A DNA stretch of 64,000 bases from assembly GCA_900545265.1 (NCBI GenBank), contig UQYI01000001.1, positions 4,145-68,144 of the forward strand, in the 5' to 3' direction. Made by a program: the position numbers and the translations under genes. The notes under the pieces are model-generated. The model did not search any database and was not told the origin of the DNA. It saw only the letters and a list, made by a program, of their open reading frames with translations. Of the stretch, positions 1-64,000 are shown one piece after another (the first letter of the stretch is position 1; the number at the start of each line of letters is the position of its first letter). This stretch comes from an uncultured Eubacteriales bacterium. GTDB taxonomy: Bacteria; Bacillota; Clostridia; Christensenellales; CAG-138.

Positions 1-3000
1 GGCGAACGCGGTTTGGTACAATCATTATGCACCAACACGCTTGTGTCGCCGACATAATAGGTGTGGAAGCCCTCGACCTCGAAATTGTAGACTGTGATCG
101 GCTCTTCGAGCAATTCATGCTCGACCGCTTCGACCACCACATATTCGCCATTGCTCTTAACGAGGATATCGCCTGCACGCAGGTCGATTGCATCGATCCA
201 GCCCTTTTGCGGCTGATAGAACGGGTGCGTGGGGGTTGTGGTAACGGTTGTTCCACCGTATTGCAAATGGACCAGTTCATCCGTCTCATTCACAAAGGTT
301 TGGACTACCCGTTTATATCCACTTTCTCCTGTCTCGGGGTCTGAAGCATAGACAAGGTCTCCCTCAGATATCGACTCAATCGGCACCTGCCCCGCAGCTG
401 TCAAAACCGCCGTCCCCGCAACAAAGCACACTCCACCCTTTATACCGATATAGGCAGTGCAGAGGAAGGTGCCGACCTCGGCTACTGTTGCTATCACATC
501 GCGTTGTTTTTCGTAGGCGGCCTTATCGCCTCTAAAAAAAGCATCCCGCATGAAATTCTGACCATCATTGGAGGTATCATTCGTAGCAGTAAGTCCCTCC
601 TGCACTTCCGCTATGCCATTTGCAACGGTTACAATACCAGTTGTTGTTGTCGCAGCAGCAACAGCAACCATGATAGGGGCTGCAGCGCCGCAAGTCAAGA
701 TCGTGGCACCGATAGCAACGGCTGCTAATCCGATGGAAAGCAAGCTCGCACCCGAGAAAATATTGGAAAATGAGAGACTACCCGACGGATCATAATTCGT
801 TGTAGGGTTATTCAAACAATAGGCATACATATTGTAACCCAGTACACCCTGGCCTGTTGAACTCAACGTGTCGGCTGACAAATAGCGACCAACCGTTGGG
901 TTGTAATAACGGCTCAGAAGGTAGTACCAGCCCGTTTCTTCATCATATACGTAACCATGGTAACGGAACGGGTTCAATGCGCCGAGTGTACTTGCCATGC
1001 TGCCGGTAGTTGTGCAAACGCCCCATGGATCATACGAATAGCTGACAACAGTACTGCCATTCCCATCGATTAACTTTACGATACTGCCCTGACCATCGCG
1101 CAGGTAGTAATAATACGTCCCGTTATAATCAACCGCAACAACATTGCTCTGATCATCATAACTGAATAGGAGCTTGTTAATGCCGTCATACGTCCCCATC
1201 AAAACATTACCGTTGTAATAATACTGTGTGGTCGCTGTGTCGATGGTCTTTGTTTGGCGAATGCCATCCTTATCATAGGCATAGGAAATATTGCTACCAA
1301 CACCCGTGAGCTGCAGACCATTCCAAGACAACGACTGTCCCAAATAGACGGTCGGGTTGCCGCTTGTATCGTATACAATGGACTGGCCATTGTAGCTGGT
1401 CAGTTGATCCGACCAGCCTTCCGTTGCGTAACCGTACTGGATTGTAGATGTTGCCGTGCCAAGCTCGTCGGTCGTATATGGATACAAGGTTTTCGATGTA
1501 AGGTTTCCATTGCCGTCATATGCATAAATTGCTGTATAACTGTCGGTACTGCTGTTATAGATATTTGCACGAACGAGTTGATTGGCCGCATCGTAGACAT
1601 AGGAAGATGCAGTCGATCCCTGTGCCACCGACAGGATATTGTTATTTGCATCATAGGTATAGGAGTAGGCATCATCAGTACCATTCCGATATGTATCGAG
1701 CAGAATCGAGGAAGAACCGTTTACTCCATTTTTATAGGATACGTTGATCGAATACGGAGTTGAAAGCCCTATCTGCTTGCTTTGAACTCGACCAATAGCA
1801 TCGTAAGAATTTGTAAGGACTACTCCATTTTCGAGGGTTGTTGTCAGCCCATGATTGTCCTTGTCGTAGGTATAAACCATCGACCAAGAAGAGCCGGCAA
1901 CACTTTGCTGAATCCTAGAGATGTTATTGTTCGCATCATAATGATAGAGATATGTCGATACTACAGTTCCATATGTTAACGAGTTGGAACTGCCAGTAAA
2001 GGTTTTTTCGATCGAAGCGATACAACGACCAGAATGATCGTATTCGCGAAATAGCGCCCGATTGTTCAAATAGTTTCGTTCTTCATATAACTCTCCATCG
2101 CCATTGTAAACATATTCGTAAGCAGTTGCATAAGATGTACTACCCGGAAGTTTTTGTTGAACCGCAATCAATCTGTCCAAATTGTCATATGAATATTTGA
2201 CAGCAAATCCATTTCCATACTCAACCTCGGAAAGCAAGCCGGCACTATTAAAGACATTGGTCGAAAGAGAAAATTCCCCTACTGCCAGCCCAAGCGACCG
2301 TCCCCAAACATCATAGCTGTAATTGTAACTCGTACCTCCACGGGAAATCGACTGGATTTCTCCATTCGTTGTATAAGAATAGGTGATCGGGTTGAGCCCC
2401 TCAGTTGTGATAGTCTGTAATCTGCCATAGTTTGCAGGAGACCCGTATGTATAGGTTGTCGTATTATTTCTTGCATCTGTGATAGCAGTCCTCGTACGCG
2501 AGACGGGATCGAGTGTATAAGTAACTGTATTTCCAGAAGCATCTGTTTCGTTAATTGCAATACCGGAGGCGCTGTCATACGTGGTCGTGGTGCGGATATA
2601 GTCCGCTTCAGTGCCGACCTTGGTTTCGGTCGCAAGGCCGAAATCATTATACGTGTTGGAGGTCACAACGCCCTCGGGGGAGGTGCTCGTGAGGAGGTTG
2701 TGCTTGCTGTCATAGGTATAGGTGGTCGTGTTCCCACGCGCATCCGTCATGCTCGTGAGATTGTCGTTGCTGTCATACCCGAAGCTGTTCTGCTGCCCGA
2801 TCAGCGAGACCGTGCCGGAAAGGTTGCCGTTGCTGTCATAGCTGTAGCCGGTGGCAAACTGCTCCTTGTGCAGCTGGAGACCATCGACATAGAGGACATT
2901 CAGGGAATCGGTGTACTCCACCACGATCTGCATCTGCGCATACGAGCTGGTAGCCGTGACCGTGCCGCTGGCAAACTGCCACTCGTCCGTATCCGCCGCA

Positions 3001-6000
3001 AAGTTCACATATCCGGAGCAGACAACCGTGCCGCTCGAGTTCAGGAACTGCAGCACCAGACGCTTGATTCCGTAGTCCTTGGTCGTTGTGCTGCCGCTGC
3101 TCGTATATATCTGCTGCTTGGTCTGCGGAATATTGTTGGAGGCGATCCATGCGCCGAAGGTGTAGGTATCACCCGTGCTACCGCTCAGGAAGGTTTGCTT
3201 GATTTTCTCCGCCTTCGACGTCCCGTTCATCTCGTACACCTTGCTGTCCAGGAACGACGGGTGCGTATCCCGCGCAGCGGCATACTTTGCGTCCGCCACA
3301 TCGACAATCGCACAGTAGTTGGCGTAATTCATGGTGTAGTTGCTCGTGCCGCTCGTGAAATCGCTGTTCATCACCATGTTGTAGCGATTCGGTGCTGCAC
3401 CCTTCTCTAACTGAATGGAGTCCACATACACCGTTCCGCTGCCCGCAGGCACGATTACCGCGACCGTGATCGTGCTCGACGCGGCGGTGAAGGTCAGGCT
3501 CTCGCGGTTCCAACCCGTACCGCCTGCCGTAACCGCCGGCGACTGGATTGTGCTGCTGCCATTTGTTACCTTCAGGTAGGCGGTGTTTAGCGTGCCGCTA
3601 AAGTACGCCGAAAGCGTATATGTTTGCCCCGACGTCACACTGACGCTCTGCGACAGCGTGCGTGCGGCGGAACCCGCCGTAATCTTGCAGGAATATGCGC
3701 CGGTATGCCGCCGGCTGGAATCATTCGTGAGGTTTCCGGAATCGCTCCGTGTCCATGATGAAGGCCAGGTGGATTCCTCAAAACCATGATTTTTCAGCAG
3801 ATTGACGACCGTCATCTGCATTTTGGACACGGCCTTAAGCTGCGTTACCGTCTGGCTGGCGGTATTGTATGTTGCAAAGACCGCCCGCCCCTCCGGGTCG
3901 GTCACGGATACCGGCTGGCCGATATTGTCTGTGTGGTAGACCGTTCTCCTGCCCTGCGCATCCGCCACGGTCGTCTTATTGCGGCCGTAGGTAAAGGTTA
4001 GGTACTGACCGTTTGTGCTGCCCGCTGCCTCGGCTGCGCGTGTAACGCGGTACGGCGCACCGGCAGTATAGCTGTAGGAGATGCTGTATGCGTCAATGTT
4101 CGTCGCTTTTGTCAGGCAGCGGTTACCGTTGTAAGTATAGGAGACCGTTTCCCCATCGGCATAGGTGATACCGGTCAGATTTGTGTCCGAATAGGCATAT
4201 GACACGTTCAGCCCATTCGGCGCGGTCACCTGCGAGAGCAGATCATTCGTATATGCGAGTGTCAACGCCTGCCCTGCGTCGTTGCCTGCGAGTTTTTCCG
4301 TGATGGAGGATATACGAAGGTTGGTGATCGTTGTGGTCGTATAGGCGATATTGGTCTCGTTTCCGTTTGCATCTCGGATGGTTGTCAGGCGTCCATTGGC
4401 AACAGAGGAATCGCACTCGAAGATCAGCTTATTGTCACCCTTGTCGGTGATGGTTACGGTTGTGCCGCTGATGGTCAGAACGGAATCCTTGTCCAGTTCA
4501 TTCACATACTGCGTCGTGCTGGTGCCGTCAGCCTTATAATAATGGCGCGTGCCATCGCCATCGATATACTGATAGTAGGTCGCCGTACCGCTCAGGTTGG
4601 TCACGGACACTTTTTTGAGCGATTGCGCGTAGTTGAGCCGCCAGCCATACCCGTAGCCGATGTTTGCGGTGCGGTCGTTGGTGTTATACACATGGGACAG
4701 CGAGATGGGCAGAACACCGTTGCTGACCGACGCATCGGCATGTGTCATGGTCAGGTTGCCGGAGAACGCATTGACCGATCCCGTACCTGCACGGCCGATG
4801 CTCTGGCTATAATATGCCCAGGTATCCTCAAGACCGGTAGAGTTCCGATAGATGACACTGTAGTAGGGCTTCCGGTTGGCATTTGCGGTATATTCGGAGG
4901 AAGACAGATCCGAATAGCTTCCGGTGTTGTACAGCGCAACGCCACGATTGCTGGACGGGGTTTCGTACCAATTCTTTACGATCTTGGTGATGTCGAAGGA
5001 AGTGTATTGTCCCGGCACGGTCGATACACCAAAGGAGTCCACCGCGGAATTATGTGCCGGTTTGGTATTCCAGGTGACGGTTGTGTGATTCCATGTACCC
5101 GTGATTGCCGACAGATTGATTTCCTTGTTTTCCTTGTTGGTATTGCTGTTATATCGGTTCAGATTCAATGTTGCTTTCAGGATTACATCGCCGCTTGACA
5201 ATGTGGGCAGGTTGGCATTTGGAATATAGATCAGGGCTTCATGCGACTTGCTGACACGCATGTACTGATAGGATGAATAGTTTCCGTTGCCCGAGCCGCT
5301 GTTGACAAAGGTATCCTGAACTGCGCTTGAGAAATTGATACTGACGTCCGGGTCAATGGAGAGGGGGTACTGGCGATCAGCACTTTGCAGCCATTCGGTA
5401 TCGGGAATCAGCGTGTAGGTGCAGGTGCCGGTATCCGCGTTAAACTCGGAGAGGTGCGCTTCAATCGCGCTGCTCTGTTCTCCAGCCGCGTCGTACATAA
5501 TCGCTTGTCCGAGCGTGAACACCGGCTGACCGCTGGCATTGACAAACGCAGTTGCTCCGGCTTCATCCGTCACGGGAGACACTCCCATCGCTTGGATCTC
5601 CACCGAGTAGGCGACAGCGCGTTCGGGAGCGGATGCAAGCGTGATATACTCGCGCAGCGTTTTGCCGGAGAGCACATAGCGCACGTTCAGGCCGGTAGCC
5701 GGATCGACATATGCAATTTCGGATTGAAGAGAGGAGGGGAAGCGCAGCTGCATATCGCGCTCTTCATCGGTCAGAGCAGCGACAGCTTCGGCTGATTCCG
5801 CAGAGAAAGTTTCAGTGTTTGTAACAATCTGTGCGACTGCATCCGTTATGGCGAGAGTGTCAAATGCACTGAGATCGAAAGCCGCTTCGGTCAGTTCGTC
5901 TTCAGCCGGGAGCTGTTCTTCGGAAGCGGCAGGTTCAGTCGGATTCGATTCCGCTTCCGGCGCAGGCGTTGCGGTAGGAGCAGTTTCTGCTTCGGGTTCG

Positions 6001-6734
6001 ATGATCTCCAACTCAAGGGTTGGCTCCTCAGTGCCAGGAAGCTCCGAATCGACTGCCGGATCGGCCGGCTGCGCATCCGTTTCAGATTGTGCGTCAGACG
6101 GTTCGCTCGTTTCCGTATCCACCATCTGGTCATTTTCCGGAGTTACTGCGGTTTCCGTCTCCGGTTCGGACTCAATAGACTGATCCGCTTCCGGTGGCAG
6201 AATGATCGGCTCAGTCGTGATCATCGGCTCGGGCGTCGGTTCCGGCGTCGGCTCCGGCAACGAGTCCGTTTCTGCACCGACAAAACGCCACGAGAGCGAT
6301 TGCCCGCCCGTTTCCACCGTCACCAACCGGTTGCTGCTGAACAGCGGCGCAAACGATACAATAAAGTCGCTCGCGGTGTTTCGATAGACCTGAGTGCCAT
6401 CTTCCAGCGTGACCAGCGTCAACGTATTATCGATGGGTTGCCATGCACCATTCATCAGGTAGTTGACCGGCTCGGCATATACAACGGCCTCGCGTGCGCC
6501 ATCCTCCCTGAGAAAGACGCGGATGCTTTCCGCTCTTCCGGCCGCATCTTCGCCCACCAGAGGACTATATGGAAGCTCTTGTGACCCTGAAAAGCTATTT
6601 GTCTCCGCATATGCTTCGATTGCCCGCTGTTCTTCTATCTCATCTGCGAGCGTCTTGGCCGGCGAGGCGATATAGTACACAAACATCATGACAGCCACAA
6701 GGCTCAAACTCAGAATCCGTTTGAATGCTTTCAT
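1..6734 (-). CDS. RHS/YD-repeat polymorphic toxin precursor RHS-1 (WapA-like), 3' end beyond window
   Basis: Absent from the ORF track because its stop lies left of base 1. The reverse frame from ATG 6734-6732 (RBS GGGAGAGGAAAC) has no stop down to base 1; I confirmed frame continuity at 5381, 980 and 428. Signal peptide MKAFKRILSLSLVAVMMFVYYIASPAKTLA. Acidic/PEPTPEPTPEP linker (~5830-6260). YPLSIDPDVSINF...TVTWNTKPA DNRLRE-like module (~5045-5370). NHGFEESTWPSSW CBM-like jelly-roll modules (~2850-3800). Many YD repeats. Core end FRYHGYVYDEETGWYYLLSRYYNPTVGRYLSADT...YAYCLNNPTTNYDPSG (780-980). Confidence 0.85.
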   Translation of the reverse strand, partial: MKAFKRILSLSLVAVMMFVYYIASPAKTLADEIEEQRAIEAYAETNSFSGSQELPYSPLVGEDAAGRAESIRVFLREDGAREAVVYAEPVNYLMNGAWQPIDNTLTLVTLEDGTQVYRNTASDFIVSFAPLFSSNRLVTVETGGQSLSWRFVGAETDSLPEPTPEPTPEPMITTEPIILPPEADQSIESEPETETAVTPENDQMVDTETSEPSDAQSETDAQPADPAVDSELPGTEEPTLELEIIEPEAETAPTATPAPEAESNPTEPAASEEQLPAEDELTEAAFDLSAFDTLAITDAVAQIVTNTETFSAESAEAVAALTDEERDMQLRFPSSLQSEIAYVDPATGLNVRYVLSGKTLREYITLASAPERAVAYSVEIQAMGVSPVTDEAGATAFVNASGQPVFTLGQAIMYDAAGEQSSAIEAHLSEFNADTGTCTYTLIPDTEWLQSADRQYPLSIDPDVSINFSSAVQDTFVNSGSGNGNYSSYQYMRVSKSHEALIYIPNANLPTLSSGDVILKATLNLNRYNSNTNKENKEINLSAITGTWNHTTVTWNTKPAHNSAVDSFGVSTVPGQYTSFDITKIVKNWYETPSSNRGVALYNTGSYSDLSSSEYTANANRKPYYSVIYRNSTGLEDTWAYYSQSIGRAGTGSVNAFSGNLTMTHADASVSNGVLPISLSHVYNTNDRTANIGYGYGWRLNYAQSLKKVSVTNLSGTATYYQYIDGDGTRHYYKADGTSTTQYVNELDKDSVLTISGTTVTITDKGDNKLIFECDSSVANGRLTTIRDANGNETNIAYTTTTITNLRISSITEKLAGNDAGQALTLAYTNDLLSQVTAPNGLNVSYAYSDTNLTGITYADGETVSYTYNGNRCLTKATNIDAYSISYSYTAGAPYRVTRAAEAAGSTNGQYLTFTYGRNKTTVADAQGRRTVYHTDNIGQPVSVTDPEGRAVFATYNTASQTVTQLKAVSKMQMTVVNLLKNHGFEESTWPSSWTRSDSGNLTNDSSRRHTGAYSCKITAGSAARTLSQSVSVTSGQTYTLSAYFSGTLNTAYLKVTNGSSTIQSPAVTAGGTGWNRESLTFTAASSTITVAVIVPAGSGTVYVDSIQLEKGAAPNRYNMVMNSDFTSGTSNYTMNYANYCAIVDVADAKYAAARDTHPSFLDSKVYEMNGTSKAEKIKQTFLSGSTGDTYTFGAWIASNNIPQTKQQIYTSSGSTTTKDYGIKRLVLQFLNSSGTVVCSGYVNFAADTDEWQFASGTVTATSSYAQMQIVVEYTDSLNVLYVDGLQLHKEQFATGYSYDSNGNLSGTVSLIGQQNSFGYDSNDNLTSMTDARGNTTTYTYDSKHNLLTSTSPEGVVTSNTYNDFGLATETKVGTEADYIRTTTTYDSASGIAINETDASGNTVTYTLDPVSRTRTAITDARNNTTTYTYGSPANYGRLQTITTEGLNPITYSYTTNGEIQSISRGGTSYNYSYDVWGRSLGLAVGEFSLSTNVFNSAGLLSEVEYGNGFAVKYSYDNLDRLIAVQQKLPGSTSYATAYEYVYNGDGELYEERNYLNNRALFREYDHSGRCIASIEKTFTGSSNSLTYGTVVSTYLYHYDANNNISRIQQSVAGSSWSMVYTYDKDNHGLTTTLENGVVLTNSYDAIGRVQSKQIGLSTPYSINVSYKNGVNGSSSILLDTYRNGTDDAYSYTYDANNNILSVAQGSTASSYVYDAANQLVRANIYNSSTDSYTAIYAYDGNGNLTSKTLYPYTTDELGTATSTIQYGYATEGWSDQLTSYNGQSIVYDTSGNPTVYLGQSLSWNGLQLTGVGSNISYAYDKDGIRQTKTIDTATTQYYYNGNVLMGTYDGINKLLFSYDDQSNVVAVDYNGTYYYYLRDGQGSIVKLIDGNGSTVVSYSYDPWGVCTTTGSMASTLGALNPFRYHGYVYDEETGWYYLLSRYYNPTVGRYLSADTLSSTGQGVLGYNMYAYCLNNPTTNYDPSGSLSFSNIFSGASLLSIGLAAVAIGATILTCGAAAPIMVAVAAATTTTGIVTVANGIAEVQEGLTATNDTSNDGQNFMRDAFFRGDKAAYEKQRDVIATVAEVGTFLCTAYIGIKGGVCFVAGTAVLTAAGQVPIESISEGDLVYASDPETGESGYKRVVQTFVNETDELVHLQYGGTTVTTTPTHPFYQPQKGWIDAIDLRAGDILVKSNGEYVVVEAVEHELLEEPITVYNFEVEGFHTYYVGDTSVLVHNDCTKPRS
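24..428 (-). other. Hint (intein-like) pre-toxin domain within the RHS-1 C-terminus
   Basis: Translation CFVAGTAVLTAAGQVPIESISEGDLVYASDPETGESGYKRVV...THPFYQPQKGWIDAIDLRAGDILV...PITVYNFEVEGFHTYYVGDTSVLVHN. It has the N-terminal Cys block and the C-terminal HN typical of Hint/intein folds. After HN the sequence reads DCTKPRS and runs off the window. Confidence 0.7.
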
Positions 6735-6840
6735 GTTTCCTCTCCCATGTTCTGTTTTTGCTTCGGTCTCCAGTTTCGATCGTGCGTAGAAATGACTCTT
6801 GATGACTTGTGAATATGTTATATCATATCTATACAGTTTT

Positions 6841-6876
6841 CCATATTTTGTAAATCGTGTTTACAAAGAGTTCATA
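6841..6876 (-). promoter_or_regulatory. Conserved upstream box, copy 1 (upstream of RHS-1)
   Basis: CCATATTTTGTAAATCGTGTTTACAAAGAGTTCATA. The 17-nt core TGTTTACAAAGAGTTCA (6858-6874) is identical to 20701-20717 upstream of RHS-2. It lies between a minus-strand terminator (6932-6967) and the RHS-1 start. Confidence 0.5.
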
Positions 6877-6931
6877 AAGGAGAGAAAAGTGTCGTTGCGG
6901 TGATGTACACACACAGAAAACAATAATCATG

Positions 6932-6967
6932 AACAACGAAAACAGAGTGGCAACGATGGCCACTCTG
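6932..6967 (-). terminator. Rho-independent terminator separating the orphan-cassette operon from RHS-1
   Basis: Minus strand reads CAGAGTGGC-catcgtt-GCCACTCTG followed by TTTTCGTTGTT: a perfect 9-bp stem plus a U-run. Confidence 0.65.
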
Positions 6968-7095
6968 TTCAGAATTGTGGTGGTATTTGGGATGGTGCAA
7001 TTTGCCAACCAGAAAACATAATGCAAAGCTATTGCAAGTTCTTACACTATGTTCCCGCAAATCAAATACTGGCCATCTCGTTGAACTGGTCGCAA

Positions 7096-7175
7096 TTATA
7101 GCTCTTTGATCACTGCGCCGTTACCGTCAACAATCATCGTCACGCTGCCGCGGATATCGTACCGGTAGAAGGCAT
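7096..7175 (-). pseudogene. Vestigial RHS core fragment (scar)
   Basis: Reverse translation AFYRYDIRGSVTMIVDGNGAVIKEL-stop matches the YFFYRYDIRGSVTNIVDGEGSIVKSY segment of RHS-2 and the orphan at both DNA and protein level. Only ~25 codons remain and there is no start codon. Confidence 0.6.
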
Positions 7176-7230
7176 TTGTATTTGTATTGTTATTACTTTG
7201 TCCTTGCCGTCTACTCTTTCCGTCTCTCCG

Positions 7231-8682
7231 TTAAATAAAGTCGATGGTATAGTCCCCCTCATGCATACGCGGGGCGCACCGCTCATACCGCTCCTGCAGC
7301 ATCTGCTTGATGTCGTACGGGTGCCGGTAATCCCGGTCCCAGATCGTGTCGCTGCAATCCGGCGTCAGCTTCAGCCGCCGCTTGATCAGTTTCAGGTTTT
7401 CCTCATACGTCCGATGCAGCCGCTCCTCTATCGCCACCTCGTCCCGATTCTTCAGCAGCAGGTATTCCTCCCGTTTGTTCTCCTTCGCCTCGATCACGCG
7501 CTCCATCCCCTCGTAGTCGTCCCAGCCGCGCACGCCTGGCGTCGGACGGGAAACGGAATATCCGCTTGCATCTCGCAGCGTCTTATGCCACAGTTCCTCA
7601 TACATCCGGAAAAAGCAATACTGGTTGAATACGACATTTACCGGCTCTCTCAGCAGTTTATAGTTCTCTACCGTCGGCGGCCTCCATTCACGCTCCGATG
7701 CCTGTTTAGAACAATCGTACCGTCTGTAATAGACAAACGTCCACCATTGGATCTCCATCACCGCGTCCCGCACGTTGGTGATCCTGCGCAGCATCGGTTC
7801 CACCACCTGGCCGAATATCTCCTCCACCGTATACCTTGTCCATTTGGTTAGGTGGAGATCGTCGCAAGAAAAAATATAATGAACCGAACGCGAATCATGA
7901 CGCCAGTCCTGCATTTTATTGGGCGTATCTTGAACTCTCATGACATACGGCAAACTCTCCAATTTTTCGGTCATAAAAGAGTCCAAATATGGCATGAAGG
8001 TTGGCTGAATGCTAATCAACATGTTAAATAATCCGTTATATGGCACCAGTCCGAACGATAGCAGCACCTCGTCGCGGATCAGCTTATACCACCTGTGGTA
8101 CTGGAACGTCGTAAACCCCAGTGCCGCCATCCGTTCCCCAAAGGTTTCCTGCGCATATGCATCCAGTCGCTGCGAAGCGGTCGGCTGCTTTCGCTTGTGC
8201 TTCCGCTCGCGTTTGTCGGCCTCCATCTGCTCTGCCAGCTCCGCGTCCGGCAGCAGCGGCAGCTTGAGATACGCCGCCAGTTCCTCGATCTGCTGCATCG
8301 TGTCCAGCGGGACGTCCATCATCAGCCGCTCCAGTGTCGCGCCGCCCGCGTCTTCTACGCCAAATGCCGCTGTGATCTGCGCCATGTTCTGCGGCGTTTG
8401 AGAGAGTCCTTCATCCAGCGATGACACACCGCCAGCCACCGCGTTGCCGCCCCGATAGAGCGCCAGCGCCACCGCATCTTCATCGAAACAGTAAAAGGCC
8501 AGCACGTCTATGCCGGTCTCGCGCGAAAGCGTCTCTGCATCCGCATACAAGATAAGCGGATTGTCCCAGTCGGGGTCATACACGCTGACCCGCCCATCCT
8601 GTTCCCTGCGGTGTGGGTTTGCAGCCTGCTGCTCCTTCGTCAACGTCCCCATCAAGTGCAGACTCCCGATCGTCAGTCCCAT
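7231..8682 (-). CDS. Hypothetical 483-aa cytoplasmic protein, candidate immunity partner of the orphan toxin
   Basis: Track ORF 7231..8853 trimmed to MGLTIGSLHL, which is preceded by AGAAAGGAGCGGAGAAAC (RBS). This start removes the overlap with the upstream gene. No signal peptide or TM segment and no motif I recognise. It sits directly 3' of a toxin cassette. Confidence 0.7.
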   Translation of the reverse strand: MGLTIGSLHLMGTLTKEQQAANPHRREQDGRVSVYDPDWDNPLILYADAETLSRETGIDVLAFYCFDEDAVALALYRGGNAVAGGVSSLDEGLSQTPQNMAQITAAFGVEDAGGATLERLMMDVPLDTMQQIEELAAYLKLPLLPDAELAEQMEADKRERKHKRKQPTASQRLDAYAQETFGERMAALGFTTFQYHRWYKLIRDEVLLSFGLVPYNGLFNMLISIQPTFMPYLDSFMTEKLESLPYVMRVQDTPNKMQDWRHDSRSVHYIFSCDDLHLTKWTRYTVEEIFGQVVEPMLRRITNVRDAVMEIQWWTFVYYRRYDCSKQASEREWRPPTVENYKLLREPVNVVFNQYCFFRMYEELWHKTLRDASGYSVSRPTPGVRGWDDYEGMERVIEAKENKREEYLLLKNRDEVAIEERLHRTYEENLKLIKRRLKLTPDCSDTIWDRDYRHPYDIKQMLQERYERCAPRMHEGDYTIDFI

Positions 8683-8767
8683 GTTTCTCCGCTCCTTTCT
8701 ACCCGTTCTGCCGCAAGAAAACCGGCGAACAGCTCCATCTCTTTTCCGAAACCCTTTCTGTCTTTCC

Positions 8768-10018
8768 TTAAAACATACGGAACGCCATAGTATTCCACCA
8801 TCTGCCGCCTCCGCCCATGGATAACCCATATCCCGGAGAATATCCGGTTGCATAGCCCGGCACGGCTGCGCCTTGCTTCTCTGGGGGGATGATCCCTATC
8901 GGAGGAATGATCGGTATGCTCCTCGGCGCCTTTACTTCGGAAGGACTATCCTCCCGCGCTTGTTCTCGCGCAGGTTCTTGTTCGGCTTGCCAAAAGGCAT
9001 ACTCTATTACTCCTGGGATTGTACTCCAGTATTCTACATTAAAAACACTATTATCCTCTGTTTTCATAACGGTTTGCCCTTGGAACTGTGTTGTTGACGG
9101 ATGCAATGGCGCCTTTACATCGATCTTTGAACTCACGACTGTCGCCCCTGTATATCGACTCAACTGCATGAGCGCCAAAGCTCTGGGTATCATCGGAAAA
9201 TTATCATTATGATGCTTTACTTCCCAAATTTCTCCTGTTTCCAGATTAAGAAGATCTACTCTTCCACGCCTTCCATTTGAGCAAGTCACCACTTTTTCCA
9301 TCACTATATTTAAATCTGTCTCCGCAATACTCACTTGTACAGCGTTATGGGCGTCCCTGTAAACTGCTATACGCTTCTTCCAGGGCCAGAAAAGCCAGCC
9401 TTTTGGATAACTCGTCTCGGCTTCATGTCCCGTCGGGTCGACCATGTTGACGGGGTTGTTGTTGCAGTAGGCGTAGAGGTGCTGCGTCCAGGGGACGGAG
9501 GCAGAGCCGGTGTAGCTGTCCTGCGAGAGGAAGCGGGCGGTGGCGGGGTTGTAGTAGCGTGCGTTCATGTACAGAAGGCCGGAGGCGTCCGCTACGCTCC
9601 CCGTGAACGTCACCTCGTTGAAGAACGTGTCCCCCGTGCTGGTCGTCACGCCGAACTCGTCGTAGTCGTAGCTCTTGACGATGGAACCCTCGCCGTCCAC
9701 GATGTTTGTCACGCTGCCACGGATATCGTACCGGTAGAAGAAGTAGTCGTCCGCGTACGGGTCCTGCCCGGTGGCTGCCTGCCCCTCAAACCGCTTGCTC
9801 GCCACGATCGTGCCCGACGGGTCGAGGATGTTCTGCGTCTGCAGCACGTACTCGTTCACCGTCGTGAACAGCAGGGCGCTGCCCGAGTAGTAGAAGTGCG
9901 TAACGACCTCGTCCTGCACGCGCGTCACGCGCTGCCCTGCGCAATACGTCCTTGCGCCGGTCGGCAGACAGATGCGCCTGCCGACCGGCACAGGGATTCC
10001 ATTCAAGTTGTTCGTCAT
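8768..10018 (-). CDS. Orphan RHS C-terminal cassette: core remnant plus PD-(D/E)xK-like toxin tip
   Basis: 416-aa ORF with its own ATG. The first ~195 aa are near-identical to the last core segment of RHS-2 (THFYY.GSALLFTTVNEYVLQTQNILDP...ARYYNPATARFLSQD...YAYCNNNPVNMVDPTGH). An unrelated 218-aa tail follows (8771-9424), containing GRVDLLNLETGEIWEVK (D-x10-E-x-K). Confidence 0.8.
   Translation of the reverse strand: MTNNLNGIPVPVGRRICLPTGARTYCAGQRVTRVQDEVVTHFYYSGSALLFTTVNEYVLQTQNILDPSGTIVASKRFEGQAATGQDPYADDYFFYRYDIRGSVTNIVDGEGSIVKSYDYDEFGVTTSTGDTFFNEVTFTGSVADASGLLYMNARYYNPATARFLSQDSYTGSASVPWTQHLYAYCNNNPVNMVDPTGHEAETSYPKGWLFWPWKKRIAVYRDAHNAVQVSIAETDLNIVMEKVVTCSNGRRGRVDLLNLETGEIWEVKHHNDNFPMIPRALALMQLSRYTGATVVSSKIDVKAPLHPSTTQFQGQTVMKTEDNSVFNVEYWSTIPGVIEYAFWQAEQEPAREQAREDSPSEVKAPRSIPIIPPIGIIPPEKQGAAVPGYATGYSPGYGLSMGGGGRWWNTMAFRMF
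9429..9942 (-). repeat. Direct repeat, copy 1 (RHS core 3' segment, orphan)
   Basis: Hand alignment to 12491-13005 gives about 40 differences in ~515 nt, with a ~120-nt block showing no differences. The repeat ends exactly at the codons for VDPTGH. Confidence 0.85.
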
Positions 10019-10020
10019 GC

Positions 10021-10135
10021 AGTTGTCAAGGTGCCGTCAGTCAGAAACGTCGTGTTGTCCGCGCCTTCTCAATCTCTCCGCAGGCGTGGTACGCATACGA
10101 GCAGATCGGCTTCTTGCTTGCCGTGAGCCGGTTCC
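10021..10135 (-). pseudogene. Degraded RHS-body fragment upstream of the orphan cassette
   Basis: DNA similar to RHS-2 13521-13635. Translation ASKKPICSYAYHACGEIEKARTTRRF-stop-LTAP-stop compares with SNKKLIRSYAYNAYGDIETVTDNTSFLTGGTLTT in RHS-2, and it contains in-frame stops. Confidence 0.6.
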
Positions 10136-10144
10136 GTATCTTGC

Positions 10145-10875
10145 CTATGGCATATACAGTTCGGCGTATCCAAGCAGCTCCTCGTCATTGAAAAGCAAAT
10201 TGGCCCCTGGCAAAAAGCCGACATACTCCTGTTCCAGTAGGAGAAAAAAGCAGTCTCGCGTAGCGACCGTTTCCCCCAGTCCCACCAGACGATCAACAGC
10301 GCGCTTTCCGCAACCCGTAACGAGAGCACCTCTTCGCTGATGGACTCTTTCGGAATGTAAGGAACGCCATCGTCCATTGCAAATTCCCCTATTGCAATGT
10401 TGACGATATGGCTCTCGGCGTCAAAAGACCGCACAATCCCCGGCGCCTCTGTCAGCGCGCGATTTCCTGCCGCCAAGTCCGCTTTGCAAGCGTCCTACGG
10501 AATGCTCATCGGATGCAGCTTCGCCTGCGAAGACTGCAAATCCATCTGATAGCGGCAGCCATAGGCAAAGCCGGAATCTCGATACGATAGCTCGCCCAGG
10601 CAATACTTCTGTGTATCATCCTGCAGGTAAACCAGCTCATGCCCCTCCGTTGCAGACTCCTCAAGCGTAATCGAGCACGCAGTCGGATCGTTCGACCACT
10701 TGTCACCCAGATCATAGCAAAGTCCAAATCCATCCAGCCAGAAAACGATGTCGCACCCGTACCTTTCTCCTGCTGTGATCTGAATGTCTGCAGGATTCGG
10801 CTTTCCCTGCCGCGGCGCGCAGGAGAGGGACAAAGCGGCACAGCAGCAGACGAGCGCCAAAAGAAGCTTTTTCAT
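10145..10875 (-). pseudogene. Decayed paralogue of the 10994-11794 lipoprotein (N-terminal 126-aa ORF still intact)
   Basis: ORF 10495..10875 has lipoprotein signal MKKLLLALVCCCAALSLSC and shares the motif G.DI..W.(D/G)(G)FG.CYDL with the upstream lipoprotein. It ends at TAG 10495-10497, and the same frame stays open afterwards. After a frameshift near 10300 the reading ...AVDRLVGLGETVATRDCFFLLLEQEYVGF...LYMP-stop resembles ...RDILLGLMERGYFET of the intact paralogue. Confidence 0.5.
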
Positions 10876-10993
10876 GGAATACCCTCATTTTTGTTGTCGT
10901 TGCGATCGTTGTAACGGGCAAATTCCGCATGCGCGGCGCATGGAGCGGCATGTTCGTCTTCCAACGCGTAGCGGCAGCACCCGGCGCCGTCGT

Positions 10994-11794
10994 TTAAGGG
11001 TTGCAGATCTCCACCACCAGCCTGATCTGATCCCCTTCTATAACAAGCCAACACGGCGTTTCAAAATATCCCCGTTCCATCAGGCCCAGTAAAATATCCC
11101 GTTTGACCAGCATATTGGCAATGTTTTCATCAAAACAGCTTATGACGCCTAGCGCCTGCTCCTGCAACGCGCACTGCATCTGCTCTTTCTGTACGTCTTT
11201 TTCAATCCAGACCGCATCCGACAATACCATGTCACATTCCGACACATAAATCTGGCCCTCTTGCTCAGAGGCAGAAACCACTCCGCCAATTCTGCGCTCC
11301 CAGTCATCGTACAGCGCTATGGGCGTACAAGGCAAAAGATCGGCTTTTATGTCATAGTAGGTATAAAAATCATAGTAGACGCCATAGCGGTTCGGCTTGC
11401 TGTAAGTCCTCAACAGTCCAATGCGGTATCGCCTGTCCCCGTGACGCAACCAAACCGGATATCCGTAACCTGCCGGTTCCTGATAATCCAGCAGCGGATG
11501 TCCCTGCTCAAGCAATCGGTGTTCATCCTGACAACCATCCAGAAAAACGTCTTCTCCAATTTCTATACTGCATGCCTGCAGGCAAAAAGCCTCTTCATCA
11601 AGATCATAGCAAAATCCAAAATCGCCAATCCAGCAAATGATATCACGCCCTACCTCATCACCGGAACAAACAGATACTACAGGCAACGCACCGTTTGCTG
11701 TTGGCTCGCGATTGTGCTCTCCCAATTCAGTTGAAGAACATGCGACTGTCATTACAATTGTAACAAGAATGAACAGACATACGATTTTCTTCAT
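10994..11794 (-). CDS. Lipoprotein, candidate immunity protein for the NlpC/P60 tip of RHS-2
   Basis: Track ORF 10994..11812. The likelier start is MKKIVCLFILVTIVMTVACSS (lipobox VAC) with AAGAGGA 8 nt upstream. The alternative ATG at 11812 overlaps the RHS-2 stop by 1 nt (TAATG). The gene is immediately 3' of the toxin gene. Confidence 0.75.
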   Translation of the reverse strand: MKKIVCLFILVTIVMTVACSSTELGEHNREPTANGALPVVSVCSGDEVGRDIICWIGDFGFCYDLDEEAFCLQACSIEIGEDVFLDGCQDEHRLLEQGHPLLDYQEPAGYGYPVWLRHGDRRYRIGLLRTYSKPNRYGVYYDFYTYYDIKADLLPCTPIALYDDWERRIGGVVSASEQEGQIYVSECDMVLSDAVWIEKDVQKEQMQCALQEQALGVISCFDENIANMLVKRDILLGLMERGYFETPCWLVIEGDQIRLVVEICNP

Positions 11795-11811
11795 GATTGT
11801 ATCCTCTTTCA

Positions 11812-14800
11812 TTACCCGCTATATCTGGCGTATCCTAAAAATTTTGCATTTTCGTTACCACCGTACATTTGATAATTTTCAACTGGTCTGAATGCTACTC
11901 CACCGCCGGATTCTGTTGCGTCTATCATATACCCATCACCAACATACACCGCAACATGGCAGGGACGACCCTCTTGCTTGGTCCAATAAATCAAATCCCC
12001 CGGAATCAAATCATCGGTAGTAAAGCTGTTTGTTTCGTAAAATTTCCATTTTTCATTGGCAGCTCCAAACTCTCCCGGGTTGTCACGTTTTAAATAATGC
12101 ACCTGTAAACGAGTGGTATTTGGAAAGCTAATATCCCCACTTGAATGAACCGCTGCTGCTACCAGTTCTGAACAATCCATGGTTCCAGGGGTTCGAACAT
12201 ACCTCTGTTGCGTAGCATCATATGGGGAATAAGGTGTTCCCAAATATTGGGCAGCAGTTTCAATCCATTGTAATGCTACAGTAGACGCCCCGGAACTTTT
12301 GGCCACCTGGATTGCTTTTTCACCGTCCGTTACTGCCCCTGCTGTCGGACTGGGAGTTGGGACCACCTGCATTCTTACAGGTGTAGGCTCCGGTTTCTCT
12401 GTAGGTTCCGGCTCGGGAGGTTGGTTACTACATCCTGTAGTAGCTGCCGTCACCAATGCAATCAATATAACGACCAGCCAGGAGGAATGCCCCGTCGGAT
12501 CGACCATGTTGACGGGGTTGTTGTTGCAGTAGGCATACAGGTGCTGCGTCCAGGGGGTAGAGGCGGAGCCGGTGTAGGTATCCTGCGACAGGAAACGGGC
12601 GGTGGCGGGGTTGTAGTAGCGGGCGTTCATGTAGAGCAGGCCGGAGGCATCCGCTACGCTACCGGTGAAAGTAACCTCGTTGAAGAACGTATCGCCCGTG
12701 CTGGTCGTCACGCCGAACTCGTCGTAGTCGTAGCTCTTGACGATGGAACCCTCGCCGTCCACGATGTTTGTCACGCTGCCACGGATATCGTACCGGTAGA
12801 AGAAGTAGTCGTCCGCATACGGGTCTTGCCCGGTAGCCGCCTGCCCCTCGAACCGCTTGCTCGCCACGATTGAACCCGCCGGGTCAAGGATGTTCTGTGT
12901 CTGCAGCACGTACTCGTTCACCGTCGTAAACAGCAGGGCAGAGCCCGTGTAGTAGAAGTGCGTAATGACCTCGTCCTCCACGCGCGTCACGCGCTGCCCC
13001 TGCGCGTTGTACGCATACGTCGCGCTCGTCGACAGCGGGATCACCGCGTTGTTCGAGATGTTTGTAGAGGTCAGCCGGTTCGCCAGATCGTAGCCATAGT
13101 TCGTGGTCGTCGTCACGCCCGTGCCCGTCTGCACCTGCTGCGTCTGGTTCCCCCGCGCGTCATAGGTGTAGGTCGTCACCGCCGTGCCCTGCTGCACCCG
13201 CGTCAGCTGGTTCAGGTAGTTGTAGGTATACGTCTCCGCCGTCTCCGTGCCCTGCTGCCGCGTGAGCCGGTTCCCCACCGCGTCGTACGTATACGTCGTG
13301 GTCGTCCCGTCGTACGCCGCCGAGATCAGGCGGTTGCCCAGGTCATACTGGTACGTCCGCGTCTTCATCGTGCTGCCGCTGTACGCCTCCGTCACCGCTT
13401 CGGTCAGGATGTTCCCGTTCCCGTCGTACGTCAGGTTCGTCTCCTCCCGCACCGTCCGCGTCTCCCCGTCCACGTCCGTATACGTCAGCTTCACCGGCAG
13501 GCCGAAATCGTTGTAGGTATATGCCAGTTCGGTTGTCAAGGTGCCGCCGGTCAGGAACGACGTGTTGTCCGTGACCGTCTCGATATCCCCATAGGCGTTA
13601 TACGCATATGAGCGGATCAGCTTCTTGTTGCTTGTTGGGGAGGTTGTGCTTGCCGAGCCCGCATCCAGATAGATCGCAGAGAGCCGCCCATCAGCATCAT
13701 AAGTATACCACAGGATGTGCAGCTCCGTATTGCCGGGATTGAACGAGCCCTGCGCGCTCTCCTTCGCGTATGAGATCGCCGTGACCTGCCCCGCGCTATT
13801 GTACCGGTAGTTCACTGCCAGCGCCCCGGCCTCCGCCTCCGTCTCCTGCCGCTGCTGCGTCACCCGCCCGTACTGGTCGTACGAATACGCCGTGGTCACG
13901 CTCTGCTGCGTCTCGCCGCTGCCGGTAATCTGCACCGCGCTCTCCAGACGGCTCCCACCATTGCTATAGGCGTAGGAGATGGCGATCTCCGGCGCTTGTG
14001 CCGATGCGGAGGCAAAGTACTGCTCGCTCACGACGTTGCCCACCGCATCGTAGGCATACCGCACGACGCTGCCGTCCTCCCGTGTGACTGACGTTACCTG
14101 CCCGTGCGCATCGTACGTATACGCCGTGGTCATGCTCTTCGTCGCGTCGTCCGGGTCGGTCACCACGTCGCGCAGCTTGCGCCCGCTGTTATCAAACACC
14201 GTGGTGGTTGTTACGCCTTTTGCGCTGGTCACAGCATTCGCCACCCCGCCGGTTACGCTCTGGTCGTAGGCATAGGCCGTCGTGGCCGTTACGCCAGAGG
14301 AGAGCGGCTGGCGCACCTCAGTGAGGCGGGAGAGAGCATCGTAGGTATAGGTGGTGGTGGTACCGCGGCCATCGGTGACGGAGGTGTTGTTACCCAACAT
14401 ATCATAGGCCGCCGAAGTTGTCAAATCAGCCGATGGGACATAACCGGAAAGCCTCTCGCCGTGACTGCCCAGCTTTGTACGGTTTGCTGCGGCAACGGCC
14501 GCTGTCAGCGTTCGATTGCCCAGCGCATCGTACTCTGCACGCACGACTCGATTGCCCGTTGCGCCTCCGAGAGTCTCCACCACGGTCTGGTTGCCCATGT
14601 AATCGTAGCGGTAGACGACCGTCATGCCTCCGCCAGTTTGCTGGACGGCACGGCCGTTTTGATCGTACCATGTGGTGGATGTGCGTTCCTCAGGATCGGT
14701 CACGGTCACGCGGCGCACGCCGTAGCTATCGCTGCCCAGATAGGTGTAACTGGTCGTCAGCGCTCCGTTGCCCGAACCAATGCGGGCGGTGCTCACGCGC

Positions 14801-17800
14801 CCCATACTGTCATAGGTATAGGTGGTGACCACACCCTCCACATCGCGTGCGGTCAACGCAAGACCCGCCACGGAATAGGTGTACGCTTCGTACGCGCCAT
14901 TTGCATATGTTTTCTTCGTGAGCAGGCCGCGCCAGTCGTATTCGTATGCTACGGCATCCTCCATTCCGTCTGTCGCCGCTGTAGCGGTGCGGCCATAATC
15001 GTCATACGTATAGCGCACGACAGAGAAAGGCGTCTGCCCCGCGCCGTTGGCGCTCGATATGGTGGTCACGCGGCCCTTGGCATCGTAAACATACGACACA
15101 TATCCGCCGTTGCGGTCGGTCGTGGCGATCAGATAGCCATAGTCGTTGTAGGCGTTCGTGGTCATTTTGCCGGCAGGATCGACAGCTGTCAGCACCTGCC
15201 CGGCAGCATTATAAGTATAGGTTGTGGTCTGGTAACTGCTGCCGTTTTTGACCTTGACGGTTTTGGGCTGATTATACTGATAGTTCTGGTAGAGCGTTTC
15301 TCCTAAGAGCGTATCCCCCTGCGTGATCGCCATGCGCGTCAGGTCGCGCGTCGTTTCATCGTAGGTGTAGCTCTGCACGATGGGCGTTTCGCTTGCTGCG
15401 CCCTCCACGAGGTTGGTGTAGCTGACCGAAGCAAGCAGCAGATCGTCGGTATAGGTGTAGTTGATCGGATGACCGTCTGCGTCCTCACACCGCGTGATCA
15501 CTCCGGTCGCGGGAACGTAGGTATAGGTGGCAACGGTGTATGCTGCATCATCCCCGATCTTTGTCTTGACGGTGGTGGTAGCTGCGCTGTATGCAAATTC
15601 GGCAGCCTCCTGCCCGCCTGGGTACGCTATGCCAACCAGTCGGCCAGCATTATCATACGTCAGTGTATAGACCCGGTTGTCCGGATTCTTGATCGTGGAG
15701 AGGCCATTCTCCGAATAGGTGAAGATTTCGGTATACCCGCTATTGCCGGAGAGCGCGTGGGTGGCTGAAATGAGCCGGTCCTGTGCATCGTAGGCATAGG
15801 TATAGGTGATACTGGGCTGGTCGCCCTCCGTGCTTGTCCAGGTGAGCGACTCGAGCATATCGATATGCTCGTTGACATACAAGTAATCCACCTCGTTGGG
15901 AAGCACTTCTTCGTAATTTGTGGCTTCCGGTGCTCTGCTTGCCCGCGTGGATGGGCTTGTGCGCTGCACCTTGTAGGTGAGCGTCAGCTTGTCACCAACG
16001 CTGTTTGCCACTTCCACGACATTGCCACGCGCATCATACGTAAGCGTTAACGCTGCACCGGCAAGGTTGGTGAAAGATTTCAAACGCATAGTCTGCGCGT
16101 CGAAATGGTAGGTGATGTTGTCCTTGCGCGTGATCGTGTATTCGGCTGGTGCATCCGCCGTGGCTTCGATATAGGCAAGCACCATCCGTGTACCGGGCGC
16201 GCTTGCATACGTGCCGTCCTCCTGCAGCGCAAAGCGGTGTAACGAACCATCGCCATCCTTGAGGATCAAGCCCACTTCTGTTCCGATCGAATCGTATTCG
16301 CGCATCAGTACAGTATTGAACGAATAATCCCACCCCACGCCGAGCGCCGTCTTGCTTGTCGTCTGGCTGTTGAACGTACGCCGCATGGCCATAGCAAAAA
16401 ATGGATCGGCAACCACGAGATCGCTCGTTTGATATACCACATTGCCGTTGGCAACGTTGACATACCCTGCGCCACTATCCGTGCTGAACTGAGCATAACT
16501 CCAGTAATCCTGCAGTCCCAACTGCTTCTCCAGCTCATCCTCATCCACAACAGTGCCAACCACCTGATTCGTTGGTTCGCTAACACGCCCATTCTTTACA
16601 GCGGCGACAAGATAATAGAATGTCTTGCCATAGTTCAGGTTGAAGTCCGACCAATTGCAATCGGTCAGTCCACTGGCGACAAGTGTACTGTTGGAAAGGG
16701 TGAAATACGGAGTTTCGCTACGGTAGACGCTATATGTCACACCTTCGGTTTCGGATGGAGCCCAGCGCAGCACAGTCAAGTTGTTTGCGCCTGAAAAGGC
16801 GGAAAGATTGTTTGGTGGGTCAATCAGTGAGACCGTCTGCGCTTCACCCGGCATGGCAGCACGTACCTCCAGCGACCAGCTGCTGAGCACAGGTTTTTCA
16901 CCGTCTGCATTCGCCTCGAGCGTGGCACGAAGCACAATTTCCTCTCCTCCGGCTGTGACAGCGTTCCAAGTGCTCTGGTCATCAGCGGCTACGGTAGGAA
17001 CGGCCTGCCAGGTTGTGCCACCATCCGTTGATAGATGATAGGTGATGCCTGCACCATCCGGGATGCTGGCGTCCACGATCAGACGAGTTGCCTCAGCCTC
17101 GCCGGCAAGCAGACGGCGGGTGCTCTGGACGGTACCGGACTCGCTCGCATTTGATAGCGTTAGACCGCCGCTTTCGAGAACCTCCGTGTTGTTCAGTTCG
17201 GTAAATCCACGCGCATCTGTCAAAAATGCAGTCTGAATTAGTTCGCTGGAGCCATAGAAGATATAGCGGGTTTCCGCATAGATTTGGTCGATCGTCGGAG
17301 ATGCTGTGGCGGTGCCCTTTCCCAACGTAGCGCGTATACGTACGCTGCTGCTGGTGTTGCTGCCGTACAGATACAGCCGGTTCGCTTTTGTAACGGTTAC
17401 ACCGCCATCCGTGGAAACCGGCGTAATTGTCTGCCATGTATCGCCATCCACCGAAATCTCATATCCTATCGACGAACCAGATGGTACCGTCTGGTTGACG
17501 ATCAGATCAATATAGGAAATCGTACCGCTTAGCGCAAGTACAGGAGTGATAAGCATGCCGCTTTCGCCCGTCAGTGCTGCAATGCCGTCGGTGACTGCTA
17601 CACCATCAAGCGTGAAGCCGCTGGTTCCATTCGCTGGCAGAAAGAGGTGCTGCTTTTCGTAAGTTGAATGGCTATAGACTGGTTCACCTGCTTCGTCGAA
17701 GGCCATGACATAGAGATAGTGTGTGGAACCTTCAGCAAACCCTGACGGGAGTGTGAAGGACAAGCCGGGCTCGTCCTCTGTCTGAGTATCTCGTACCACA

Positions 17801-18228
17801 TTATCCACTACAAATTTTGCTCCGCTATATATCGCGGTATCGGAGGAATCGGCCTTTGTATAGGTTGCCGCCCATGTACCGTTCGCAGAGTCAGTCTGAA
17901 TCGTATGCGTCAGCCCTGCATCGACCTGCCGGCTACCCTCGGCCTTGGTCCAAGTCGCCGTTTGGCTGGCTGTGTTGCCCGCCTGATCCCATGCGGTCAA
18001 GGTCAACGTATACGTCTGCTCATTGTCGAGTCCGGTGATGTTCCAGCGTGCAATAATCGCATCCGTTAGCGTTGTCGTGCCGGTTGCAATTGTTGTTTTT
18101 TTCCGTAGAAGTTCCTGTCCCGAGATGATACTCCAGTTTCCATCCGGAAAAATCATTTGCGTTTGTGGTAATTGTCGCGCGTACCTGCACAATCCCACCC
18201 GTGTCCGAGACGACAGTCGGGCCCGCAA
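11812..18228 (-). CDS. RHS/YD-repeat body of RHS-2 with C-terminal NlpC/P60 domain (5' part displaced by frameshift)
   Basis: 2138-aa ORF with dozens of YD repeats (YTYD, YAYD, YEYD...). Core end LYMNARYYNPATARFLSQDTYTG...YAYCNNNPVNMVDPTGH, followed by a 224-aa tip. The first ~45 listed residues (MRARLSSRTRVGLCRY...) look out-of-frame. The real sequence joins the 18020-20536 ORF at the A7 run. Confidence 0.9.
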   Translation of the reverse strand: MRARLSSRTRVGLCRYARQLPQTQMIFPDGNWSIISGQELLRKKTTIATGTTTLTDAIIARWNITGLDNEQTYTLTLTAWDQAGNTASQTATWTKAEGSRQVDAGLTHTIQTDSANGTWAATYTKADSSDTAIYSGAKFVVDNVVRDTQTEDEPGLSFTLPSGFAEGSTHYLYVMAFDEAGEPVYSHSTYEKQHLFLPANGTSGFTLDGVAVTDGIAALTGESGMLITPVLALSGTISYIDLIVNQTVPSGSSIGYEISVDGDTWQTITPVSTDGGVTVTKANRLYLYGSNTSSSVRIRATLGKGTATASPTIDQIYAETRYIFYGSSELIQTAFLTDARGFTELNNTEVLESGGLTLSNASESGTVQSTRRLLAGEAEATRLIVDASIPDGAGITYHLSTDGGTTWQAVPTVAADDQSTWNAVTAGGEEIVLRATLEANADGEKPVLSSWSLEVRAAMPGEAQTVSLIDPPNNLSAFSGANNLTVLRWAPSETEGVTYSVYRSETPYFTLSNSTLVASGLTDCNWSDFNLNYGKTFYYLVAAVKNGRVSEPTNQVVGTVVDEDELEKQLGLQDYWSYAQFSTDSGAGYVNVANGNVVYQTSDLVVADPFFAMAMRRTFNSQTTSKTALGVGWDYSFNTVLMREYDSIGTEVGLILKDGDGSLHRFALQEDGTYASAPGTRMVLAYIEATADAPAEYTITRKDNITYHFDAQTMRLKSFTNLAGAALTLTYDARGNVVEVANSVGDKLTLTYKVQRTSPSTRASRAPEATNYEEVLPNEVDYLYVNEHIDMLESLTWTSTEGDQPSITYTYAYDAQDRLISATHALSGNSGYTEIFTYSENGLSTIKNPDNRVYTLTYDNAGRLVGIAYPGGQEAAEFAYSAATTTVKTKIGDDAAYTVATYTYVPATGVITRCEDADGHPINYTYTDDLLLASVSYTNLVEGAASETPIVQSYTYDETTRDLTRMAITQGDTLLGETLYQNYQYNQPKTVKVKNGSSYQTTTYTYNAAGQVLTAVDPAGKMTTNAYNDYGYLIATTDRNGGYVSYVYDAKGRVTTISSANGAGQTPFSVVRYTYDDYGRTATAATDGMEDAVAYEYDWRGLLTKKTYANGAYEAYTYSVAGLALTARDVEGVVTTYTYDSMGRVSTARIGSGNGALTTSYTYLGSDSYGVRRVTVTDPEERTSTTWYDQNGRAVQQTGGGMTVVYRYDYMGNQTVVETLGGATGNRVVRAEYDALGNRTLTAAVAAANRTKLGSHGERLSGYVPSADLTTSAAYDMLGNNTSVTDGRGTTTTYTYDALSRLTEVRQPLSSGVTATTAYAYDQSVTGGVANAVTSAKGVTTTTVFDNSGRKLRDVVTDPDDATKSMTTAYTYDAHGQVTSVTREDGSVVRYAYDAVGNVVSEQYFASASAQAPEIAISYAYSNGGSRLESAVQITGSGETQQSVTTAYSYDQYGRVTQQRQETEAEAGALAVNYRYNSAGQVTAISYAKESAQGSFNPGNTELHILWYTYDADGRLSAIYLDAGSASTTSPTSNKKLIRSYAYNAYGDIETVTDNTSFLTGGTLTTELAYTYNDFGLPVKLTYTDVDGETRTVREETNLTYDGNGNILTEAVTEAYSGSTMKTRTYQYDLGNRLISAAYDGTTTTYTYDAVGNRLTRQQGTETAETYTYNYLNQLTRVQQGTAVTTYTYDARGNQTQQVQTGTGVTTTTNYGYDLANRLTSTNISNNAVIPLSTSATYAYNAQGQRVTRVEDEVITHFYYTGSALLFTTVNEYVLQTQNILDPAGSIVASKRFEGQAATGQDPYADDYFFYRYDIRGSVTNIVDGEGSIVKSYDYDEFGVTTSTGDTFFNEVTFTGSVADASGLLYMNARYYNPATARFLSQDTYTGSASTPWTQHLYAYCNNNPVNMVDPTGHSSWLVVILIALVTAATTGCSNQPPEPEPTEKPEPTPVRMQVVPTPSPTAGAVTDGEKAIQVAKSSGASTVALQWIETAAQYLGTPYSPYDATQQRYVRTPGTMDCSELVAAAVHSSGDISFPNTTRLQVHYLKRDNPGEFGAANEKWKFYETNSFTTDDLIPGDLIYWTKQEGRPCHVAVYVGDGYMIDATESGGGVAFRPVENYQMYGGNENAKFLGYARYSG
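11815..12279 (-). other. NlpC/P60 cysteine peptidase domain (toxin tip of RHS-2)
   Basis: YLGTPYSPYD...GTMDCSELVAAAV (catalytic Cys context) ...GDLIYW...CHVAVYVGDGYMIDA (catalytic His context). It is preceded by a Pro/Glu/Thr linker and the hydrophobic segment SSWLVVILIALVTAATTGC (12430-12486). Confidence 0.8.
12491..13005 (-). repeat. Direct repeat, copy 2 (RHS core 3' segment, RHS-2)
   Basis: See 9429-9942. Same orientation, 3062 bp apart. Confidence 0.85.
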
Positions 18229-20536
18229 TTACTGGTGCGATGATGTCGCGCTGATATGGTGTGGAAGAGCACTTTGCTGCACCAATGTTGCCCGCTGCAT
18301 CCTTGGCTCTGACCCACACGTACTGCGTACCAACAGCTGGCTCGGTGAGCGTATGTGTAAGCGCGTTGGAAGAGGGAAGATCTGAGAAGGATTCGGGTGC
18401 CGTAGTGTTTGAAGTGCTCAGCGCGTATTGGTAGATAACAGCCGAGGCATCGCTTGCAGCCGTGTGCGTAACGGTAACATTGCCGGTTGTCCAAGTAGTC
18501 GGTGAGACCGTCACACTGCTGGGTGCTGTGGGCGGTGTCAGATCGCCAACCGTAATCGTATTTGACACGGCATATTCGGAGCTGCCCACGCTGTTCTTTG
18601 CACGAACTTTTGCATAGTAGGTTGTGTTATCATTCTGGTTTGAAAATGTATAGCTGGTTCCTGTTCTGCTGACTGTCTGTACAAGCGTTCCCGCACGGTA
18701 TAGCTGCACATCATAACCGGTCGCGCCGGACGCTGCGCTCCACGATACGGTGATGGTAGCCTTTGTACCATTCTGCGTGTAAGCAGTTGTTATAGCTGTC
18801 GGCGCATTGGGCGCAGAGTTATATGTGACGACCAGCTTGGGCCTGTTTGCTGTGGTCGCGCCTTCGGTCGATGTAAAACGCTTGTAACGCGCTTCGGTCT
18901 CGTTCGGTATTTTCATGACGAATTTGCGTAGCTTACTGCTGTTGCCATACCATTCTTGCACCTTCGCCGTCATATCCCAGCTATAAGAACCGATGTTTTT
19001 AACCACCGTGCTGGAAAAATGCGTTGATTCAAAGGAAGGTTGTGTATTCCATGTCACAGTAGTAATGGAGAAGTTTGAAGTCACCTGATGCAGCCGTACC
19101 GATGGCGCGGAATTACCGGCATATTCCTCGTAGCAGGTCAAAGTCGCACCGGTGATCTGTTTGTTGGTTCCAATGGCGGTGATGAGGCTGGTAAAATCAA
19201 AGTAAACGCGTAACCGGTCGCCATTGGACATACAGCCCATCTTCAGGCCGGTCTCGGTATGATAGTTCCTAGTGCCACTGTATTGATCTGTCACATGTGT
19301 ATCCGCAATGTAGTTTGCACCACTATAGGTGGCCGAGGGATCTAATGATACTGGATACACGCGATCGCTGCTTGTCAACCATTCGCGATTCGGCGTAAGC
19401 GTGTACAGATAGCTTCCGCCCTCCAGAAGTTCGAGCTTTACATCAATGTCGTACGAAAAATTACAGTCTATATCTGATGAATCATACATCACTGGTGCTG
19501 GGATTGCGGCGACAATCTCTGCTGTGCGGCTATCAACCAAATAGGTATTGCCGTCCTCACGAAGCAAGGGTACCAGACCGCTCAACGTCAACAGAAAAGA
19601 GAAGCTGGCCTGCGTTGGAATCGAAAGAAACACAATATCTTCTTTCAGACCATTGCCCGTTGGCGTCAATACCAAGTCAATGTTGTTGCCATACACGTTC
19701 TTATAGCGTAGGCTACTATATGTTGAACGACTCGCTTCGGCATCTCCGTTCATACTGAAGATGCTGCTTCCATCAGCAAGATAACGTATATCAAAGGCAT
19801 TCAACGGCAAAAGGCCGTTTTGCGGTACCGGTGCAAGCGAAATTGAGCGACCGTCACGGCTTAGCGTTACAAGCCGGTTTTCGGTGATTGTTGTTTGAAA
19901 ATCTATGCGTACCGGCGACTTGGCGCTCGTAAGCGTCTGGAGACCATCTTGTGATCCCACTGTGATTTCAGGCTCAATCATGCGCCACTTGCCGCTGGAA
20001 GTCTTGTAACGGACGGGCGAGAGGTATAGCTCAACCGTGCCGCTTCCATCCTCATCTTCATTACGGATGATGTATGCCTCGAGATCTTCTGCGGTTAGTT
20101 CCGGTTGCAGTTCGAGCAACTCTTCATACTCGGCCATGGTTATAACATCACGCTCTTGCTTCGTGCCAGAAAACAGAGAGATACGTGTATCGATCTGTTC
20201 TTCTTCTAACTGCAATCCATCTTGCGATGTAATAGATGCATCTGGAAGGGAGGATGATTCTACGGCTTCTTCGCCATCTTCATCCGATTGTCCCGGCACC
20301 GTTTCTGACGGTTCCGCGACCGATTCAGCTTCTTCTCCTTGTGATGCTGGAGCGGATTCGTCCTCTGATGGCTCTGAAGTTGACAAAGTTATATCATTAA
20401 AAGACTCCCTTGCCACATTGGGTGAACTCATCTTTCCTGTGCTCAACGCCAATGCTGTTGCAGGTGAAATAATGTATCCTGACAAGAGAAAAACTGCAAC
20501 CAGAAACACACTCAGCGCTCGCCTGAACCCCTTCAT
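18020..20536 (-). CDS. N-terminal module of RHS-2: signal peptide, acidic linker, DNRLRE-type domain, FN3/Ig-like repeats
   Basis: 838-aa ORF. Signal MKGFRRALSVFLVAVFLLSGYIISPATALA. VYPVSLDPSATYSG...GDRLRVYFDFTSL...TVTWNTQPSF (DNRLRE-like). Then PNAPTAIT...YYAKVRAKNSVGSS and PPTAPSS...YVWVRAKDAAGN FN3-like units. The last ~25 residues (EKNNNCNRHDNANGCDYCTLEHHRTRQ) look like out-of-frame read-through. Confidence 0.85.
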   Translation of the reverse strand: MKGFRRALSVFLVAVFLLSGYIISPATALALSTGKMSSPNVARESFNDITLSTSEPSEDESAPASQGEEAESVAEPSETVPGQSDEDGEEAVESSSLPDASITSQDGLQLEEEQIDTRISLFSGTKQERDVITMAEYEELLELQPELTAEDLEAYIIRNEDEDGSGTVELYLSPVRYKTSSGKWRMIEPEITVGSQDGLQTLTSAKSPVRIDFQTTITENRLVTLSRDGRSISLAPVPQNGLLPLNAFDIRYLADGSSIFSMNGDAEASRSTYSSLRYKNVYGNNIDLVLTPTGNGLKEDIVFLSIPTQASFSFLLTLSGLVPLLREDGNTYLVDSRTAEIVAAIPAPVMYDSSDIDCNFSYDIDVKLELLEGGSYLYTLTPNREWLTSSDRVYPVSLDPSATYSGANYIADTHVTDQYSGTRNYHTETGLKMGCMSNGDRLRVYFDFTSLITAIGTNKQITGATLTCYEEYAGNSAPSVRLHQVTSNFSITTVTWNTQPSFESTHFSSTVVKNIGSYSWDMTAKVQEWYGNSSKLRKFVMKIPNETEARYKRFTSTEGATTANRPKLVVTYNSAPNAPTAITTAYTQNGTKATITVSWSAASGATGYDVQLYRAGTLVQTVSRTGTSYTFSNQNDNTTYYAKVRAKNSVGSSEYAVSNTITVGDLTPPTAPSSVTVSPTTWTTGNVTVTHTAASDASAVIYQYALSTSNTTAPESFSDLPSSNALTHTLTEPAVGTQYVWVRAKDAAGNIGAAKCSSTPYQRDIIAPVIAGPTVVSDTGGIVQVRATITTNANDFSGWKLEYHLGTGTSTEKNNNCNRHDNANGCDYCTLEHHRTRQ
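18096..18102. repeat. A7/T7 homopolymer at the RHS-2 frameshift
   Basis: Plus strand has ttttttt; the coding strand reads GGAACTTCTACGGAAAAAAACAACAATTGC. With A6 the reading becomes GTSTEKTTIATGTTTLTDAIIARWNITG, which continues the Ig-like domain into the 2138-aa frame. Confidence 0.85.
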
Positions 20537-20687
20537 TCGCCATTTCCTCCATATTCATTTGTTTTGAGTAGGTTTGTAAAAGAGACTGAAAACAGGTCGG
20601 TCGGGTAGGATTCCTTCTACTACAGCCAAAGCGGATATGGAAAGTTTCTTATGTCTCAATCATACATGTTTTGGAAGATATATCCAT

Positions 20688-20719
20688 CCATATTGTTTTA
20701 TGTTTACAAAGAGTTCACA
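20688..20719 (-). promoter_or_regulatory. Conserved upstream box, copy 2 (upstream of RHS-2)
   Basis: CCATATTGTTTTATGTTTACAAAGAGTTCACA. The 17-nt core at 20701-20717 is identical to 6858-6874 and lies 165 nt upstream of the RHS-2 ATG. Confidence 0.5.
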
Positions 20720-20912
20720 CACTATCATCTACATGCGTATCAAAATAATGTAATTGATTCGTGATGAATCAACAGAAAGGATATTGCCATCGACAAGGAT
20801 TAATGTTATTTTAAGATGGTTAGTGCAAAAGCATATGGTTGGTTATAAATGTTCAACTTTCCTCTGATTTCTAAAGCTGAGTAATATATGTAGATTTATG
20901 CTAAGCGGCTAT

Positions 20913-20994
20913 GATTGCAAGAAAAACGTATTTGACAATATTGTTTTTCAAATACGCACGCAATCTTGCAATCGGACAAAAGTCTGTCTATAGG
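20913..20994 (+). promoter_or_regulatory. Nested inverted repeats (operator-like) overlapping a candidate promoter of the WYL gene
   Basis: GATTGCAAG-aaaaa-CGTATTTGA-caatattgttttt-TCAAATACG-cacgcaat-CTTGCAATC: two perfect 9-bp palindromic arm pairs. The right outer arm contains TTGCAA (20966-20971), followed by a 17-nt spacer and TATAGG (20989-20994). Confidence 0.5.
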
Positions 20995-21019
20995 GTTAGG
21001 GATGAAAGGAGACCCGGGT

Positions 21020-21979
21020 ATGGATACGCAGATCAGCAAGCGGCGCCTACTCATGCTGTTAAAACTGCTTCGAGAGCAGACGGACGAGGAACACTCGCTA
21101 TCCACGGCTGAAATCATCGAATACTTTGATAAACAGGGTATCGTAATCGAACGGCGAACGGTGGTTGCAGATATTGAACTGCTCTGTGAAGCGGGCTATG
21201 ACATCGTGACCGTCAGAGGAAAGCAGAACCGATTCTTTTTTGGCGTACGGGAGCTTGAGTTGCCAGAGGTGAAGCTGCTAATTGATGCGGTATATGCCTC
21301 GAAGTTTATCACACCCGCAAAGAGTGAGGCACTGATCAAGAAGCTATCTCAATTTGTGAGTGTGTACCAGGCGGATTGCCTGCAACGCCACTTGTATGTT
21401 AACGAACGCATCAAGTCCGTCAACGAAACCGTCTACTATTCTGCAGACGTGATCCGCGCGGCCATCGAACAAAAGCGTCAAATCACCTTTCAGTACTATG
21501 AATACACGCCTACCAAGCATAAAATATTGAAGCACAAGGGTAAGGTTTATCGCTTCAGCCCGTATGACTTGATATGGAACGAGGATAGGTATTATGTTCT
21601 TGGATATTCAAACAGCCACAATAAGGTTATTAGCTTTCGCGTAGACAGAATGTACAAGGTCGCCCTCAGTGATGCTTTTGCCATTACTCCACCAAGTGAT
21701 TACTCCATTGCCACATACGGCAGCAAGGTTTTCGATATGTTTGACGGGCATAATGCAACGGTCGCGCTACGCTGTCAAAACGATCTCATGCGGGTTATCG
21801 TAGACAGATTTGGCGAGGATGTTTGCACAGAGGTATTGGACAAAGAACATTTTCTTGCAACGGTTGAAGTTTCCATCAGCCCAACGTTCTTTGGCTGGGT
21901 TTTCCAGTTTGCCGATGGAATTAGAATTGTTTCTCCACCAGAAATTGTCCAAGAATACAAGGAAATGCTGACAAGCTGA
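21020..21979 (+). CDS. HTH + WYL domain transcriptional regulator
   Basis: Track ORF 20966..21979 trimmed to MDTQISKRR, which follows AAAGGAGA. N-terminal wHTH-like LLMLLKLLREQTDEEHSLSTAEIIEYF. WYL signature KVYRFSPYDLIWNEDRYYVLGYS. C-terminal WCX-like part. Confidence 0.85.
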   Translation: MDTQISKRRLLMLLKLLREQTDEEHSLSTAEIIEYFDKQGIVIERRTVVADIELLCEAGYDIVTVRGKQNRFFFGVRELELPEVKLLIDAVYASKFITPAKSEALIKKLSQFVSVYQADCLQRHLYVNERIKSVNETVYYSADVIRAAIEQKRQITFQYYEYTPTKHKILKHKGKVYRFSPYDLIWNEDRYYVLGYSNSHNKVISFRVDRMYKVALSDAFAITPPSDYSIATYGSKVFDMFDGHNATVALRCQNDLMRVIVDRFGEDVCTEVLDKEHFLATVEVSISPTFFGWVFQFADGIRIVSPPEIVQEYKEMLTS

Positions 21980-21995
21980 CAACAGATAAAGGCAT

Positions 21996-22030
21996 TGAGG
22001 TGGCGTGTTGACACGCCACCTCATTTTATT
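21996..22030 (+). terminator. Rho-independent terminator after the WYL gene
   Basis: TGAGGTGGCGTG-ttga-CACGCCACCTCA followed by TTTTATT. Confidence 0.8.
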
Positions 22031-22105
22031 CTCTTGAATACGAACAAATGTTCGAATATACTGTAATAGAAGTGTTCGGGACGAGTGAACAGAGCAGGAG
22101 GCGAA

Positions 22106-22537
22106 ATGAAAATGAGCATCACATTTGGTAGTTATATCAGAGAGAAGTGCAAGGAGAAAAGTCTGTCCCTCCGCGCGCTCGCGGGGAAGACTGGTCTTTC
22201 GCCCGTGTATCTGAGCAACATTGAGAACGACCGTTGCCCTGCGCCCTCACGCAAGTATCAAGACAGGACGGTCGAGGTGCTGGACCTGACCCGCAGCGAG
22301 GCAGAAATTCTGTATGACCTCGCCGCTGATTCGCAGATAAATGGTGTGTCGCAGGATTTACCAGACTATATTATGCGGCACGATGTTGTGCGTGTTGCAC
22401 TCCGTACTGCAAAGGATGTGGACGCAACGGACGAGGAATGGCAGACATTCATTGAAACGCTCAGACAGCGCGACCAACAGAGGGAGGGGAGTACAGATGA
22501 ACAACGGTATTCGCTACTATCGTCAGCCAGTGATTGA
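22106..22537 (+). CDS. XRE-family HTH protein
   Basis: Start MKMSITF follows AGGAGG. LSLRALAGKTGLSPVYLSNIEND is a classic HTH_3 motif. The gene overlaps the next gene by 41 nt. Confidence 0.85.
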   Translation: MKMSITFGSYIREKCKEKSLSLRALAGKTGLSPVYLSNIENDRCPAPSRKYQDRTVEVLDLTRSEAEILYDLAADSQINGVSQDLPDYIMRHDVVRVALRTAKDVDATDEEWQTFIETLRQRDQQREGSTDEQRYSLLSSASD

Positions 22538-23204
22538 TCTGATTGCGAGGAACGTGCTGGACGGATATGACCGCCGCTTACTGATCGGCAAGCCAACCGC
22601 GATTCCAATTGATGATATCATTGAATCGCTGGGCCTTATTGTGGAGTACCATTATCTCCGCAACTGTGACCGCATCTGCGGAGAAACGGTGTTTGATACA
22701 GCTGAAGTTATCGTGTATGACATGGAAAAACGGAAGTATAAAACCATCATCGTCAAAGGTGGCACGATTATTGCTGACGCACACCTGTTGGACAGCGGCA
22801 ACGAGGGAAGGTTGCGATTCACCTTCGCTCACGAATTGGCGCATTGGATACTGCACAAGAACATCTTTTGTGGCTCACAGTATTCCGCAGCCATGACAAA
22901 AGTGCCGATCACAGAGGACTGCAAGTTAAGCTCTGAGGTTGACCGCGCCATAGAGCGTCAAGCAGATATGCTTGGTACAGCCCTTATTATGCCCATTACA
23001 CAGGTCAAGCGGGCGTACTATGCCATCAGTCGTAATCAAGGCAGCACACAGATTTTTTCACGCAGCAGATTGACAAATTTACCGGGTCATTGCATCCTAT
23101 CAGAGGAAACACCGCTATCGGTGGGGAGCATTGCTTCCTCTTCTGGGCTTCCTTTGTTGAAGTTCAGGCTGATAGCCGGTGTTTTTTTATGTTCACGTAT
23201 TTAA
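22497..23204 (+). CDS. ImmA/IrrE-family (COG2856) zinc metallopeptidase
   Basis: Track ORF 22341..23204 trimmed to MNNGIRYY, which follows GGAGGGGAG. HEXXH motif FAHELAHWILH, with downstream ERQADMLGTALIMP. Paired with the XRE gene, as in ImmR/ImmA-type modules. Confidence 0.8.
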   Translation: MNNGIRYYRQPVIDLIARNVLDGYDRRLLIGKPTAIPIDDIIESLGLIVEYHYLRNCDRICGETVFDTAEVIVYDMEKRKYKTIIVKGGTIIADAHLLDSGNEGRLRFTFAHELAHWILHKNIFCGSQYSAAMTKVPITEDCKLSSEVDRAIERQADMLGTALIMPITQVKRAYYAISRNQGSTQIFSRSRLTNLPGHCILSEETPLSVGSIASSSGLPLLKFRLIAGVFLCSRI

Positions 23205-23324
23205 GCCTGCCTCTTTGCCCTTCCCTGCTTTTCTGTCCATCATTTCGCATTTTGGGCACGGATTATTCCTGCTTTGCCCGCCGCATTTTAATGCCGCACG
23301 TCCATTGCCATTAACGTACAGAAA

Positions 23325-23361
23325 AAGCGCCGGAAGGAGCGTTATCCTTTCCGGCGCTTAT
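23325..23361. terminator. Bidirectional terminator between ImmA (+) and the ABC operon (-)
   Basis: AAGCGCCGGAAGGA-gcgtta-TCCTTTCCGGCGCTT (one bulge), with A-rich sequence on the left and T-rich on the right. Confidence 0.7.
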
Positions 23362-23380
23362 TTGCAGTATCTGCTTTGTT

Positions 23381-23590
23381 TCAGCTGGCAAACCCTGTAA
23401 AGGCCCAGGCAACCAGTGCAAACAGCAGCAGTATTCCGAGAGCTATGGGCAGGAACACCATAAAAGCAGATAAGATCAGGGCTTTCAAATCTCCCTTTTC
23501 CATACCGCCTCCCCGATGGATCTCATCGGCAAGGGCTTCCGCTTTCTTCGGGTCATACTTTTTCAGCTTTCGAAACTTTTCAATGAGCAT
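23381..23590 (-). CDS. Small membrane protein (69 aa), last gene of the ABC operon
   Basis: MLIEKFRKLKKYDPKKAEALADEIHRGGG... followed by one TM helix, LILSAFMVFLPIALGILLLFALVAWAF. It starts 3 nt after the ATPase stop. Confidence 0.55.
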   Translation of the reverse strand: MLIEKFRKLKKYDPKKAEALADEIHRGGGMEKGDLKALILSAFMVFLPIALGILLLFALVAWAFTGFAS

Positions 23591-23593
23591 GGG

Positions 23594-25219
23594 TTACTTT
23601 TCCTCTTTCTTGCTGTTCCTGTCAAAAAGATAATTGCCGTTTTCATCGATCTTCTTATCCAGGAAATGGCAGGCTACAAAGTGGCCGGGGCTGACCTCCA
23701 CATAGGGAGGGGGCACTCGCTTGCACTTATCGCAGGCCATATAGCAGCGGGTATGGAACTTGCAGCCTTCCGGAGGCCGGATGGGGCTGGGAATGTTGCC
23801 CTCCAGAATGATCCGATCCTTGCTGGCGGAATCGGGATCCGTGGTAGGAATGGAGGAAAGCAGCGCCACCGTGTAGGGATGCCGGGGATCCCGGAACACT
23901 TCTTCTGCCGTGCCCAGCTCCACCAGGTTGCCCAGGTACATAACACCGATACGGTCGGAAATGTAGCGGACAACGGACAGGTCGTGGGAGATGAACAGGT
24001 AGGTCAGTTTCTCGTTCTCCTTCAGTTCCTCCAGCAGATTGATGATCTGGGACTGGATGGACACGTCCAGAGCGGATACACACTCATCGCAGACGATGAA
24101 CTTGGGCTTTACGGCCAAAGCACGGGCAATGCAGATACGCTGCCGCTGGCCGCCGGAGAACTGGTGGGGATAGCGATGCAGCATATATCCCTGCAAGCCA
24201 CATTCTTCCATGATCTGAAGGATGTATTCCTTCATCTTGGGATCCCGGGGCTTGAAGAACTTATGGGTGATAAGGCCTTCGCCAATGATCTGACCCACGG
24301 TCATACGGGGGTTCAGAGAGGAATAGGGATCCTGGAAGATGATCTGGATATCCTTGCGCAGCACGCGCATTTCAGAATACTTCAGGCGGCTCAGGTCAAT
24401 GCCGTTGTCCAGCATGGCTTCGTACTCCTGGAACTTGGCATTATCCTTATACTTTGCTTTGAGGGCAGCCACGCTGGCTTCCTCGTCCCGCAGGATGGCG
24501 TTCAGCTTATCAAGCTTTTCCTGCAGACCCTTTTTCTTTTCCCGGTAGATCTCTGCCTTGCGCAGTGCCTGGCGGATCTTGGGCTGAGGATTCTTAAAGT
24601 TCTTGTCCGCCTCGATCTCCTTGGCAATAGCTTCGTTCAAAGAGATCTCGCCGTCCCAATCCCGCATCTGCTCCTTGATCTTGGAGATCTGGATGTTGGT
24701 GCGGTACTTCTTCAGCAGGGCCTCTGCTCCTTCCCGGGGATCATCCAGCGCCGCAAAGCCGCCCAGGATCTTGACCACGTTCTGGAAAGCCGTCTGAGCC
24801 TCCGCAGCCAGCAGATTCTTGGTCTGATGCTGATAGAAGGTTGCCTTCTCCCCCGCCTTTTCCACTTCCGCAGCGGCAGCAGCGGCCTTGGCCTGCTCCT
24901 TCTTATACTTTTCGATCATTTTAGGGGCCTGCGCCAAAGTCTTTGCCACATATTCGGGGGCAAAGTCTTCCAGCGTGCGGCCGTAATACAGGGTGCTGCC
25001 GGCAGTCTGATCGTACAGCTGAAGGATGGTTCTGCCCAGGGTGGACTTGCCGCAGCCGGATTCGCCTACCAGACCGAAAGTCTCGCCGCTGAAAATATCG
25101 ATGGTGATATCCTCATTGGCCCGTACATACAGCTGCTCTTTCTGGAACCATTTGGTTTTGGCTACAGGAAAGTACTTTTTAAGATTCGTGATTGACAACA
25201 GCTTTTCCGTGTTCTTCAC
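23594..25219 (-). CDS. Opp/Dpp-family ABC ATPase (OppF-like) with a ~190-aa helical insertion
   Basis: Walker A GESGCGKST, FQDPYSSLNP, signature FSGGQRQR, Walker B FIVCDECVSALD, and the oligopeptide C-terminal domain (HPYT...C.F..RC). About 235 aa separate Walker A from FQDP, whereas I expect roughly 45-50. Confidence 0.9.
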   Translation of the reverse strand: MKNTEKLLSITNLKKYFPVAKTKWFQKEQLYVRANEDITIDIFSGETFGLVGESGCGKSTLGRTILQLYDQTAGSTLYYGRTLEDFAPEYVAKTLAQAPKMIEKYKKEQAKAAAAAAEVEKAGEKATFYQHQTKNLLAAEAQTAFQNVVKILGGFAALDDPREGAEALLKKYRTNIQISKIKEQMRDWDGEISLNEAIAKEIEADKNFKNPQPKIRQALRKAEIYREKKKGLQEKLDKLNAILRDEEASVAALKAKYKDNAKFQEYEAMLDNGIDLSRLKYSEMRVLRKDIQIIFQDPYSSLNPRMTVGQIIGEGLITHKFFKPRDPKMKEYILQIMEECGLQGYMLHRYPHQFSGGQRQRICIARALAVKPKFIVCDECVSALDVSIQSQIINLLEELKENEKLTYLFISHDLSVVRYISDRIGVMYLGNLVELGTAEEVFRDPRHPYTVALLSSIPTTDPDSASKDRIILEGNIPSPIRPPEGCKFHTRCYMACDKCKRVPPPYVEVSPGHFVACHFLDKKIDENGNYLFDRNSKKEEK

Positions 25220-26201
25220 TGCAGCGCACCTCCTTCATGGGATAGAAACAACGAATTTTCTGGCCGGGGAGAACCTCACTGAGCGCAGGTTCTTCCTCCA
25301 GACAACGCTGGGTGGCGTACTTGCACCGGGGTGCAAACTTGCAGCCCTTGGGCAGTGCCAACGGATGGGGCACTACGCCGGGAATAGGCTTGAGCTTGGT
25401 GCCCACGCTGTCCATACGGGGGATGGAATGCATCAGACCCTCCGTATAGGGGTGGCTGGCCGGGCAATCATGGCTGAAGATCGTCCGTGCAGCCGCCTGC
25501 TCCACCACCTGGCCGCAGTACATGACCACCACGTCATCGGCCATCTCATTGATAACGCCCAGGTCATGGGTGATGAAGATGATGGCGGTGCCGTTTTCCC
25601 GCTGAAGGTCGTTCATCAGGTGCAGGATCTGTGCCTGAATGGTCACATCCAGAGCGGTGGTGGGTTCGTCGGCAATGAGGATCTTGGGCTTGCAGGCCAG
25701 GGCCATGGCGATCATGACACGCTGGCGCATACCACCGGAAAGCTGGTGAGGATACTGGAGCAGAACCGTCTCGGGATTGGGGATCTGCACGGCGTAGAGC
25801 ATCTCCAGCGCCTTCTTCTCCGCTTCCTTCTTATTCAGCTTCTGGTGAATAATGAAGGGCTCGCTGAGCTGCCGCTTGACGGTAAACACCGGGTTCAAGC
25901 TGGTCATGGGCTCCTGGAAGATAACGGAGATCTTGTTGCCGCGGATGGAGTACATTTCCTGCTGGGAAAGCTTGGTCAGATCCTTGCCTTCGAAGAGAAC
26001 CTCCCCCTCGGCGATATAGCCATTGCCATCCAACAGCTGGAGGATGCTCATGGCAGATACGGATTTACCGGAACCGGACTCGCCTACAATGCCGATGGTC
26101 CTGCCGGATTCCAGGGAATAAGATACGTCGTTGACAGCCTTAACAATACCTTTTCTGGTCTTAAAGTAGGTATGAAGGTTTTTTACTTCTAATAAAGCCA
26201 T
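25179..26201 (-). CDS. Opp/Dpp-family ABC ATPase (OppD-like)
   Basis: [43 protein letters not shown]. Confidence 0.9.
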
Positions 26202-26218
26202 ATGTATGCCTCCATCCT

Positions 26219-28171
26219 TTATTTCTCCTGGGAGCTCTTGGGGTCAAGAACATCCCGCAGGGTGTCGCCGATGATGTTGATGCTGATGGTCGCCACAGAC
26301 AGCGCAATGGCGGGGAACAGCCACTGCCACCAGTAGTTCTGGATGACGATGGAGTTGTTGGCGCCGTTGAGCATGTTGCCCCAGGTAGGCTGCGGCTGCT
26401 GCACGCCGAAGCCCAGGTAGGAAAGGCTGGACTCGGTAAGCATGCATCCTGCAAAGTCCAGGGTGATGTTCACCAGAATGATGGAAATAACGTTGGGAAG
26501 GATGTGCTTGAAAGCGATCCGGTTCTCCTTGACGCCCATGGATTTGGCGGCAATGACAAACTCCTTCTCACGCTCGGCCAACACCTGTGCGCGGATCATA
26601 CGGGCAAGACCGGTCCAGCTGAGCAGGCCCAGAATGATCATGATGATGAAGATTCTGGTATTCTCGTCTATGGGCATGGTCCGTATGACGTAGGACAGCA
26701 TCATGGCAAATGGCAGGAAGGGCAAGGCAGAGAATATCTCTGTCACACGCATAAGCAGCATATCCACCCAGCCGCCGAAGTAGCCGGAGAGACAGCCCAC
26801 GATAACGGCGATGATGGTGGAAACCACTACGGCCACCGCGCCGATGGTCATGGTCATTTTGCCGCCGTGGATAATACGGGTGAGGATATCACGGCCGCGG
26901 CTGTCGGTGCCCAGGGGGTACCCCTTGAAGCCCACGCTCTCTACCAGCTTATCCTCACTGTCGACCATGTAGGTCTGCTTGGAGCCGGTGTAGATCAGGC
27001 TGCACTTGTCGCCGTCCACGTTGCACTGGCCGCCGTCGTTATGGCCCCAGGCATATACGTTGCCGCTTTCGCCCACGGCTACAAAGTGCCGGGTGCCAGC
27101 CTTGATCTCTACCATCTTCTCATTGGCAGTGATGGCGGGAATATCCTTCTCGCCGTATTCAGCGGCACCGAAGACCACCAGGCTGCCATCGTCCATGACG
27201 AAGCAGTAGCAGTTGTTGGTAGCGGCAATATCCAAGACGGTGCGGTCCTTCATGTAGGAGCGCAGGTTCTTGATCTGACCGTCCTTATTGGAATAAGCGG
27301 TCTGCTTATTGAAGGTCAGGGTCTGGCCGCCGGTAACGGTGCCGTCTTCCTTCAGCAGGATGGCATAGTAGTTGGAGAAGGCCACCTTTTGCACGCCGGT
27401 GTTGTATTTCTCCTTGTTGGCGAACTCAGCAAGGCTCAGCATGCTGTTGTTGTTGCCCCACATATACATCCGTCCGTCATCCATGACCAGAGCAGTGACC
27501 TGATAGCCGCAGATCAGCTGCCGGATATGGCTGGGATCGATGGCGCCGTTGATCAGCTCTTCGGGCTCCTGGGTGTAGGGCTCGTTCTCGCTCTTGAGGT
27601 AGCCGTACTGGCCGTTGCCGTTAGTGCCCCAGCCCACCACCTTACCATCGGTAGTGACGGCGATGATATGGTCGGAACCGGCAGCGGCAGCCACCACCTT
27701 GCCGGGCTGGATCTCTTCGGGATACTTGGAGTAATCCACGCCGGTCAGGTTGTTCTTTACGTTGCCCCAGAGATAGAATGTGTTATCTTTGCTTACGCCG
27801 ACGGTGAAGTCGGAAAAGCCGTTGATATCCTTGATCTGATCCTTCAGGCCATCGGGCACCGTCTTCATATTATTGAGAGGAGGCATGTTGGCCTGGAGAG
27901 GATCGGTATAGTTCAGATCCATGGGCATGAAGTAAGGCCCAATGAACACAAACAGGAACATACCGATCAGCACGATCAGAGCGGCTACGGCCAGCTTCCG
28001 GCGGAAGAAGGCCTTGGTAGCCATAACGGAGGGGCTTTCGATCTTTTCGATGGCGAACTTCTCGTCATCGGTCAGCTCTTTGCTGGCGCCCCAGAAGGCG
28101 CGCTTGAGCCAGCGGCCCAGGGTGCTGAACACGCCGTTCTTTTTGGCAGCACTGCTGTTTTTCTTTTCCAT
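26219..28171 (-). CDS. OppC/DppC-like ABC permease with an RCC1-like repeat domain in the first extracytoplasmic loop
   Basis: TM1 LAVAALIVLIGMFLFVFIGPYF, then a ~315-aa insert (26927-27874) with repeats GWGTNGNGQYGY, MWGNNNSM, VFGAAEYGEKD and AWGHNDGGQCNV. The canonical PLGTDSRGRDILTRI follows, then the permease core with the EAA-like region AAKSMGVKENRIAFKHILPN. Confidence 0.85.
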   Translation of the reverse strand: MEKKNSSAAKKNGVFSTLGRWLKRAFWGASKELTDDEKFAIEKIESPSVMATKAFFRRKLAVAALIVLIGMFLFVFIGPYFMPMDLNYTDPLQANMPPLNNMKTVPDGLKDQIKDINGFSDFTVGVSKDNTFYLWGNVKNNLTGVDYSKYPEEIQPGKVVAAAAGSDHIIAVTTDGKVVGWGTNGNGQYGYLKSENEPYTQEPEELINGAIDPSHIRQLICGYQVTALVMDDGRMYMWGNNNSMLSLAEFANKEKYNTGVQKVAFSNYYAILLKEDGTVTGGQTLTFNKQTAYSNKDGQIKNLRSYMKDRTVLDIAATNNCYCFVMDDGSLVVFGAAEYGEKDIPAITANEKMVEIKAGTRHFVAVGESGNVYAWGHNDGGQCNVDGDKCSLIYTGSKQTYMVDSEDKLVESVGFKGYPLGTDSRGRDILTRIIHGGKMTMTIGAVAVVVSTIIAVIVGCLSGYFGGWVDMLLMRVTEIFSALPFLPFAMMLSYVIRTMPIDENTRIFIIMIILGLLSWTGLARMIRAQVLAEREKEFVIAAKSMGVKENRIAFKHILPNVISIILVNITLDFAGCMLTESSLSYLGFGVQQPQPTWGNMLNGANNSIVIQNYWWQWLFPAIALSVATISINIIGDTLRDVLDPKSSQEK

Positions 28172-28183
28172 AGACTGCCTCCT

Positions 28184-29209
28184 TTACTTGTTGACGCGCA
28201 CGCGCGGGTCGACCAGACCGTATACCAGGTCGATAAGCAGATTGCCGAAAAGGGAAATGGACACATAGAACATCTGCAAAGCCAGAATGACCTCGTTGTC
28301 ATTGCCGTTCAGGGCATCAAAATATGTTTTACCGATACCGTTAAGGCCGAAGATATTTTCAATCATTACGGATCCGCCGAATATACCGAGGAACCAGCCG
28401 ATAATCAGCGTAACGACAGGCAGCAACGCATTGCGCCAGGCATGGGAATAGATAACTACCTTTTCCCGGACGCCCTTGGCGCGGGCAGTACGAATGCAGT
28501 CCATGGACAGGGCCTCGATCATGGATGCGCGGACATAACGGGTCATGCCGCCCAGGGAGCAGAAGGTCATTACGATCAGGGGCAGGGCCAGATGATACAT
28601 CTTATCCCAGAATTTATCCCACTTGGACCAGTTAAGACTGCCTGCTGTCTGCATGCCGGAGACCGGGAACCAGCCCAGCACAACGGCAAATAACCAAATG
28701 AATACAATTGCAATGATAAAGGTAGGTAAGCTGTAGCCAATGATCGTGCCCACCTGCACGGCTACATCCCTGCGGCTCCCCCGCTTTACGGCACAGAATA
28801 TGCCAAGGGGAATGGTTATGCCCAGGGCCAGAATGGTGGCGAAGACATTAAGGAAAATAGTGTTTTTCATGGGTTCGCCCAGCACTTCGATCACGGGTTT
28901 GCCGTATTTGATGGACTGGCCGAGATTCCCCTGAAGCAGGCCGTTGTAGCTCCCGTCATAGAAGGGATACACACCCAGCCAGCGTAAATAGCGTTCGATT
29001 TTTGTACCGTCTGTACCGTATCGTCTTTGCCAATATTCAAGACGTTCGTCGTAGTTGAGCTTGCGGTTGGCCTGGATCTCCAGCTTGGCCGCTTCTGCCG
29101 CCTTATCGATGGGCAGCATGTTGTAGACCATGTAAATCAGAAATGAGAGAATAAAGAATACGAGAACAATGTATAATATTCTCTTGACTATGTATTTCCC
29201 CATAGGCAC
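28184..29209 (-). CDS. OppB/DppB-like ABC permease
   Basis: MGKYIVKRILYIVLVFF..., six TM segments, and EAA motif TARAKGVREKVVIYSHAWRNALLP. Confidence 0.9.
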   Translation of the reverse strand: MPMGKYIVKRILYIVLVFFILSFLIYMVYNMLPIDKAAEAAKLEIQANRKLNYDERLEYWQRRYGTDGTKIERYLRWLGVYPFYDGSYNGLLQGNLGQSIKYGKPVIEVLGEPMKNTIFLNVFATILALGITIPLGIFCAVKRGSRRDVAVQVGTIIGYSLPTFIIAIVFIWLFAVVLGWFPVSGMQTAGSLNWSKWDKFWDKMYHLALPLIVMTFCSLGGMTRYVRASMIEALSMDCIRTARAKGVREKVVIYSHAWRNALLPVVTLIIGWFLGIFGGSVMIENIFGLNGIGKTYFDALNGNDNEVILALQMFYVSISLFGNLLIDLVYGLVDPRVRVNK

Positions 29210-29262
29210 CCTCCGTTTGATATGCCCGCACGGCAGCAGCGGGCTATGCCGTTATACCCTCT

Positions 29263-29317
29263 AAAAAAAGCGCCGACCTGCACAGGAAGGGATCCTTATA
29301 GACATGCAGATCAGCGC
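29263..29317 (-). terminator. Intra-operon hairpin/attenuator after the binding-protein gene
   Basis: Minus strand reads GCGCTGATCTGCA-(22 nt)-TGCAGGTCGGCGC followed by TTTTTTT. A second hairpin GGGGGCAT-ttta-TATGCCCCC lies just upstream. Confidence 0.55.
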
Positions 29318-29434
29318 CTGCGCTTAAACCTGTACCGAAAGACCGCTCCTTACGACAGGGGGGGCATATAAAATGCCCCCGCACAGTCGTTTTTGCGCTT
29401 AAAGCGATCTTATATTTTCTTCTACAGGAACCGA

Positions 29435-31720
29435 TTAATAGTTCTCGTAGAAGTCGGCCTCGTCCATGATGTAGTAGCTGGAGTAGTTGCTGTACATCTC
29501 AGGATCGATGGTCCAGTTCCAGGAGAAGTCATATACGGCGCTGTTGAAGCCGGTAGCAAAGTTGATAGCGTTCAGCTTGGCTACGCCGTTCCAGCCGTAG
29601 GATTCCATTTGGGAGAGCTCGCCATATACACCAGTCTGGAAGTCGCAGGAGGTGTAGGTGATGTAAGCGCCGATCTCGGTGGTGGCGTTGGGGTTGGTCT
29701 GCCATGCGGTGATCAGCTGGTCGGTAACGTTGTTGGGCTGAGTGCCGTACCAGTTGATGGCCAGGGGCATGTAGTACTCACCGTTGATCTTGAGGGTCTT
29801 GTAAGCGCCGTCAACAGATTCAAAGGTGATGTTCTGGGGGGAGAGCTCATAGCCTTCCAGCTTCTTGTAACGAACGGCATCGGTGCCGGCCACATAAGCC
29901 TGACCCTTGTCGTTGTAGATCCAGCCGCCCTCGTCGAGCACTGCGTTGGCAGAGTCGGCGCTGTAAGCATACTGGTTCAGGATGATCTCGTCTTCAACGG
30001 CCTTGTAGGCGGAGAAGCCGGTGTAGTAAGGACCATGCACAACGGAGCCGTAGCCGCCGGTGAAGGTCTGAGCGAATTCAGGACGGTTGATGGTGTAGAT
30101 GATAGCCTGACGGACGGAAGTGAAGCTGGTGGGACCCAGGTCGCCGCGGAAGCCGAGCTTGCCGTAACCGGCGCGGTCATAGTGGGTCTCGGCGAACTTG
30201 CCGGGGTTTTCTTCCACGATCTTCAGAGCGGCCTTGGTGTCGTCACCACCGGTAACACCGGCAATGATGTCGATCTCGCCCTTGAGGAGCTGGTCGTTCT
30301 GGGTCTCGCTGATGATCTTGACGTAGGTGATGGTCTCGATGGAGGCCTTGCCGCGGGCATCGTCACCAGGATAGTTGGGGTTCAGAGTCAGGGTAGCGGT
30401 CAGGGAAGAAGCGTCGTAGTTGGACACTACATAGGGGCCGCTGTAGGGGATAGCAGAATCCCACTTGAGGTTCTCGTTAATGACGTCGGCCATGACATAA
30501 GCGTCAACGCCGTTCTTGTTCTCCTTCTTGTAGAAGTCATCGGAGAGGCCGCACTCGTTGTTCTCGTTGACAACGATGTCGTTCTCGCCCAGGTACAGAG
30601 CCATGGGAGTGGGATCGAAAGCGGCATAGGTGATTACATAGTAGTAATCGGCATAGTCTGCCAGGTAGGTGATGGCGAAGGTGTAGTCATCGATGAGCTG
30701 TACGCCCTTGAAGTAAACCTTGTCGCCCTCGCCTTCGTAGGCCTTGAATGCATCGTAGCCCACAACGGTCTGGCCCGCATTACCATTGCCGCCGGCGGCC
30801 ATAGCCACTTTGGTGGAGTTGACCAGCAGGTAAGCCAGGTAGTTCTTGGCGGTGATGGGGGTGCCATCGGAGAACTTCAGGTCGTTACGGATCTTGATGG
30901 TGTAGGTCAGGGTGCCGTCGTCATTCTTGACGTGCACGGGCTCTTCGGCCAGAGCCTGCATGTTCCAGGCATAGGCACCGTCCATGCCGGCCTGAGCGGT
31001 AGCATAACCGGTGGTCAGGTTCTGGACATCCAGATCGGAGCTGGCGGGAGAGGACTTGCCCCAGGCGGAGTTACGGAAGTTGCCGGACAGATCGGTGGTG
31101 CTGCCGAGAATGAAGGAGCTGGTTTCGCCTTCCTTAACGGTTGCGGCCACGATGGCATCTGCGGGACCCCAGTAGGGAGAGGTCACGAAGTTTTCGATCT
31201 TGGCGTTGTATACATCGAAGTACTGGTTGGAGTAAAGGGGCACTTCACATACCATGTAGTTCCAGCGCTGGATGTACAGCTTCCACCACTCGGCGTACAC
31301 GTCGTCAGCAGTCTTATACTTCTCGCTATTTTCGGGTACGGAGCAATTGTAGACCATAGCCATGGAGAGGAAGTCCTCGCCCAGCTCATAGGTCTTGCCA
31401 TCAACTTCAACGGTGGCAATACCGTCTTCGTCCTCTTTCACCATGTCGATGGTGACTTTGGAACCGATCTTGGAGTAGACGGAAGAATAATCCTTATGGA
31501 CGATAGCATCGTTCACATCTACTTCTTCGTACTTAACTTCAGCTGCCGGAGCGGGTTCCTCGGTCTTGGTGTCGGTATCCGCAGGAGCTTCGGTCTTGGT
31601 CTCAGCTTCGGGCTGCTTCTGATCTTCGGCGGGTTTCTGCTGCTGGCAACCAGCGAGCACACCAAAGACCATCACAACGGCCAGCATGAGTGCAAAGAGC
31701 TTTGCAAATTTGGATTGCAT
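29435..31720 (-). CDS. Family-5 (peptide/nickel) ABC substrate-binding lipoprotein, unusually long (761 aa)
   Basis: Lipoprotein signal MQSKFAKLFALMLAVVMVFGVLAGC, a Gln/Glu/Pro/Thr-rich linker, a ~150-aa extra N-terminal region, then an SBP_bac_5-like body. Confidence 0.85.
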   Translation of the reverse strand: MQSKFAKLFALMLAVVMVFGVLAGCQQQKPAEDQKQPEAETKTEAPADTDTKTEEPAPAAEVKYEEVDVNDAIVHKDYSSVYSKIGSKVTIDMVKEDEDGIATVEVDGKTYELGEDFLSMAMVYNCSVPENSEKYKTADDVYAEWWKLYIQRWNYMVCEVPLYSNQYFDVYNAKIENFVTSPYWGPADAIVAATVKEGETSSFILGSTTDLSGNFRNSAWGKSSPASSDLDVQNLTTGYATAQAGMDGAYAWNMQALAEEPVHVKNDDGTLTYTIKIRNDLKFSDGTPITAKNYLAYLLVNSTKVAMAAGGNGNAGQTVVGYDAFKAYEGEGDKVYFKGVQLIDDYTFAITYLADYADYYYVITYAAFDPTPMALYLGENDIVVNENNECGLSDDFYKKENKNGVDAYVMADVINENLKWDSAIPYSGPYVVSNYDASSLTATLTLNPNYPGDDARGKASIETITYVKIISETQNDQLLKGEIDIIAGVTGGDDTKAALKIVEENPGKFAETHYDRAGYGKLGFRGDLGPTSFTSVRQAIIYTINRPEFAQTFTGGYGSVVHGPYYTGFSAYKAVEDEIILNQYAYSADSANAVLDEGGWIYNDKGQAYVAGTDAVRYKKLEGYELSPQNITFESVDGAYKTLKINGEYYMPLAINWYGTQPNNVTDQLITAWQTNPNATTEIGAYITYTSCDFQTGVYGELSQMESYGWNGVAKLNAINFATGFNSAVYDFSWNWTIDPEMYSNYSSYYIMDEADFYENY

Positions 31721-32251
31721 GTTTTTTCCTCCTTGTTTTTTTATATTTTACGGCTCGCGCCGGAAAATATCTCTTTCGGGTGAAGGGAAGAGCCGGATAT
31801 TTTTGTGGAAGAAGTGTATATACAGCCTTTCTATCACTTGATAATGGATTTTACCACAAGGCCGATTAAAATGCAACAGAAATTTTGCGCCGTTATGAAG
31901 AATACATAGTCTGTGGGCATTTTCCCCCGTAAATAGGCGTATTTTCATCCAAATGGGCTGGATACAAATTCATATTTTTGTTTGTGCCAGACGGAAAACA
32001 TGGACTTTTTCATGCTTTTTTGTCTTTTATTCTCTTTTGAAGCGACCGTTTTGTGTTTTGTTATATAAGATGCAGTATTTTCTTACCCTACAAATTTCAG
32101 ATATGGATTTTTGTGCATAAAGGCTGCAATTATACCCCCTCGGGGCATATTTTTACACTTTTGTTTCTTATTATATACACTCCTCCCCTACCCGGGCTGG
32201 ACAACAGGCCAGGAACAATCTACAATAAGAAAAAAGCGGAGGGAGGCACTT

Positions 32252-32911
32252 ATGGGAAAATGCATTCTCCCGGCGGAGCTGTGCCGGGGACGGCTGGCCG
32301 GGGCAGACCTTGCCTTTGCGGATCTGCGGGGACGGGATCTTTCCTGGTCGGATCTGGAAAGTGCAGATCTACACGGGGCCGACCTTACCGGAGCCCGGCT
32401 GGACAATGCCTGGCTGCCCCGGGCCAATCTGCAGGGCGCCATACTGCAGAACGCCAGCCTGCAGGGTGCCTGCTGCCGCTGGACCGACTTTTCCCAGGCG
32501 GATGCACGGGGTGCGGACTTTTTCCGGGCGGTGATGGAATATACCCGCACGGACGGCCTGCTGACCGACGGCTCCACCCGCTGGTTCCGGATGCACTGCC
32601 CGGAGCAGGGCGCCTTTGTGGCTTATAAAAAATGTGCGGACATGCGGCTGGTGCAGCTGCTTATCCCCGCAGAGGCCCGGCGGGTAGCGGCAACCAGCAC
32701 CTGGGGCCGGTGCGACAGAGCCAAGGTGCTGACCATAAAGAGCTTTGATTACCGGGAGCGGTTCACGGAAGCCACCTCTTTGCAGACGGACAGCTTTGTA
32801 TACCGGATGGGGCAATGGGTGAGCGAGCCCCGCTTTGACCCGGATCGCTGGCTGGAATCGGCCCCGGGGATATACTTCTGGCTCACCCGGCAGGAGGCCT
32901 ATGACTACTGA
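32252..32911 (+). CDS. Pentapeptide-repeat protein with a C-terminal domain of unknown function
   Basis: Start MGKCILP follows GGAGGGAGG. Repeats ADLAFADLRGRDLSWSDLESADLHGADLTGARLDNAWLPRANLQGAILQNASLQGA. The C-terminus ends GIYFWLTRQEAYDY. Confidence 0.8.
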   Translation: MGKCILPAELCRGRLAGADLAFADLRGRDLSWSDLESADLHGADLTGARLDNAWLPRANLQGAILQNASLQGACCRWTDFSQADARGADFFRAVMEYTRTDGLLTDGSTRWFRMHCPEQGAFVAYKKCADMRLVQLLIPAEARRVAATSTWGRCDRAKVLTIKSFDYRERFTEATSLQTDSFVYRMGQWVSEPRFDPDRWLESAPGIYFWLTRQEAYDY

Positions 32912-33269
32912 AAAGGATCCGGATCTGCTTCGGCTGGAAGAACGGCTGGCCGCCGCCCCCGGCTTTGTATATAAGCTGGGAACGGAATACTGGTATCTGG
33001 GCCGGTTTATCTGCGCTCCCTGCAGGGAACAGGATGCCACAGACAGCTGGGAAATGTTCGTCCTCTTTGCCGATGCCTCCGGGCAGGAGGGATGGCTGTA
33101 TTTCCACCGGCTCCGGGGATACAGCGACATGGCCCTGACCCCGCCCTATGACCCGGAACAGGTGCGTGCCTGCCGGCGGGAGCTGCTGGCCGGACTTTCC
33201 CCGGCAGAGAGAAAAAGTCTTTTGCAGCAGTTGGAGAGGCTGTATCGATGTCTGCCCCGGTTCAGCTGA
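32901..33269 (+). CDS. Hypothetical protein (122 aa)
   Basis: ATG follows CAGGAGG and overlaps the stop of the preceding gene (ATGACTACTGA). No recognisable motif. A weak hairpin plus T-run follows at 33277-33308. Confidence 0.55.
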   Translation: MTTEKDPDLLRLEERLAAAPGFVYKLGTEYWYLGRFICAPCREQDATDSWEMFVLFADASGQEGWLYFHRLRGYSDMALTPPYDPEQVRACRRELLAGLSPAERKSLLQQLERLYRCLPRFS

Positions 33270-33380
33270 TGTTTTGAGCGCTCCCCCACCCTGGGCGGAG
33301 CGTTTTTTATGCCAAAACTGCAAAAGGGCCCGGCGCACACGCGCTCAGCCCTTCTGCAGGAGACTACTATGAGTATACGA

Positions 33381-34106
33381 TTACACTTTGGCGATGTATT
33401 CGTAAGGAAGTGGCACGATGGTACCGGGGGTCTGGATGGCAACGAGCTGCTCCAGCGCCGCCCTGACGATATCCGTCTGCATCTGCACGTTATGGGGTTC
33501 CCCCGCATTGGCGCCCATAGGCACCAGAGGGGCTACCGCCCGGGGTGCGCCCGTCTGCCGCACAACGGGAGGCAGGGCTGCGATGATAATGGTGGGAATG
33601 CCAACGGCTTCGATTGCTCTCTGCACCAGAACTGCAGAGCGGTGGCAGGTCCCTCACCCGGCGGTGAGGATGACGGCGTCTACATCCTCGCTTTTGAACA
33701 TTTCGGCAATCTGGGGGCCGGTGATGTGCCGGAACTTCTCCTGATTGCCGCCGCCGCCCATGAACCCTGCGTGAACCGGAGCGCAGGCCCGGATAAACCC
33801 GGCCCGGGCCAGTTCATGAATGCGATCCAGCGGAAACATACAGTTGATGTCTTTATTTACATCGGAGTTGTCATAGCCCCCGTGGGAGACCATGAGTTCG
33901 CTGGTGGGAACGGTATTTTCTATCTTGCGCCAGGTGAAATCCCCCGCCAGATTGAACCGCTCCTGATCCTTTCTGTGTATACCGGCCGCCGAAGCGATGG
34001 CAATGGACATATCCTTGAGAGCTTTAGTCACCGGGGCCCACACGGGGGGCGGGGTCACGGGCACGTAGATCTCAGACTGCAATCCTTTGACTATGGTCAG
34101 GCCCAT
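33381..34106 (-). CDS. prdB: D-proline reductase subunit PrdB, selenoprotein (UGA-Sec at 33654-33656)
   Basis: Track ORFs 33654..34106 and 33381..33626 are in the same frame, separated only by TGA. The joined reading is ...DVDAVILTAG-U-GTCHRSAVLVQRAIEAVGIPTIII...; SG/AG-U-GTC is the PrdB/GrdB-type Sec context. Joined length is 241 aa. Confidence 0.85.
33619..33656 (-). promoter_or_regulatory. UGA plus candidate SECIS hairpin
   Basis: mRNA reads UGA GGGACCUGCCACCG CUCUGCA-GUUCUGG-UGCAGAG: a perfect 7-bp stem that begins 15 nt after the UGA. Confidence 0.6.
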
Positions 34107-34405
34107 CAGAGTTCCTCCTTCATATTTTCGTTCTTTTGGCGCATCCGCTCCTTACGGAGCGCATATTCGCCTTGATTTTGTAGGTAACGCCGGTTGACTT
34201 CGGGGCCCAGCTGCTCTATGAAGCTCATGTTCCAGGCCACTTCCTGCCCCACCCGGATCTCATACTCGCTGATAAACATCCGCAGGGGGATCCGCAAAGA
34301 GCCAAGACGCCCCTTCAGGTCAATGGCTACGGCGCCGTCATGGACCTCGGTGATCACACCCTCCATGCGGATGATCTTATCGCCATACGCAAGAGGCTTT
34401 TCCAT
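34106..34405 (-). CDS. Small conserved-looking ORF between prdA and prdB (99 aa)
   Basis: Translationally coupled at both ends (TGATG overlaps with the prdA stop and the prdB start). MEKPLAYGDKIIRMEGVITEVHDGAVAIDLKGRLGSLRIPL... Confidence 0.65.
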   Translation of the reverse strand: MEKPLAYGDKIIRMEGVITEVHDGAVAIDLKGRLGSLRIPLRMFISEYEIRVGQEVAWNMSFIEQLGPEVNRRYLQNQGEYALRKERMRQKNENMKEEL

Positions 34406-36207
34406 CAGTCATATTTCTCCCGGCGCTTTTGGCTCATGGGCAGGGACTGCTCGTTGAGCTCGGTTTCTATCCGCTTTCCGGTGGCAGCCTCCATGGCCTG
34501 CAGGTTGGCGGCCTTTACTTCCGGATTCCATTTCTTTTCAGCGGCCTTTACCGGCTCCCCGGCCATGGCGTTCTTGAGCATCTGAATGGCACGCAGTGCA
34601 TCTTCGGGGCAGAGCGTGTTGCAGGCCAGCACCTCGTTTTCTATACCGGAGGCGGATTTGTTCATATCCACCATGTGGGTCATGTACTTGTTGCCCACCA
34701 CCAGAGCCCCCTGCACGGCGCAGAAGCTGAGCCCCACCACAGGGATGCCCCGCATGCCGATCTGTTCATGATGGCTGGCAAAATCGATATGGTTGTTGCC
34801 GAAGCCTTCGGTAGTTACAAAGGCGCCGTCTACATCCAGCATCTCGCACCACTGGCCTACCCGCCTGGACACATAGAACTTTTCCGCATTGATCTGGGGA
34901 GACCCTACAAAGATCACCCCGCACAGATCCAGCTCCTCGTCCTGCAGGGCCGCCAGCACCAGTGGCTCCCGCCAGTAGTGACGGCTCATCTCCTTGGAAG
35001 CGGGGCCAATGCAGGTAAGGGCGTGGATGCACCCATCCAGCACCTCCAGCGGGGATACGGCCACGGGCACGTTGCCCAGATCCACATTGGGTTTGGCCCC
35101 CAGCACGCCTACCGGCTCCACGGGAAGGATCAGATTGTCATGCATGGCCCCCTGCCCCATGATCTCCTTGACGATGACCACTTTCTTTTTGCCGGGGCGG
35201 CGGTACTGCTCAAAGGTTTCTTCGGAAACGACCAGTTCATCGCCGGCCTTTTTCAGGGCTTCCCGGATCTCCTGGGTGATCACGTCCGTAGCGGCATGAG
35301 CGGCCATGGGACCGGGACGCTCCATGTTGGTGTGCTCCTTGACGGTGACCTGGGTCTTGATAAAGATCTCTCCCTTATCCGGTGCGCCGGGGCGGCCCCA
35401 GACGATATTCTCATCCAGATAGCCTTCACTGGAACCGAACTCGCCGATCTGCACGCCGTTGGCATCGGTACCTGTGACCATCATGATCACCCCGTCCAGC
35501 ACCCGGGTGACGCCGGAACCCAGCTCGTTCTCCCCTTCTTTGGCGGCGATGGGCTGCACGTCCATAATGGTTTCGGAGTAGGTATGATAGGCATCTGGCG
35601 TGATGATATCGATCTTCAGATCGTACACCAGCGCCTGAGAAGCCACGCAGTCCTTCTCTATCCCCTCCCGGATATACAGTACGGTACCTTCCAGCCGGGT
35701 CTCCGGGCCCCGCCGGACTTCCGTGACCTTAAAATGCTTCCGTTTCAGGCTGCGCACCAGCCGGGGAGGCTGTTCCGGTGCAGCGGGTACGGCGGCAGCG
35801 GTGTTGGAAACGGCGGCGGAAACACCGCTCAGCGGGATCTCGATGTGGATATCCTTTCCCTCCGCAATATCGATGCGCAGCACGCCGCCTGCAGCGGGGA
35901 GCGCCGCCGGAGTCTTTTCTTCCTCTGCGGCAGGAGCAGGCTCTGCTTCCGGCAGCTCCTGAACGCCCTCCAGCACCTGCCGGGTCAAAGCAGTGAGGGA
36001 ATCGCAGGTCTTGGTAAGTCTGGCCCCCAGCACCTGCCGGATGGACAGGCATCCCGTCAGATCCAGCAGATTGGAATCCACCAGATCGTCAAAAATGGCG
36101 GGATCCTCCAGGTTGTGGGCCTCGATAACGGTGCCCGCTTCCGTACGGCAGCAAAGCACCGCAGGCTCCTGCTGATGCTCCCGGGCATATTCGGCTGAAA
36201 TGGACAT
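34405..36207 (-). CDS. prdA: D-proline reductase proprotein PrdA
   Basis: 600 aa. The N-terminus MSISAEYAREHQQEPAVLCCRTEAGTVIEAHNLEDPAIFDDL resembles PrdA as I remember it. Its position between prdC and prdB fits. It includes the region HALTCIGPASKE expected around the processing Cys. Confidence 0.8.
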   Translation of the reverse strand: MSISAEYAREHQQEPAVLCCRTEAGTVIEAHNLEDPAIFDDLVDSNLLDLTGCLSIRQVLGARLTKTCDSLTALTRQVLEGVQELPEAEPAPAAEEEKTPAALPAAGGVLRIDIAEGKDIHIEIPLSGVSAAVSNTAAAVPAAPEQPPRLVRSLKRKHFKVTEVRRGPETRLEGTVLYIREGIEKDCVASQALVYDLKIDIITPDAYHTYSETIMDVQPIAAKEGENELGSGVTRVLDGVIMMVTGTDANGVQIGEFGSSEGYLDENIVWGRPGAPDKGEIFIKTQVTVKEHTNMERPGPMAAHAATDVITQEIREALKKAGDELVVSEETFEQYRRPGKKKVVIVKEIMGQGAMHDNLILPVEPVGVLGAKPNVDLGNVPVAVSPLEVLDGCIHALTCIGPASKEMSRHYWREPLVLAALQDEELDLCGVIFVGSPQINAEKFYVSRRVGQWCEMLDVDGAFVTTEGFGNNHIDFASHHEQIGMRGIPVVGLSFCAVQGALVVGNKYMTHMVDMNKSASGIENEVLACNTLCPEDALRAIQMLKNAMAGEPVKAAEKKWNPEVKAANLQAMEAATGKRIETELNEQSLPMSQKRREKYD

Positions 36208-36225
36208 ATCCTGTTCCCTCCTTGG

Positions 36226-37569
36226 TTAAAAATCTATCTCCTGGCTCACCTGCTTGGAGGTTTTGAGCCGTCTGTACAGGGGATGGCCTATGGCCCGCAT
36301 GACATGATCCGTCATATGCAGCACCTTCAGCCCCATTTTAGGCCCGGAGGCCATGACCGTATTGGAGCAGTCCGAGCAGTTGCCGATAAGGATATACCGG
36401 CAGCCGTCCTTTTTGAACTGCAGGTTATTCTGCACCTGCCCGGGGCAGTTGCCGGGCCGCTCGCACTTTAAGGGCGCACCGGGTTTATTCTCTATGGCCT
36501 GTTTGCACCGGCAGACGGAGGCCACCCGGCCGTGCATCTTTTCGGCCAGCTCCCGCATCCGGGCTTCGCTGCCCCCGCAGGCGCATACCAGCAGCCCAAC
36601 GGGCGCCCCGTGAAGATCCGGAAAGTCTGCCGAAACCAGAATGGCTCCGGTGGTTTTGGCAACGGGTTCCTCCCGGGAAACGGAACGGCCCGTGAAGGCT
36701 CCCCCCATCAGGATCTCGCCATAGGGGCATACATCCGTATCGATTCCCCCGGCACGTTCCAGCAGAGCGCCCACCGACACGCCTACAGGCACATCCATAA
36801 ACACATGCGCGCCGCTGCCTCCGTGCAACTGGCCCCGCACGGTAAGGTTCTTGCTGAAACAGGGCCGCCGGTCCTCAACGGCTTCGGCCACCCGCAGCAC
36901 GGTTTCCGCATTGAGCACCACAGCGTTGGCAGCGGTGGGCAGCTGGGTGGTGGAAAGCTCTATGCCCAGGCACTCCCGCACCACGGCCCGTTCCTCCCCC
37001 ATGGGATAGATATCCGGGAGCAGATGCAGGGAAATATTTTTATACTCCTTCAGCAGACCATGCAGCAGACGGATCGCCCGCTCATGCTTGCGTTTAACGG
37101 CAATAATAGCCTGGCCGGCCCCGGTGATCTCCATGCAGATGGCTATGCCCCGAAGGGTCTTTTCCCCCTGTTCCTCCAGCTGGCGGATATTATGCTCCAG
37201 CCCGGGTTCGCACTCTGCGGCGTTTACCAGCACATAGCCCCCGTGAAGATCGGTATCCAGCTTTACCCCCGTGGGAAACCCTGCGCCCCCCATGCCCACG
37301 ATGCCTGCATAGCGGATAAGCTCCAGTTTGGTGACCGCTTCCGGCAGGGGAATAGGTGCAAAGGCTTCCGGCTGGATCTCATCGGGGCGGATGCAGATGC
37401 GGTCCGGCTCCAACGCCTCTACCGTGCCGTATACGCTTGAAAAGATGTTGGCCCCCAATCCCTGCGGGGCTGCCACCAGAGTCCCCTTTTCTACCCGGTC
37501 TCCCGGCTGCACGCAGGGGACGCAGGGAGCACCTACATGCTGTTTGAGCAATAGCTGTATAAGTTCCAT
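36226..37569 (-). CDS. prdC: RnfC-like electron-transfer protein PrdC
   Basis: 447 aa. MELIQLLLKQHVGAPCVPCVQPGDRVEKGTLVA, GIVGMGGAGFPTGVKL (RnfC/NuoF-like nucleotide-binding motif), and C-terminal Cys clusters. Confidence 0.8.
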   Translation of the reverse strand: MELIQLLLKQHVGAPCVPCVQPGDRVEKGTLVAAPQGLGANIFSSVYGTVEALEPDRICIRPDEIQPEAFAPIPLPEAVTKLELIRYAGIVGMGGAGFPTGVKLDTDLHGGYVLVNAAECEPGLEHNIRQLEEQGEKTLRGIAICMEITGAGQAIIAVKRKHERAIRLLHGLLKEYKNISLHLLPDIYPMGEERAVVRECLGIELSTTQLPTAANAVVLNAETVLRVAEAVEDRRPCFSKNLTVRGQLHGGSGAHVFMDVPVGVSVGALLERAGGIDTDVCPYGEILMGGAFTGRSVSREEPVAKTTGAILVSADFPDLHGAPVGLLVCACGGSEARMRELAEKMHGRVASVCRCKQAIENKPGAPLKCERPGNCPGQVQNNLQFKKDGCRYILIGNCSDCSNTVMASGPKMGLKVLHMTDHVMRAIGHPLYRRLKTSKQVSQEIDF

Positions 37570-37596
37570 GTTACCTCCTGCCGGGCAGAGAAAGTC

Positions 37597-38995
37597 TCAG
37601 TCCACCTTTTCCGTAGTACGGTTGACCATGTAGAGTACAATGCCTACAGCCATCCATACGGCAAAGGCAATGGCAGACTTGCGGCCCATATACACCGGGT
37701 TTCCGGGGATCAGCAGCAACACGAACACCGCCGCTGCCAGCAGACTGGCAAACCAGCCCATGGCCGTGCCCCCGGGAATCCGGTAAGGGCGATGGGCATC
37801 GGGCATGGTATAGCGCAGCCGCACCAGCGAAAAAGCAGTGATCATCCAGGAAAGCACAAAAGCCGCCGCCGAGAAGCAGGTAAGCGTATCTACCAGCCCT
37901 TCTCCCAGGAAGGGACCCGTCAGAGACAACGCCAGACACACCAGCAGACCGTTGACGGCCACATCGTTTTTATTCTGCCGGCTGAAAACCCTGGGGATAA
38001 GCCCTTTGCGGCCCATGGCCATGAGCAGGTTGGCGGAAGCGGCAAAAAAGCCGTTCCAGGTGGTAAGAAGCCCGGCAATGGCTCCGATAATGATCATCCA
38101 ATAAAAGATATTCCCCCACACGCCTCCATAGATATGGCGGAACAGGACGGCGGCTACGGGCTTATCCAGCGCAATAAACTCCTTCCAGGGCATGGCGGCG
38201 CCGAAGCAGAACAGCAGCAGCGCATAGAACACGCAGGCCATGGATACGGAAAGCACTACGGTTTTGCCTACCTTTTTCAGGTCGCCCCCGGCTTCCTCCA
38301 CCCCCTGGGGGATGGTTTCAAAACCGGAAAGGAAGAACGGCGCCGTGGCCAAGAATGGCCAGCACCCCGCCGAAGAAATGACGGTGGGAGCTCTCCTGAG
38401 AAACCTTTTCGTACAGGGGCTTCAGATTTTCGACCCCGCCGGCGCACAGGGCGGCTGCGGCGGCCACTACGGCGGAGCCTACCAGCAGCAGACAGAGAAT
38501 CTTCTGCACCCGGGCGGCTGCGGCCAGACCCCGGCGATTAAGCAGATACAGCAGCAGGGAAAATGCCGTGCCGATCAGAATGGTGGAAAGATAGATATCC
38601 GTACCGTACAGGGTATATAAGGGCGTGCCGGCAGTAAGCCCCGGGATCAGATATCCAAGCATGGAGGTGATCTGGATGGCCTCCCAGGGGATGATGGCTA
38701 CGAAGGCCCCAAAGGCCGCCCAGCCGGAAAACAAAGCTACCGTACGGCCGAAGGCCTTATGGGCATACACCATGCCGCCCCCGGCTTCCGGGAACATGGG
38801 CACCAGTTCGCAATAGGTCAGGGCAATGGGGATCATCATGATCACGGCCGCCAGATACCCTATGCTGGCAGGCAGAGGCCCGCCGGAACCGATCATCCAG
38901 TTGTTGATGGACACTGCCCAGCCTACGCCCACGATGGCACCAAAGCCGATGCAGAAGAAATCCAGTGCGCTGACCTTTTTTACGGTCTTTTCCAT
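37597..38995 (-). pseudogene. APC-family amino-acid permease interrupted by a 1-nt frameshift
   Basis: ORFs 38318..39103 (true start MEKTVKK at 38995, after AAAGGAG) and 37597..38352 are the two halves of one 12-TM permease. The junction reads ...GGVLAIL-G-HGAV... against ...LAILATAPFFLSGFETIPQG. One extra G in CTTGGCC (38347-38353) explains the shift. Confidence 0.75.
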
Positions 38996-39024
38996 CCTCA
39001 TGCTCCTTTTTGAAAACTTTTGGT

Positions 39025-40050
39025 TTATCCCAGCAGGAATCCCAGCTTCAGCGGGTCGTCTTTCTGCAGCACCCACTGGTTCAGCCCGGTGATATAGGCG
39101 CACCCCGTGATCTGGGGCAGCACGGCGTCAAAGCCCCCCGCTTTGGCGGTACCCACGATCTCCCCTGTGAAGCGGGAGCCGGTGATGCTTTCGTATATGA
39201 ACTTTTCGTGGAGCCCCATTTTGCCTTTGGCATACAGGGCCGCCAGTTTGGCACTGGTGCCCGTGCCGCAGGGGGAACGATCTACCTGCGCATCCCCAAA
39301 GACCACGCAGTTGCGCATGGAAGCCCCTTCCCCTGCCCGGCGGCTGTAAAACTCCACCAGATCCACGGTGGTAATGGGCAGTTCCGGGTGACGGATCCCT
39401 CCGGCGGCATTGACCTTTTTCAGGATCTCCATACCAAGGGCGCTGAGCTTTTCCGCATTGCCCGTTTCGAGGGGGATATTCAAAGCGTCTGCATCCACCA
39501 GAGCAAAGAAAGAACCGCCGAAGGAGATATCGCAGCGTATCTCCCGGCCATCGGAAAGAAGGATCTTCTGCCCTTCCCTATACAAAAATGCCGGAACATT
39601 CAGAATGGTGACCTCCTGCGCCCGGCCATTTTCCACCCGCACACGGGAGCGGATGAGCCCGGAAGGCGTATCCAGCACCACGGTGGTATAGGGCTCCGTT
39701 ACGGGCACCAGCCCCGTTTCCACTGCCATGGCGCAGACACCCATGCTGCCGTGGCCGCACATATTCAGATAGCCGCCGCTTTCCATAAAAATAACGCCCA
39801 TGTCCGCCCGGGGATCCGTAGGCGCCGTCAGCAGGGCGCCGAACATGTCCCTGTGCCCACGGGGCTCCAGCATTATGGCCCGGCGCAGATGATCCCAATG
39901 GGTCATAAGATCCTGCTTCTTTTCCATCATGGTGTTCCCCCGGAGCTCGGGGAAACCCTCATACAGAATGCGGGTGGGCTCCCCCATGGTGTGGGAATCG
40001 ATGGTCTTAAACACATACTCGCACGTTTGCAGCTTGGGCGCAAAGGTCAC
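39025..40050 (-). CDS. prdF: Proline racemase
   Basis: GTG start follows GGAGG. IDSHTMGEPTRI, the catalytic Cys contexts NMCGHG and SPCGTGTSAKLA. Confidence 0.9.
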   Translation of the reverse strand: MTFAPKLQTCEYVFKTIDSHTMGEPTRILYEGFPELRGNTMMEKKQDLMTHWDHLRRAIMLEPRGHRDMFGALLTAPTDPRADMGVIFMESGGYLNMCGHGSMGVCAMAVETGLVPVTEPYTTVVLDTPSGLIRSRVRVENGRAQEVTILNVPAFLYREGQKILLSDGREIRCDISFGGSFFALVDADALNIPLETGNAEKLSALGMEILKKVNAAGGIRHPELPITTVDLVEFYSRRAGEGASMRNCVVFGDAQVDRSPCGTGTSAKLAALYAKGKMGLHEKFIYESITGSRFTGEIVGTAKAGGFDAVLPQITGCAYITGLNQWVLQKDDPLKLGFLLG

Positions 40051-40134
40051 GGTCTGCCTCCTTTTTCCCTGAACAGGGCCCGGTCAGAAGCCCGGGAATA
40101 TATATGATCTTATGGGTGTTTTCTCCTTGCTCTT

Positions 40135-40162
40135 ATTATATGAGAGGCAGAACCCCATGTAA
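40135..40162 (-). promoter_or_regulatory. Candidate sigma-70 promoter of the prd cluster
   Basis: Minus strand reads TTACAT, a 16-nt spacer, then TATAAT, about 85 nt upstream of the prdF start. Confidence 0.4.
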
Positions 40163-40329
40163 AGCGCGGTTCTTTCAGCTTATCCAGTACAAAAACTAAT
40201 GGGTGCAACAAAAGGATAGTGAACAGAAGGTGTATCGTCCCCGTGGCAGTTATTTACCCGCTGTTGCTGCCGGATAGCAGGAGGGGCACGGTCATGGAGC
40301 AATTCAGGGGCTGATACCAGAAGGAACGG

Positions 40330-40515
40330 AAGCTGCCGGGAAGCGGGGGCGGGGCGCCGGGCGGCGGAACGCCGCTGCCCGGCCGCTTTGCGGCCGGGCC
40401 TTTGGCGCCGCAGGCGCCAAAGCCGGCGCCCCCCGGCTTTCGTATACAGACCGATCCCGTATCTGCACGGCCCATGCCCGCTGTTGGAAACCTCCTTTTC
40501 TCAAGGAGACCAGGA
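40330..40515 (+). repeat. GC-rich multi-hairpin intergenic repeat, copy A (type I)
   Basis: Hairpins GCGGCG-gaa-CGCCGC, GGCCGC-ttt-GCGGCC and CTTTGGCGC-cgcag-GCGCCAAAG. Tail GCGCCCCCCGGCTTTCGTATACAGACCGATCC ... CTTTTCTCAAGGA. The reverse complement of copy D aligns over most of its length. Confidence 0.75.
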
Positions 40516-40543
40516 GAAAAGAAAAAGGGGCCTTTTCGGCCCC
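40514..40543 (-). terminator. Rho-independent terminator after the YitT gene
   Basis: Minus strand reads GGGGCCGAAAAGGCCCC followed by TTTTTCTTTTC, 17 nt after the stop. Confidence 0.8.
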
Positions 40544-40559
40544 ATATCTTTTATGCGGT

Positions 40560-41450
40560 TTACAGATGCTTATCAAAATTGCCCAGAATGCCGCTGACGT
40601 TGAGAAACGTTACAAAGGCCCCGGGATCCGTTTCCTTGAGGATATGGCGCAGTTCCATAGCCTCGTACTGAGACATGACCATATACAGGATCTGATGCTT
40701 TTTGCCTGCAAAGGACCCCGTCCCCTCCCAGGAAGTAGCGGTGCGGTCAATGGAAGCCCGTATGGCAGGCATCACATCCTCCCGGCTGGTAATGATGATC
40801 GCCGCCACATTCCGGTTCTGAGCGTGGGTATAGTCGGTGACAAAATTGTACACTGCCACATAGATGAGGGAATAGATCACCGTGGAGAGATCATACATCA
40901 GGGCGCAGGCAGTAAACACGGCAATGTTGATCATCATGGATATCTTCCCCACGCTGAAGTTTCTGTCCTTCTGCATGAAGTACAGCCCCAGAATATCCTG
41001 TCCCCCGCCGCAGCCCCCATTCTGCAGGGTCATGCCGCAGCCATACCCCGCAATAACGCCGCCTACGATGGAAGCCGCCAGCTTATCCGTCAGAATAGGC
41101 ACAGTGGGAATGGGGATCAGTGTCAAAAACACCGTCTGAAAGGTCACGCATACCAGCGTATCCACAAAAAAGCGCTTTCCCAGCTTTTTATAGGCCAGCA
41201 CCAGCAGGGGCACGTTGATGATATACAGCAAAATACCGGCAATATCCACATTGGCCGGAATGGGGATATGGGCATAGTCTACCAGCAGGGTGCGCAGCAC
41301 CATGCCGATGCCAAGAAAGCCGCCGCTGTACAAAGAGATGGGTACGATAAACAGGTTCACCCCGGCGGCAAAAAGAAGTGTGCCCAGCACCGCCGTGGCC
41401 AGGCGCCTGCCGTAGGTTTTGAGAAAGTGCATCCTATCCGTCTTGTTCAT
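40560..41450 (-). CDS. YitT-family membrane protein (DUF161/DUF2179-like)
   Basis: Track ORF trimmed to MNKTDRMHFLK, which follows AAAGGAG. Multiple TM helices, then a C-terminal soluble domain ...ILYMVMSQYEAMELRHILKETDPGAFVTF. Confidence 0.75.
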   Translation of the reverse strand: MNKTDRMHFLKTYGRRLATAVLGTLLFAAGVNLFIVPISLYSGGFLGIGMVLRTLLVDYAHIPIPANVDIAGILLYIINVPLLVLAYKKLGKRFFVDTLVCVTFQTVFLTLIPIPTVPILTDKLAASIVGGVIAGYGCGMTLQNGGCGGGQDILGLYFMQKDRNFSVGKISMMINIAVFTACALMYDLSTVIYSLIYVAVYNFVTDYTHAQNRNVAAIIITSREDVMPAIRASIDRTATSWEGTGSFAGKKHQILYMVMSQYEAMELRHILKETDPGAFVTFLNVSGILGNFDKHL

Positions 41451-41690
41451 GAAAAAACTCCTTTTTCTGCGGTCACGCCATGGAAGTATAGCCCCGGCGG
41501 CGATCTTTGTCAACGGCTGATTTTTACGGTGGCTTTTCTGTAAAATATCTCCCTCTCCCCTGGCCTTTCCGGTGGGAGGAAAGCGAAAAATCACTTGTAT
41601 ATTTTGCGCTTATAGATTATAGTGAAGGGGCAGGCACCAGTAAAGAGCATTCAAAGCACTCTTTGCACAAGGTCTGCTCATGGAGGTTTT

Positions 41691-42575
41691 ATGTCCAACA
41701 GTAAGTATGCGGCTCTGGCAGCTACCATGGAGCATGGCAGTCTGACCCGGGCGGCTTCGGCCCTGGGATATACCCAATCCGGTGTAAGCCACCTGATACG
41801 GGCTCTGGAGCAGGAGGTAGGCTTTTCCCTGCTGAAGCGTTCCAAAAGCGGTGTGGAACTTACCCCAGAGGGAAAGCGCCTTATGCCCTATATCCAGCAA
41901 ATCCTCACCGCCGAAAAGGATATGCAGCGCCTGTGCGAGGAGCTGCGGGGCGTTTCCACCGGGCAGCTGACCGTGGGCACCTTTTCCAGCGCCGCTATTG
42001 CCTGGATGCCGGAGCTAACCCGGCGCTTTGCCGCCCTGCACCCCGGGATCTCTCTGGAGATCTACAACGATACCTATTCCCCTCTGGAGGAAGCTCTGCT
42101 GCGGGATCAGGTGGACTGTGCCTTTGTGACCGCACCCTCCCGGGAGGAATTCATCCTTTATCCCCTGTATAAAGACAGGCTCATGGCCGTTATGGACAGC
42201 GGCTGCCCGCTTTCCTCCAAAGCCCGTCTTACTGCGCAGGATCTGAAGGATCTGCCCTACATCGTCCCGGCGGAGGGCACCAACTACGATGCCGGGAAGC
42301 TCTTCCTTTCCGCCGGAGTAACGCCCACCGTCCGCTGTAATGCCGGAGACGATTATGCCGCCGCCGCCATGGCCCGAAAGGGACTGGGCTTTACCATTCT
42401 TCCGGAACTGCTGCTGCAGGACATCCTGCTGGGCGGGCTGCGCACCATTCCGCTGGCCGGTTCCGAACGGCGGATCTGCATGGCCGTAAACCGCTACCGC
42501 TACCGTTCCCCCGCCCTGCAAAGCTTTGTAAGCTTTGTTCAGGAAACCGTACCCAAGCTTATGTCCCATCAATAA
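41691..42575 (+). CDS. LysR-family transcriptional regulator
   Basis: Start MSNSKYAALAATMEHGSLTRAASALGYTQSGVSHLIRALEQEVGF (LysR HTH) follows GGAGG. Confidence 0.9.
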   Translation: MSNSKYAALAATMEHGSLTRAASALGYTQSGVSHLIRALEQEVGFSLLKRSKSGVELTPEGKRLMPYIQQILTAEKDMQRLCEELRGVSTGQLTVGTFSSAAIAWMPELTRRFAALHPGISLEIYNDTYSPLEEALLRDQVDCAFVTAPSREEFILYPLYKDRLMAVMDSGCPLSSKARLTAQDLKDLPYIVPAEGTNYDAGKLFLSAGVTPTVRCNAGDDYAAAAMARKGLGFTILPELLLQDILLGGLRTIPLAGSERRICMAVNRYRYRSPALQSFVSFVQETVPKLMSHQ

Positions 42576-42606
42576 TTCAATCAAATCAACGTAAAGGAGT
42601 AAACGT

Positions 42607-43680
42607 ATGCATCATTTTTCATCTATCCGCAGCAAGCTGGCCGCTTACGGCCTGGACGCCATTATGCTCACGGAGCAGTACAACCGCTTCTATGCGGCGG
42701 ATTTCCCCTCCACAGGCACCGACGGTCTGGCACTGATCACCCGGAACCGGAACTACTACTTTACCGATTCCCGCTACACTGTAGCCGCTCAGCGTCATGT
42801 AAAGGATGCGGTTATTTCCATCACCGCTCCCGGCCGGGGCTATGTGGAGCTGGTCAATGAAGTGATCGAAAACGAAGGCATCCGCAAACTGGGCTTTGAC
42901 GAAGGCTATATGACCGTTGCCGACTTCCGCCGCTATGAAGGAGCACTCAAGGCGGAGCTTCTCCCTGCCACGGCTCTTATGACCGGCTTACGGGTAGTGA
43001 AGGACGAGGAGGAACTGGAGCGCCTGCGCCATGCCCAGCGCATTGCCGATAAAGCCCTCACGGAAACCGTGCCCATGATCCGGCCCGGCGTTACCGAAAA
43101 GGAAGTGGCCGCCTACCTGACTTACCGGCTCCTGGCCAACGGGGCGGAAAACGTCTCCTTTGACCCTATCGTAGTTTCCGGCGAAAACGGCGCCATGCCC
43201 CACGGCGTCCCCAGCGAAAAGAAGATCCAGGATGGGGAATTCGTGACCATTGACTTTGGCGCCCTGAAGGACGGCTACTGCTCCGATACCACCCGAACCT
43301 TTGCCGTAGGCCATGTGACCGAAGAAATGGAAAAGGTCTACAACACCGTGCTCAAGGCCCAGACCACCGCTATTGCCGCTACCAGGGCCGGCATGACCGG
43401 CAAGGAGATCGACGGCATCGCCCGTAAGATCATTGCCGACGCCGGTTACGGCGAATACTTTGGCCACGGCTACGGCCACGGCGTAGGGGTGCAGATCCAT
43501 GAAGGCCCCAATGTAAACGCCCGGAATGACCAGCCCATGCCCGCCGGCAGCGTGACCAGCGCCGAACCGGGGATCTATCTGCCCGGCAAGTTCGGTGTGC
43601 GCATTGAGGACGTGGTGATCCTCCGGGAGGACGGTTATGAGGACCTGACTTCCCTGCCCAGGGAGCTGACCATTCTGTAA
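42607..43680 (+). CDS. M24-family Xaa-Pro aminopeptidase/dipeptidase
   Basis: Creatinase-like N-terminal domain, then metal ligand contexts DFGA..DGYCSD, GHGYGHGVG, EPGIY and IED. Confidence 0.9.
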   Translation: MHHFSSIRSKLAAYGLDAIMLTEQYNRFYAADFPSTGTDGLALITRNRNYYFTDSRYTVAAQRHVKDAVISITAPGRGYVELVNEVIENEGIRKLGFDEGYMTVADFRRYEGALKAELLPATALMTGLRVVKDEEELERLRHAQRIADKALTETVPMIRPGVTEKEVAAYLTYRLLANGAENVSFDPIVVSGENGAMPHGVPSEKKIQDGEFVTIDFGALKDGYCSDTTRTFAVGHVTEEMEKVYNTVLKAQTTAIAATRAGMTGKEIDGIARKIIADAGYGEYFGHGYGHGVGVQIHEGPNVNARNDQPMPAGSVTSAEPGIYLPGKFGVRIEDVVILREDGYEDLTSLPRELTIL

Positions 43681-43753
43681 GCATCCCCCGGATCGCTCAT
43701 GGTTTGTCCATGTGTGAAAGGATCTGCGGCGCCTAAGCTGCTGACACGTATTC

Positions 43754-43796
43754 AGGACTGCGAAGGAAGATATGTTTTCCCCGCAGTCCTTTTTTG
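43754..43796 (+). terminator. Rho-independent terminator after the M24 peptidase gene
   Basis: AGGACTGCG-(19 nt)-CGCAGTCCT followed by TTTTTTGA. Confidence 0.65.
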
Positions 43797-43854
43797 ATGC
43801 ATCCGGTACGGAGCAGCAAGCTGGAAACCGCTGTGAACCGGAGCTTCTTGGGGC

Positions 43855-44010
43855 ACGCAGGGTGGGGGCGCAGGTTCCGACTGCAGGTCGGAACGCTGCG
43901 GGGGCTCCCCCCCGCAGGCGTGCCGGAGGCACGCCTGCGCCCCCGGGCCCCGTATACGGCGCTGCTCCCGCATCCCTGCCCCTGTCCCTCACCTGAGCGA
44001 AGGCCCCGTT
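43855..44010 (+). repeat. GC-rich multi-hairpin intergenic repeat, copy B (type II)
   Basis: GGGGGCGCAGG; GTTCCGAC-tgcag-GTCGGAAC; CTGCGGGGG..CCCCCGCAG; GCAGGCGTGCC-gga-GGCACGCCTGC; GCGCCCCCGGGCCCCGTATAC. Confidence 0.75.
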
Positions 44011-44194
44011 TTTCGCACTCATGCTCGGCCAATCTCTCCCGCCGCCCTGTACAATAAGGAGCAGAGACGCATTCCCGGGCACCGTCTTACTTCCTGCCTG
44101 GACGTCCCTAGACGTGCAAACCCCGTACAGGCAAAGTCTGTACGGGGGGCTTTTATACTGTATGGGTCGTCCTGTTCCCTGGAAACCGGGGAAC

Positions 44195-44743
44195 TCAGGT
44201 ATACATGGCCATGGCGTTTCGGGTCATGGCGGAGGCAAAAGCGGCGATCTGCTCCCGGGGATATTTCCCATATCCCGTCAGGATCACCTGCAGCAGCCCA
44301 TTGGCCAGACAGGTAAATAGCATATCTATCTCCCCTTCGGTGGCTTTTGGCAGGCTGGCCCGCCACAAAGTACGGGTCTTATAGCGGGCAATGGCGATCA
44401 TCCGCTCGGCCAGCGCTCTGTCCTTCTGCTCCAGGATCAGCACCCGGCAGACCTGACTGTTTTCATCCATGATCCGGTACACGGCTTCCATAAGATCCTG
44501 CACATCCATCCCTCCTGCACTGGCACTGAGGGAATTTTCAAATGCCCGCAGCAGCCCGTCTTCCAAAGCATTCAAAACGGCATAGCAGTCGGCATAATGG
44601 GCATAAAAGGTGGCCCGGTTGATCTGTGCCAGAGCGCAGAGCTCCGTTACGGTGATCTTGTTCATGGGCTTTTGTTCCAGCAGCGTCAGCAGCGCTTCCT
44701 GAATGACCCGCCTGGTATAGCGGACCCGCGCATCTAGTTTCAT
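44195..44743 (-). CDS. TetR/AcrR-family regulator
   Basis: RYTRRVIQEALLTLLEQKPMNKITVTELCALAQINRATFYAHY (TetR HTH). Confidence 0.9.
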   Translation of the reverse strand: MKLDARVRYTRRVIQEALLTLLEQKPMNKITVTELCALAQINRATFYAHYADCYAVLNALEDGLLRAFENSLSASAGGMDVQDLMEAVYRIMDENSQVCRVLILEQKDRALAERMIAIARYKTRTLWRASLPKATEGEIDMLFTCLANGLLQVILTGYGKYPREQIAAFASAMTRNAMAMYT

Positions 44744-44970
44744 ATGATCCTCTCCTGTCCATCCATTCTTATTGCCCCGGATAAGCCCTGCCGCCGGCGG
44801 GTTTTGGCCGCTGACACAAACTTCTCACATTGTTATGCAACGCTTTCCCGGCAAGTGTTGGAAAACTAACATTTGGCTGCAAGGTGTACCTTGCGGCTCG
44901 GTTCTTATTGAGTATACTATACACATGAAAGAAAAACAACACCTGTACCGGTTGTTGAAAGGAGGCTCCC

Positions 44971-45969
44971 ATGTTTAACAGATATCTGGTCACCGGCGCC
45001 ACGGGCTTTCTGGGCCATACGGTGGTGCACATGCTGGCAAACAGGCACAAAGCGGTAACGGCTCTGGTGCTTCCCGAGGATCCGGGTGCGCAACGGCTGC
45101 CGGAGGGGGTGGACATCGCCCTGGGGGATGTGACCGATCCGGAAAGTCTGGAGCCCGTGTTCGCCTCCCTGGGGGAAAATGCCTGTGTGATCCACTGCGC
45201 CGGCCTCATCTGCATCGATACGGTGCCCGGCCCCATGGTACGCAAAGTCAATGTAGAGGGCACCCGGCACGTGGTGGATCTTTGCCGCCGCTACGGGATT
45301 CGGAAGCTGGTATACGTCAGTTCTGTCCATGCCATTCCGGAACGGAAGGACGGCTGTGCCATGACGGAGATCCGGGATTTTTCGCCCCAGAATGTATCCG
45401 GCGAGTATGCAAAAACCAAGGCCGAGGCCACTGCCTACGTGCTGGAAGCAGCCCGGCAGGGGCTCAACGCTTCGGTGGTGCAGCCTTCCGGCATAGTAGG
45501 GCCCCAGGATTATGCCATAGGCAGCCTGAGTTCCATGATCATCTCCTACTGCAAGGGCAAACTGCCCATGGGCGTGGAAGGCGGATATGACTTTGTAGAC
45601 GTGCGGGATGTGGCCGCCGGGATCCTGGCCTGCTGTGAAAAGGGCCGTCCGGGAGAATGCTACATTCTTTCGGCAGAGTATGTAAGCATCCGCCGAATGC
45701 TGGACAGCCTGTGCCATATTTCCAAAGGGAACCGGGTAAAACTGCTGGCTCCGGTGTGGCTTGCCAAGGCCGTGTCTCCCTTTGCCGAATGGGTCAGCAA
45801 GCTGAAGAAGGAAAAGCCCTACTTTACCCCCTATGCCGTATCGGTACTGGGCTCCAACGGCCTGTTCTCCCACGCCAAGGCCGCCCGGGAGCTGGGGTAT
45901 TCCCCCCGGCGCTTCTCCGTGACGCTGCGGGATACCTATCACTGGCTCAAGGGAGTTGGGTATTGCTGA
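44971..45969 (+). CDS. NAD(P)-dependent epimerase/dehydratase-family SDR
   Basis: MFNRYLVTGATGFLGHTVV (Rossmann motif GxxGxxG) and the Y..AK context YAKTKAEA. Confidence 0.85.
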   Translation: MFNRYLVTGATGFLGHTVVHMLANRHKAVTALVLPEDPGAQRLPEGVDIALGDVTDPESLEPVFASLGENACVIHCAGLICIDTVPGPMVRKVNVEGTRHVVDLCRRYGIRKLVYVSSVHAIPERKDGCAMTEIRDFSPQNVSGEYAKTKAEATAYVLEAARQGLNASVVQPSGIVGPQDYAIGSLSSMIISYCKGKLPMGVEGGYDFVDVRDVAAGILACCEKGRPGECYILSAEYVSIRRMLDSLCHISKGNRVKLLAPVWLAKAVSPFAEWVSKLKKEKPYFTPYAVSVLGSNGLFSHAKAARELGYSPRRFSVTLRDTYHWLKGVGYC

Positions 45970-45990
45970 TATCCCATAGATATAAAACAA

Positions 45991-46024
45991 CCGAAGCATG
46001 ATATCGTGCTTCGGCTGTTTATTT
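45991..46024 (+). terminator. Terminator between the SDR (+) and XRE (-) genes
   Basis: CCGAAGCA-tgatatcg-TGCTTCGG followed by CTGTTTATTT, with an A-rich left flank. Confidence 0.65.
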
Positions 46025-46035
46025 ATCGAAAAAAT

Positions 46036-46278
46036 TCAATGGATTTCCTGCTCAAGGTCGTCAAACTGCGATCCGCCGAAAAACTCCCGTATGGAAATGT
46101 TCAGTCCGTCGCACAGTTTTTTTACGGTGGATACAGTGGCACTGTTGTTCCGGCCGCTGAGAATGTTTTGCAGAGTTGACTGGGTCACTCCCGACATGGT
46201 CGCCAGCTTATTGCAGGTTATATTCCGTTCCTGACAGAGCTCCAATATCCGGAGCCGCACCGCTTCTCCTACCCGCAC
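46036..46278 (-). CDS. Small XRE-family HTH protein (80 aa)
   Basis: GTG start follows GAAGGAGG (the longer track ORF was rejected). ITCNKLATMSGVTQSTLQNILSGRNNSATVSTVKKLCDGLNISIREFF. Confidence 0.75.
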   Translation of the reverse strand: MRVGEAVRLRILELCQERNITCNKLATMSGVTQSTLQNILSGRNNSATVSTVKKLCDGLNISIREFFGGSQFDDLEQEIH

Positions 46279-46417
46279 AAAAGCCTCCTTCGCATAATGT
46301 AGGTATAGTATTGAATATTTTCTCCAAAAGTTACCCCTTTTGGGTTGACTTTTGGAGAAAGATTTGTTATGCTTTCCATGCGAAAGCGAATTTTGAATGA
46401 AATGGAAGGAAAAAAGT

Positions 46418-46924
46418 ATGGCAAGAATGGAAAGCAAGAGTGTAAGGGTTGCCCCGGCTGCAGAACAAATCACCATTGATCGGTATCAGAAATTCGGCTG
46501 GGTTCTGCTCGGTTCTCAGGAAGTGTTTAATAGGGATTCTCACCTGGAGGAAGGTGCCCCCGGCACTATCAACAGCGTGACCGAAACCACACATTTTGTA
46601 AAACTTGTTTTCCAGCGGGATATGGATATGCCTTATTACAACGAAATAAAGGAACTGGACGAACAGTTTGAAGTCACCCTGGATGAGCTTGACTCTTCCA
46701 AGCGTCTTCGGCGACGGTCTCTGCTCTGGTCCATTCCTCTGGGACTTTTTGTCATGATGTGTGCATCGGGCTCCAAGAGTATCGTCGTGGACATTGTCTG
46801 CCTGATCGGCGGCGCCTGCGTTATTGCCGGCGGCATTTATCTCAGGAAACGGGCCACAAAGCAATGCGATGAGCTGACAGCAAAACGAGATGAAATTCTA
46901 ACCGCCATAGCACATTATGTGTAA
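46418..46924 (+). CDS. Hypothetical membrane protein (168 aa)
   Basis: Start MARMESK follows GGAAGGA. Soluble N-terminal domain, then two TM helices (LLWSIPLGLFVMMCA, IVCLIGGACVIAGGIYL). Divergent from the XRE gene. Confidence 0.6.
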   Translation: MARMESKSVRVAPAAEQITIDRYQKFGWVLLGSQEVFNRDSHLEEGAPGTINSVTETTHFVKLVFQRDMDMPYYNEIKELDEQFEVTLDELDSSKRLRRRSLLWSIPLGLFVMMCASGSKSIVVDIVCLIGGACVIAGGIYLRKRATKQCDELTAKRDEILTAIAHYV

Positions 46925-46927
46925 TCC

Positions 46928-47401
46928 ATGAGATCACTTCGGTGCCCTCAGTGCGGCGGCGGGCTGCGGCCCGGCTCCGGGCAGGATACGTACCGCTGCC
47001 CTTACTGCGGAACGGAATACCGGTGCAGGATGCCGTTGCTGCGCAGTCCCATGGAGCGAAATTTTGTGGTGCGGGGAGGCATTTTAGAGCGTTATATCGG
47101 CCCTGATCAGGAAGTTCTCATACCGGAAGGAATCGTTCGCATTGGGGAAAGGGCCTTTGCCGGTTCCGGCATAGAAAGTGTCCGCTTTCCCGCTTCGGTG
47201 ACATATATTGCCGCCTATGCCTTTGCAGACTGTCCGCTGCTGACCCGGTTGGAATTCTGTTCCCTGCCCCATATGGAAAGCAGAGCCTTTTGGCATTGTT
47301 TTTCTTTAAAAGAGGTAAAAGCGCCCGAAGGATGGCATCCAAAAGAAAATGTTTTTCTGGGCACTCCTTACTGGACATCCTGCTATCCGGATCACATATA
47401 A
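46928..47401 (+). CDS. Zinc-ribbon plus BspA-type leucine-rich-repeat protein (157 aa)
   Basis: CPQCGG...CPYCGT zinc ribbon. IPEGIVRIGERAFAGSGIESVRFPASVTYIAAYAFADCPLLTRLEF is LRR_5-like. Confidence 0.7.
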   Translation: MRSLRCPQCGGGLRPGSGQDTYRCPYCGTEYRCRMPLLRSPMERNFVVRGGILERYIGPDQEVLIPEGIVRIGERAFAGSGIESVRFPASVTYIAAYAFADCPLLTRLEFCSLPHMESRAFWHCFSLKEVKAPEGWHPKENVFLGTPYWTSCYPDHI

Positions 47402-47543
47402 AAAACGGAACAGGATATTCCTCTCCGCAGCTATTATTTCCAGCTGCTGTTGCTGCAGCTTTACGATAATAGAGGTGGACTATCAGTATGCAAAGAGGGT
47501 GTATCGCTCCTCGAAAATATCTCCTAAAAAGGTACGGCACATA

Positions 47544-47582
47544 AAAAAACCGCAGTTCGCTTTTTGCGGCTGCGGTTTTGTG
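47544..47582. terminator. Bidirectional terminator
   Basis: AAAAAACCGCAG-ttcgctttttgcgg-CTGCGGTTTTG, between convergent genes. Confidence 0.65.
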
Positions 47583-47586
47583 CTGC

Positions 47587-47985
47587 TTATTTTGTTTCCA
47601 GTCTGGATTGGGCTTTCTGCATGAAGCGGTCCTCGCTTATAATGCATCGGGTATGGGTACCCTGGCCGATAAGCCCGGCCTCGTCATAGGCCCTGACCTC
47701 AAAGGTAAGGAGGCGGCCCTCCACCTTGACCAGCAGGCTCTCCGCCCGCACATGGCCTCCTACGGGCGTAGGAGCCAGATGCTGAATATCCAGCCCGGTG
47801 CCTACGGTACCCTGTCCCTTTTCCAGACAGGGGAGTACGCTTTCATGGGCGCAGCCCTCCATAAGAGCCACCAGCATGGGGGTGCCAAACACTGGCAGTG
47901 CCCCACTGTTCAGGGATCTGGCGGTATATGCTTCGGTAACGGTAAGTTCTTTTTTTCCGGTAATGCCGGGGGTAAGCATAAGCAA
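47587..47985 (-). CDS. Hotdog-fold thioesterase-family protein
   Basis: 132 aa. ...VFGTPMLVALMEGCAHESV...GTGLDIQHLAPTPVGGHVRAESLLVKVEGRLLTFEVRAYDEAGLIG is typical of small hotdog thioesterases. Confidence 0.65.
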   Translation of the reverse strand: MLMLTPGITGKKELTVTEAYTARSLNSGALPVFGTPMLVALMEGCAHESVLPCLEKGQGTVGTGLDIQHLAPTPVGGHVRAESLLVKVEGRLLTFEVRAYDEAGLIGQGTHTRCIISEDRFMQKAQSRLETK

Positions 47986-48004
47986 AAGCTCCTTTCGTGG
48001 ACAA

Positions 48005-48832
48005 TCAGGTCTGCATCCGGTGGATCAGGGTCTCATAGGTCTTTTCCAGTTCTTTATTCTCCCGCCAGGCACAGCCCAGAGGGATGCCGGGGCGATTCTT
48101 TCCATGGAAGTCGCTGCCGCAGGTGACCATGAGCTTGTATTGCCGGGCTACGGAAAGAAACTGCTCCGTCTGCCGGGGTGTGTTGCTGGGATAGAACGCC
48201 TCTATGCCCATGAGCCCCCAGTCCATAAGGGCTTTGAGCAGAGCATAAAAATTCTCCCGGATATGGCAGGGATGGGCCAGCACGGGGATGCCGTCGGCCC
48301 GTTGTATGATCTCTATAACCTGCTGAGGCGTAAAGCGTTTTTCCGTATAATAACCGGGGGTACCGGGCTTCAGATATTTGGAAAAGGCCTCCTTTACCTC
48401 GGCGGCATAGCCCCCCTGTATAAGGGCATGGGCAATATGCAGCTTGGTGGTGGATGTCTGCCCCGTTTCCATAAAGGGACGGATCTCTATACCGGCAGCA
48501 TCCAGCTGAGAGAAGATGATCTCGTTGCGCCTGTCCCGCCGTTCCCGGGCCACCTCCATGGCCCGCAGCAGCACCGGATGCTCCGGATCCACATCCAGCC
48601 CCAGAATATGCAGCTCATGGGGCCATTCGTTATCCAGCTCCACCCCGGGCAGCACAGGGACCCCCAGCTTCTTCCCCTCTGCCATCGCTTCCTGCACGCC
48701 GGAGATGCAGTCGTGGTCGCTGAGAGCCACCAGCGACAGCCGGGCTCTGGCAGCCATGCGAACGATCTCCGCCGGCGTATAGGTGCCGTCAGAATGACAG
48801 CTGTGGATGTGCAGATCAAATCTGTGGGCCAT
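48005..48832 (-). CDS. PHP-domain phosphoesterase (TrpH/YciV-like)
   Basis: Trimmed to MAHRFDLHIHSCHSDG; also LSDHD, GVEL and GSDFHG. Confidence 0.85.
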   Translation of the reverse strand: MAHRFDLHIHSCHSDGTYTPAEIVRMAARARLSLVALSDHDCISGVQEAMAEGKKLGVPVLPGVELDNEWPHELHILGLDVDPEHPVLLRAMEVARERRDRRNEIIFSQLDAAGIEIRPFMETGQTSTTKLHIAHALIQGGYAAEVKEAFSKYLKPGTPGYYTEKRFTPQQVIEIIQRADGIPVLAHPCHIRENFYALLKALMDWGLMGIEAFYPSNTPRQTEQFLSVARQYKLMVTCGSDFHGKNRPGIPLGCAWRENKELEKTYETLIHRMQT

Positions 48833-48954
48833 GGGCTTCCCTGGATGCAGGCTCCTTTCTTTGAATGTATCCGGGCCTCCGGTTTTGCCCGGCGACCGTT
48901 TTAAGAACGTGTATAAGCGACAGAAAGGCAAATCGCTCACCTGCCTTTTTGCGT

Positions 48955-49135
48955 GGAAACGATGGTGGGGGCGCACTGCGTGCCAGCAGGCACGCCTGCG
49001 GTGCGGATGCCCCGCAGAGTTCCGGCGGAGCAGCGCCGGAACGTGCGCCCCCCGGGCTGCGTATACAAGCCGATCCTTTACCGCAGCGCCCCCGACCCCG
49101 CCGCAGACCGGCCGCTTTTCTCAAGGAAGGCCGTC
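48955..49135 (+). repeat. GC-rich multi-hairpin intergenic repeat, copy C (type II, modules swapped)
   Basis: GGGGGCGCAC; GCGTGCC-agca-GGCACGC; GTTCCGGCG-gagcag-CGCCGGAAC; GTGCGCCCCCCGGGCTGCGTATACAAGCCGATCC ... CTTTTCTCAAGGA. It abuts the ftsH stop. Confidence 0.75.
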
Positions 49136-49139
49136 TTTG

Positions 49140-51122
49140 TTACTTATTCTCCTGCGTGCCTTCCGCACCGGAGGCTTCGGCGGTCTCTTCGCTGTTTGAA
49201 GCGGTTTCCGCTTTGGAAGCGGCGGAAGCCATAACGGCGTCCATGTCCTCACCCCGGTACACCCGCTCAAATTCTTCGCCGGTGACCCGCTCATACTTCA
49301 GCAGCAGGGCAGATACTCTGTCCAGTGCTTCCCGCTCCCGGGACAGAATGGTTCTGGCCCGCTCATACTGTTCGGTGATCTCCCGGTGCACCTCTTCATC
49401 AATACGCCCGGCGATCTCTTCGGAATAGTCTTTGCTGTGCCCCAGATCCCGGCCGATGAACACCTCTGCATCCCCGCCGTAAAACACGGGCCCCAGATCC
49501 TGACTCATACCGTACTGGGACACCATACGCCGGGCTGTCTGCGTGCTGTTCTTCAAGTCCTGACTGGCACCGGCGCTGATATCCCCGAATACCAGTTCTT
49601 CGGCCACACGGCCTCCCATGCACATGCAGATATAATCTTCCAGCCGCCTCTTGGTGACGTGGTCCAGATCATCCTTCGGCATGGTCATGGTATAGCCTGC
49701 CGCCATGCCCCGGGAAATAATGGAGACCTCATGCACCTTATCGCACTTGGGCAGCTCTATGGCCAGAATGGCATGGCCGGATTCATGATAGGCAGTGTAG
49801 CGCCGGTCCTCCTCGGAGATGATCCGGCTCTTTTTTTCCGGCCCCATCATCACCCGGGTAATAGACTCCTCCAGATCCTGCATGGAGATCTTTTTACGGC
49901 GGGCCCGGCCGGCCAGAATGGCGGCCTCGTTGAGCAGGTTTTCAAGATCTGCGCCGGTAAAGCCGGGGGTCCGGCGGGCCAGCACCTTCATATCTACGTT
50001 GTCTTCAAACTTCTTGTTGCGGGCATGCACCTTGAGAATGGCTTCCCTGCCGCCCACATCGGGGTAGCCCACGGTGATGCGCCTGTCAAAACGGCCGGGC
50101 CGCAGCAGCGCCGGATCCAGGATATCGGGGCGATTTGTAGCCGCCATCACGATGATCCCCTGATTGTGGGAAAAGCCATCCATCTCCACCAGCATCTGGT
50201 TGAGAGTCTGCTCCCGTTCATCATGGCCTCCGCCCAGACCGGATCCGCGGTGGCGGCCTACGGCGTCGATCTCATCGATAAAGATAATGGCGGGCGCACT
50301 GCGCTTGGCAGTGTTGAACAGATCTCTGACCCGGGAGGCGCCTACGCCCACAAACAGCTCTACAAAATCGGAACCGCTGATGGAATAGAAGGGAACCCCG
50401 GCTTCCCCGGCCACAGCCTTGGCCAGAAGGGTCTTGCCTGTACCCGGAGGGCCCACCAGCAGCACGCCCTTGGGGATCCTGGCCCCTACTTCGGTAAAGC
50501 GCTGGGGCGCACGCAGAAATTCCACGATCTCCTGCAGCTCCGCCTTTTCTTCGTCTGCTCCGGCCACGTCCTTAAAGGTCACGGGATTTTTGCTGCCGCT
50601 CATTTCCCGGGCCCGGGCTTTGGAAAATTCTGCCATCTGCCGGTTGCTGTTGCCCTGCTGGCGCATAAACCACCACATGATCAGCAGCACCAGTGCGCCC
50701 ATAAACAGATAGGGCAGCATCTCTTTCAGGAAATTTTCCCCTTTAGGCTGAGAAACGGAATACACAAAGGGATAGTCCGATGTGGATATGCTGTCTGGAG
50801 ATGCTCCCGTCTTTTTGGCCAGAAGCAGGGACAGATCCCGGTTAAAATCCTCTTCGGAAGCGGAGAAGTAAAAGTCTGCCTTGCCGGGCAGATCCTTCGG
50901 CTGATAGGTACTGCCGGTACGCAGGCCGTAAAACAGGCCGCTGCCCAGCTCTTCTTTCACGGCGGCGACCTTATCTTCTTCCACCAGCGTCAGGAAGTCC
51001 TTCAGCGTCAGTTCCACGGGCTTTTTTACCCCGCTGCCCATTAAGACCATATACACGATCATGCCCAGAACCATGCCCCAGAGCAGGATCGTTGTCAATA
51101 CACGTGTTTGCTTAGAATTCAA
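49140..51122 (-). CDS. ftsH: ATP-dependent zinc metalloprotease FtsH
   Basis: [22 protein letters not shown], and HEXXH motif AYHESGHA. Confidence 0.95.
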
Positions 51123-51163
51123 AGAAACTCCTTTTGCCGGGGATCTTCCCGGCCAGATATGAT

Positions 51164-51730
51164 TTATTGCGCTTCATACACCCGGGGAGAAAGCACTCCC
51201 ACATAGGGCAGATTCCGATAATACCCCTTATAGTCCAGCCCGTAGCCCACCACAAACTTGTTGGGAATGGTAAAGCCGCAGTAGTCCGGGGTGATGGCGC
51301 ACTCCCGGCGCTCGGGCTTATCCAGCAGGCAGCATACTCGCAGGGAGGCGGGCTGCCGGGTAGCCAGAAGCCTGGTCATATAGCTGAGCGTCAGGCCGCT
51401 GTCCATGATATCCTCTACGATGATGATATCCTTGCCGGTGATGCTGGAGTCGATATCCTTTTTTATGCTGACGATGCCGCTGGTCTTCTGCGCGTCCCCA
51501 TAGCTGGAGATGGCCATAAAGTCCATCTTCATGTGGATGGGGGTGGCTCGGGCCAGATCCGTATAGAATACGCAGGCGCCTTTGAGCACACAGATCATGA
51601 TGACCTCTCTGCCTGCATAATCCCGGGCGATCTCCTGCCCCAATTCCCGCACACGCTGCTCGATCTGCTCTTTGGTCAGCAGGATCTCCGCCATGTCCTC
51701 TTCCATAAATCCGTGCCCCGTGTAAATCAT
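51164..51730 (-). CDS. hpt: Hypoxanthine phosphoribosyltransferase
   Basis: Start MIYTG follows GGGAGG. PRPP motif [14 protein letters not shown]. Conserved tilS-hpt-ftsH order. Confidence 0.9.
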
Positions 51731-51731
51731 T

Positions 51732-53066
51732 TCATACCTCCCGGATAGAATCAAACTGAAAATGAAGGATCTGCCGGGTGGCGGCGGTGATCCGCACCCG
51801 GTCGTCTATGGTATGGCCCGCCGCATACACGGCCCCGATGGCATCAAACACCACCGGCGTCTGCCGCAGGGACAGCGGTACCTTTTTATCCGTAAAATAG
51901 TCTGAAAACAGCTTGGAGCCCTTCATGCCCAGAGGGGTAAAGCGCTCTCCCCGCCGCCAGGGACGCACCAGCAGAGGCCCCTGAAGCGTTTCTTCATCCA
52001 CATAGGCTTCCCCGGGGCCGCAGGGGATGCAGGCTTTGCTTACCCGCTCCAGCAGCAGGGAGCCAAAGGGCGTTTCTGTCTTTTTTCCCACCTCAAGCGG
52101 CAGGACATAAGCCTCAGCTTCAAGGGTACCGGGGGCGTAAAGCCTTATGGCATCCCCTTCCGCCCGGGCAGTCCATCCCCCCGTCAGGGGCGCCATGCGT
52201 CCGCCCGGCCCGGAGAGCAGCCCTTCCAGCCGGCGTACATCCTCCCGGGTGTAATCGGAGGTATGGGCACGCAGGATCCGCAGCAGCACCCGTCTGCCAA
52301 GCACCGGAGGCAAAGCCTCCAACGCCCGGCGGCTGCCGCGGCAGTTCTTTTCCGCCTCCTCCGCCAGAGTTTCCAGATACCCGTCCTCCTCCCGCACCAG
52401 TGCGGCAGTATGGGCCATGTGCGCAGCGGCCTGAGGATTCACTGCTTTCAAAGCCTCCATGGCACCGTGACGGAGCCGGTTCCGATCCGCTTCATCCCCG
52501 GCGTTGGTGGAATCCGTGCAAAAGGATTCTCCCCGTTCCGCCAGATAGGCAAGGATATCCTCTTTGCCTGCTTCCAGCAGCGGCCGGACATACAGACCGC
52601 TTTGGGGCGCCATGCCCCCCAGCCCTCGAAGGCCGGAACCACGGATCAGGTGCATAAGCACCGTTTCCGCCTGATCCTCCCGATGATGACCCAATGCCAC
52701 GGCCTCTGCCCCGGTCCGGGCGGCGGCCCGGCGAAGAAACCCGTAGCGAAGTTCTCTTGCGGCACTTTCCACGCTGATCCCCTTCTCCCGGGCGGCGGCA
52801 GGCACGTCCCCTCTTTCAAACAGAAAGGGGATCCCCAGTCTTTGGCACAGGGCCCGGCAAAATGCCAGATCCCGCTCCGCCTCTCCCCCGCGGATGCCGT
52901 GGTGATAATGGGCGGCATATACGGCCCCCAGCTCCCCCTGCCGGGAAAGCCGAGCCAGTTCCAGCACCAGAGCGGTGGAATCTGCTCCGCCGGAAAAGGC
53001 CGCCAGCACAGCGCTGTTTTTATGGAGGCCGCAGCCCCGAAGAACAGCCGGGCAGATCAGCTCCAT
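51732..53066 (-). CDS. tilS: tRNA(Ile)-lysidine synthase
   Basis: PP-loop motif AAFSGGADSTAL, and the synteny with hpt and ftsH. Confidence 0.9.
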   Translation of the reverse strand: MELICPAVLRGCGLHKNSAVLAAFSGGADSTALVLELARLSRQGELGAVYAAHYHHGIRGGEAERDLAFCRALCQRLGIPFLFERGDVPAAAREKGISVESAARELRYGFLRRAAARTGAEAVALGHHREDQAETVLMHLIRGSGLRGLGGMAPQSGLYVRPLLEAGKEDILAYLAERGESFCTDSTNAGDEADRNRLRHGAMEALKAVNPQAAAHMAHTAALVREEDGYLETLAEEAEKNCRGSRRALEALPPVLGRRVLLRILRAHTSDYTREDVRRLEGLLSGPGGRMAPLTGGWTARAEGDAIRLYAPGTLEAEAYVLPLEVGKKTETPFGSLLLERVSKACIPCGPGEAYVDEETLQGPLLVRPWRRGERFTPLGMKGSKLFSDYFTDKKVPLSLRQTPVVFDAIGAVYAAGHTIDDRVRITAATRQILHFQFDSIREV

Positions 53067-53095
53067 AAATTCCTCCGATGATACTCTATATTATA

Positions 53096-53124
53096 ATGAT
53101 ACCCTTTCCCGCAGCTTTTGACAA
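53096..53124 (-). promoter_or_regulatory. Candidate sigma-70 promoter of tilS-hpt-ftsH
   Basis: Minus strand reads TTGTCA, a 17-nt spacer, then TATCAT, 30 nt upstream of the tilS ATG. Confidence 0.4.
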
Positions 53125-53148
53125 GGGTCTGGGCAAAAAAACGACGGC

Positions 53149-54096
53149 TCAGTTCACGCAGTTCTGAGGCTGCCCTGCCAGAGCGCGGCGCAGGTTTTCC
53201 GCCGATACATCCAGTATCTGCTGCCGGGCCTCCCGGGTAGCCCAGGCGCAATGGCCGGAAAGCACGCAGTTAGGTGCCTTCAGCAGGGGATTGTGGACGG
53301 AAATGGGCTCTCTGGAAACCACATCAGCTCCATAGCCCCCCAGTTTTCCGGTGCTCAGGGCATTGGCCACGTCCTTTTCCACCACCAGGCTCCCCCGGCC
53401 GGTATTGATAAGGATGGCACCCGTGCGCATCATGGAAATGGTCTGCTCGTTCAGGAAGCCTATGGTATCCCCTTTGGCTGGGCAATGAAGGCTCACTACA
53501 TCGGCGGATCTCAAAAGGGTTTCCAAAGACACGTACTTGCCTGCAAACCCGGGCTTTTTGTGTGGATTGAAGCCCAGTACCTCCATGCCCATGGCTTTGG
53601 CGATCTCCGCCACCCGGCGGCCTATGGCGCCGCAGCCCACGATGCCCATGGTGCGGCCGTACAGGCTCACGGGAGTGCGCTCCCACCAGCAGAAGTCCGG
53701 ACAACTGGTCCACGCTCCCTGATGGATCCGGGCATTGTGGTAGCCCAGGTTCAGCGTCAGTTCCAGCAGCAGGCCGATGGCCGTTTGGGCCACGGGCTCC
53801 GTGGCATAACCGGGCACGTTGCACACGGGGATACCCAGTTCCCTTGCCCCTTTTATATCCACCACATCGTAGCCGGTGGCCAAAACGCCTATGAACTTCA
53901 GGTTGGGGTTGCCGGAAAGCTGCTCCCGGGTCAGGCACACTTTATTGGTAAATACGGCGTCGGCCCCTCGCAGGCGCTGGGAAACAAGGATGGCGTCGGT
54001 GCGGTCATATAAGGAAAGGGTGCCCTGCTCCCGGAGCCCGGACCAGTCCAGTTCCTCGGGCCGCAGGGATTTACTGTCCAATACCACTATCTGCAT
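53149..54096 (-). CDS. D-isomer-specific 2-hydroxyacid dehydrogenase (glycerate dehydrogenase-like)
   Basis: Trimmed to MQIVVLD, which follows AGGAGG. NAD motif GIVGCGAIGRRVA, and the R..G.L / E...H catalytic contexts. Confidence 0.85.
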   Translation of the reverse strand: MQIVVLDSKSLRPEELDWSGLREQGTLSLYDRTDAILVSQRLRGADAVFTNKVCLTREQLSGNPNLKFIGVLATGYDVVDIKGARELGIPVCNVPGYATEPVAQTAIGLLLELTLNLGYHNARIHQGAWTSCPDFCWWERTPVSLYGRTMGIVGCGAIGRRVAEIAKAMGMEVLGFNPHKKPGFAGKYVSLETLLRSADVVSLHCPAKGDTIGFLNEQTISMMRTGAILINTGRGSLVVEKDVANALSTGKLGGYGADVVSREPISVHNPLLKAPNCVLSGHCAWATREARQQILDVSAENLRRALAGQPQNCVN

Positions 54097-54239
54097 GGAA
54101 TTTCCTCCTGAAACGTGTCGAATGCTGTATGCATCATTGTATCCGCTTTCCCCCTTCCAGTCAAATGAAATATGCAGCTTTCCGGCTGCCGGTGCGTCCG
54201 TATACATAGAATCCCTGCGAAAAACTTCCCTGAAAACGA

Positions 54240-54400
54240 AATAGGGACGCGGGAATACGGAGAAGGTTCGTATACGAAAGTCAGGGGCGCTGGCTTTGGG
54301 CGCCTGCGGCGCCCAAAGGCCCGGCTGCCCTGCAGCCGGGCGGGCGGCGTCCCGCCGCCCAGCGCCCCCGCTCCCCGCTTCCCCTTTCCCTGAGTCTGTA
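54240..54400 (-). repeat. GC-rich multi-hairpin intergenic repeat, copy D (type I, inverted)
   Basis: The reverse complement reads GGGAAGCGGGGAGCGGGGGCGC..GGCGGCGGGACGCCGCC..CCCGGCTGC-agg-GCAGCCGGG..CTTTGGGCGCC-gca-GGCGCCCAAAG..GCGCCCCTGACTTTCGTATACGAA, collinear with copy A. Confidence 0.75.
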
Positions 54401-54419
54401 AACGCCGCCATCCGCTCTA

Positions 54420-54448
54420 TTGCAAAGCCCCGGGGAACGTGCTATAGT
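54420..54448 (+). promoter_or_regulatory. Candidate sigma-70 promoter of trkA-trkH
   Basis: TTGCAA, a 17-nt spacer, then TATAGT, 43 nt upstream of the trkA ATG. Confidence 0.5.
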
Positions 54449-54490
54449 ACAACCAACCTTATGAAATAGTGTAAAAAGGGGATTTTTACC

Positions 54491-55861
54491 ATGTTCATCC
54501 TTATTGTGGGCCAGGGCAAGGTAGGCTCCACCCTGGCGGCTCAGCTTTCCGCCGAGGGGCACGATCTGGTGCTCATCGATACAAACAGCGCCGTGTTGCA
54601 GCATTTGCAGGAGACGCTGGATGTGGCCACTCTGTGCGGCAATGGAGCGGCGGCGGATGTGCTGTTGGAGGCAGGAGCTGACCGGGCAGATCTGCTCATT
54701 GCCTGCACCAACGGCGACGAGGTGAACCTGCTCAGCTGCATGGTAGCCAAAAAGCTGGGGACGGAGAACACCATTGCCCGGGTGCGCAACCCGGAATATG
54801 ACTTTGATCTGCGGCTGCTGAAGGACGAGCTCCACGTTTCTCTGGTCATCAACCCGGAGCTTACCGCCGCCCGGGAGATATACCGCAATTTGCAGTTTCC
54901 CACATTCATGAAGCGGGATACCTTTGTGCGGGGCAAAGCGGATCTTGTGGAGCTGCGCATCGGCAAGGACAGCCCCCTGAACGGGCTACGTCTGGCTGAT
55001 CTGCCCAAAATCACCAAAGAAAAGGCTCTGATCTGCGCCGTGGAGCGGGAAGGCCGGCTGACCATTCCTCACGGCAGTTTTGTATTGCATCAGGAGGACA
55101 AGATCATCATTGCCGCCGTAGCCTCCGGTCTGGTGCGCTTTATCAAGGATCTGGGGCTGCCCCCCACCCGGATCCGTCGGGTCATGATCATCGGCGGCAG
55201 CCGCACGGCCATCCATGTGGCCAAAATGCTTATGAAGAGCCGGGTGCAGGTGACCATTATGGAAAACAACGCTCAGCGGGCCCGGGAACTGACCCTGGAA
55301 GTGCCGGAAGCCACCGTTCTTTTCGGCAACGGCACCTTTCAGGATGTACTGGTCAGCGAGGGCATACGGGATGTGGATGCCGTGCTGGCTCTGACGGGCA
55401 TAGACGAAGAAAATGTGATCATCTCCATGTTTGCCAACTACATGGGTGTGCCCAAAACCGTTACCAAGATCGCCCGGACGGAATTCATGGACGTATTCAC
55501 CCAGGCGGGACTGGATTCCATCGTCAGCCCCAAGCTGCTGACGGCCAACGAGATCATCCGCTACGTGCGGGCCATGAGCTCCAGCGCCGGGCAGAGCATG
55601 ATCGCCCTTTCCCGCATTATGGACAGTAAAGCCGAGGCTATGGAGTTTATCGTCCCCGGGGACGCCCCCTATGTGGGGATCCCCTTTAAGAACCTGACCA
55701 TACAGCCCAACACCATTGTGGCGGCCATTGCCCGAGGCCGGGAGGTCATCATTCCCTCCGGCGGCGATATGCTTCTGGGAGAAGACCGGGTAGTGGTCAT
55801 TACCGGCCGGGATAAATCCGTAGGCGGGCTGGAGGAGATCTTCCGGGGAGGCGTGCAATGA
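54491..55861 (+). CDS. trkA: Trk potassium uptake protein TrkA (two RCK/NAD units)
   Basis: MFILIVGQGKVGSTLA and a second unit VMIIGGSRTAIHVA. Overlaps trkH by 4 nt. Confidence 0.9.
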   Translation: MFILIVGQGKVGSTLAAQLSAEGHDLVLIDTNSAVLQHLQETLDVATLCGNGAAADVLLEAGADRADLLIACTNGDEVNLLSCMVAKKLGTENTIARVRNPEYDFDLRLLKDELHVSLVINPELTAAREIYRNLQFPTFMKRDTFVRGKADLVELRIGKDSPLNGLRLADLPKITKEKALICAVEREGRLTIPHGSFVLHQEDKIIIAAVASGLVRFIKDLGLPPTRIRRVMIIGGSRTAIHVAKMLMKSRVQVTIMENNAQRARELTLEVPEATVLFGNGTFQDVLVSEGIRDVDAVLALTGIDEENVIISMFANYMGVPKTVTKIARTEFMDVFTQAGLDSIVSPKLLTANEIIRYVRAMSSSAGQSMIALSRIMDSKAEAMEFIVPGDAPYVGIPFKNLTIQPNTIVAAIARGREVIIPSGGDMLLGEDRVVVITGRDKSVGGLEEIFRGGVQ

Positions 55862-57312
55862 ATGCCCGCTCCGTCCGTTACTATCTGGGGCACATCCTCC
55901 GCTGGGAAGCCGTTTTGATGCTTCCCTCCCTGTTTGTCTCTCTGTACGATGGGGAATGGGCGGCGGTAAAAGCCTTTTTGATCACCACGGCACTGCTGCT
56001 GGTGGTATCCACCTGCCTGCTGTATATCCGTCAGCAGGGCTCCCACAGCCTTCAGGCCCGGGAGGGCATGCTTACCGTGGGTCTGAGCTGGGTGCTCCTG
56101 TCTTTGTTTGGAGCCCTTCCTTTCACCCTTTGCGGGGATATCCCCCACTATATAGACGCAGTGTTTGAATCCGTCTCCGGCTTTACCACCACAGGGGCCA
56201 GCATCCTTTCAGATGTGGAGGCGCTCCACCGCGGGATGCTGTTCTGGCGGAGCTTTACTCATTGGGTGGGCGGTATGGGCGTGCTGGTATTCGTAATGGC
56301 CATTATCCCCCTGAGCAAGGGCAACGGAGATTCCCTTCATCTGCTCCGGGCGGAAAGCCCCGGCCCCTCCGTGGGAAAGGTAACGCCCACCATGTCCAAA
56401 AACTCCCGGGTGCTGTACGCCATCTATGTGGGCATGACACTGGTGACCATTCTGCTTCTGCTTCTGGACGGGATGCCCCTCTTTGACAGCCTGTGCAACG
56501 CCTTTGGAGCGGCGGGTACCGGAGGCTTTTCCATCAAAAACAACGGCATGAACGGCTACAGCGCCCTGTCCCAATCCATTATTACGGTGGCCATGCTGCT
56601 GTTTGGGGTAAACTTTTCCATATATTACCTTCTGCTGACCCGGGAAGCCAAACGGGCCTTTAAGGATGAAGAGCTGCGGTGGTACCTGGCCATTGTACTT
56701 CTGGCGGTAGGAGCCATTGTGATCAACGTAAAGGGCATATTCCCTTCGTTTTGGGCGGCCGTGCACCATGTGTTCTTTACCGTTTCTTCCATCATCACCA
56801 CCACGGGATATGTCACGGTGGACTTTAACCTGTGGCCGGAATTTTCCCGGTGGATACTGCTGCTGTTGATGATCCTGGGGGCTTGTGCAGGCTCTACCGG
56901 CGGCGGCACCAAGGTCTCCCGGCTGATCATGCTTTTCAAGAGCCTGAAGAACGAGGTGGCCTCCATGATGCGGCCCCGGTCCGTCCATACGGTGCGCATC
57001 AACGGCAAGCTGGTGGAGGAAAGCACCATTAAGGGCGTATATGTGTTTTATCTCACCTATCTGTTCATTGCGCTGGTTTCCCTGCTGTTTGTTTCCACGG
57101 ATAATTTTGACGGCATGACTACCTTTTCCTCCGTCATTGCCTGTTTGGGCAATATCGGTCCGGGGCTTAACCTGGTGGGGCCTACGGGGAACTTCGGCGC
57201 CTACAGCGATCTGAGCAAAATCGTTCTTTCTCTGGACATGCTGTTCGGCCGGCTGGAGATCTTCCCCCTGCTGCTGCTGTTCAGCCCTGCTGCCTGGAGC
57301 CGCCGGGGCTGA
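55858..57312 (+). CDS. trkH: Trk potassium uptake membrane protein TrkH
   Basis: 484 aa, polytopic, with TrkH-type selectivity loops (SGFTTTGAS, TGGFS, TTTGY, GSTGGG). Confidence 0.9.
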   Translation: MNARSVRYYLGHILRWEAVLMLPSLFVSLYDGEWAAVKAFLITTALLLVVSTCLLYIRQQGSHSLQAREGMLTVGLSWVLLSLFGALPFTLCGDIPHYIDAVFESVSGFTTTGASILSDVEALHRGMLFWRSFTHWVGGMGVLVFVMAIIPLSKGNGDSLHLLRAESPGPSVGKVTPTMSKNSRVLYAIYVGMTLVTILLLLLDGMPLFDSLCNAFGAAGTGGFSIKNNGMNGYSALSQSIITVAMLLFGVNFSIYYLLLTREAKRAFKDEELRWYLAIVLLAVGAIVINVKGIFPSFWAAVHHVFFTVSSIITTTGYVTVDFNLWPEFSRWILLLLMILGACAGSTGGGTKVSRLIMLFKSLKNEVASMMRPRSVHTVRINGKLVEESTIKGVYVFYLTYLFIALVSLLFVSTDNFDGMTTFSSVIACLGNIGPGLNLVGPTGNFGAYSDLSKIVLSLDMLFGRLEIFPLLLLFSPAAWSRRG

Positions 57313-57355
57313 GGGATCGCCTATTCTGTTAAAGCTTATATCCCTGCTGGGGCCC

Positions 57356-58243
57356 ATGGCGCTTCTCATCGGGCTGGGGTGTCTGTGCAGAAGAAAAAAT
57401 ACCTTCTCCCCGGAAGAGATAGGCGGACTGAAAAAGCTGGTGGCCCGGGTGCTGCTGCCCTTTCTGGTATTTACTTCCTTTGCCACGGTGGAGCTGGAAG
57501 TGCGCACTCTGCTGCTGCCCCTGCTCAGCGCCCTGATCTTCCTGGGCGCTTTTGGGATGGGGAAACTGTGCCGCACGCTGCCGGGGATCTATGGAGAATA
57601 CCACCCCTTTGTGGCCGGCTCTACCGAAGCAGGCATGGTGGGATACGGGCTGTTTGCCATGCTCTTCGGAAAAGAGAGCCTTCCTTACTTTGTTATCTTT
57701 GATGCGGGGCAATCCCTGATCTTTTTCACGGTATATCTGCCTGCGCTGCGGCGGTTCACCGAAGGGAAGGGAACCTTTCAGCTCCGCTCCCTGCTGAAGG
57801 ATCCGCTGCTGCTGAGTATGCTTCTGGGCCTGGCCGCCAATGTGACCGGCCTGTGGCAGCTGCTGTGCGCTTCCCCGGCGGGGCCGGCAGCCGAGGATAT
57901 TCTGGCCGTTCTTTCGACCCCCGTATCCTGCATCATGCTGTTTGCCGTGGGCTATGGACTGCAGCCGGACAGAGATACCCTGAAGCCGGTATGCCGCTCA
58001 GCCCTGCTGCGCATAGGATATATGCTGCCCATGAGTCTTGGCCTTATGGCACTGATCCGGCATCTGGGCATGGACGTCCGGTATGCCTGGGGCGCCTTGC
58101 TGTTCTTTGCTTTGCCCCCCAGCTATCTGCTTTCGGCCTATGTGCGGGAGGAACGGCCCCAGCACTATGTCAATACCTTTTTGAGCCTGTATGTGCTCTA
58201 TACTCTGGCCGTGGCGCTGAGCATCGCCCTCTTCGCCGCCTAA
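57356..58243 (+). CDS. AEC (auxin efflux carrier) family transporter, N-terminus uncertain
   Basis: Polytopic, with AEC-like LLIGLGCLCRR and LPFLVF. The frame stays open and hydrophobic upstream of the ATG (PILLKLISLLGP) with no ATG/GTG/TTG. Confidence 0.7.
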   Translation: MALLIGLGCLCRRKNTFSPEEIGGLKKLVARVLLPFLVFTSFATVELEVRTLLLPLLSALIFLGAFGMGKLCRTLPGIYGEYHPFVAGSTEAGMVGYGLFAMLFGKESLPYFVIFDAGQSLIFFTVYLPALRRFTEGKGTFQLRSLLKDPLLLSMLLGLAANVTGLWQLLCASPAGPAAEDILAVLSTPVSCIMLFAVGYGLQPDRDTLKPVCRSALLRIGYMLPMSLGLMALIRHLGMDVRYAWGALLFFALPPSYLLSAYVREERPQHYVNTFLSLYVLYTLAVALSIALFAA

Positions 58244-58262
58244 AGAAGGCTTCCGTAAACGC

Positions 58263-58298
58263 AAACGCCCCGCCGTCAAATGACTGCGGGGCGTTTTA
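58263..58298 (+). terminator. Rho-independent terminator after the AEC gene
   Basis: AAACGCCCCGC-cgtcaaatgact-GCGGGGCGTTT followed by TAT. Confidence 0.7.
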
Positions 58299-58329
58299 TG
58301 TGTGCGGATCCGAGTTGCATTTCTCCGTG

Positions 58330-58590
58330 CTGCCCGGAGGCCGCCGGAACGGGGCCGCTGCCTTGCGAAGGTGCGTACAGGCGGAACGTGGGGGCGCATG
58401 TTCCGGCGGCTCCGCCGCCGGAACGCTGCGTGGGCAAAGCCCCCGCAGGCGTGCCCGAAGGGCACGCAATGCGCCCCCAGCCCCCGAGCCGACGCAGCCG
58501 GGAGCAGCCGGGTACCAGCCCCCGTGTGCCTCCGGCCGGCACAGATACGGAAAAACCCCTGCCGCAGATAAAAAGGGAAACCGGCTGACC
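58330..58590 (+). repeat. GC-rich multi-hairpin intergenic repeat, copy E (type II)
   Basis: GGGGGCGCATG; GTTCCGGCGG-ctccg-CCGCCGGAAC; GCGTGCCC-gaa-GGGCACGC; AATGCGCCCCC. It lies just 3' of rph. Confidence 0.7.
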
Positions 58591-58618
58591 GATCTCCCCG
58601 CTGCGGCTGTAATAAACG

Positions 58619-59341
58619 CTATTTTCCCAGTATCGCCCGCTGCTTTTCCATCAGGGTGCGGATACCCGCCTCCCCCAAAGCCAGCAGTGCATCCAGTTCC
58701 CGGCGAGAAAAAGAGCGTCCTTCTCCCGTGCCCTGGATCTCGATAAACTCTCCGGCTTCGTTCATCACCAGGTTCATATCCACCTGCGCCCGGGAATCCT
58801 CCTGATAGCACAGATCCAGCAGTGGCCTGTCTCCCTCCAATCCCACGGACACGGCTGCGATCTGATGACATATGGGGTCTGCCTGAAGCCTGCCTTCCTT
58901 CAGCCAGCGATCCACTCCCAGCCGCAGGGCCGCCCAGGCTCCGGTAATGGAAGCCGTGCGGGTGCCGCCGTCAGCCTGAAGCACATCGCAGTCGATATAG
59001 ATCACGTTCTCCCCCAGAGCCTGCCTGTCCAGCGCCTGCCGGAGACTCCGGCCGATGAGCCTCTGTATCTCCGTGGAGCGGCCGTCTTTTTTGATGCCGT
59101 CCCGCTTTTTTCTGTCCCCGGTAGAACTGGGCAGCATGGCATATTCCGCCGTCAGCCAACCCATTCCCGTATTTTTCAAAAAGGGCATAGCCCCCTCCTC
59201 CAGCAAGGCGGTGCACAGCACCCGGGTTTCTCCCCAGTTGATGAGCACGGAGCCCCCTTTGGTTTTGGTAAAATCCGGTATCAGCTCCACGGGCCGCAGT
59301 TCTGCCGCCCCTCTGCCGTCAAAGCGCATGAAATCCTCCAT
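58619..59341 (-). CDS. rph: Ribonuclease PH
   Basis: MRFDGRGAAELRPVEL...GSVLINWGETRVLCTA...DCDVLQADGGTRTASITGA. Confidence 0.9.
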   Translation of the reverse strand: MEDFMRFDGRGAAELRPVELIPDFTKTKGGSVLINWGETRVLCTALLEEGAMPFLKNTGMGWLTAEYAMLPSSTGDRKKRDGIKKDGRSTEIQRLIGRSLRQALDRQALGENVIYIDCDVLQADGGTRTASITGAWAALRLGVDRWLKEGRLQADPICHQIAAVSVGLEGDRPLLDLCYQEDSRAQVDMNLVMNEAGEFIEIQGTGEGRSFSRRELDALLALGEAGIRTLMEKQRAILGK

Positions 59342-59429
59342 CTTTCCCCTGCTTTCCGGGCCAGTGCCCTGTTTTTCCTTATACTAACACGATAGTAGGA
59401 GATTGTCTATTCCGGAAAACGCACAGCTC

Positions 59430-59580
59430 GAAAACCGTCCGGCTCCGGGGAAGGGCGCTGCGCTTTGGCAAAGCCAAAGACAGCGGGCCCCGCTTGCTGG
59501 GCCCGCTGGGGCGGCGTACCGCCGCTCGCAGCGCCTCCTCCGTCTATGCGCAGGCCTTCGATCTTTCACCGATTGCCCGC
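59430..59580 (-). repeat. GC-rich multi-hairpin intergenic repeat, copy F (type I, inverted, diverged)
   Basis: The reverse complement has GCGGCGGTACGCCGCC, GGGCCC..GGGCCC, CTTTGGC-ttt-GCCAAAG and GCAGCGCCCTTCCCC..GGTTTTCG, in the same module order as copies A and D. Confidence 0.55.
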
Positions 59581-59611
59581 CCAGCGAACCCGTTTTGCTC
59601 ATGTTTTTCCG

Positions 59612-59650
59612 TATAGAAAAAGCCGCCGGAGCTTCCGCACCGGCGGCTTC
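59612..59650 (-). terminator. Rho-independent terminator after clpX
   Basis: Minus strand reads AAGCCGCCGG-tgcggaagct-CCGGCGGCTT followed by TTTCTAT. Confidence 0.75.
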
Positions 59651-59676
59651 TTGCCATGTTTGTTTTCGCCTGCAGC

Positions 59677-61032
59677 TCACGCTCTGGGAGCGGCGGCAGG
59701 GGCCGCAGTCCGGCGGGGACGGCGGGTGGTCTTGGGGGGCTCGGTGAGCTCCTCTTTGGGGGCGGTGAGCTCCTCCGGGGCATGGATCAGCAGGGGGGCA
59801 GCGGTCTTATTGATCACGTCTGCGTTGATCTGACATTCCACAATACCTTCCTGAGAGGGAATGTCATACATCACGTCCTGCATGATGTCTTCCATAATGG
59901 CCCGCAAGCCACGGGCGCCGGTCTTACGCTCAATAGCCTTGTGCGCCACGGCCCGAAGGGCATCATCCGTAATGGTCAGCTGCACGCCGTCCATCTCAAA
60001 CAGCCGCTTATACTGGCGGGACAGGGCATTTTTAGGCTCGGTGAGAATGTTCACCAGCGCATCCTCGTCCAGACTCTCCAGCGTAACGATAACGGGCACC
60101 CGGCCGATAAACTCGGGGATCAGGCCGAACTTGAGCAGATCCTCCGGAAGGATCTGTTTGAGCACCTGACCCACGTCCTTATCCTCTTTGGACTGGATGG
60201 GTGCGCCAAAGCCCAGCATCTTCTGGCCTGTGCGGCGCTCGATGATCTTTTCGATACCCGTAAAGGCGCCGCCGCAGATAAAGAGAATATTGGTGGTATC
60301 GATCTGCAGACACTCCTGCTGAGGATGCTTCCGGCCGCCCTGGGGCGGTACGTTGGCTACCGTGCCCTCCAGGATCTTCAGCAGCGCCTGCTGCACTCCT
60401 TCCCCGGAAACGTCCCGGGTAATGGATACGTTTTCTCCCTTGCGGGCGATCTTGTCGATCTCATCGATATACACAATACCGTGCTCGGCCCGGCTCATAT
60501 CATAATCCGCTGCCTGAATGAGCTTGAGGAGGATATTCTCCACATCGTCGCCCACATAGCCCGCCTCGGTCAAAGAGGTAGCGTCGGCCACGGCAAAGGG
60601 TACATCCAGTATCTTGGCCAGAGTTTGTGCCAACAGGGTCTTGCCGCAGCCCGTGGGCCCCAGCATCACGATATTGCTTTTCTGCAGCTCCACATCGTCG
60701 TCGGTCTGGGGGGCACGCACCCGCTTGTAGTGGTTGTATACCGCCACCGCCAAAGCTTTTTTAGCGCTCTGCTGGCCAATGACATACTGATCCAGCGCCG
60801 CTACGATCTCGTGGGGCTTGGGGATCTGCTGCAGGGGAGCCTGCCGGTCGCCTTGCTGCCGCTCGTTGACCATATCCTCCTGGACGATCTCCCGGCACAG
60901 CTCCACGCACTCGTTGCAGATATACACATTGGGGCCGGCAATGAGCTTTTTGACCTCGCCCCGCCGCTTCCCGCAGAAGCTGCAGCGGACATCGTCAAAG
61001 GAGTCTTTTCCGGAACCGCCGTATTTGCTCAT
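59677..61032 (-). CDS. clpX: ATP-dependent Clp protease ATP-binding subunit ClpX
   Basis: Zinc finger CSFCGK...CNEC, Walker A GPTGCGKT, and IVYIDEIDK. It carries an extra Pro/Ala/Arg-rich C-terminal tail. Confidence 0.95.
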
Positions 61033-61052
61033 GTATGCTTGTTTCCTTTCTT

Positions 61053-61637
61053 TTACCGCCGGGGTGCGATGACCTCGTCTACCAGGCCGTAAGCCCTGGC
61101 TTCCTCGGCAGTCATGTAGTTATCCCGCTCCGTATCCGCCCGGATGGTATCCAGCGGCTGACCGGTGCGCTTGGAGAGGATCTCATTGAGACGGGTCTTG
61201 ATCTTCAGGATCTGCTCCGCCACGATGGAAATATCCGTTGCCTGCCCCTGGGCGCCGCCGGAGGGCTGGTGGATCATGATCTCGGCATTTTCCAGGGCTT
61301 TGCGCTTGCCCTTGGCCCCCGCCGCCAGCAGGAAGGCGCCCATGCTGGCCGCCATGCCCACGCAGATAGTGGAGACCTCGCAGCGGATATACTGCATGGT
61401 ATCATAGATAGCCAGACCCGCGCTGACGGATCCCCCGGGGCTGTTGATGTACAGAAAGATATCCTTATCGGGATCGTCCGCCTCCAGGAAGAGCATCTGG
61501 GCGATGACGGCATTGGCCACATCGTCGTTGATCTCTCCTCCCAGAAAAATGATCCGGTCCTTCAGCAGCCGGGAATAGATATCATAGGAGCGTTCGCCCC
61601 GGCTGGTTTGCTCCACCACATAGGGGATCAGGTTCAT
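61053..61637 (-). CDS. clpP: ATP-dependent Clp protease proteolytic subunit ClpP
   Basis: Catalytic contexts [11 protein letters not shown] (Ser) and IMIHQP (His). Confidence 0.95.
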
Positions 61638-61673
61638 AGTGTCCTCCTTCTAGTATACTCACGGGGGAGAAGG

Positions 61674-63020
61674 TTACTCCGCCTTCTCCTCCTTCTGCTC
61701 TTCTTCGTCTTTCTTTTCTTCCGCAGGGGCATCTACCCGCACGGCGGAATCGCTCAGGAGCCTGATCACCTTCTCTACGCAGGCCCGGTCGGCAAAGTAT
61801 TCCCGGTCGGATTCGGAAAGGTTCTTTTCCAGATCCTCTTTGGTCATGCCGTTCTGGGTGGCGTACAGATCGATCTGCTCCTCTACATCTTCGGGAGCGG
61901 CGGTGATGTTCTCAGCCTTCTTGATGGCTTCCAGAGTCAGATCCACCTTGCAGCGCATCCTGGCTTCGGGCTTATACATCTCCTTGACCTTGTCCATATC
62001 GGTACCCATGTACTTGAAGTAATTGTCCATGGAGATGCCGCTGCCGGCCAGCCGGTAGGCCATATCCTGGATCATGCCCTGCACCTGGCGCTCGATCATG
62101 CACTCGGGGATATCGCACTGGGCGTTATCGGCGGCCTTGGTGAGCAGCTCGTTCTCTTCGGAGATCTTGGCGGCTTCCGCCCGCTGCTTGAGCAGCTCGG
62201 CCTTTTTGTTCTCTTTCCACTGGGCTACGGTATCGAACTCGCTGATATCCTTGATGAACTCATCGTCGATCTCCGGAAGCTCCTTCTGCTGGACGGCCTT
62301 GATCTTACAGGCGAACACGGCGTCCTTGCCGGCCAGATCGGCGGCATGATACTTTTCGGGGAAGGTGACCTTTACTTCCCGATCCTCACCGGCGGCTGCG
62401 CCGATGAGCTGATCTTCAAAACCGGGGATAAAGGTACCGCTGCCGATATCCAGGGTCTGATCCTGTGCGGTGCCGCCTTCAAAGGCCACGCCGTCTACGG
62501 TACCGGCATAATCCAGCAGCACCCGGTCCTTATCGGCTACGGGGCGCTCCACATCCACATAGCGGGCCTGGGCTTCCTGCTCGCTCCTGAGCGCCATATC
62601 CACTTCCTCTTCCGTTACAGTATACGCCTGCCGGGGGATCTCTATACCCTTATACTGACCCAGAGTCACCGTGGGGCGCAGCTGCACCTCGGCGGTATAG
62701 ACGATGCCCTTGTCTTCGCCGATATCGGTGATATCCACGGAGGGACGGTCTACGGGCTGCAGGTCATGCTCCTTGATGGCGGCTTCGTAGGGATCGGCCC
62801 AGCAAAGGTCAAAGGCCGCATCATAAAACACCATGGGGCCGTAGTTGCTCTCGATGATCCGGCGGGGGGCCTTGCCCTTGCGGAAGCCGGGTACGGGGTA
62901 CTTGCCGCCGTATTTATGGTAAGCGGTCTCCAGAGCGGCCTTGAAGGCCTCGGGGGAAACGGTGATGGTAAGCTTGGCTACATCGTGCTCCAATTTTTCG
63001 TACTGTGACATGTGATCCAT
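61674..63020 (-). CDS. tig: Trigger factor
   Basis: GFRKGKAP ribosome-binding motif, a central FKBP-like domain, and an acidic C-terminal tail. Conserved tig-clpP-clpX order. Confidence 0.9.
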   Translation of the reverse strand: MDHMSQYEKLEHDVAKLTITVSPEAFKAALETAYHKYGGKYPVPGFRKGKAPRRIIESNYGPMVFYDAAFDLCWADPYEAAIKEHDLQPVDRPSVDITDIGEDKGIVYTAEVQLRPTVTLGQYKGIEIPRQAYTVTEEEVDMALRSEQEAQARYVDVERPVADKDRVLLDYAGTVDGVAFEGGTAQDQTLDIGSGTFIPGFEDQLIGAAAGEDREVKVTFPEKYHAADLAGKDAVFACKIKAVQQKELPEIDDEFIKDISEFDTVAQWKENKKAELLKQRAEAAKISEENELLTKAADNAQCDIPECMIERQVQGMIQDMAYRLAGSGISMDNYFKYMGTDMDKVKEMYKPEARMRCKVDLTLEAIKKAENITAAPEDVEEQIDLYATQNGMTKEDLEKNLSESDREYFADRACVEKVIRLLSDSAVRVDAPAEEKKDEEEQKEEKAE

Positions 63021-63357
63021 CCTCCTAAAGCATTGTGATGCATAATTCCACGGATTGATATTCTATCATGGTGCGCCTGTAAATGCAAGGTGCTTTTGCC
63101 GCCGAAGCTCCGGTTTTGCATGGTTTTTCCACTTGTTTCCCGGGATTTCACCCTGACTTCATAATTGAGCGGGCGTGAATTTCCTGCAACATATGCTTTC
63201 CCGCCTTGATTCATCCCCCTGTTCGTGCTACTATATGTATAGGTAAAAGTATACGGTCCGCCCGGCAGGAAGAAACGGCTCTCCCCTTTCGTCGGCAGGC
63301 GGATCCACTCGGGGCAGTTCTGCCCCGTGCTATTTATAAAGGAACGAGGTACACCCC

Positions 63358-64000
63358 ATGCGCACCATTCCCTATGGACCGGGCTCTCTGTGTCTGCTCT
63401 GCAACCCTGTGGCCGGCACTGGCAAGGCCGCCAAAGCACTGGAAGAAGTCAAATCCCTGCTGCAGCAGGCAGGCGTCCGCTACACCGTGAAAGAGACCCA
63501 GTACCCCGGCCACGGAACGGAGTTGGCCCGGCAGGCGGCCCGGGAAGGCTACACCACCCTGTGCGCCCTGGGGGGAGACGGCTCCGTGCGGGAAGCGGCG
63601 CAGGGTCTTGCGGGCACCGGCTGTGTGCTGGGGATCATCCCCTGCGGCACGGGGAACGATTTTGTCAAACCACTGGGCATCCCTACGGATATTCCCGGAG
63701 CGGTGGACGTGCTGCTGTACGGCAAGGTCCTTAAGGTGAACCGCTGCAGGGCCAACGACCAGCCCTTTATCAACGTGGCGGGCTTCGGGTTTGATGTGGA
63801 TGTGCTGGATTCCGTGGAGCTGTTCAAGGCCGGGACAAAAAGCGGCCGTCTGGCCTATCTGAAAGGGCTGTTCCATGCTCTGGGGCATTTTCATCTGCGG
63901 CAGGTGGAATATTCCATAGACGGCGGCCAAAGCGTATCCTGCGACTGCCTGCTCATAGCCGCAGGCAACGGCACCCACATCGGCGGGGGGCTGGGCATTA
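63358..64000 (+). CDS. Diacylglycerol/lipid kinase family protein (YegS/BmrU-like), 3' end beyond window
   Basis: Not in the ORF track because no stop lies in the window. My translation: MRTIPYGPGSLCLLCNPVAGTGKA...CALGGDGSVREAA...GIIPCGTGNDFVKPLGIP..., the DAGK catalytic-domain motifs. ATG follows AGGAACGAGG. Confidence 0.8.
   Translation, partial: MRTIPYGPGSLCLLCNPVAGTGKAAKALEEVKSLLQQAGVRYTVKETQYPGHGTELARQAAREGYTTLCALGGDGSVREAAQGLAGTGCVLGIIPCGTGNDFVKPLGIPTDIPGAVDVLLYGKVLKVNRCRANDQPFINVAGFGFDVDVLDSVELFKAGTKSGRLAYLKGLFHALGHFHLRQVEYSIDGGQSVSCDCLLIAAGNGTHIGGGLGI

Follow-up and report, generated by a model that had tools for sequence, protein, structure and literature searches.

The window, which is the whole 64,000-nucleotide stretch of DNA analysed here, contains two giant RHS genes together with spare tip and immunity cassettes, all located on the minus strand within a 20-kb stretch. 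Domains were detected with HMMs (Pfam, NCBIfam), and repeats, scars and decayed genes were located by BLAST inside the window; the matches to the elements of the island are far above chance level. A first-pass annotation had read this region as tandem Sec-type RHS toxin genes accompanied by orphan and decayed cassettes. That reading was borne out by the HMM matches, and all of the elements listed on the minus strand are present where they had been placed, whether as HMM domains, BLAST repeats or a hairpin. The HMM searches that it had proposed recovered YD repeats, DUF6531, the RHS-associated core, DNRLRE/CBM96, PT-HINT and NlpC/P60.

The RHS-2 locus, delimited by HMM domains, extends from 20536 to 11812 on the minus strand and is divided into two overlapping open reading frames on that strand. 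The N-terminal frame of 838 aa (20536..18020) encodes a Sec-type signal peptide, an acidic linker, a DNRLRE/CBM96 domain and fn3/Ig-like repeats. The C-terminal frame of 2138 aa (18228..11812) encodes Ig-like domains, the DUF6531 plug, the YD shell, the core and the tip. Scores of 93.6 bits for DNRLRE/CBM96 (NF033679; cut-off 34) and 70.8 bits for the Rhs-associated core (TIGR03696; cut-off 32.5) were obtained, and the YD repeats matched PF05593 (E 2.6e-57) and TIGR01643 (E 4e-37). The core ends in DPTGH, with the motif set LSQD...VDPTGH and the core-end sequence HLYAYCNNNPVNMVDPTGH. The N-terminal module of RHS-2 appears to be rare: a word-indexed protein search with the repaired N-terminus returned only 7 distant matches, of which the top one shared 42% identity, and the query protein was not among them.

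RHS-1 lies on the same strand at 6734..3 and was likewise delimited by HMM domains. The gene runs off the end of the window, so that 2244 of its 2312 aa are inside; the full-length protein measures 2312 aa in haplotype L001 and 2295 aa in L003. Its order is signal peptide, acidic linker, DNRLRE/CBM96 (NF033679, 83.4 bits, cut-off 34), DUF6531, two inserted beta-sandwich domains, YD shell (PF05593, E 1.7e-24; TIGR01643, E 1.1e-17) and core (TIGR03696, 72.1 bits, cut-off 32.5). Unlike that of RHS-2, this core ends in YDPSG, at about position 780, with the motif set LSAD...YDPSG and the core-end sequence NMYAYCLNNPTTNYDPSG. A hydrophobic region with two predicted TM helices follows (~432-779), and after it a PT-HINT domain (~21-407; PF07591, 106.5 bits against 27.7, profile positions 2-137 of 137), which spans ...CFVAGT to ...LVHN and includes the C-terminal HN. 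The tip of about 75 aa and a downstream gene of 127 aa are located beyond base 1, outside the window. This tip resembles Ntox33 (PF15533) weakly, at 20.3 bits under the 28.4 cut-off (E 7.7e-4), and it carries DAHSFK and DIFQD, which correspond to the Ntox33 motifs [DN]xHxxK and DxxxD as tabulated in PMC3482391. Haplotype L056 has an alternative C-terminal end of RHS-1 and a different downstream gene.

The two RHS proteins are paralogues, and both combine a Sec-type signal peptide and a DNRLRE/CBM96 domain with a later DUF6531 plug, YD shell and Rhs-associated core, to which RHS-2 adds fn3/Ig modules and RHS-1 the two beta-sandwich domains. The two N-termini read MKAFKR and MKGFRR, and in both a hydrophobic core and then an AxA-like site come next; signal peptides were judged by inspection and a hydropathy scan. 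At the sequence level, both cores keep the two aspartates used for C-terminal autoproteolysis, and the core profile matches solved Rhs, TcC and teneurin shells. No PAAR, VgrG, LXG or WXG domain was found in either protein (Pfam, E <= 0.01), in agreement with the absence of T6SS and T7SS markers first reported, and neither protein gave a CW_binding, LysM, SLH or LPXTG/sortase-signal match in Pfam or NCBIfam.

The tip of RHS-2 (224 aa, 11815..12486, minus strand) consists of a leader, a Pro-rich tether and an NlpC/P60 cysteine peptidase domain at ~11875-12192 with the motifs DCSELV...HVAVYVG. The domain scored 44.9-48.6 bits against PF00877 (cut-off 23) with the catalytic Cys and His motifs in place, and on this profile and motif evidence the assignment can be regarded as firm. 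The leader, SSWLVVILIALVTAATTGC, stands straight after the autoproteolysis site (DPTGH|) and resembles a lipoprotein signal peptide without the charged n-region. Its hydrophobic helix, some 15 residues long, leads into a lipobox-like motif ahead of the tether; the Cys of this motif, residue 19 of the released tip, is invariant. The leader is conserved in three diverged variants that precede three different papain-like domains. The next gene (272 aa, 11812..10994, minus strand) shares 1 nt at its start with the stop of RHS-2. It encodes a lipoprotein with a PROSITE-like lipobox, belongs to a cluster of 194 members and gave no Pfam or NCBIfam match and no match to a known immunity family. Homologues of 266-272 aa accompany the NlpC/P60 tip in L002, L005-7 and L060-62, and across haplotypes NlpC/P60-type tips had a lipoprotein gene after them in every case seen. 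The protein is a candidate extracytoplasmic immunity protein for this tip.

Remnants of further cassettes follow on the minus strand. At 10875..10069, two ORFs that are out of frame with each other (126 and 135 aa) match an intact 275-aa lipoprotein (L055_2792-3619) over residues 1-130 (40%, E 1e-30) and 164-246 (E 1e-8); this decayed paralogue is what is left of the immunity gene from another NlpC/P60-type cassette. A YD-shell fragment at 10121..10022 is an RHS-body scar, 82% identical to 13631..13532 (E 1e-21). A second scar, from an RHS core, lies at 7171..7069 and is 75% identical to 12701-12802 (E 5e-13), with a protein-level match that extends to 7221. A terminator-like hairpin at 6970..6940 (minus strand; 12-bp stem, 6 GC pairs), which is a pattern match only, separates the RHS-2 array from RHS-1.

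Between the two scars lies an orphan core-plus-tip cassette of 416 aa (10018..8768, minus strand). Its core repeat (9942..9425; TIGR03696, 75.5 bits, cut-off 32.5) is a direct repeat of the RHS-2 core at 13005..12487, with 92% identity over 519 nt. The tip (8771-9424) consists of a PD-(D/E)xK-like domain and a conserved Pro/Gly-rich tail, ...GGGGRWWNTMAFRMF. An RHS core end precedes the tip in 31/31 representatives of its family, and E43, GRxD57, E68-x-K70, Q87 and Y91 are conserved. An AF2 model from a 32-sequence alignment reached pLDDT 90.5 with an alpha-beta-beta-beta-alpha core; a 5-sequence alignment gave pLDDT 34 only. No match was found in Pfam, including the Tox-REase models held in Pfam-A, and the profile of the tip family matched PDB sequences only through the RHS core part of the alignment. 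The nuclease assignment is provisional, since Foldseek returned no significant match (best E 0.26 in PDB and 8.6e-3 in BFVD); its weak matches are enriched in Cas4, R2 endonuclease, AbaSI, Holliday junction resolvase and DUF559. The tip represents a rare, Pfam-less family, and motifs, topology and these weak matches suggest that it is probably a PD-(D/E)xK nuclease. The first-pass annotation had held that no tip could be assigned with confidence. Assignment in part is now at hand: it is firm for the NlpC/P60 tip, weak for the Ntox33-like tip, and for the orphan tip it points to a PD-(D/E)xK-like family that is absent from Pfam.

The gene after the orphan (8682..7231, minus strand) encodes a protein of 483 aa with no signal peptide, which gave no Pfam or NCBIfam match and no match to a known immunity family. 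It was seen on at least 73 contigs. A homologue comes after the same tip family in L054, sharing 83% identity along 52 aa, and one of 481 aa does so in L056-59; across haplotypes, the PD-(D/E)xK-like tip was followed by a 481/483-aa gene in every case seen. The 483-aa protein is a candidate for cytoplasmic immunity against the orphan tip.

On the other side of RHS-2, three genes form the left border of the island: a divergently transcribed WYL/WCX-domain regulator (20966..21979, plus strand), followed by genes for an HTH protein (22085-22537) and a Peptidase_M78 protein (22341-23204). This border is conserved: L005-7, L011 and L056-59 also have these three genes beside RHS-2. An integrase gene is present in L056. 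A prophage or integrative-element origin, prompted by the three border genes and the L056 integrase, was considered and set aside: no tRNA gene was found in the window, and an Opp operon follows directly.

Comparison with related genomes, which the first-pass annotation had proposed, drew on metagenome contigs and revealed close relatives whose DNA is 90-97% identical but whose tips and immunity genes at corresponding positions differ. Identical tips in close strains had been named as the observation that would speak against active diversification; such uniformity was not seen, and the tips of the relatives are polymorphic. Related strains swap tip cassettes, and the island is actively diversifying. 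More than 8 different tips stand behind near-identical cores (in the window, L012, L054, L055, L056 and L060-61), each with its own downstream gene. Haplotype L056 equals the window minus 12486..9425, an exact recombinant of the main-gene core and the orphan core, and thereby carries the orphan tip family and its 481-aa partner directly on an intact RHS-2. In L060-61, RHS-2 measures 2887 aa and ends in another tip, and the NlpC/P60 tip follows as an orphan together with its lipoprotein. In L012 and L055, the orphans number 3-5, stand in arrays and bear other tips; the tips and candidate immunity genes of L012 gave no Pfam match above threshold. As the comparison of haplotypes shows, homologous recombination across the core repeats of about 520 nt moves tip-plus-immunity cassettes between expressed and orphan positions, and leaves scars and decayed immunity genes behind.

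The state of RHS-2 also varies. Intact alleles in circulation measure 2902 aa (L056-59) and 2887 aa (L060-61), the commonest allele has a 4.8-kb 5' deletion (52 contigs), and L012 carries an out-of-frame RHS-1::RHS-2 fusion. In the window, a 1-nt insertion in an A7 homopolymer (18096-18102, minus strand) produces the +1 frameshift that splits RHS-2, and the N-terminal frame ends early because of it. Removal of one A from the run gives a 2907-aa ORF. A scan of JGI metagenomes with the flanks of the run gave no match. The run is A6 in L012, reading ...GTGTSTEKTTIATG..., and the intact allele P0055, which was recognised by an exact-sequence cluster look-up and has the orphan tip family as its working tip, reads likewise and continues through to 2902 aa. 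The 838-aa frame is 96% identical to residues 1-813 of P0055. Therefore, RHS-2 does not form a full-length protein in this strain, which leaves RHS-1 as the only likely active weapon here. The split of RHS-2 had been overlooked in the first-pass annotation. An apparent split of RHS-1 in L004 (831 + 1489 aa) was dismissed as a frameshift, being a run of N in the scaffold. Programmed -1 ribosomal frameshifting at the A-run was also rejected by hand inspection; the shift needed is +1 (or -2), and the -1 frame meets a stop.

Taken together, these elements are best read as a chromosomal RHS/YD-repeat polymorphic-toxin island in an uncultured human-gut Clostridia bacterium, with a probability of roughly 85%. 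The locus is a Sec-dependent Gram-positive toxin system of the RHS/WapA-like kind, already known, and as an arsenal it is fairly ordinary. Secretion, autoproteolysis, toxicity and immunity are the four steps that we infer for it. From the solved Rhs and Tc structures that match the core, the shell would enclose the variable C-terminal tip; the protein would be exported by Sec, displayed or released at the monoderm surface, and delivered to neighbouring bacteria. The NlpC/P60 tip would act as a peptidoglycan peptidase outside the target membrane, and for this reason the lipoprotein gene overlapping its stop may be read as extracytoplasmic immunity. The orphan cassette would pair a probable nuclease tip with cytoplasmic immunity from the 483-aa protein, which has no signal peptide. 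The end of RHS-1 comprises two hydrophobic helices, a self-cleaving PT-HINT and the Ntox33-like tip of about 75 aa. In this strain, the immunity genes that are retained would still protect against kin.

Whether the weapons of this strain are live can be read in other ways. RHS-2 might be functional after all, if A7 arose through an error of sequencing or assembly, or if it works as a reversible ON/OFF switch by slipped-strand mispairing (phase variation). The shift does sit in a homopolymer where a one-base change restores the 2907-aa ORF, the 2138-aa downstream frame is otherwise intact and 97% identical to a working allele, and the A7 allele is limited to 3-5 contigs, all of which may derive from a single sample. 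Against these points, the identical 838-aa product is present in NCBI, ENA and Logan assemblies, so that several assemblers agree, and a run of seven is short for efficient phase variation. In other lineages, RHS-2 has likewise been disabled independently, by the 5' deletion and by the L012 fusion, which argues for relaxed selection on this gene. A functional RHS-2 is therefore considered unlikely here. The opposite extreme would be that no RHS gene is active and that the region is kept only because its immunity genes guard against the toxins of relatives. The multiple independent RHS-2 disruptions, the decayed cassettes and the scars fit this picture, as does the wider occurrence of immunity-like genes than of toxin genes (at least 73 contigs for the 483-aa gene, 194 members for the lipoprotein cluster). 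It is nevertheless quite improbable, since RHS-1 is an uninterrupted ORF of 2295-2312 aa in all contigs that cover it and the two intact lengths of RHS-2 circulate.

The route and the target were weighed in the same manner. WapA of Streptococcus suis requires an adjacent SrtB and a SecF-like protein (PMC12704120). A length of about 2300-2900 aa and an internal hydrophobic helix also make a protein difficult for Sec to export; the strongly hydrophobic helix directly after the core should be a stop-transfer signal, which counts against the Sec model. Export through a specialised system, such as a T7SS or a sortase/SecDF-like helper, is still very improbable: both proteins have classical signal-peptide-like N-termini, no LXG/WXG domain was found, and within the 64 kb inspected the immediate neighbours are regulators and the Opp transporter, not secretion genes. 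A role as adhesins, or as toxins aimed at a host or other eukaryote, comparable to Tc-toxin BC components or teneurins, seems extremely remote. The core profile matches TcC and teneurin shells, and the carbohydrate-binding, fn3 and Ig modules at the N-terminus might have host glycans as ligands, but a TcA-like partner is absent and the substrate of NlpC/P60 is peptidoglycan. Each tip is tightly linked to a co-varying small gene, which is a hallmark of toxin-immunity pairs, and orphan arrays with core-repeat recombination are typical of interbacterial polymorphic toxins (PMC3482391, PMC3967940).

The leader of the RHS-2 tip raises a further idea, which we regard as rather doubtful: NlpC/P60-type tips of this RHS clade may bear a functional lipoprotein signal. 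If so, the uncharged N-terminus of the released tip could enter the target membrane, where Lgt and Lsp of the victim could lipidate and cleave it. The cell-wall hydrolase would then be tethered at the outer leaflet beside the peptidoglycan, in the place where lipoprotein immunity proteins sit. In that case the toxin would be retained by hijacked lipoprotein maturation of the target, and envelope-acting toxins of monoderms would have a 'pre-toxin' module of a new type.

The known paradigm of RHS polymorphic toxins is left unchanged by these results. They document an RHS toxin locus that is well resolved and naturally polymorphic, in a gut Clostridia lineage that is uncultured; Sec-dependent RHS weapons are much less studied in such bacteria than T6SS Rhs proteins in Proteobacteria. 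The new parts are the rare RHS-specific, nuclease-like tip family with its 483-aa partner of undescribed fold, the candidate lipoprotein immunity families for cell-wall hydrolase tips, and the lipoprotein-signal-like leader on those tips. The set of intact, frameshifted, 5'-deleted and recombined alleles and orphan arrays is a ready natural experiment on cassette exchange, and it also informs on the loss of offence while defence is retained.

Among known systems, WapA of Bacillus subtilis and S. suis shares with the island a signal peptide, a YD shell, an Rhs-associated core, a variable toxin and a downstream immunity gene. B. subtilis WapA has wall-binding repeats, and its tip is a tRNase; one tip of the island differs in being a cell-wall hydrolase with lipoprotein immunity, not a nucleic-acid-targeting toxin. 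S. suis WapA has a DNRLRE domain near the N-terminus, as do both RHS proteins here, and also LysM (PMC12704120). Wall-binding repeats, LysM, SLH and LPXTG were not detected in the island proteins, and the island is without adjacent srtB or secF-like genes. The WapA type originally proposed thus stands for function and general architecture (signal peptide, DNRLRE, YD shell), and strict membership fails on one feature, because no wall-anchoring domain was found. The N-terminal module, with its few and distant matches, also sets the island apart from WapA.

The Tae/Tai pairs of T6SS comprise peptidoglycan amidase effectors of the NlpC/P60-papain superfamily and periplasmic immunity proteins. They resemble the RHS-2 tip and its candidate immunity protein in pairing a cell-wall cysteine peptidase that serves as an interbacterial toxin with immunity outside the cytoplasmic membrane. 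The enzyme of the island differs in being an encapsulated RHS tip with a lipoprotein-signal-like leader, not free T6SS cargo, and its immunity candidate is a Gram-positive lipoprotein without detectable homology to known families. For the orphan tip, the closest description is that of Tox-REase-6, a family listed in Firmicutes with the order E, D, ExK, Q, Y and Sec-type (T2SS) export (Zhang et al. 2012, PMC3482391). Set against that table description, the orphan tip is likewise RHS-linked and conserves E, D, ExK, Q and Y in this order, whereas its partner is not Imm49 and its Pro/Gly-rich C-terminal tail is strongly conserved. Finally, the enterobacterial Rhs loci, as in Salmonella Typhimurium LT2 (PMC3967940), also consist of a main rhs gene followed by 5'-truncated core-plus-tip orphans and immunity genes, and recombination between core sequences places an orphan tip on the main gene, which is seen here as the window/L056 pair. 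Those proteins are delivered by T6SS and have PAAR or VgrG-interacting N-termini, whereas the RHS proteins of the island are Sec-type, belong to a monoderm and are encoded as a tandem pair.

All long open frames from position 1 to about 20.5 kb lie on the minus strand. RHS-2 is encoded by two ORFs in different frames, 20536..18020 (838 aa) and 18228..11812 (2138 aa), which overlap by 209 nt. Downstream are a 272-aa lipoprotein ORF (11812..10994), a decayed lipoprotein gene broken into two short ORFs in different frames (10875..10495 and 10476..10069), an orphan core-plus-tip ORF of 416 aa (10018..8768) and the 483-aa partner gene (8682..7231, within a 540-aa ORF). RHS-1 forms an open frame of 2244 aa (6734..3) that extends past the window end. 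In searches of Pfam and NCBIfam, DNRLRE/CBM96, DUF6531, RHS/YD repeats and the Rhs-associated core were common to RHS-1 and RHS-2; NlpC/P60 was found at the end of RHS-2 (44.9-48.6 bits, cut-off 23) and PT-HINT at the end of RHS-1 (106.5 bits). The Rhs-associated core (75.5 bits) was the only domain recognised by these databases in the orphan ORF. The domain calls of the first-pass annotation are thus borne out, and both RHS N-termini carry the Sec-signal-peptide-like sequences that it proposed. Its claim that T6SS and T7SS markers are lacking agrees with the scan of the island proteins, in which no PAAR, VgrG, LXG or WXG domain was detected. The 272-aa lipoprotein has a lipobox, as has its decayed paralogue. 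BLAST within the window detected no DNA similarity between RHS-1 and RHS-2, and their protein identity is only about 25-30%; therefore, the two are judged to be old paralogues.

The annotation had also described both RHS proteins as full-length. This holds for RHS-1, whose frame is uninterrupted within the window, but RHS-2 is frameshifted. The break between its 838-aa and 2138-aa ORFs falls at an A7 run (18096-18102), and deletion of one A yields a continuous protein of 2907 aa. In the related genome L012 the run is A6 and reads ...GTGTSTEKTTIATG..., and the 2902-aa allele P0055, which is 96-97% identical, has the same reading at this point. The frameshifted product was recorded in NCBI, ENA and Logan, on 3-5 contigs that possibly all derive from one sample, and the window is 100% identical to the ENA scaffold LIJU14-1_SAMEA2338653_METAG-scaffold_10. 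A sequencing error or phase variation at the A7 run are the alternative explanations to a pseudogene. As encoded in the window, the shell and tip of RHS-2 have no signal peptide; therefore, RHS-2 of this strain is most likely a recent pseudogene. Other variants were seen in the RHS genes of other contigs. In L012 (792-6035 / 5912-12199) RHS-1 runs for its first ~1670 codons and is then fused out of frame with RHS-2 at the equivalent of window position 18289, which points either to a large-scale rearrangement or to mis-assembly of the MAG. Additionally, RHS-1 of L003, a contig of another sample, lacks 17 aa of its N-terminal region through an in-frame deletion polymorphism (VETGGQSLSWRFVGAET; around 6070 of L003, window 6270-6316).

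The orphan core, the two RHS scars and the terminator described earlier were all recovered. By BLAST within the window, the orphan core (9425-9942) matches the RHS-2 core (12487-13005) with 92% identity over 519 nt (E 0), a 100-nt shell fragment (10022-10121) matches 13532-13631 with 82% identity (E 1e-21), and a second core fragment (7069-7171) matches 12701-12802 with 75% identity (E 5e-13). These E-values exclude chance for the orphan core and both scars. A terminator-like hairpin with a 12-bp stem lies at 6970..6940 on the minus strand. The decayed lipoprotein paralogue also proved real: one of its ORFs aligns with residues 1-130 (E 1e-30) and the other with residues 164-246 (E 1e-8) of a 275-aa lipoprotein that is still intact in the related locus L055, where it sits after a different NlpC/P60-type orphan.

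At least 5 haplotypes, from contigs of other samples and genomes, were compared, with the window as haplotype (a). Haplotype (b) (L005-7 and the 1425-aa product P0052) represents the commonest RHS-2 allele of the public collection, with 52 contigs. A 4.8-kb deletion (16093..20939, joining 20939 to 16092) has removed its promoter region and the first ~1480 RHS-2 codons (~4.44 kb); the junction has 2-nt microhomology and recurs in three samples. In haplotype (c) (L056-59), the DNA is that of the window as far as 12487 and resumes at 9943, an exact recombination across the 519-nt core repeats. The NlpC/P60 tip, both lipoprotein genes and an RHS scar are lost, leaving an intact RHS-2 with the orphan tip family of the window, followed by a 481-aa homologue of the 483-aa partner. 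RHS-1 of this haplotype departs from the window sequence at 2566 onwards; its tip is a different one, hydrophobic, and the next gene encodes a 138-aa membrane protein. Haplotype (d) (L060-61, long-read contigs) has an intact 2887-aa RHS-2 with yet another tip, and the NlpC/P60 tip with its 266-aa lipoprotein is one among several orphans. Haplotype (e), seen in L012 ('Clostridiales bacterium HRGM_Genome_3519') and L055, contains arrays of 3-5 orphans with further tips. Their sequence motifs suggest an HExxH peptidase, a JAB-like domain and papain-like domains, besides unknowns; every orphan tip has its own downstream gene, often for a lipoprotein. Identical tips in all close relatives would, by the first-pass annotation, have argued against an actively diversifying locus. 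The tips clearly differ between relatives; therefore, the locus is actively diversifying.

The first-pass annotation could not assign the toxin tips to characterised toxins with confidence. A firm sequence assignment to NlpC/P60 can now be given for RHS-2, the orphan tip is probably PD-(D/E)xK-like, and the RHS-1 tip has a sub-threshold match to Ntox33. The orphan tip family is rare, with 4 clusters among a set of 5.8 billion sequences. Of 31 representatives found by exhaustive search, 28 lie directly after an RHS core end, and no member matched a Pfam toxin family. H26, E43, GRxD57, W67-E68-x-K70, Q87 and Y91 are conserved, the same residue order (E, D, ExK, Q, Y) as is listed for Tox-REase-6 in PMC3482391. 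The AF2 model displays a confident alpha-beta-beta-beta-alpha arrangement (pLDDT 90.5); Foldseek returned nothing significant for it, and the weak matches were enriched in PD-(D/E)xK nucleases. At its C-terminus the orphan tip has a Pro/Gly-rich tail (IPIIPPIG...GYSPGYGLSMGGGGRWWNTMAFRMF; window 8771-8920, minus strand) that also occurs in P0016-P0019 and P0055 and shows stronger conservation than the catalytic domain. The DNA of this tail overlaps alternative-frame ORFs, called as genes of 42-55 aa, and the 5' extension of the 540-aa ORF.

The RHS-2 tip starts with SSWLVVILIALVTAATTGC-SNQPPEPEPTEKPEPTPVRMQVVPTPSP, and a near-identical leader precedes two other papain-like domains with 37-48% identity to the RHS-2 tip domain. 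The hydrophobic run is kept in two diverged leader variants, SALLIALLVAITVVTLTGC and NPLLISLLVAITAVILTGC, and in both the Cys of a PROSITE-like lipobox core is residue 19 after DPTGH. A homologous NlpC/P60 tip behind an RHS-1-type core (P0010) has no leader, so the leader is not obligatory for such tips. Other Clostridia RHS tips, that of RHS-1 among them, commonly have post-core hydrophobic helices but lack the lipobox. Across various Clostridia RHS loci (L019-L052), many tips open with 1-2 strongly hydrophobic helices right after the cleavage site. Such helices are hard to square with simple Sec export of the entire protein, and could represent a hitherto undescribed pre-toxin feature that is general among monoderm RHS toxins. 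A second shared leader class, in which xMRPxTVNI(N/E)DGGGGRY leads into a Pro-rich linker with PEITEETH at its end, was observed after the cleavage site in several non-NlpC/P60 tips (L012 11615-11700, 13073-13150 and 17511-17590; L054 166-240); its GGGGR[YW] motif also occurs in the orphan-tip tail.

Counted from the HN at the C-terminus of HINT, the RHS-1 tip is ~75 aa long. Its first 7 residues (DCTKPRS) are inside the window and the final ~68 aa outside. The match to Ntox33 is weak (20.3 bits, E 7.7e-4), both Ntox33 signature motifs are present, and a 127-aa gene lies 3' of the tip.

The island is bordered in all haplotypes by a WYL/WCX regulator gene (20966-21979, divergent), an HTH gene and a Peptidase_M78 gene. 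Next after these in the window is an Opp-type ABC transporter operon; in L056 (35-2103), phage-type integrase and Hypoth_Ymh genes take this place; hence the island varies at its left flank too. A 650-aa OppC-type ABC permease (26219-28171, minus strand; OppC_N and BPD_transp_1) contains a ~280-aa RCC1-repeat beta-propeller (RCC1_2 E 1.5e-27) that separates the first TM segment from the permease core; an extracytoplasmic insertion of this kind is unusual for a peptide-transporter permease. No tRNA genes were found in the 64-kb window, and the G+C of the island (0.48-0.58) is similar to that of the remaining window.

Four features were observed directly: the domain architecture, conservation of the core catalytic aspartates, tip-partner linkage and core-repeat recombination. 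The steps of the most likely mechanism are derived from established knowledge of Rhs, Tc and WapA (PMC3482391, PMC12704120) and from solved shells matching the core. The RHS proteins would be exported through Sec, the YD shell would fold around the tip, and aspartyl autoproteolysis would occur after DPxG, with additional HINT-mediated release of the RHS-1 tip; the tips would then be delivered to neighbouring bacteria. The candidate immunity proteins are located in keeping with where the tips are predicted to act: candidate lipoprotein immunity pairs with cell-wall hydrolase tips, and candidates lacking a signal peptide pair with nuclease-like and Ntox33-like tips.

Every defining feature tested is present in the island, which belongs to the RHS polymorphic-toxin class. 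The WapA-type model of the first-pass annotation holds in part. S. suis WapA (PMC12704120) and the island have a signal peptide and a DNRLRE domain in common; however, the sortase and SecF-like helpers that adjoin the S. suis gene are absent beside the island genes, and domain scans detected no wall-anchoring module in the island RHS proteins. 'WapA-like' is therefore to be read as a functional analogy with Gram-positive WapA, not as demonstrated membership. Cassette exchange in the island follows the same mechanism as that described for Salmonella orphan rhs cassettes in PMC3967940. NlpC/P60 tips, PT-HINT, REase-fold tips, lipoprotein immunity (Imm65) and orphan arrays were already described in PMC3482391. 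Literature searches found no description of a lipobox-like leader after the core, and the four 'lipobox' passages of PMC3482391 deal only with N-terminal anchors or immunity proteins. Compared with these known systems, the new elements of the island are the orphan tip family, which is not in Pfam, the 483-aa and 272-aa partner families, a rare N-terminal module, and the lipobox-like leader.

Follow-up and report, generated by a model that had tools for sequence, protein, structure and literature searches.

Layout of the orphan Rhs cassette

The window, which here means the whole 64,000-nucleotide stretch of DNA that was analysed, comes from an uncultured gut Clostridia bacterium. Within it, a full-length Rhs gene is followed on the same strand by a short orphan Rhs ORF and a partner gene. 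The features framing these genes are the following.

11812-18228, minus strand: full-length Rhs gene, upstream of the orphan (~3 kb)
12487..13005, minus strand: counterpart of the orphan core segment in the full-length Rhs gene, at its end and just before the NlpC/P60-type tip of that gene (blastn; PF00877)
8768..10018, minus strand: orphan Rhs C-terminal ORF, 416 aa (ORF list, translation, TIGR03696 match)
9425..9942, minus strand: Rhs core segment of the orphan, repeating the end of the main Rhs gene (blastn)
7096..7172, minus strand: Rhs core scar after the partner gene, reading FYRYDIRGSVT..., the remnant of a further cassette (sequence reading; blastn)
6940..6970, minus strand: terminator-like hairpin with a 12-bp stem and then a T run, closing the array before the next Rhs gene (consensus scan, a pattern match only)

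The orphan ORF encodes 416 residues against the 2138 of the Rhs gene upstream, and is devoid of the N-terminal delivery part and the shell. It begins with ~25 non-Rhs residues, continues with a fragment of the Rhs core that ends in DPTGH, and closes with a toxin tip. The Rhs_assc_core family (TIGR03696) matched residues 119-198 of the ORF with E 3.5e-21, directly before the variable tip and in keeping with the DPxG motif. Reading of the sequence upstream of the ATG at 10018 revealed no Shine-Dalgarno-like sequence.

The orphan core and the main Rhs gene were 92.1% identical over 519 bp (blastn), and the segment 9425..9942 would serve as the homology arm in a tip swap. At the position of the main Rhs tip, PF00877 (NLPC_P60) was present in the genes of relatives. 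The tip ORF is separated from the partner gene by 85 nt on the same strand. Within the scar that follows the partner, a 33-nt stretch was 97% identical to the main Rhs gene (blastn), and the same scar occupies the same place in a syntenic strain (L053). The placement of an orphan behind a full-length Rhs gene recurred at two further loci, L007 and L008.

Sequence and conservation of the tip

The tip was divided into a nuclease-type domain and a tail, with the predicted catalytic residues in the former.

8930..9424, minus strand: nuclease-type toxin domain, tip residues 1-165, with a Tox-REase-9-like / RecB-Cas4-like PD-(D/E)xK core (AF2, hhalign)
9152..9349, minus strand: predicted catalytic residues H26 (9347-9349), D57 (9254-9256), E68 (9221-9223), K70 (9215-9217), Q87 (9164-9166) and Y91 (9152-9154) (alignments A1, A2 and A3, and 140 relatives)
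8771..8929, minus strand: C-terminal tail, tip residues 166-218, comprising a charged/Pro-rich linker, a Gly/Tyr-rich stretch and a short terminal helix (AF2)

The initial annotation of the locus had described a 218-residue orphan tip at 8771-9424 (minus strand) with a Pro-rich and then Gly/Tyr/Trp-rich end. Both the translation and the Rhs core fragment in front of the tip agree with that description. The D-x10-E-x-K motif claimed at the same time is indeed present, once, with the codons of D, E and K as listed above; these three positions were computed, and for H26, Q87 and Y91 the codons were worked out manually in the same way.

On its own the motif is weak evidence, as its exact spacing arose in 2.3% of tip shuffles and the loose form D-x(8-25)-[DE]-x-K in 36%. 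It is conservation that, in our alignments, lifts the motif above chance. Among 140 non-identical relatives of the tip, D57, K70 and Y91 were each preserved in 140/140 and H26 in 138/138, while E68 was found in 134/140, with Asp in the other 6, and Q87 in 131/140. All family-invariant residues are intact in the window tip and its reading frame is open. Compared with the tip of L007, dN/dS was 0.45 and dS 0.38. By these measures, the tip is intact and constrained.

We considered whether the orphan could instead be a functionless, decaying relic in which the motif is kept only through youth, and find this very unlikely. The missing ribosome-binding site before the ATG at 10018, the flanking Rhs scars, the relaxed dN/dS and the broken partner of L053 would all suit a relic. 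However, the same protein forms a metagenome cluster of 25 member sequences (P0078), the invariant residues have survived without exception, and a frame that stays open at the dS seen against L007 argues for selection. Moreover, silence is what is normally expected of orphan tips until they are recombined, as is established for the rhs orphan tips of enterobacteria. The tip of the present cassette is probably stored likewise, as an unexpressed spare.

The tip family is rare and almost confined to positions after Rhs cores. It was detected in 3 of the 399 genomes of the class, the window's own genome included, and a search of 40 relatives returned 0 matches. Of 34 tip relatives found, 32 were aligned, and nearly all of these are preceded by the Rhs core motif NNPVxxxDxxG. 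In a related strain, a member of the tip family (P0044) sits on a fragment that is 91% identical to the window's Rhs shell over 364 aa, which gives indirect support to the idea that such tips can move onto the main gene. One member of the clade is not an Rhs protein but a secreted protein that has a peptidoglycan-binding domain.

Predicted fold and remote homologues of the tip

The AF2 model of the tip had pLDDT >90 for residues ~10-160. Its elements are a helix (15-34), three strands (40-47, 53-60 and 65-71), a second helix (78-91), three further strands (115-121, 127-136 and 139-146) and a final helix (147-159). The predicted order α-β-β-β-α-β is the canonical PD-(D/E)xK core, after which come two strands and a helix. 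The model places H26 in helix 1, D57 in strand 2 (53-60), the pair E68-x-K70 in strand 3 (65-71), and Q87xxxY91 in helix 2. Together with the sequence contexts GRxD, WExK and QLxxY, the helix 1 histidine makes up a RecB/Cas4-like motif set.

Profile comparison by hhalign of the 140 tip-family sequences with two PF15650-positive (Tox-REase-9) sequences gave a probability of 94% (P 1.4e-7, 41 columns), with GRxD, ExK and QLxxY in register. The comparison with Cas4 gave P 0.0016, a score reached by 0 of 30 block shuffles, and D, ExK and QxxxY were again in register. Direct searches returned far less. The tip (P0001) had no Pfam match at E <= 1, and searches of Pfam, NCBIfam, PADLOC, PHROGs and PDB sequences yielded nothing usable; a profile search of PDB sequences also gave no match. 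The Tox-REase-9 HMM (cut-off 27.3 bits) matched 1 of 32 tip relatives, below the cut-off and with E 0.076, and found no match in the window's genome at E <= 0.001. Thus, the tip is outside Pfam family PF15650 by HMM. The sub-threshold Pfam matches among members of the tip family were to PDDEXK_1, Cas_Cas4, Tox-REase-9 and MmcB-like.

Foldseek, which had been proposed as a check on both proteins, gave no significant match for either: none at E <= 0.001 for the tip model in PDB and BFVD, with a query that included the disordered 58-residue tail, and none for the partner model in PDB. For the tip, the best match in both libraries was a Cas4 protein (PDB 4r5q, E 0.28, TM 0.21; a phage Cas4-like model in BFVD, E 0.095), and the AF2 model nonetheless has the order of elements of a restriction-endonuclease (REase) fold. 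The guess that the tip has this fold, made earlier from the motif, is therefore supported on computational grounds by the AF2 topology and by the two in-register alignments.

Taken together, the model and the alignments point to a metal-dependent PD-(D/E)xK nuclease that is longer than Tox-REase-9, distantly related to it and equipped with RecB/Cas4-like motifs. Freed from the Rhs shell inside a rival cell, the tip would cleave nucleic acid, more likely DNA but possibly tRNA. Among toxin tips with the PD-(D/E)xK fold, some cut tRNA, the Burkholderia CdiA-CT toxins for example, and the fold itself leaves the substrate undecided. The tip domain, with its pI of 5.6, is not basic and has no accessory domain for DNA binding, which is also consistent with an RNase, e.g. 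a tRNase. Nevertheless, in motif pattern (D, ExK, QxxxY) the tip comes closest to the RecB/Cas4/Tox-REase-9 group, in which the characterised members have DNA as their substrate, and we consider the RNase a possible but clearly less probable alternative to the DNase.

The C-terminal tail was modelled with pLDDT <50 (residues 169-218), with a short helix at 209-216. It stands where most members of the family have a hydrophobic, Gly/Ala-rich segment: a TM-like 17-residue segment (hydropathy >= 1.5) was present at this position in 24 of 35 relatives, whereas the maximum in the window tail was 0.91. Most members of the clade, the secreted peptidoglycan-binding protein among them, end in a linker and a Gly-rich or hydrophobic tail.

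Two modules of the partner protein

The partner gene (7231-8682, minus strand) encodes 483 residues beginning with MGLTIGSLH. Its start signal and its two modules are located as follows.

8692..8696, minus strand: AGGAG ribosome-binding site, 9 nt before the partner ATG at 8680-8682 (sequence reading)
8188..8682, minus strand: N module, residues 1-~165, a compact acidic α/β domain (AF2 pLDDT 77-94)
7234..8175, minus strand: C module, residues ~170-483 (~310 aa), poorly modelled (AF2 pLDDT 30-66) and also found as a protein of its own

A longer ORF of 540 aa, from the ATG at 8853, was rejected as the true partner gene because every homologue starts at MGLTIGSLH, the ribosome-binding site precedes the ATG at 8682, and in relatives the additional region holds either a stop or a 37-aa ORF of its own. 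The MGLTIGSLH start is common to all full-length homologues, and it recurs at the second N copy in the 670-aa homologues described below. In agreement with the cytoplasmic protein of no recognised motif that the initial annotation had noted, the partner had no TM-like segment (maximum 19-residue hydropathy 1.44) and no match in Pfam, NCBIfam, PADLOC, PHROGs or PDB sequences. A search for its family in 40 relatives gave 0 matches.

The N module has a pI of 4.2 and a net charge of -14. In the C module, the first ~40 and last ~65 residues are conserved and the middle is evolving fast, as seen in its block-wise identity to the L012 homologue (0.93 / 0.25 / 0.73). The partner is a fusion of these two modules. 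The N module occurs alone as a 154-aa gene in L012, 46% identical, and as a separate copy on another contig (C27) of the same genome; the C module occurs alone in proteins of 284-327 aa. The 670-aa homologues have the N module duplicated (N-N-C), and elsewhere N and C are adjacent genes in the order C then N. A 159-aa standalone N in L053 was not accepted as a natural form, since it arises there from a C module broken into three ORFs. Thus, of the earlier guess that the large partner might be a fusion of immunity modules, the fusion is borne out by the separate genes and the N-N-C proteins; immunity is the role that we infer for it.

Whether fused, split or changed in order (N-C, N-N-C, C then N), the N and C modules stay associated, which points to a single functional unit and not to two antidotes acting independently. 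The same two units found fused, duplicated or side by side make the partner a clean Rosetta-stone case.

Linkage of the partner to the tip

The tip is directly followed by the partner at four loci. In the window, L007 and L008 the whole N-C gene is present, and in L063 its first 52 residues precede the contig end. The tips of these loci are 61-100% identical, and L063 has different upstream genes. Between the window and L007, divergence is equal for the tip and the N module (74% aa identity; dN 0.17 and 0.15, respectively).

The partners of other tip-family members are 229 to 378 aa long and unrelated to the window's by BLAST; BLAST of the window partner against the genes that follow the tip at six other loci of the family gave weak N-terminal matches only. 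By hhalign, the C module was remotely similar to two of these partners, with P 8e-5 (L009) and 1.4e-3 (L017). No similarity was observed between N and C, or between N and the other partners. We did not file the C module under DUF4304/Imm54 because it showed no similarity to four DUF4304 sequences (P 0.15). For the other tip-family partners the comparison with DUF4304 gave P 0.0016, and the L017 partner had a sub-cut-off match to DUF4304 at E 0.041.

Members of the partner family are also found away from toxins. In L015 and L016, homologues lie in a housekeeping context with no toxin, and in L054-L056 tandem homologues of 671 and 488 aa sit between a transporter and a PBP gene. The L012 homologue heads a decayed array. 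Toxin-less arrays carry N and C modules in the manner of orphan immunity genes, and a search for tip remnants at the tip-less C/N loci found none. These contexts, the pseudogenised C module of L053, the BLAST-unrelated partners of other tips, and a family unnamed in every library searched would fit a partner that is not the cognate antidote. It would then be an independent two-module family, serving as immunity to other toxins or in an unrelated cytoplasmic role, and a neighbour by chance, with the tip's own immunity gene lost or never present. We judge this unlikely. Four loci keep the partner directly behind the tip, one of them in different surroundings; the gap is short, on the same strand and provided with a good ribosome-binding site; the divergence of the tip is matched by that of the N module; and the C module resembles two partners of the same toxin family. 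Furthermore, orphan immunity genes without toxins are to be expected for real immunity families (PMC3482391). The partner is thus, on the evidence of linkage, the acidity of N and the remote similarity of C, probably a polyimmunity-type antidote, a cytoplasmic protein that would bind the tip and neutralise it in the manner of a polyimmunity protein.

Proposed role of the cassette

We interpret the locus as a spare (orphan) Rhs toxin-immunity cassette of a gut Clostridia bacterium, made up of a PD-(D/E)xK tip and its antidote partner, and give this reading as a whole a probability of roughly 0.6. A single crossover in the 519-bp core would replace the cell-wall-hydrolase tip of the main Rhs protein with the orphan tip. 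The same crossover would bring the partner gene into the immunity position. Toxicity of the tip, its neutralisation by the partner and this route of deployment are all predictions.

A further-reaching proposal can be made for both proteins jointly, which we consider improbable. The N and C modules would be an obligate two-part immunity unit, with the near-invariant C ends as a scaffold or N-binding part and the ~200-residue fast-evolving C middle setting toxin specificity. The linker and Gly-rich or hydrophobic tail of the tip would act as an intrinsic device for membrane entry, taking the nuclease through the cytoplasmic membrane of Gram-positive targets. The recurrence of the hydrophobic tail bears on how Rhs-delivered nucleases cross the Gram-positive membrane.

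The cassette is a familiar type of bacterial weapon, some parts of which are undescribed, and it leaves the general picture of polymorphic toxin systems unchanged. What it adds is a defined subfamily of REase-fold toxins, with ~140 non-identical metagenome sequences and invisible to Pfam. It also brings a new and so far uncatalogued family of two-module partners, found in human-gut Clostridia, whose contact-dependent weaponry has received little study. From the partner one could learn how immunity proteins are assembled and how they diversify.

Comparison with known systems

As reported by Zhang et al. 2012 (PMC3482391), Tox-REase-9 (PF15650) toxins are accompanied by Imm54/DUF4304 immunity proteins. 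Like the window tip, Tox-REase-9 is a REase-fold toxin domain that ends Rhs and other polymorphic toxins, with the common motif order H ... E ... (G)RxD ... E-x-K(P) ... QLxxY and an immunity-type gene directly downstream. The two true Tox-REase-9 loci that we inspected have downstream DUF4304 proteins (E 5e-20 and 1e-13), whereas the window partner has 483 aa, two modules and no DUF4304 match. At ~160 positions against 88, the window tip domain also has roughly double the length; helix 2 is followed by a beta-rich insert, there are two strands and a helix more, and, unlike Tox-REase-9, the tip bears the linker and the Gly-rich or hydrophobic tail.

Polyimmunity loci and proteins were described in the same study (Zhang et al. 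2012, PMC3482391). The partner family resembles such proteins in having several immunity-type domains per polypeptide, repeats included (N-N-C), and resembles the loci in its tandem paralogues and toxin-less arrays. Its modules, unlike polyimmunity domains, belong to no named Imm family.

The Cas4/RecB nucleases (PF01930, PF12705; PDB 4r5q) align with the window tip at D, ExK and QxxxY, with scores that are all weak (P 0.0016; Foldseek E 0.1-0.3). The tip differs from them in having no Fe-S cysteine cluster and in its context, which is that of a secreted toxin tip and not of CRISPR or repair.

In Enterobacteria, orphan rhs-CT/rhsI modules situated behind a main rhs gene were reportedly described by Poole et al. 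in 2011 and Koskiniemi et al. in 2014. The hosts differ, as the window belongs to a Gram-positive-type gut Clostridia bacterium. In layout the two agree: a truncated core, a tip and an immunity-type gene stand behind a full-length Rhs gene with immunity genes, and the core repeat is placed for a tip swap among the scars of earlier cassettes.

Gene order around the orphan tip

All genes between positions 6734 and 18228 were located on the minus strand, as read from the window sequence and its ORF list. The same gene order was found in two metagenome contigs (L007 and L008). The features were as follows:

11812-18228, minus strand: full-length Rhs/YD gene of 2138 aa, whose tip in syntenic relatives is PF00877 NlpC/P60
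10994-11812 and 10495-10875, minus strand: two lipoprotein-type genes
8768-10018, minus strand: orphan Rhs ORF of 416 aa
7231-8682, minus strand: partner protein of 483 aa
about 7096-7172, minus strand: short Rhs core scar
6940-6970, minus strand: terminator-like hairpin
ATG near 6734, minus strand: start of a second large Rhs gene

Residues 119-198 of the orphan ORF matched the Rhs-associated core TIGR03696 (E 3.5e-21), which ended in DPTGH; the 218 residues that follow thus make up what is usually called a tip. The tip and partner sequences and coordinates quoted in the initial annotation were right when re-read from the window sequence. We must also note that the partner frame is open for 57 codons upstream of the real start (8683-8853), overlapping the end of the tip gene and giving an ORF of 540 aa. 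In relatives this region received a separate 37-aa ORF call, and the open frame is probably a meaningless overlap.

Conserved motif and predicted fold of the tip

In the initial annotation a D-x10-E-x-K motif was said to fit the active site of a PD-(D/E)xK (restriction-endonuclease-fold) protein. Since about 2% of the shuffled tip sequences also had the motif, it proves little alone. The reading was supported by the topology of the predicted model, motif conservation, and profile homology to Tox-REase-9 and Cas4. Scanned in full with HMMER, a set of 1.84 billion representative proteins gave 34 relatives of the tip at E <= 0.001, and a profile search of a 5.8-billion-protein set added many more. 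The Rhs core motif NNPVxxxDxxG preceded nearly all of the 32 aligned representative relatives. In the family alignment (140 non-identical sequences, trimmed to the domain), H26 (138/138) and D57, K70 and Y91 (140/140 each) were invariant, whereas E68 (134/140, the rest Asp) and Q87 (131/140) were nearly so. Trp or Tyr at position 67, Y132, G138 and Y142 were also conserved, and E43 was kept in 97 of the 140 sequences. The family is rare: it was not found in 40 relatives, 16 of them of the same genus, and a sample of 399 genomes of the class held it in 3, the window's own included. One metagenomic gene call of 554 aa (P0102) joined three parts, namely Barstar at residues 30-122 (E 3e-20), an Rhs repeat and a tip belonging to this family; it is probably the immunity gene of a preceding cassette merged with the next orphan.

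The AlphaFold2 model, computed from a 40-sequence alignment, had pLDDT above 90 at about residues 10-160. It comprised helix 15-34, strands 40-47, 53-60 and 65-71, helix 78-91, strands 115-121, 127-136 and 139-146, and helix 147-159. H26 was positioned on the first helix, D57 on the second strand, E68-x-K70 on the third strand, and Q87xxxY91 on the second helix. The predicted layout is that expected for a RecB/Cas4-type PD-(D/E)xK nuclease. Foldseek returned no significant match to the tip model in the PDB or BFVD, with Cas4 at the top in both libraries (4r5q, E 0.28, and a phage Cas4-like model, E 0.095) and R2 restriction-like endonuclease, AbaSI, DUF559 and phage resolvase lower down. Sub-threshold Pfam matches among the 32 relatives included four families of the same superfamily (PDDEXK_1, Cas_Cas4, Tox-REase-9 and MmcB-like). 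We also ran hhalign locally against a Cas4 alignment made of 28 PF01930 matches from genomes, with a score of 24.7 (P 0.0016); D, E-x-K and QLxxY of Cas4 aligned to D57, E68/K70 and Q87/Y91, respectively. The reversed alignment gave P 0.81, and all 30 block shuffles scored below the real alignment (best P 0.012).

The C-terminal tail

Residues 166-218 of the tip were modeled with low confidence, except for a short helix at 209-216. At this position, 24 of 35 relatives carried a charged or Pro-rich linker and then a Gly/Ala-rich hydrophobic segment, TM-like by hydropathy and often followed by a short polar end. The tails of the window and its closest relatives were Pro- and Gly/Tyr-rich and not TM-like (maximum 0.91). 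The presence of a tail is a feature of the clade. Locus L018 (G156:C67, ORF at 1351-2922, minus strand) encodes a 523-aa non-Rhs carrier of the same nuclease domain, composed of a Sec signal, PG_binding_1 (E 1.4e-13), the nuclease domain and a hydrophobic C-terminal tail. As this non-Rhs protein is also tailed, the tail is part of the toxin module rather than of the Rhs shell. The L018 ORF had no same-strand gene on its 3' side, where an AraC-like gene lay on the opposite strand; its product is possibly a nuclease associated with the wall, or else a toxin that lacks an immunity gene next to it.

The partner is a fusion of two modules

The earlier guess that the large partner is a fusion was borne out, as its N module (residues 1 to ~165) and C module (~170-483) also occurred as N-N-C, as C alone, and as separate adjacent genes. 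Protein searches returned three kinds of homologue: (i) 481-493 aa, like that of the window, (ii) 638-671 aa, with the first ~180 residues doubled, and (iii) 284-327 aa, corresponding to residues ~170-483 only. In L011-L014, a C-only gene was followed after 26 nt by a 154-aa gene whose product shares 46% identity with N (E 1e-41). A second copy, in the order C then N, was located on another contig of the window's own genome (C27, about 12120-13585; L003-L006, L065-L067), with C broken by a frameshift and a TGA stop and N intact (35% identical). GNAT-like and ABC-F-like genes flanked this copy, with no Rhs nearby. L015/L016 carried a solitary 513-aa N-C gene, and in L053, syntenic with the window, N was intact and C was split into three ORFs. 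The partner family was not found in 40 relatives, and we regard it as a new two-module family.

The L012 array continued with a 240-aa ORF (7429-8151) that opened with scrambled pieces, almost identical to two distinct regions of the window's Rhs shell, and then ran into unrelated sequence; L012 is therefore a decayed Rhs array. A HEAT-repeat protein (PF13646, E 7e-10) was encoded 3' of this ORF, and the two look like a decayed orphan tip and a HEAT-type immunity gene. In P0041, a metagenomic C-module protein of 327 aa, the first ~35 residues were a YD-repeat fragment (RHS_repeat, E 2e-4 among alignment members), an Rhs scar fused in frame to the C module.

AlphaFold2 confidently predicted the N module as a mixed alpha/beta domain (pLDDT 77-94), and the C module was poorly modeled (pLDDT 30-66); a Foldseek check of the partner model gave no match. 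Like many nuclease inhibitors, the N module was strongly acidic (pI 4.2, net charge -14), and the C module was near neutral. The first conserved block of the C module was FGERMxALGFTTFKYHRWYKLIRDEVLLSFGL and the last RRLKLxPDCxDTIWDRDYRHPxDI ... GDYTIDFI. Compared with L012, identity was 0.93 in the first block, 0.25 in the middle and 0.73 in the last block, with dS of 0.7-0.8 at the two ends and saturation of dS in the middle, where poor alignment may inflate the contrast.

Role of the partner

The partner is probably the immunity protein of the tip. It lay immediately downstream of the tip at four loci, as a whole gene in the window, L007 and L008; in L063 the contig stopped after the first 52 residues of the partner. 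The L063 tip shared 61% identity with that of the window (about 51% within the catalytic domain) and was preceded by different genes, so the pair, still adjacent there, moves as a cassette. Upstream of that tip (L063, 1-1465) we observed a different toxin end, whose last residues held an HTHPD-type motif, and a 219-aa lipoprotein-like gene, which places the cassette in a different array. Relative to L007, dN/dS was 0.45 for the tip, 0.54 for N and 0.41 for C, and 0.02 for the common Rhs core, a pattern that fits a fast-evolving toxin-antidote pair beside a homogenised core.

Two observations count against immunity and for a partner that is not the antidote of this tip, namely the decay of the C module in L053 and the homologues in toxin-less, housekeeping contexts. 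In L054-L056 (locus 6001-10263), three genes in tandem, for a 671-aa N-N-C protein, a 488-aa N-C protein and a 216-aa protein with one hydrophobic segment, were kept on at least seven contigs between an EamA transporter and a PBP5-type carboxypeptidase, with no toxin within 6 kb on either side. As to which module would neutralise the tip, the C module resembled the proteins encoded downstream of the tip at two other loci of the family, L009 (P 8e-5, 124 columns) and L017 (P 1.4e-3), compared to P 0.26-0.57 in reversed controls. The N module showed no resemblance to the downstream partners of other tip-family loci, yet it is the adjacent, acidic and compact module, and its divergence from L007 equals that of the tip (74% identity each). 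Partners at other loci of the family measured 229, 229, 242, 252, at least 209, and 378 aa; at 314 aa, C alone lies inside this range, and the N module accounts for the excess size in the window. Either module may be the neutralising one, and the persistent company of N and C suggests that they act together in the putative immunity protein.

Proposed deployment by recombination

The orphan core (9425-9942) was 92.1% identical to positions 12487-13005 of the main gene over 519 bp. A crossover at this repeat would remove the NlpC/P60 tip together with the lipoprotein genes and would place the nuclease tip on the full-length Rhs protein. P0044, from another sample, was 91% identical to the window's Rhs shell over 364 residues, up to DPTGH, and carried beyond this point a tip that belongs to the nuclease family and is 34% identical to that of the window, meaning that tips of this family are used on this Rhs backbone.

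Comparison with known toxin systems

In the list of ten Tox-REase families by Zhang et al. 2012 (PMC3482391), the signature of Tox-REase-9 is given as GxxxH, E, D, ELKP, YxxE, and its partner as Imm54 (signature GF, Q). The corresponding Pfam family, PF15650, scored above cut-off in 2 of 399 class genomes and gave no match in the window's genome. Both genuine Tox-REase-9 toxins of the class sample (L057, G195:C1, and L058, G185:C20) directly preceded DUF4304 proteins (E 5e-20 and 1e-13), an adjacency suggesting that Pfam DUF4304 corresponds to Imm54; our literature search found no published statement equating the two.

Aligned by hhalign with the two PF15650-positive sequences, the tip family gave a probability of 94% (P 1.4e-7) over 41 columns, which hold GRxD, E-x-K and QLxxY. 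From this profile match, we consider the tip a remote homologue of Tox-REase-9 outside the Pfam family. Compared with Tox-REase-9, the domain of the tip has roughly double the length and contains a beta-rich insert plus extra C-terminal elements. Our readings of the tip and partner rest on predictions and remote-homology statistics. The tip and its partner represent a known kind of system, in which the architecture of the partner and the tail of the clade are the main points of interest, and the tip is predicted to represent a new subfamily, invisible to the HMM, within a known clade of toxin nucleases.

Follow-up and report, generated by a model that had tools for sequence, protein, structure and literature searches.

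WapA of B. subtilis and of S. suis (PMC12704120) starts with a Sec signal and N-terminal domains that bind wall or carbohydrate, followed by DUF6531 and an RHS shell; its core ends in DPxGH, after which come a polymorphic C-terminal tip and an immunity gene, and orphan cassettes are present as well. For Gram-positive bacteria, the way in which such large Sec-exported RHS/WapA toxins arrive at their targets is an open question (PMC12704120). The characterized B. subtilis tips are tRNases with cytoplasmic immunity; some S. suis tips act outside the cytoplasm (PMC12704120), as proposed below for the tip studied here. Among the WapA tips whose descriptions we found, none has an NlpC/P60 domain or a lipobox-type anchor.

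NlpC/P60 papain-like peptidases act as interbacterial wall toxins in Tox-NlpC/P60 tips (PMC3482391) and in the T6SS effectors Tse1/Tae, whose Tsi/Tai immunity lies outside the cytoplasm. The 2012 catalogue (Zhang et al., PMC3482391) places Tox-NlpC/P60 in Bacteroidetes and delta-proteobacteria, with delivery by T6SS, PVC, or TcdB/TcaC, and gives no immunity family. NlpC-type lipoproteins such as E. coli NlpC and MepS/Spr combine a hydrophobic core, a lipobox Cys, a flexible linker, and an NlpC/P60 domain; they are housekeeping enzymes with a real N-terminal signal peptide and a Lys/Arg n-region. An RHS cocoon around a hydrophobic C-terminal fragment is known from the T6SS-delivered Tse5 (P. 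aeruginosa RhsP1), whose membrane-inserting cargo, itself the pore-forming toxin, is delivered to the target membrane (PMC10684867, PMC9637101). A lipobox plus unstructured linker with an adjoining immunity gene occurs in Myxococcus SitA (PMC10433427) and in the Gram-positive Lipocone toxins (PMC12419801); there the lipobox belongs to a genuine N-terminal signal peptide, lipidation takes place in the producer, and none is RHS cargo. As for inhibitors, IseA is a proteinaceous inhibitor of the NlpC/P60 DL-endopeptidase LytE (PDB 8i2e), and TipC, an extracytoplasmic protein anchored in the membrane, gives immunity to TelC, an inner-wall-zone toxin.

The RHS locus described here lies in a 64,000-nucleotide stretch of DNA, called the window; it is best read as encoding a WapA-like polymorphic toxin of the RHS/YD-repeat type, exported by Sec in an uncultured Clostridia bacterium of the gut (Table 1). 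It shares the WapA layout outlined above, but we saw no SrtB/SecF-like partner genes adjoining the RHS gene, and its predicted cargo, unlike the B. subtilis tRNases, is a wall hydrolase. Unlike the 2012 Tox-NlpC/P60 tips, it belongs to a Sec-exported protein of Clostridia and comes with a putative membrane-anchor module and new lipoprotein immunity families. Whereas the Tse5 cargo is the pore former, here a single short lipobox helix precedes a soluble enzyme; and in contrast to ordinary NlpC lipoproteins, the module is internal, would be exposed only after RHS autoproteolysis, is polymorphic, and is paired with immunity. This lipobox-plus-enzyme cargo suggests a membrane-tethered enzyme; we regard it as a known kind of weapon in an unusual form, confined to one lineage.

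Table 1. Features of the RHS locus and its downstream genes, in window coordinates
Feature	Coordinates	Strand	Remarks
540-aa ORF after the orphan tip	7231..8853	-	Candidate immunity gene
Orphan RHS C-terminal cassette	8768..10018	-	416 aa
Decayed paralogous immunity gene	10148..10875	-	
Candidate cognate immunity lipoprotein	10994..11794	-	266 aa; Shine-Dalgarno-supported ATG
Main RHS ORF	11812..18228	-	2138 aa; DUF6531, RHS/YD repeats, RHS-associated core, toxin tip
Canonical NlpC/P60 catalytic domain	11815..12321	-	With N-terminal helical extension
Anchor module part 2, disordered linker	12322..12429	-	SNQPPEPEPTEKPEPTPVRMQVVPTPSPTAGAVTDG; Pro/Glu/Thr rich, 36 residues
Anchor module part 1	12430..12486	-	SSWLVVILIALVTAATTGC; h-region and lipobox TTG/C
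RHS repeat-associated core domain	12487..12726	-	TIGR03696 (NCBIfam Rhs_assc_core)
5' part of RHS gene	18020..20536	-	838-aa ORF; Sec-type signal peptide, CBM96, fn3/Ig-like domains
A7 homopolymer	18095..18104	-	GGAAAAAAAC; site of reading-frame switch

The RHS gene is split between two ORFs. The upstream one begins with the Sec-type signal peptide MKGFRRALSVFLVAVFLLSGYIISPATALA, and an Ig-like domain is continuous into the main ORF across the A7 run once 1 base is gained or lost. For the frame break, three origins are conceivable: misassembly, pseudogenization, or slippage; because the gene is frameshifted, the copy in the window is possibly inactive or misassembled. Profile searches of the main ORF, whose TAA stop is at 11812-11814, returned DUF6531 and RHS/YD repeats (PF05593, E = 2.6e-57, seven stretches), and TIGR03696 was matched over its full length (1-76 of 76; 74.1 bits, cutoff 32.5). 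In the genome collection, Christensenellales supplied the nearest RHS cores. The core match ends exactly at the H of DPTGH (12487-12501, minus strand), which agrees with the earlier sequence-only reading that the tip of this gene starts right after that motif; all sequence strings quoted in that reading were likewise recovered on the minus strand where it had placed them. DPTGH is the predicted autoproteolytic release site of the tip; that cleavage occurs there we presume from conservation of the motif in the RHS family.

The catalytic part of the tip is an NlpC/P60 domain, as had been proposed: it matches PF00877 (48.1 bits, cutoff 23; E = 1.2e-12) and is predicted to adopt a papain-like alpha+beta fold. 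NCBIfam matches to RipC, RipB, and DIP1281 were partial, and a PDB sequence search returned NlpC/P60 wall hydrolases. The AF2 model (pLDDT 84.7; >90 over most of the core) places a helix at residues 3-16 and disorder at 17-53, followed by the folded core. Foldseek against PDB gave 48 matches at E ≤ 1e-3; the matches listed are NlpC/P60 proteins, mostly cell wall endopeptidases (Acd24020, LytE, CwlO, RipA/B, MepS, and SagA), with probability 1.00 for Acd24020, LytE, RipA, and MepS. The catalytic residues are Cys105 (DCSELV, 12160-12177), which is invariant in 16 aligned relatives, and His177 (HVAVYVG, 11938-11958) and Asp189 (IDAT, 11905-11925), which align with the catalytic His and third polar residue of full-length relatives. 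Cys-before-His order marks the peptidoglycan-cleaving NlpC/P60 group and permuted order the lipid-targeting group (PMC12994826); because Cys precedes His, we assign the tip to the former, with peptidoglycan stem peptides as its putative substrate.

Between DPTGH and this domain lies the putative anchor. The 19 residues directly 3' of DPTGH match the PROSITE PS51257 lipoprotein core pattern, and the lipobox Cys (codon 12430-12432) is residue 19 counted from DPTGH, the position it also occupies in the adjoining genuine lipoprotein signal peptide. The h-region of 16 residues includes a strongly hydrophobic run of ~10 to 13; its 15-residue Kyte-Doolittle maximum is 2.39, against 2.1 to 3.0 for genuine lipoprotein signal peptides of neighboring genes. 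Both the hydrophobic helix ending in a lipobox-like TTGC and the Pro/Glu/Thr linker after it had been noticed from the sequence, and both descriptions hold. Combining the core pattern with a hydrophobicity filter yielded only 5 matches in the 38,380 residues of the window's long open frames, and none among 38 RHS tips from a scan of genome contigs (one genome per species). As an internal hydrophobic segment, it is also a possible stop-transfer sequence during Sec export.

The segment appears conserved and modular rather than accidental. All four anchor variants known to us (IALVTAATTGC, VAITAVTLTGC, VAITVVTLTGC, and IAIATAAVAGC) match the PS51257 core and have Cys at residue 19 after DPTGH; Gly-Cys-[SN]-N is invariant among them. 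Gly-Cys is kept across these diverged variants by differing codons: TM1 and TM2, both hydrophobic, differ at 14 of 20 residues and encode the pair as GGA TGT and GGG TGC, respectively. Every sequence with the anchor belongs to a single narrow lineage, so this conservation reflects few independent comparisons. PROSITE asks for an n-region with at least one Lys or Arg among the first seven residues; the variants start SSW, SAW, NPL, or SAL and have neither, and the lipobox Cys is residue 19 only from the predicted postcleavage N terminus, lying near residue 1933 of the 2138-aa ORF. Lacking an n-region and lying inside a protein of ~2,950 aa instead of at the N terminus of the translation product, the segment is not a conventional Sec/Lgt/Lsp substrate in the producer; it could resemble a lipoprotein N terminus only after extracellular autoproteolysis. 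The cargo thus reads as a full NlpC-type lipoprotein architecture minus the charged n-region.

These properties bear on two further accounts of the segment. As a stop-transfer anchor on the producer side, it would pin the RHS shell to the producer membrane and leave the NlpC/P60 domain cytoplasmic until some later release; the N-terminal Sec signal upstream provides the topology for this, and the 19-residue Kyte-Doolittle mean (1.89) is at or above the classical transmembrane threshold. We nevertheless consider this account very improbable, because only 2 to 3 residues separate the core end from the hydrophobic segment, so that the shell could not close around its cargo; because the cognate immunity proteins are all extracytoplasmic lipoproteins, pointless against a cytoplasmic enzyme; because the short hydrophobic run is typical of a signal-peptide h-region; and because the conserved lipobox Cys would have no role at the cytoplasmic end of the helix. 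The other account, to which we give the least credence of all, is that the helix helps in packaging or exit, touching the interior or plug of the RHS cocoon or, transiently, the target membrane to trigger release, with no lasting anchor. Strongly hydrophobic segments do follow DPTGH directly in 6 to 7 of 38 related RHS tips and recur in the RHS clade with unrelated cargos, and membrane-triggered delivery has been proposed for Tse5 (PMC10684867); yet other tips of the same RHS genes have no such helix, and Gly-Cys-[SN]-N, the signal-peptide-like spacing, and the long Pro-rich spacer would be left unexplained. The same recurrence qualifies the earlier view that an internal lipoprotein-type signal in RHS cargo is unusual: the lipobox-plus-enzyme arrangement is, but hydrophobic cargo after DPTGH is common in the RHS clade and known for Tse5 (PMC10684867).

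Contigs from human-gut metagenomes show the anchor variants exchanged among three or four catalytic tips of NlpC/P60 type; most combinations occur, namely TM1+A, TM1+B, TM1+C, TM2+B, TM2+C, and TM3+C'. The h-region, lipobox, and linker together thus behave as an exchangeable anchor module common to several NlpC/P60-type tips of the lineage, and a conserved PVRMQVVPxPSP in the linker looks like the joint at which anchor variants have recombined with catalytic types. One ordinary NlpC lipoprotein, P0047, can be aligned with the tip, starting at the h-region of its signal peptide. This supports the anchor reading; it also fits a history in which a stand-alone two-gene unit of lipoprotein NlpC/P60 hydrolase or toxin plus lipoprotein inhibitor recombined into the RHS 3' end just past its n-region. 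The h-region and lipobox would then persist because they are harmless within the RHS shell, would have lost any part in anchoring or lipidation, and the tip would be a soluble wall hydrolase. Stand-alone lipobox, unstructured linker, and toxin/immunity pairs are reported in Gram-positive bacteria (PMC12419801); close relatives of the catalytic domain (tips P0003, P0015, P0027, P0028, and P0030) sit in other toxin scaffolds without a hydrophobic segment, and the restriction of the module to one lineage also agrees. This history is the main rival of the reading favored below, but we think it less likely: across the four variants up to 70% of the h-region positions differ, yet hydrophobicity, Gly-Cys, and the exact Cys19 spacing are kept, and instead of disappearing, the module has been reassorted to three or more catalytic types, unlike neutral decay.

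The gene downstream of the tip encodes a true lipoprotein, as the sequence-only reading had stated, with signal peptide MKKIVCLFILVTIVMTVAC/SS and Cys19. That reading coupled it to the RHS gene by a 1-nt overlap, which is probably wrong: the TAATG overlap belongs to an upstream ATG at 11812, whereas a second ATG, at 11794, lies behind a Shine-Dalgarno sequence (AAGAGGA, 7-nt spacer), and the homologues P0011 and P0012 start there as well. We therefore place the start 17 nt past the RHS stop. The protein, with family motif G.D...W...G.CY, was indeed from no recognizable family: Pfam and NCBIfam gave no significant matches, and its family profile found no PDB chain at E ≤ 1. Neither sequence nor profile likeness to Tsi1/Tai or IseA was detected, nor any sequence relation to TipC; IseA and TipC parallel only its proposed role. 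An AF2 model from a 5-sequence alignment (pLDDT 45.8) was too poor for a fold search.

Pairing across loci supports this lipoprotein as a candidate for the cognate immunity protein of the tip, as first suggested. Type A tips are followed by a 272-aa lipoprotein family, type B tips by a paralogous 275-aa family, both unannotated; after types C and C' come LRR_5 lipoproteins. This correspondence held for 16 of 17 tips, and the remaining tip sits where its contig ends, leaving nothing downstream to read. The pairing is kept at a distant locus (P0003 with P0013), at 51% identity for the toxin and 26% for the lipoprotein, even though P0003 is without the hydrophobic segment. Immunity would presumably act through binding of the lipoprotein to the tip.

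Farther downstream, the motif G.DI..W..FG.CYDL had been reported to be shared with a second lipoprotein paralogue. Both sequences contain it, but the paralogue is a decayed pseudogene: its 126-aa ORF is the head of a gene of ~247 aa, in which TAG has replaced a Trp codon (10495-10497) and one nucleotide has been gained or lost near 10270. In two other loci, L070 and L140, a type B' tip is followed by an orthologue that is still intact (247 aa, 90% nucleotide identity). Next comes an orphan cassette; its core end and DPTGH are as in the main ORF, and its toxin tip is unrelated and lacks a hydrophobic segment. The 540-aa ORF after this cassette is duplicated in a related immunity island (L005), and RHS cassette arrays occur in L001.

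On balance, and with slightly better than even confidence, we favor a membrane-tethered endopeptidase as cargo of a Sec-exported WapA-like polymorphic toxin, neutralized by a membrane-tethered inhibitor; tethering of the tip is what the lipoprotein-like architecture leads us to infer. Export of a hydrophobic cargo within an RHS shell seems feasible, given the strongly hydrophobic segments after DPTGH in 6 to 7 of 38 related tips and the encapsulated, membrane-inserting cargo of Tse5 (PMC10684867). Sec would export the RHS precursor, whose shell would fold extracellularly, enclose the tip, and cut it free, to be let go at a neighboring cell. There the uncharged hydrophobic N terminus would insert, in the manner of a signal anchor, into the cytoplasmic membrane from its outer face, and lipid modification of the inserted tip may or may not occur. 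Held in the inner-wall zone by the Pro-rich spacer, the endopeptidase would cleave peptidoglycan stem peptides, while the coencoded lipoprotein on the same membrane surface would inhibit it one to one and so protect siblings. In an extension that we consider improbable, the released tip would use the victim's own lipoprotein maturation pathway, with Lgt adding diacylglycerol to Cys19 and Lsp removing the h-region. Because the neo-N terminus has no Lys, Arg, Asp, or Glu, membrane potential could pull it across the target membrane from outside; the resulting N-in/C-out topology, as in a prolipoprotein, would leave the endopeptidase covalently lipid anchored beside the site of wall synthesis. If so, the missing n-region would be an adaptation to insertion from outside and not a defect, and lipidation by the target would be a new way to arm a toxin.

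For the delivery question raised at the outset, no membrane crossing is needed here: a wall-hydrolase cargo is apparently built for the membrane surface, with its antidote tethered to the same surface. The favored membrane-tethered reading would show that RHS tips can hold a separate, swappable localization module between release site and catalytic domain, much as CdiA-CT toxins have entry domains. Two unannotated lipoprotein families and LRR_5 lipoproteins, from abundant, little-studied Clostridia of the human gut, are added as candidate protein inhibitors of NlpC/P60 endopeptidases.

On the minus strand, two ORFs of 838 and 2138 aa that overlap in different frames (window 18020-18228) divide the RHS gene between them. 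An Ig-like domain reads through after a change of one base (+/-1) at an A7 run (GGAAAAAAAC, 18095-18104, minus strand), which argues for a single gene of ~2,950 codons carrying an indel; the frameshift may reflect misassembly, genuine pseudogenization, or slippage. The NCBIfam model for the RHS-associated core, TIGR03696, is matched over its full length (1-76 of 76), and its last residue is the His of the DPTGH release motif (12487-12501). Apart from the interrupted reading frame, we found all testable defining features of the RHS/WapA-type and NlpC/P60 families, and we place the locus among the RHS/WapA-type polymorphic toxins. Within the genome collection, the most similar RHS cores are those of Christensenellales/Christensenellaceae MAGs, Saccharofermentans, and Guopingia.

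Features of the toxin locus and variants of the anchor segment
Feature	Position	Strand	Remarks
Upstream ORF, 838 aa, putative 5' continuation of the RHS gene	20536..18020	minus	Sec-type signal peptide, CBM96, fn3 domains
Main RHS ORF, 2138 aa	18228..11812	minus	DUF6531 and RHS repeats (PF05593, E = 2.6e-57)
19 residues after DPTGH	12430-12486	minus	SSWLVVILIALVTAATTGC
Pro/Glu/Thr-rich stretch (linker)	12322-12429	minus	
RHS stop codon	11812-11814	minus	TAA
Pseudogene, second lipoprotein	10148-10875	minus	TAG (10495-10497) in place of a Trp codon; 1-nt indel near 10270
Orphan RHS cassette, 416 aa	10018..8768	minus	unrelated tip
540-aa ORF	8853..7231	minus	86-nt overlap with orphan RHS cassette
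TM1			after DPTGH: S[SA]WLVVILIALVTAATTGCSNQ
TM2			after DPTGH: NPLLISLLVAITAV[TI]LTGCNNQ
TM3			after DPTGH: SALLIALLVAITVVTLTGCNNS
TM4			after DPTGH: NPLLIALLIAIATAAVAGCNNQ

Downstream, the tip of the orphan RHS cassette has no Pfam or NCBIfam match and ends in a Pro/Gly-rich tail; the 540-aa ORF that overlaps this cassette matched no family, and tandem duplicate copies of it occur in a related locus (L005). Divergent from the RHS gene lies a gene for an HTH-WYL-WCX regulator (20966-21979, plus strand), followed by one for an IrrE/M78-like peptidase (22341-23204, plus strand); it is possible that the two regulate the toxin locus or that they are part of a separate defense or mobile element. 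Searches of the window for rRNAs, tRNAs, and Rfam families gave no match.

The tip, that is, the cargo after DPTGH (residues numbered from the first one after this motif), carries an NlpC/P60 domain (PF00877, 48.1 bits versus a cut-off of 23). Alignment with 15 relatives identifies Cys105 (DCS), His177 (HVA.Y.G), and Asp189 (IDAT), in Cys-before-His order. In the AlphaFold2 model (pLDDT 84.7), a helix (residues 3-16) is joined by a disordered region (17-53) to a confidently predicted core. A Foldseek search of the PDB returned 48 matches at E <= 1e-3; each match listed is an NlpC/P60 protein, and most are peptidoglycan endopeptidases (C. difficile Acd24020, LytE, CwlO, RipA/B, MepS/Spr, and SagA). 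Sequence and model alike point to a canonical NlpC/P60 family member, predicted to be a cell-wall endopeptidase. The superfamily also has a permuted, lipid-targeting branch, represented by Tox-Act1 and TseH (PMC12994826); the Cys-before-His order of our tip, together with its peptidoglycan-endopeptidase structural neighbors, rules out that branch as the model. The catalytic subtype is rare, with only 13 members among 1.84 billion representative proteins at E <= 1e-10. The nearest relative of the domain, P0003 (51% identical), is carried by a different polymorphic-toxin scaffold and has no hydrophobic segment; the same is true of four further related proteins (P0015, P0027, P0028, and P0030).

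Between DPTGH and this domain lie a hydrophobic segment, a lipobox with Cys19, and a Pro/Glu/Thr linker, which together we call the anchor module. The sequence-only reading had remarked on this lipoprotein-like signal; the strings it quoted are all correct, and the span it gave (10994-12486) comprises the tip and the first lipoprotein gene. The segment SSWLVVILIALVTAATTGC fits the core of the PROSITE lipoprotein pattern, and its hydropathy is inside the range of genuine lipoprotein signal peptides encoded by the adjacent genes and related loci. When the PROSITE core was combined with a hydrophobicity filter, only 5 matches were found in the 38,380 residues of the window's long open frames: two N-terminal lipoprotein signals (one of them that of the immunity gene), two other hydrophobic segments (one deep within a 654-aa ORF), and the anchor site itself. 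The segment lacks the Lys or Arg that PROSITE requires in the n-region and is not N-terminal, which places it outside the lipoprotein signal-peptide class as defined; from the h-region onward, it is closely similar to such a signal peptide. P0047, an ordinary proteobacterial NlpC lipoprotein, can be aligned to the tip from its signal-peptide h-region onward, with the parts in the same order, so that the cargo has the architecture of an NlpC-type lipoprotein minus the Met-Lys/Arg n-region. We rejected translation of the tip as an independent lipoprotein from an internal start: the only nearby Met is not preceded by a Shine-Dalgarno sequence, other variants have Leu in its place, and a start there would give an acidic n-region. 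The ~36-residue Pro/Glu/Thr spacer gave a weak match to the TonB spacer.

Protein and metagenome searches revealed four diverged variants of the module (TM1 to TM4), each directly after DPTGH. TM1 and TM2 differ non-synonymously at 14 of 20 codons, with hydrophobicity kept by every replacement; Gly-Cys is invariant, although its codons are not (GGA TGT versus GGG TGC). All four variants place this Cys at position 19 of the tip, a spacing equal to the Met1-to-Cys19 distance in the signal peptide of the immunity lipoprotein. Behind the module we found at least three catalytic types: type A (the window tip), type B (P0002, 48% identical to the window tip), and type C, a more distant Cys-peptidase (DYDCAQFV…HHVAIYAGNG) of which a variant, C', exists. 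The P0002, P0004, and P0006 clusters together comprise more than 90 sequences. Human-gut metagenome contigs contain the combinations TM1+A, TM1+B, TM1+C, TM2+B, TM2+C, and TM3+C', and the join to the catalytic domain lies within a conserved stretch of the linker, PVRMQVVPxPSPAPA. As judged from these sequences, hydrophobic segment, lipobox, and linker make up a swappable module.

A DNA-pattern scan of metagenomes for PVRMQVVP matched 99 stretches, 10 of them real; the greater part came by chance from a conserved, unrelated protein (…CPVRMQVVP…DPLGED…). Scanning genome_contigs (one genome per species) with an alignment of core plus anchor recovered 39 RHS loci with the lipobox module in none, and the lipobox segment in 0 of 38 RHS tips; the scan supplied outgroups and hinted at the taxonomy but added no module members. 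So far, the module is confined to one gut lineage. Two odd sequences were also seen. In P0008 (ENA contig, 306 aa), the N-terminus of the window's orphan cassette is fused to the TM1 module up to PEPTEKPEP; from there on, the sequence is out of frame and resembles that around 8850. A natural deletion or recombination between the Pro-rich linker of the main gene and the Pro-rich tail of the orphan seems to have produced it. In the type-B' tip of L070 (minus strand, tip start offset 8176), similarity to the other B tips stops at about residue 150, and the C-terminus is a tail rich in Cys, Arg, and Gly; its coding sequence looks frameshifted at the 3' end and is followed by an intact immunity gene.

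The gene following RHS had been described as overlapping it by 1 nt. Its first in-frame ATG does overlap the RHS stop by one base, but the second ATG, at 11794, has Shine-Dalgarno support (AAGAGGA, 7-nt spacing) and is the start shared with homologues P0011 and P0012; the product begins with MKKIVCLFILVTIVMTVAC, followed by SS. The sequence-only reading had not recognized the immunity family, and this 266-aa lipoprotein has no significant match in Pfam, NCBIfam, or PDB sequences. A word-indexed search of 5.8 billion proteins, using single sequence and profile, retrieved only four clusters, so that the family is either rare or too divergent for such a search; the AlphaFold2 model, from a 5-sequence alignment, has a pLDDT of 45.8. 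Behind the distant type-A tip P0003, L006 encodes a lipoprotein (P0013) that aligns end to end with the 266-aa protein at only 26% identity and has G.D…,.CY, and a C-terminal E..NP in common with it. In a set of 17 tips with the anchor, the gene behind type A is of the 272-aa family, that behind type B of a paralogous 275- or 247-aa family, and that behind types C and C' encodes an LRR_5 lipoprotein; this pairing is independent of the anchor variant and holds in all 16 of the 17 that have downstream sequence. An orphan copy of the immunity gene, 93% identical, lies in the toxin-less immunity island L005; orphan immunity genes in such islands are typical of polymorphic-toxin systems. The L006 pair, the pairing among the 17 tips, and the L005 orphan are evidence from context that makes the 266-aa lipoprotein a candidate cognate immunity protein. 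Polymorphism, cassette arrays, and strict pairing with lipoprotein genes led us to reject a housekeeping autolysin.

The LRR_5 lipoproteins (311-347 aa), consistently found after type-C/C' tips (L001, 4704-5651 and 9283-10326; L002, 1137-2180), are candidate LRR-type immunity proteins. In L006 (99-2688), the anchor-less P0003 tip fragment and its lipoprotein adjoin phage-integrase and large serine recombinase genes, which suggests that the cassette is on a mobile element in that metagenome. The supposed second lipoprotein paralogue of the window (10875..10495, 126 aa) proved to be the head of a decayed gene, with homology continuing to ~10148. L070 and L140 have an intact 247-aa orthologue (90% DNA identity) behind a type-B' tip; up to ~10804, the 5' end of the pseudogene instead resembles the 275-aa gene of L001, suggesting a recombinant origin.

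Cleavage after DPTGH, carried over from RHS and Tc proteins (e.g., PMC8636562 and PMC8765631), is predicted to cut the cargo free. The freed cargo would then begin with an h-region that has no charge and a lipobox as far along as in a signal peptide; a ~36-residue spacer and the enzyme would follow. We lean toward the view that, once free, the endopeptidase is tethered by this module to the external side of a cytoplasmic membrane, from which the spacer would allow it to reach the inner wall. This would explain why the cognate immunity candidates are all lipoproteins: toxin and inhibitor would share one surface. A somewhat unlikely alternative is that the module is a relic of a captured "lipoprotein hydrolase plus lipoprotein inhibitor" unit, taken in by recombination: Gram-positive bacteria are already known to have lipobox-linker-toxin pairs (PMC12419801), and there are related tips that do without a hydrophobic segment, but Gly-Cys, spacing, and hydrophobicity are conserved despite heavy divergence, and the module has spread onto several catalytic types. 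That it serves as a stop-transfer anchor in the producer is very unlikely, given that the immunity proteins are extracytoplasmic and that only 2-3 residues separate the core domain from the helix. A role as a packaging or release helper would leave lipobox and spacer unexplained, and we consider it highly improbable.

It also fits the tethering view that hydrophobic cargo is compatible with the export route of this RHS clade, in which 6 or 7 of 38 related tips begin with strongly hydrophobic, Gly-rich segments; Tse5 is a precedent (PMC10684867). In seven Christensenellales-type loci (L009, L012, L021, L025, L027, L029, and L043), the tips start after DPTGH with long Gly/Ala-rich hydrophobic segments that have no Cys, and the downstream genes mostly do not encode lipoproteins; these tips are probably membrane-disrupting toxins. 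In the producer, Sec topology would put Cys19 on the wrong side of the membrane, and lipidation, if any, would have to follow insertion from outside; that the target's own Lgt and Lsp then lipidate the Cys seems unlikely.

A 2012 catalogue includes RHS proteins with NlpC/P60 tips, from Bacteroidetes and delta-proteobacteria, delivered by T6SS or PVC and listed without an immunity family (PMC3482391); in contrast, the window locus belongs to a gut Clostridia lineage and has lipoprotein immunity candidates. In the literature searched, no lipobox-type anchor module is described as lying between the release site of an RHS protein and its enzymatic tip.
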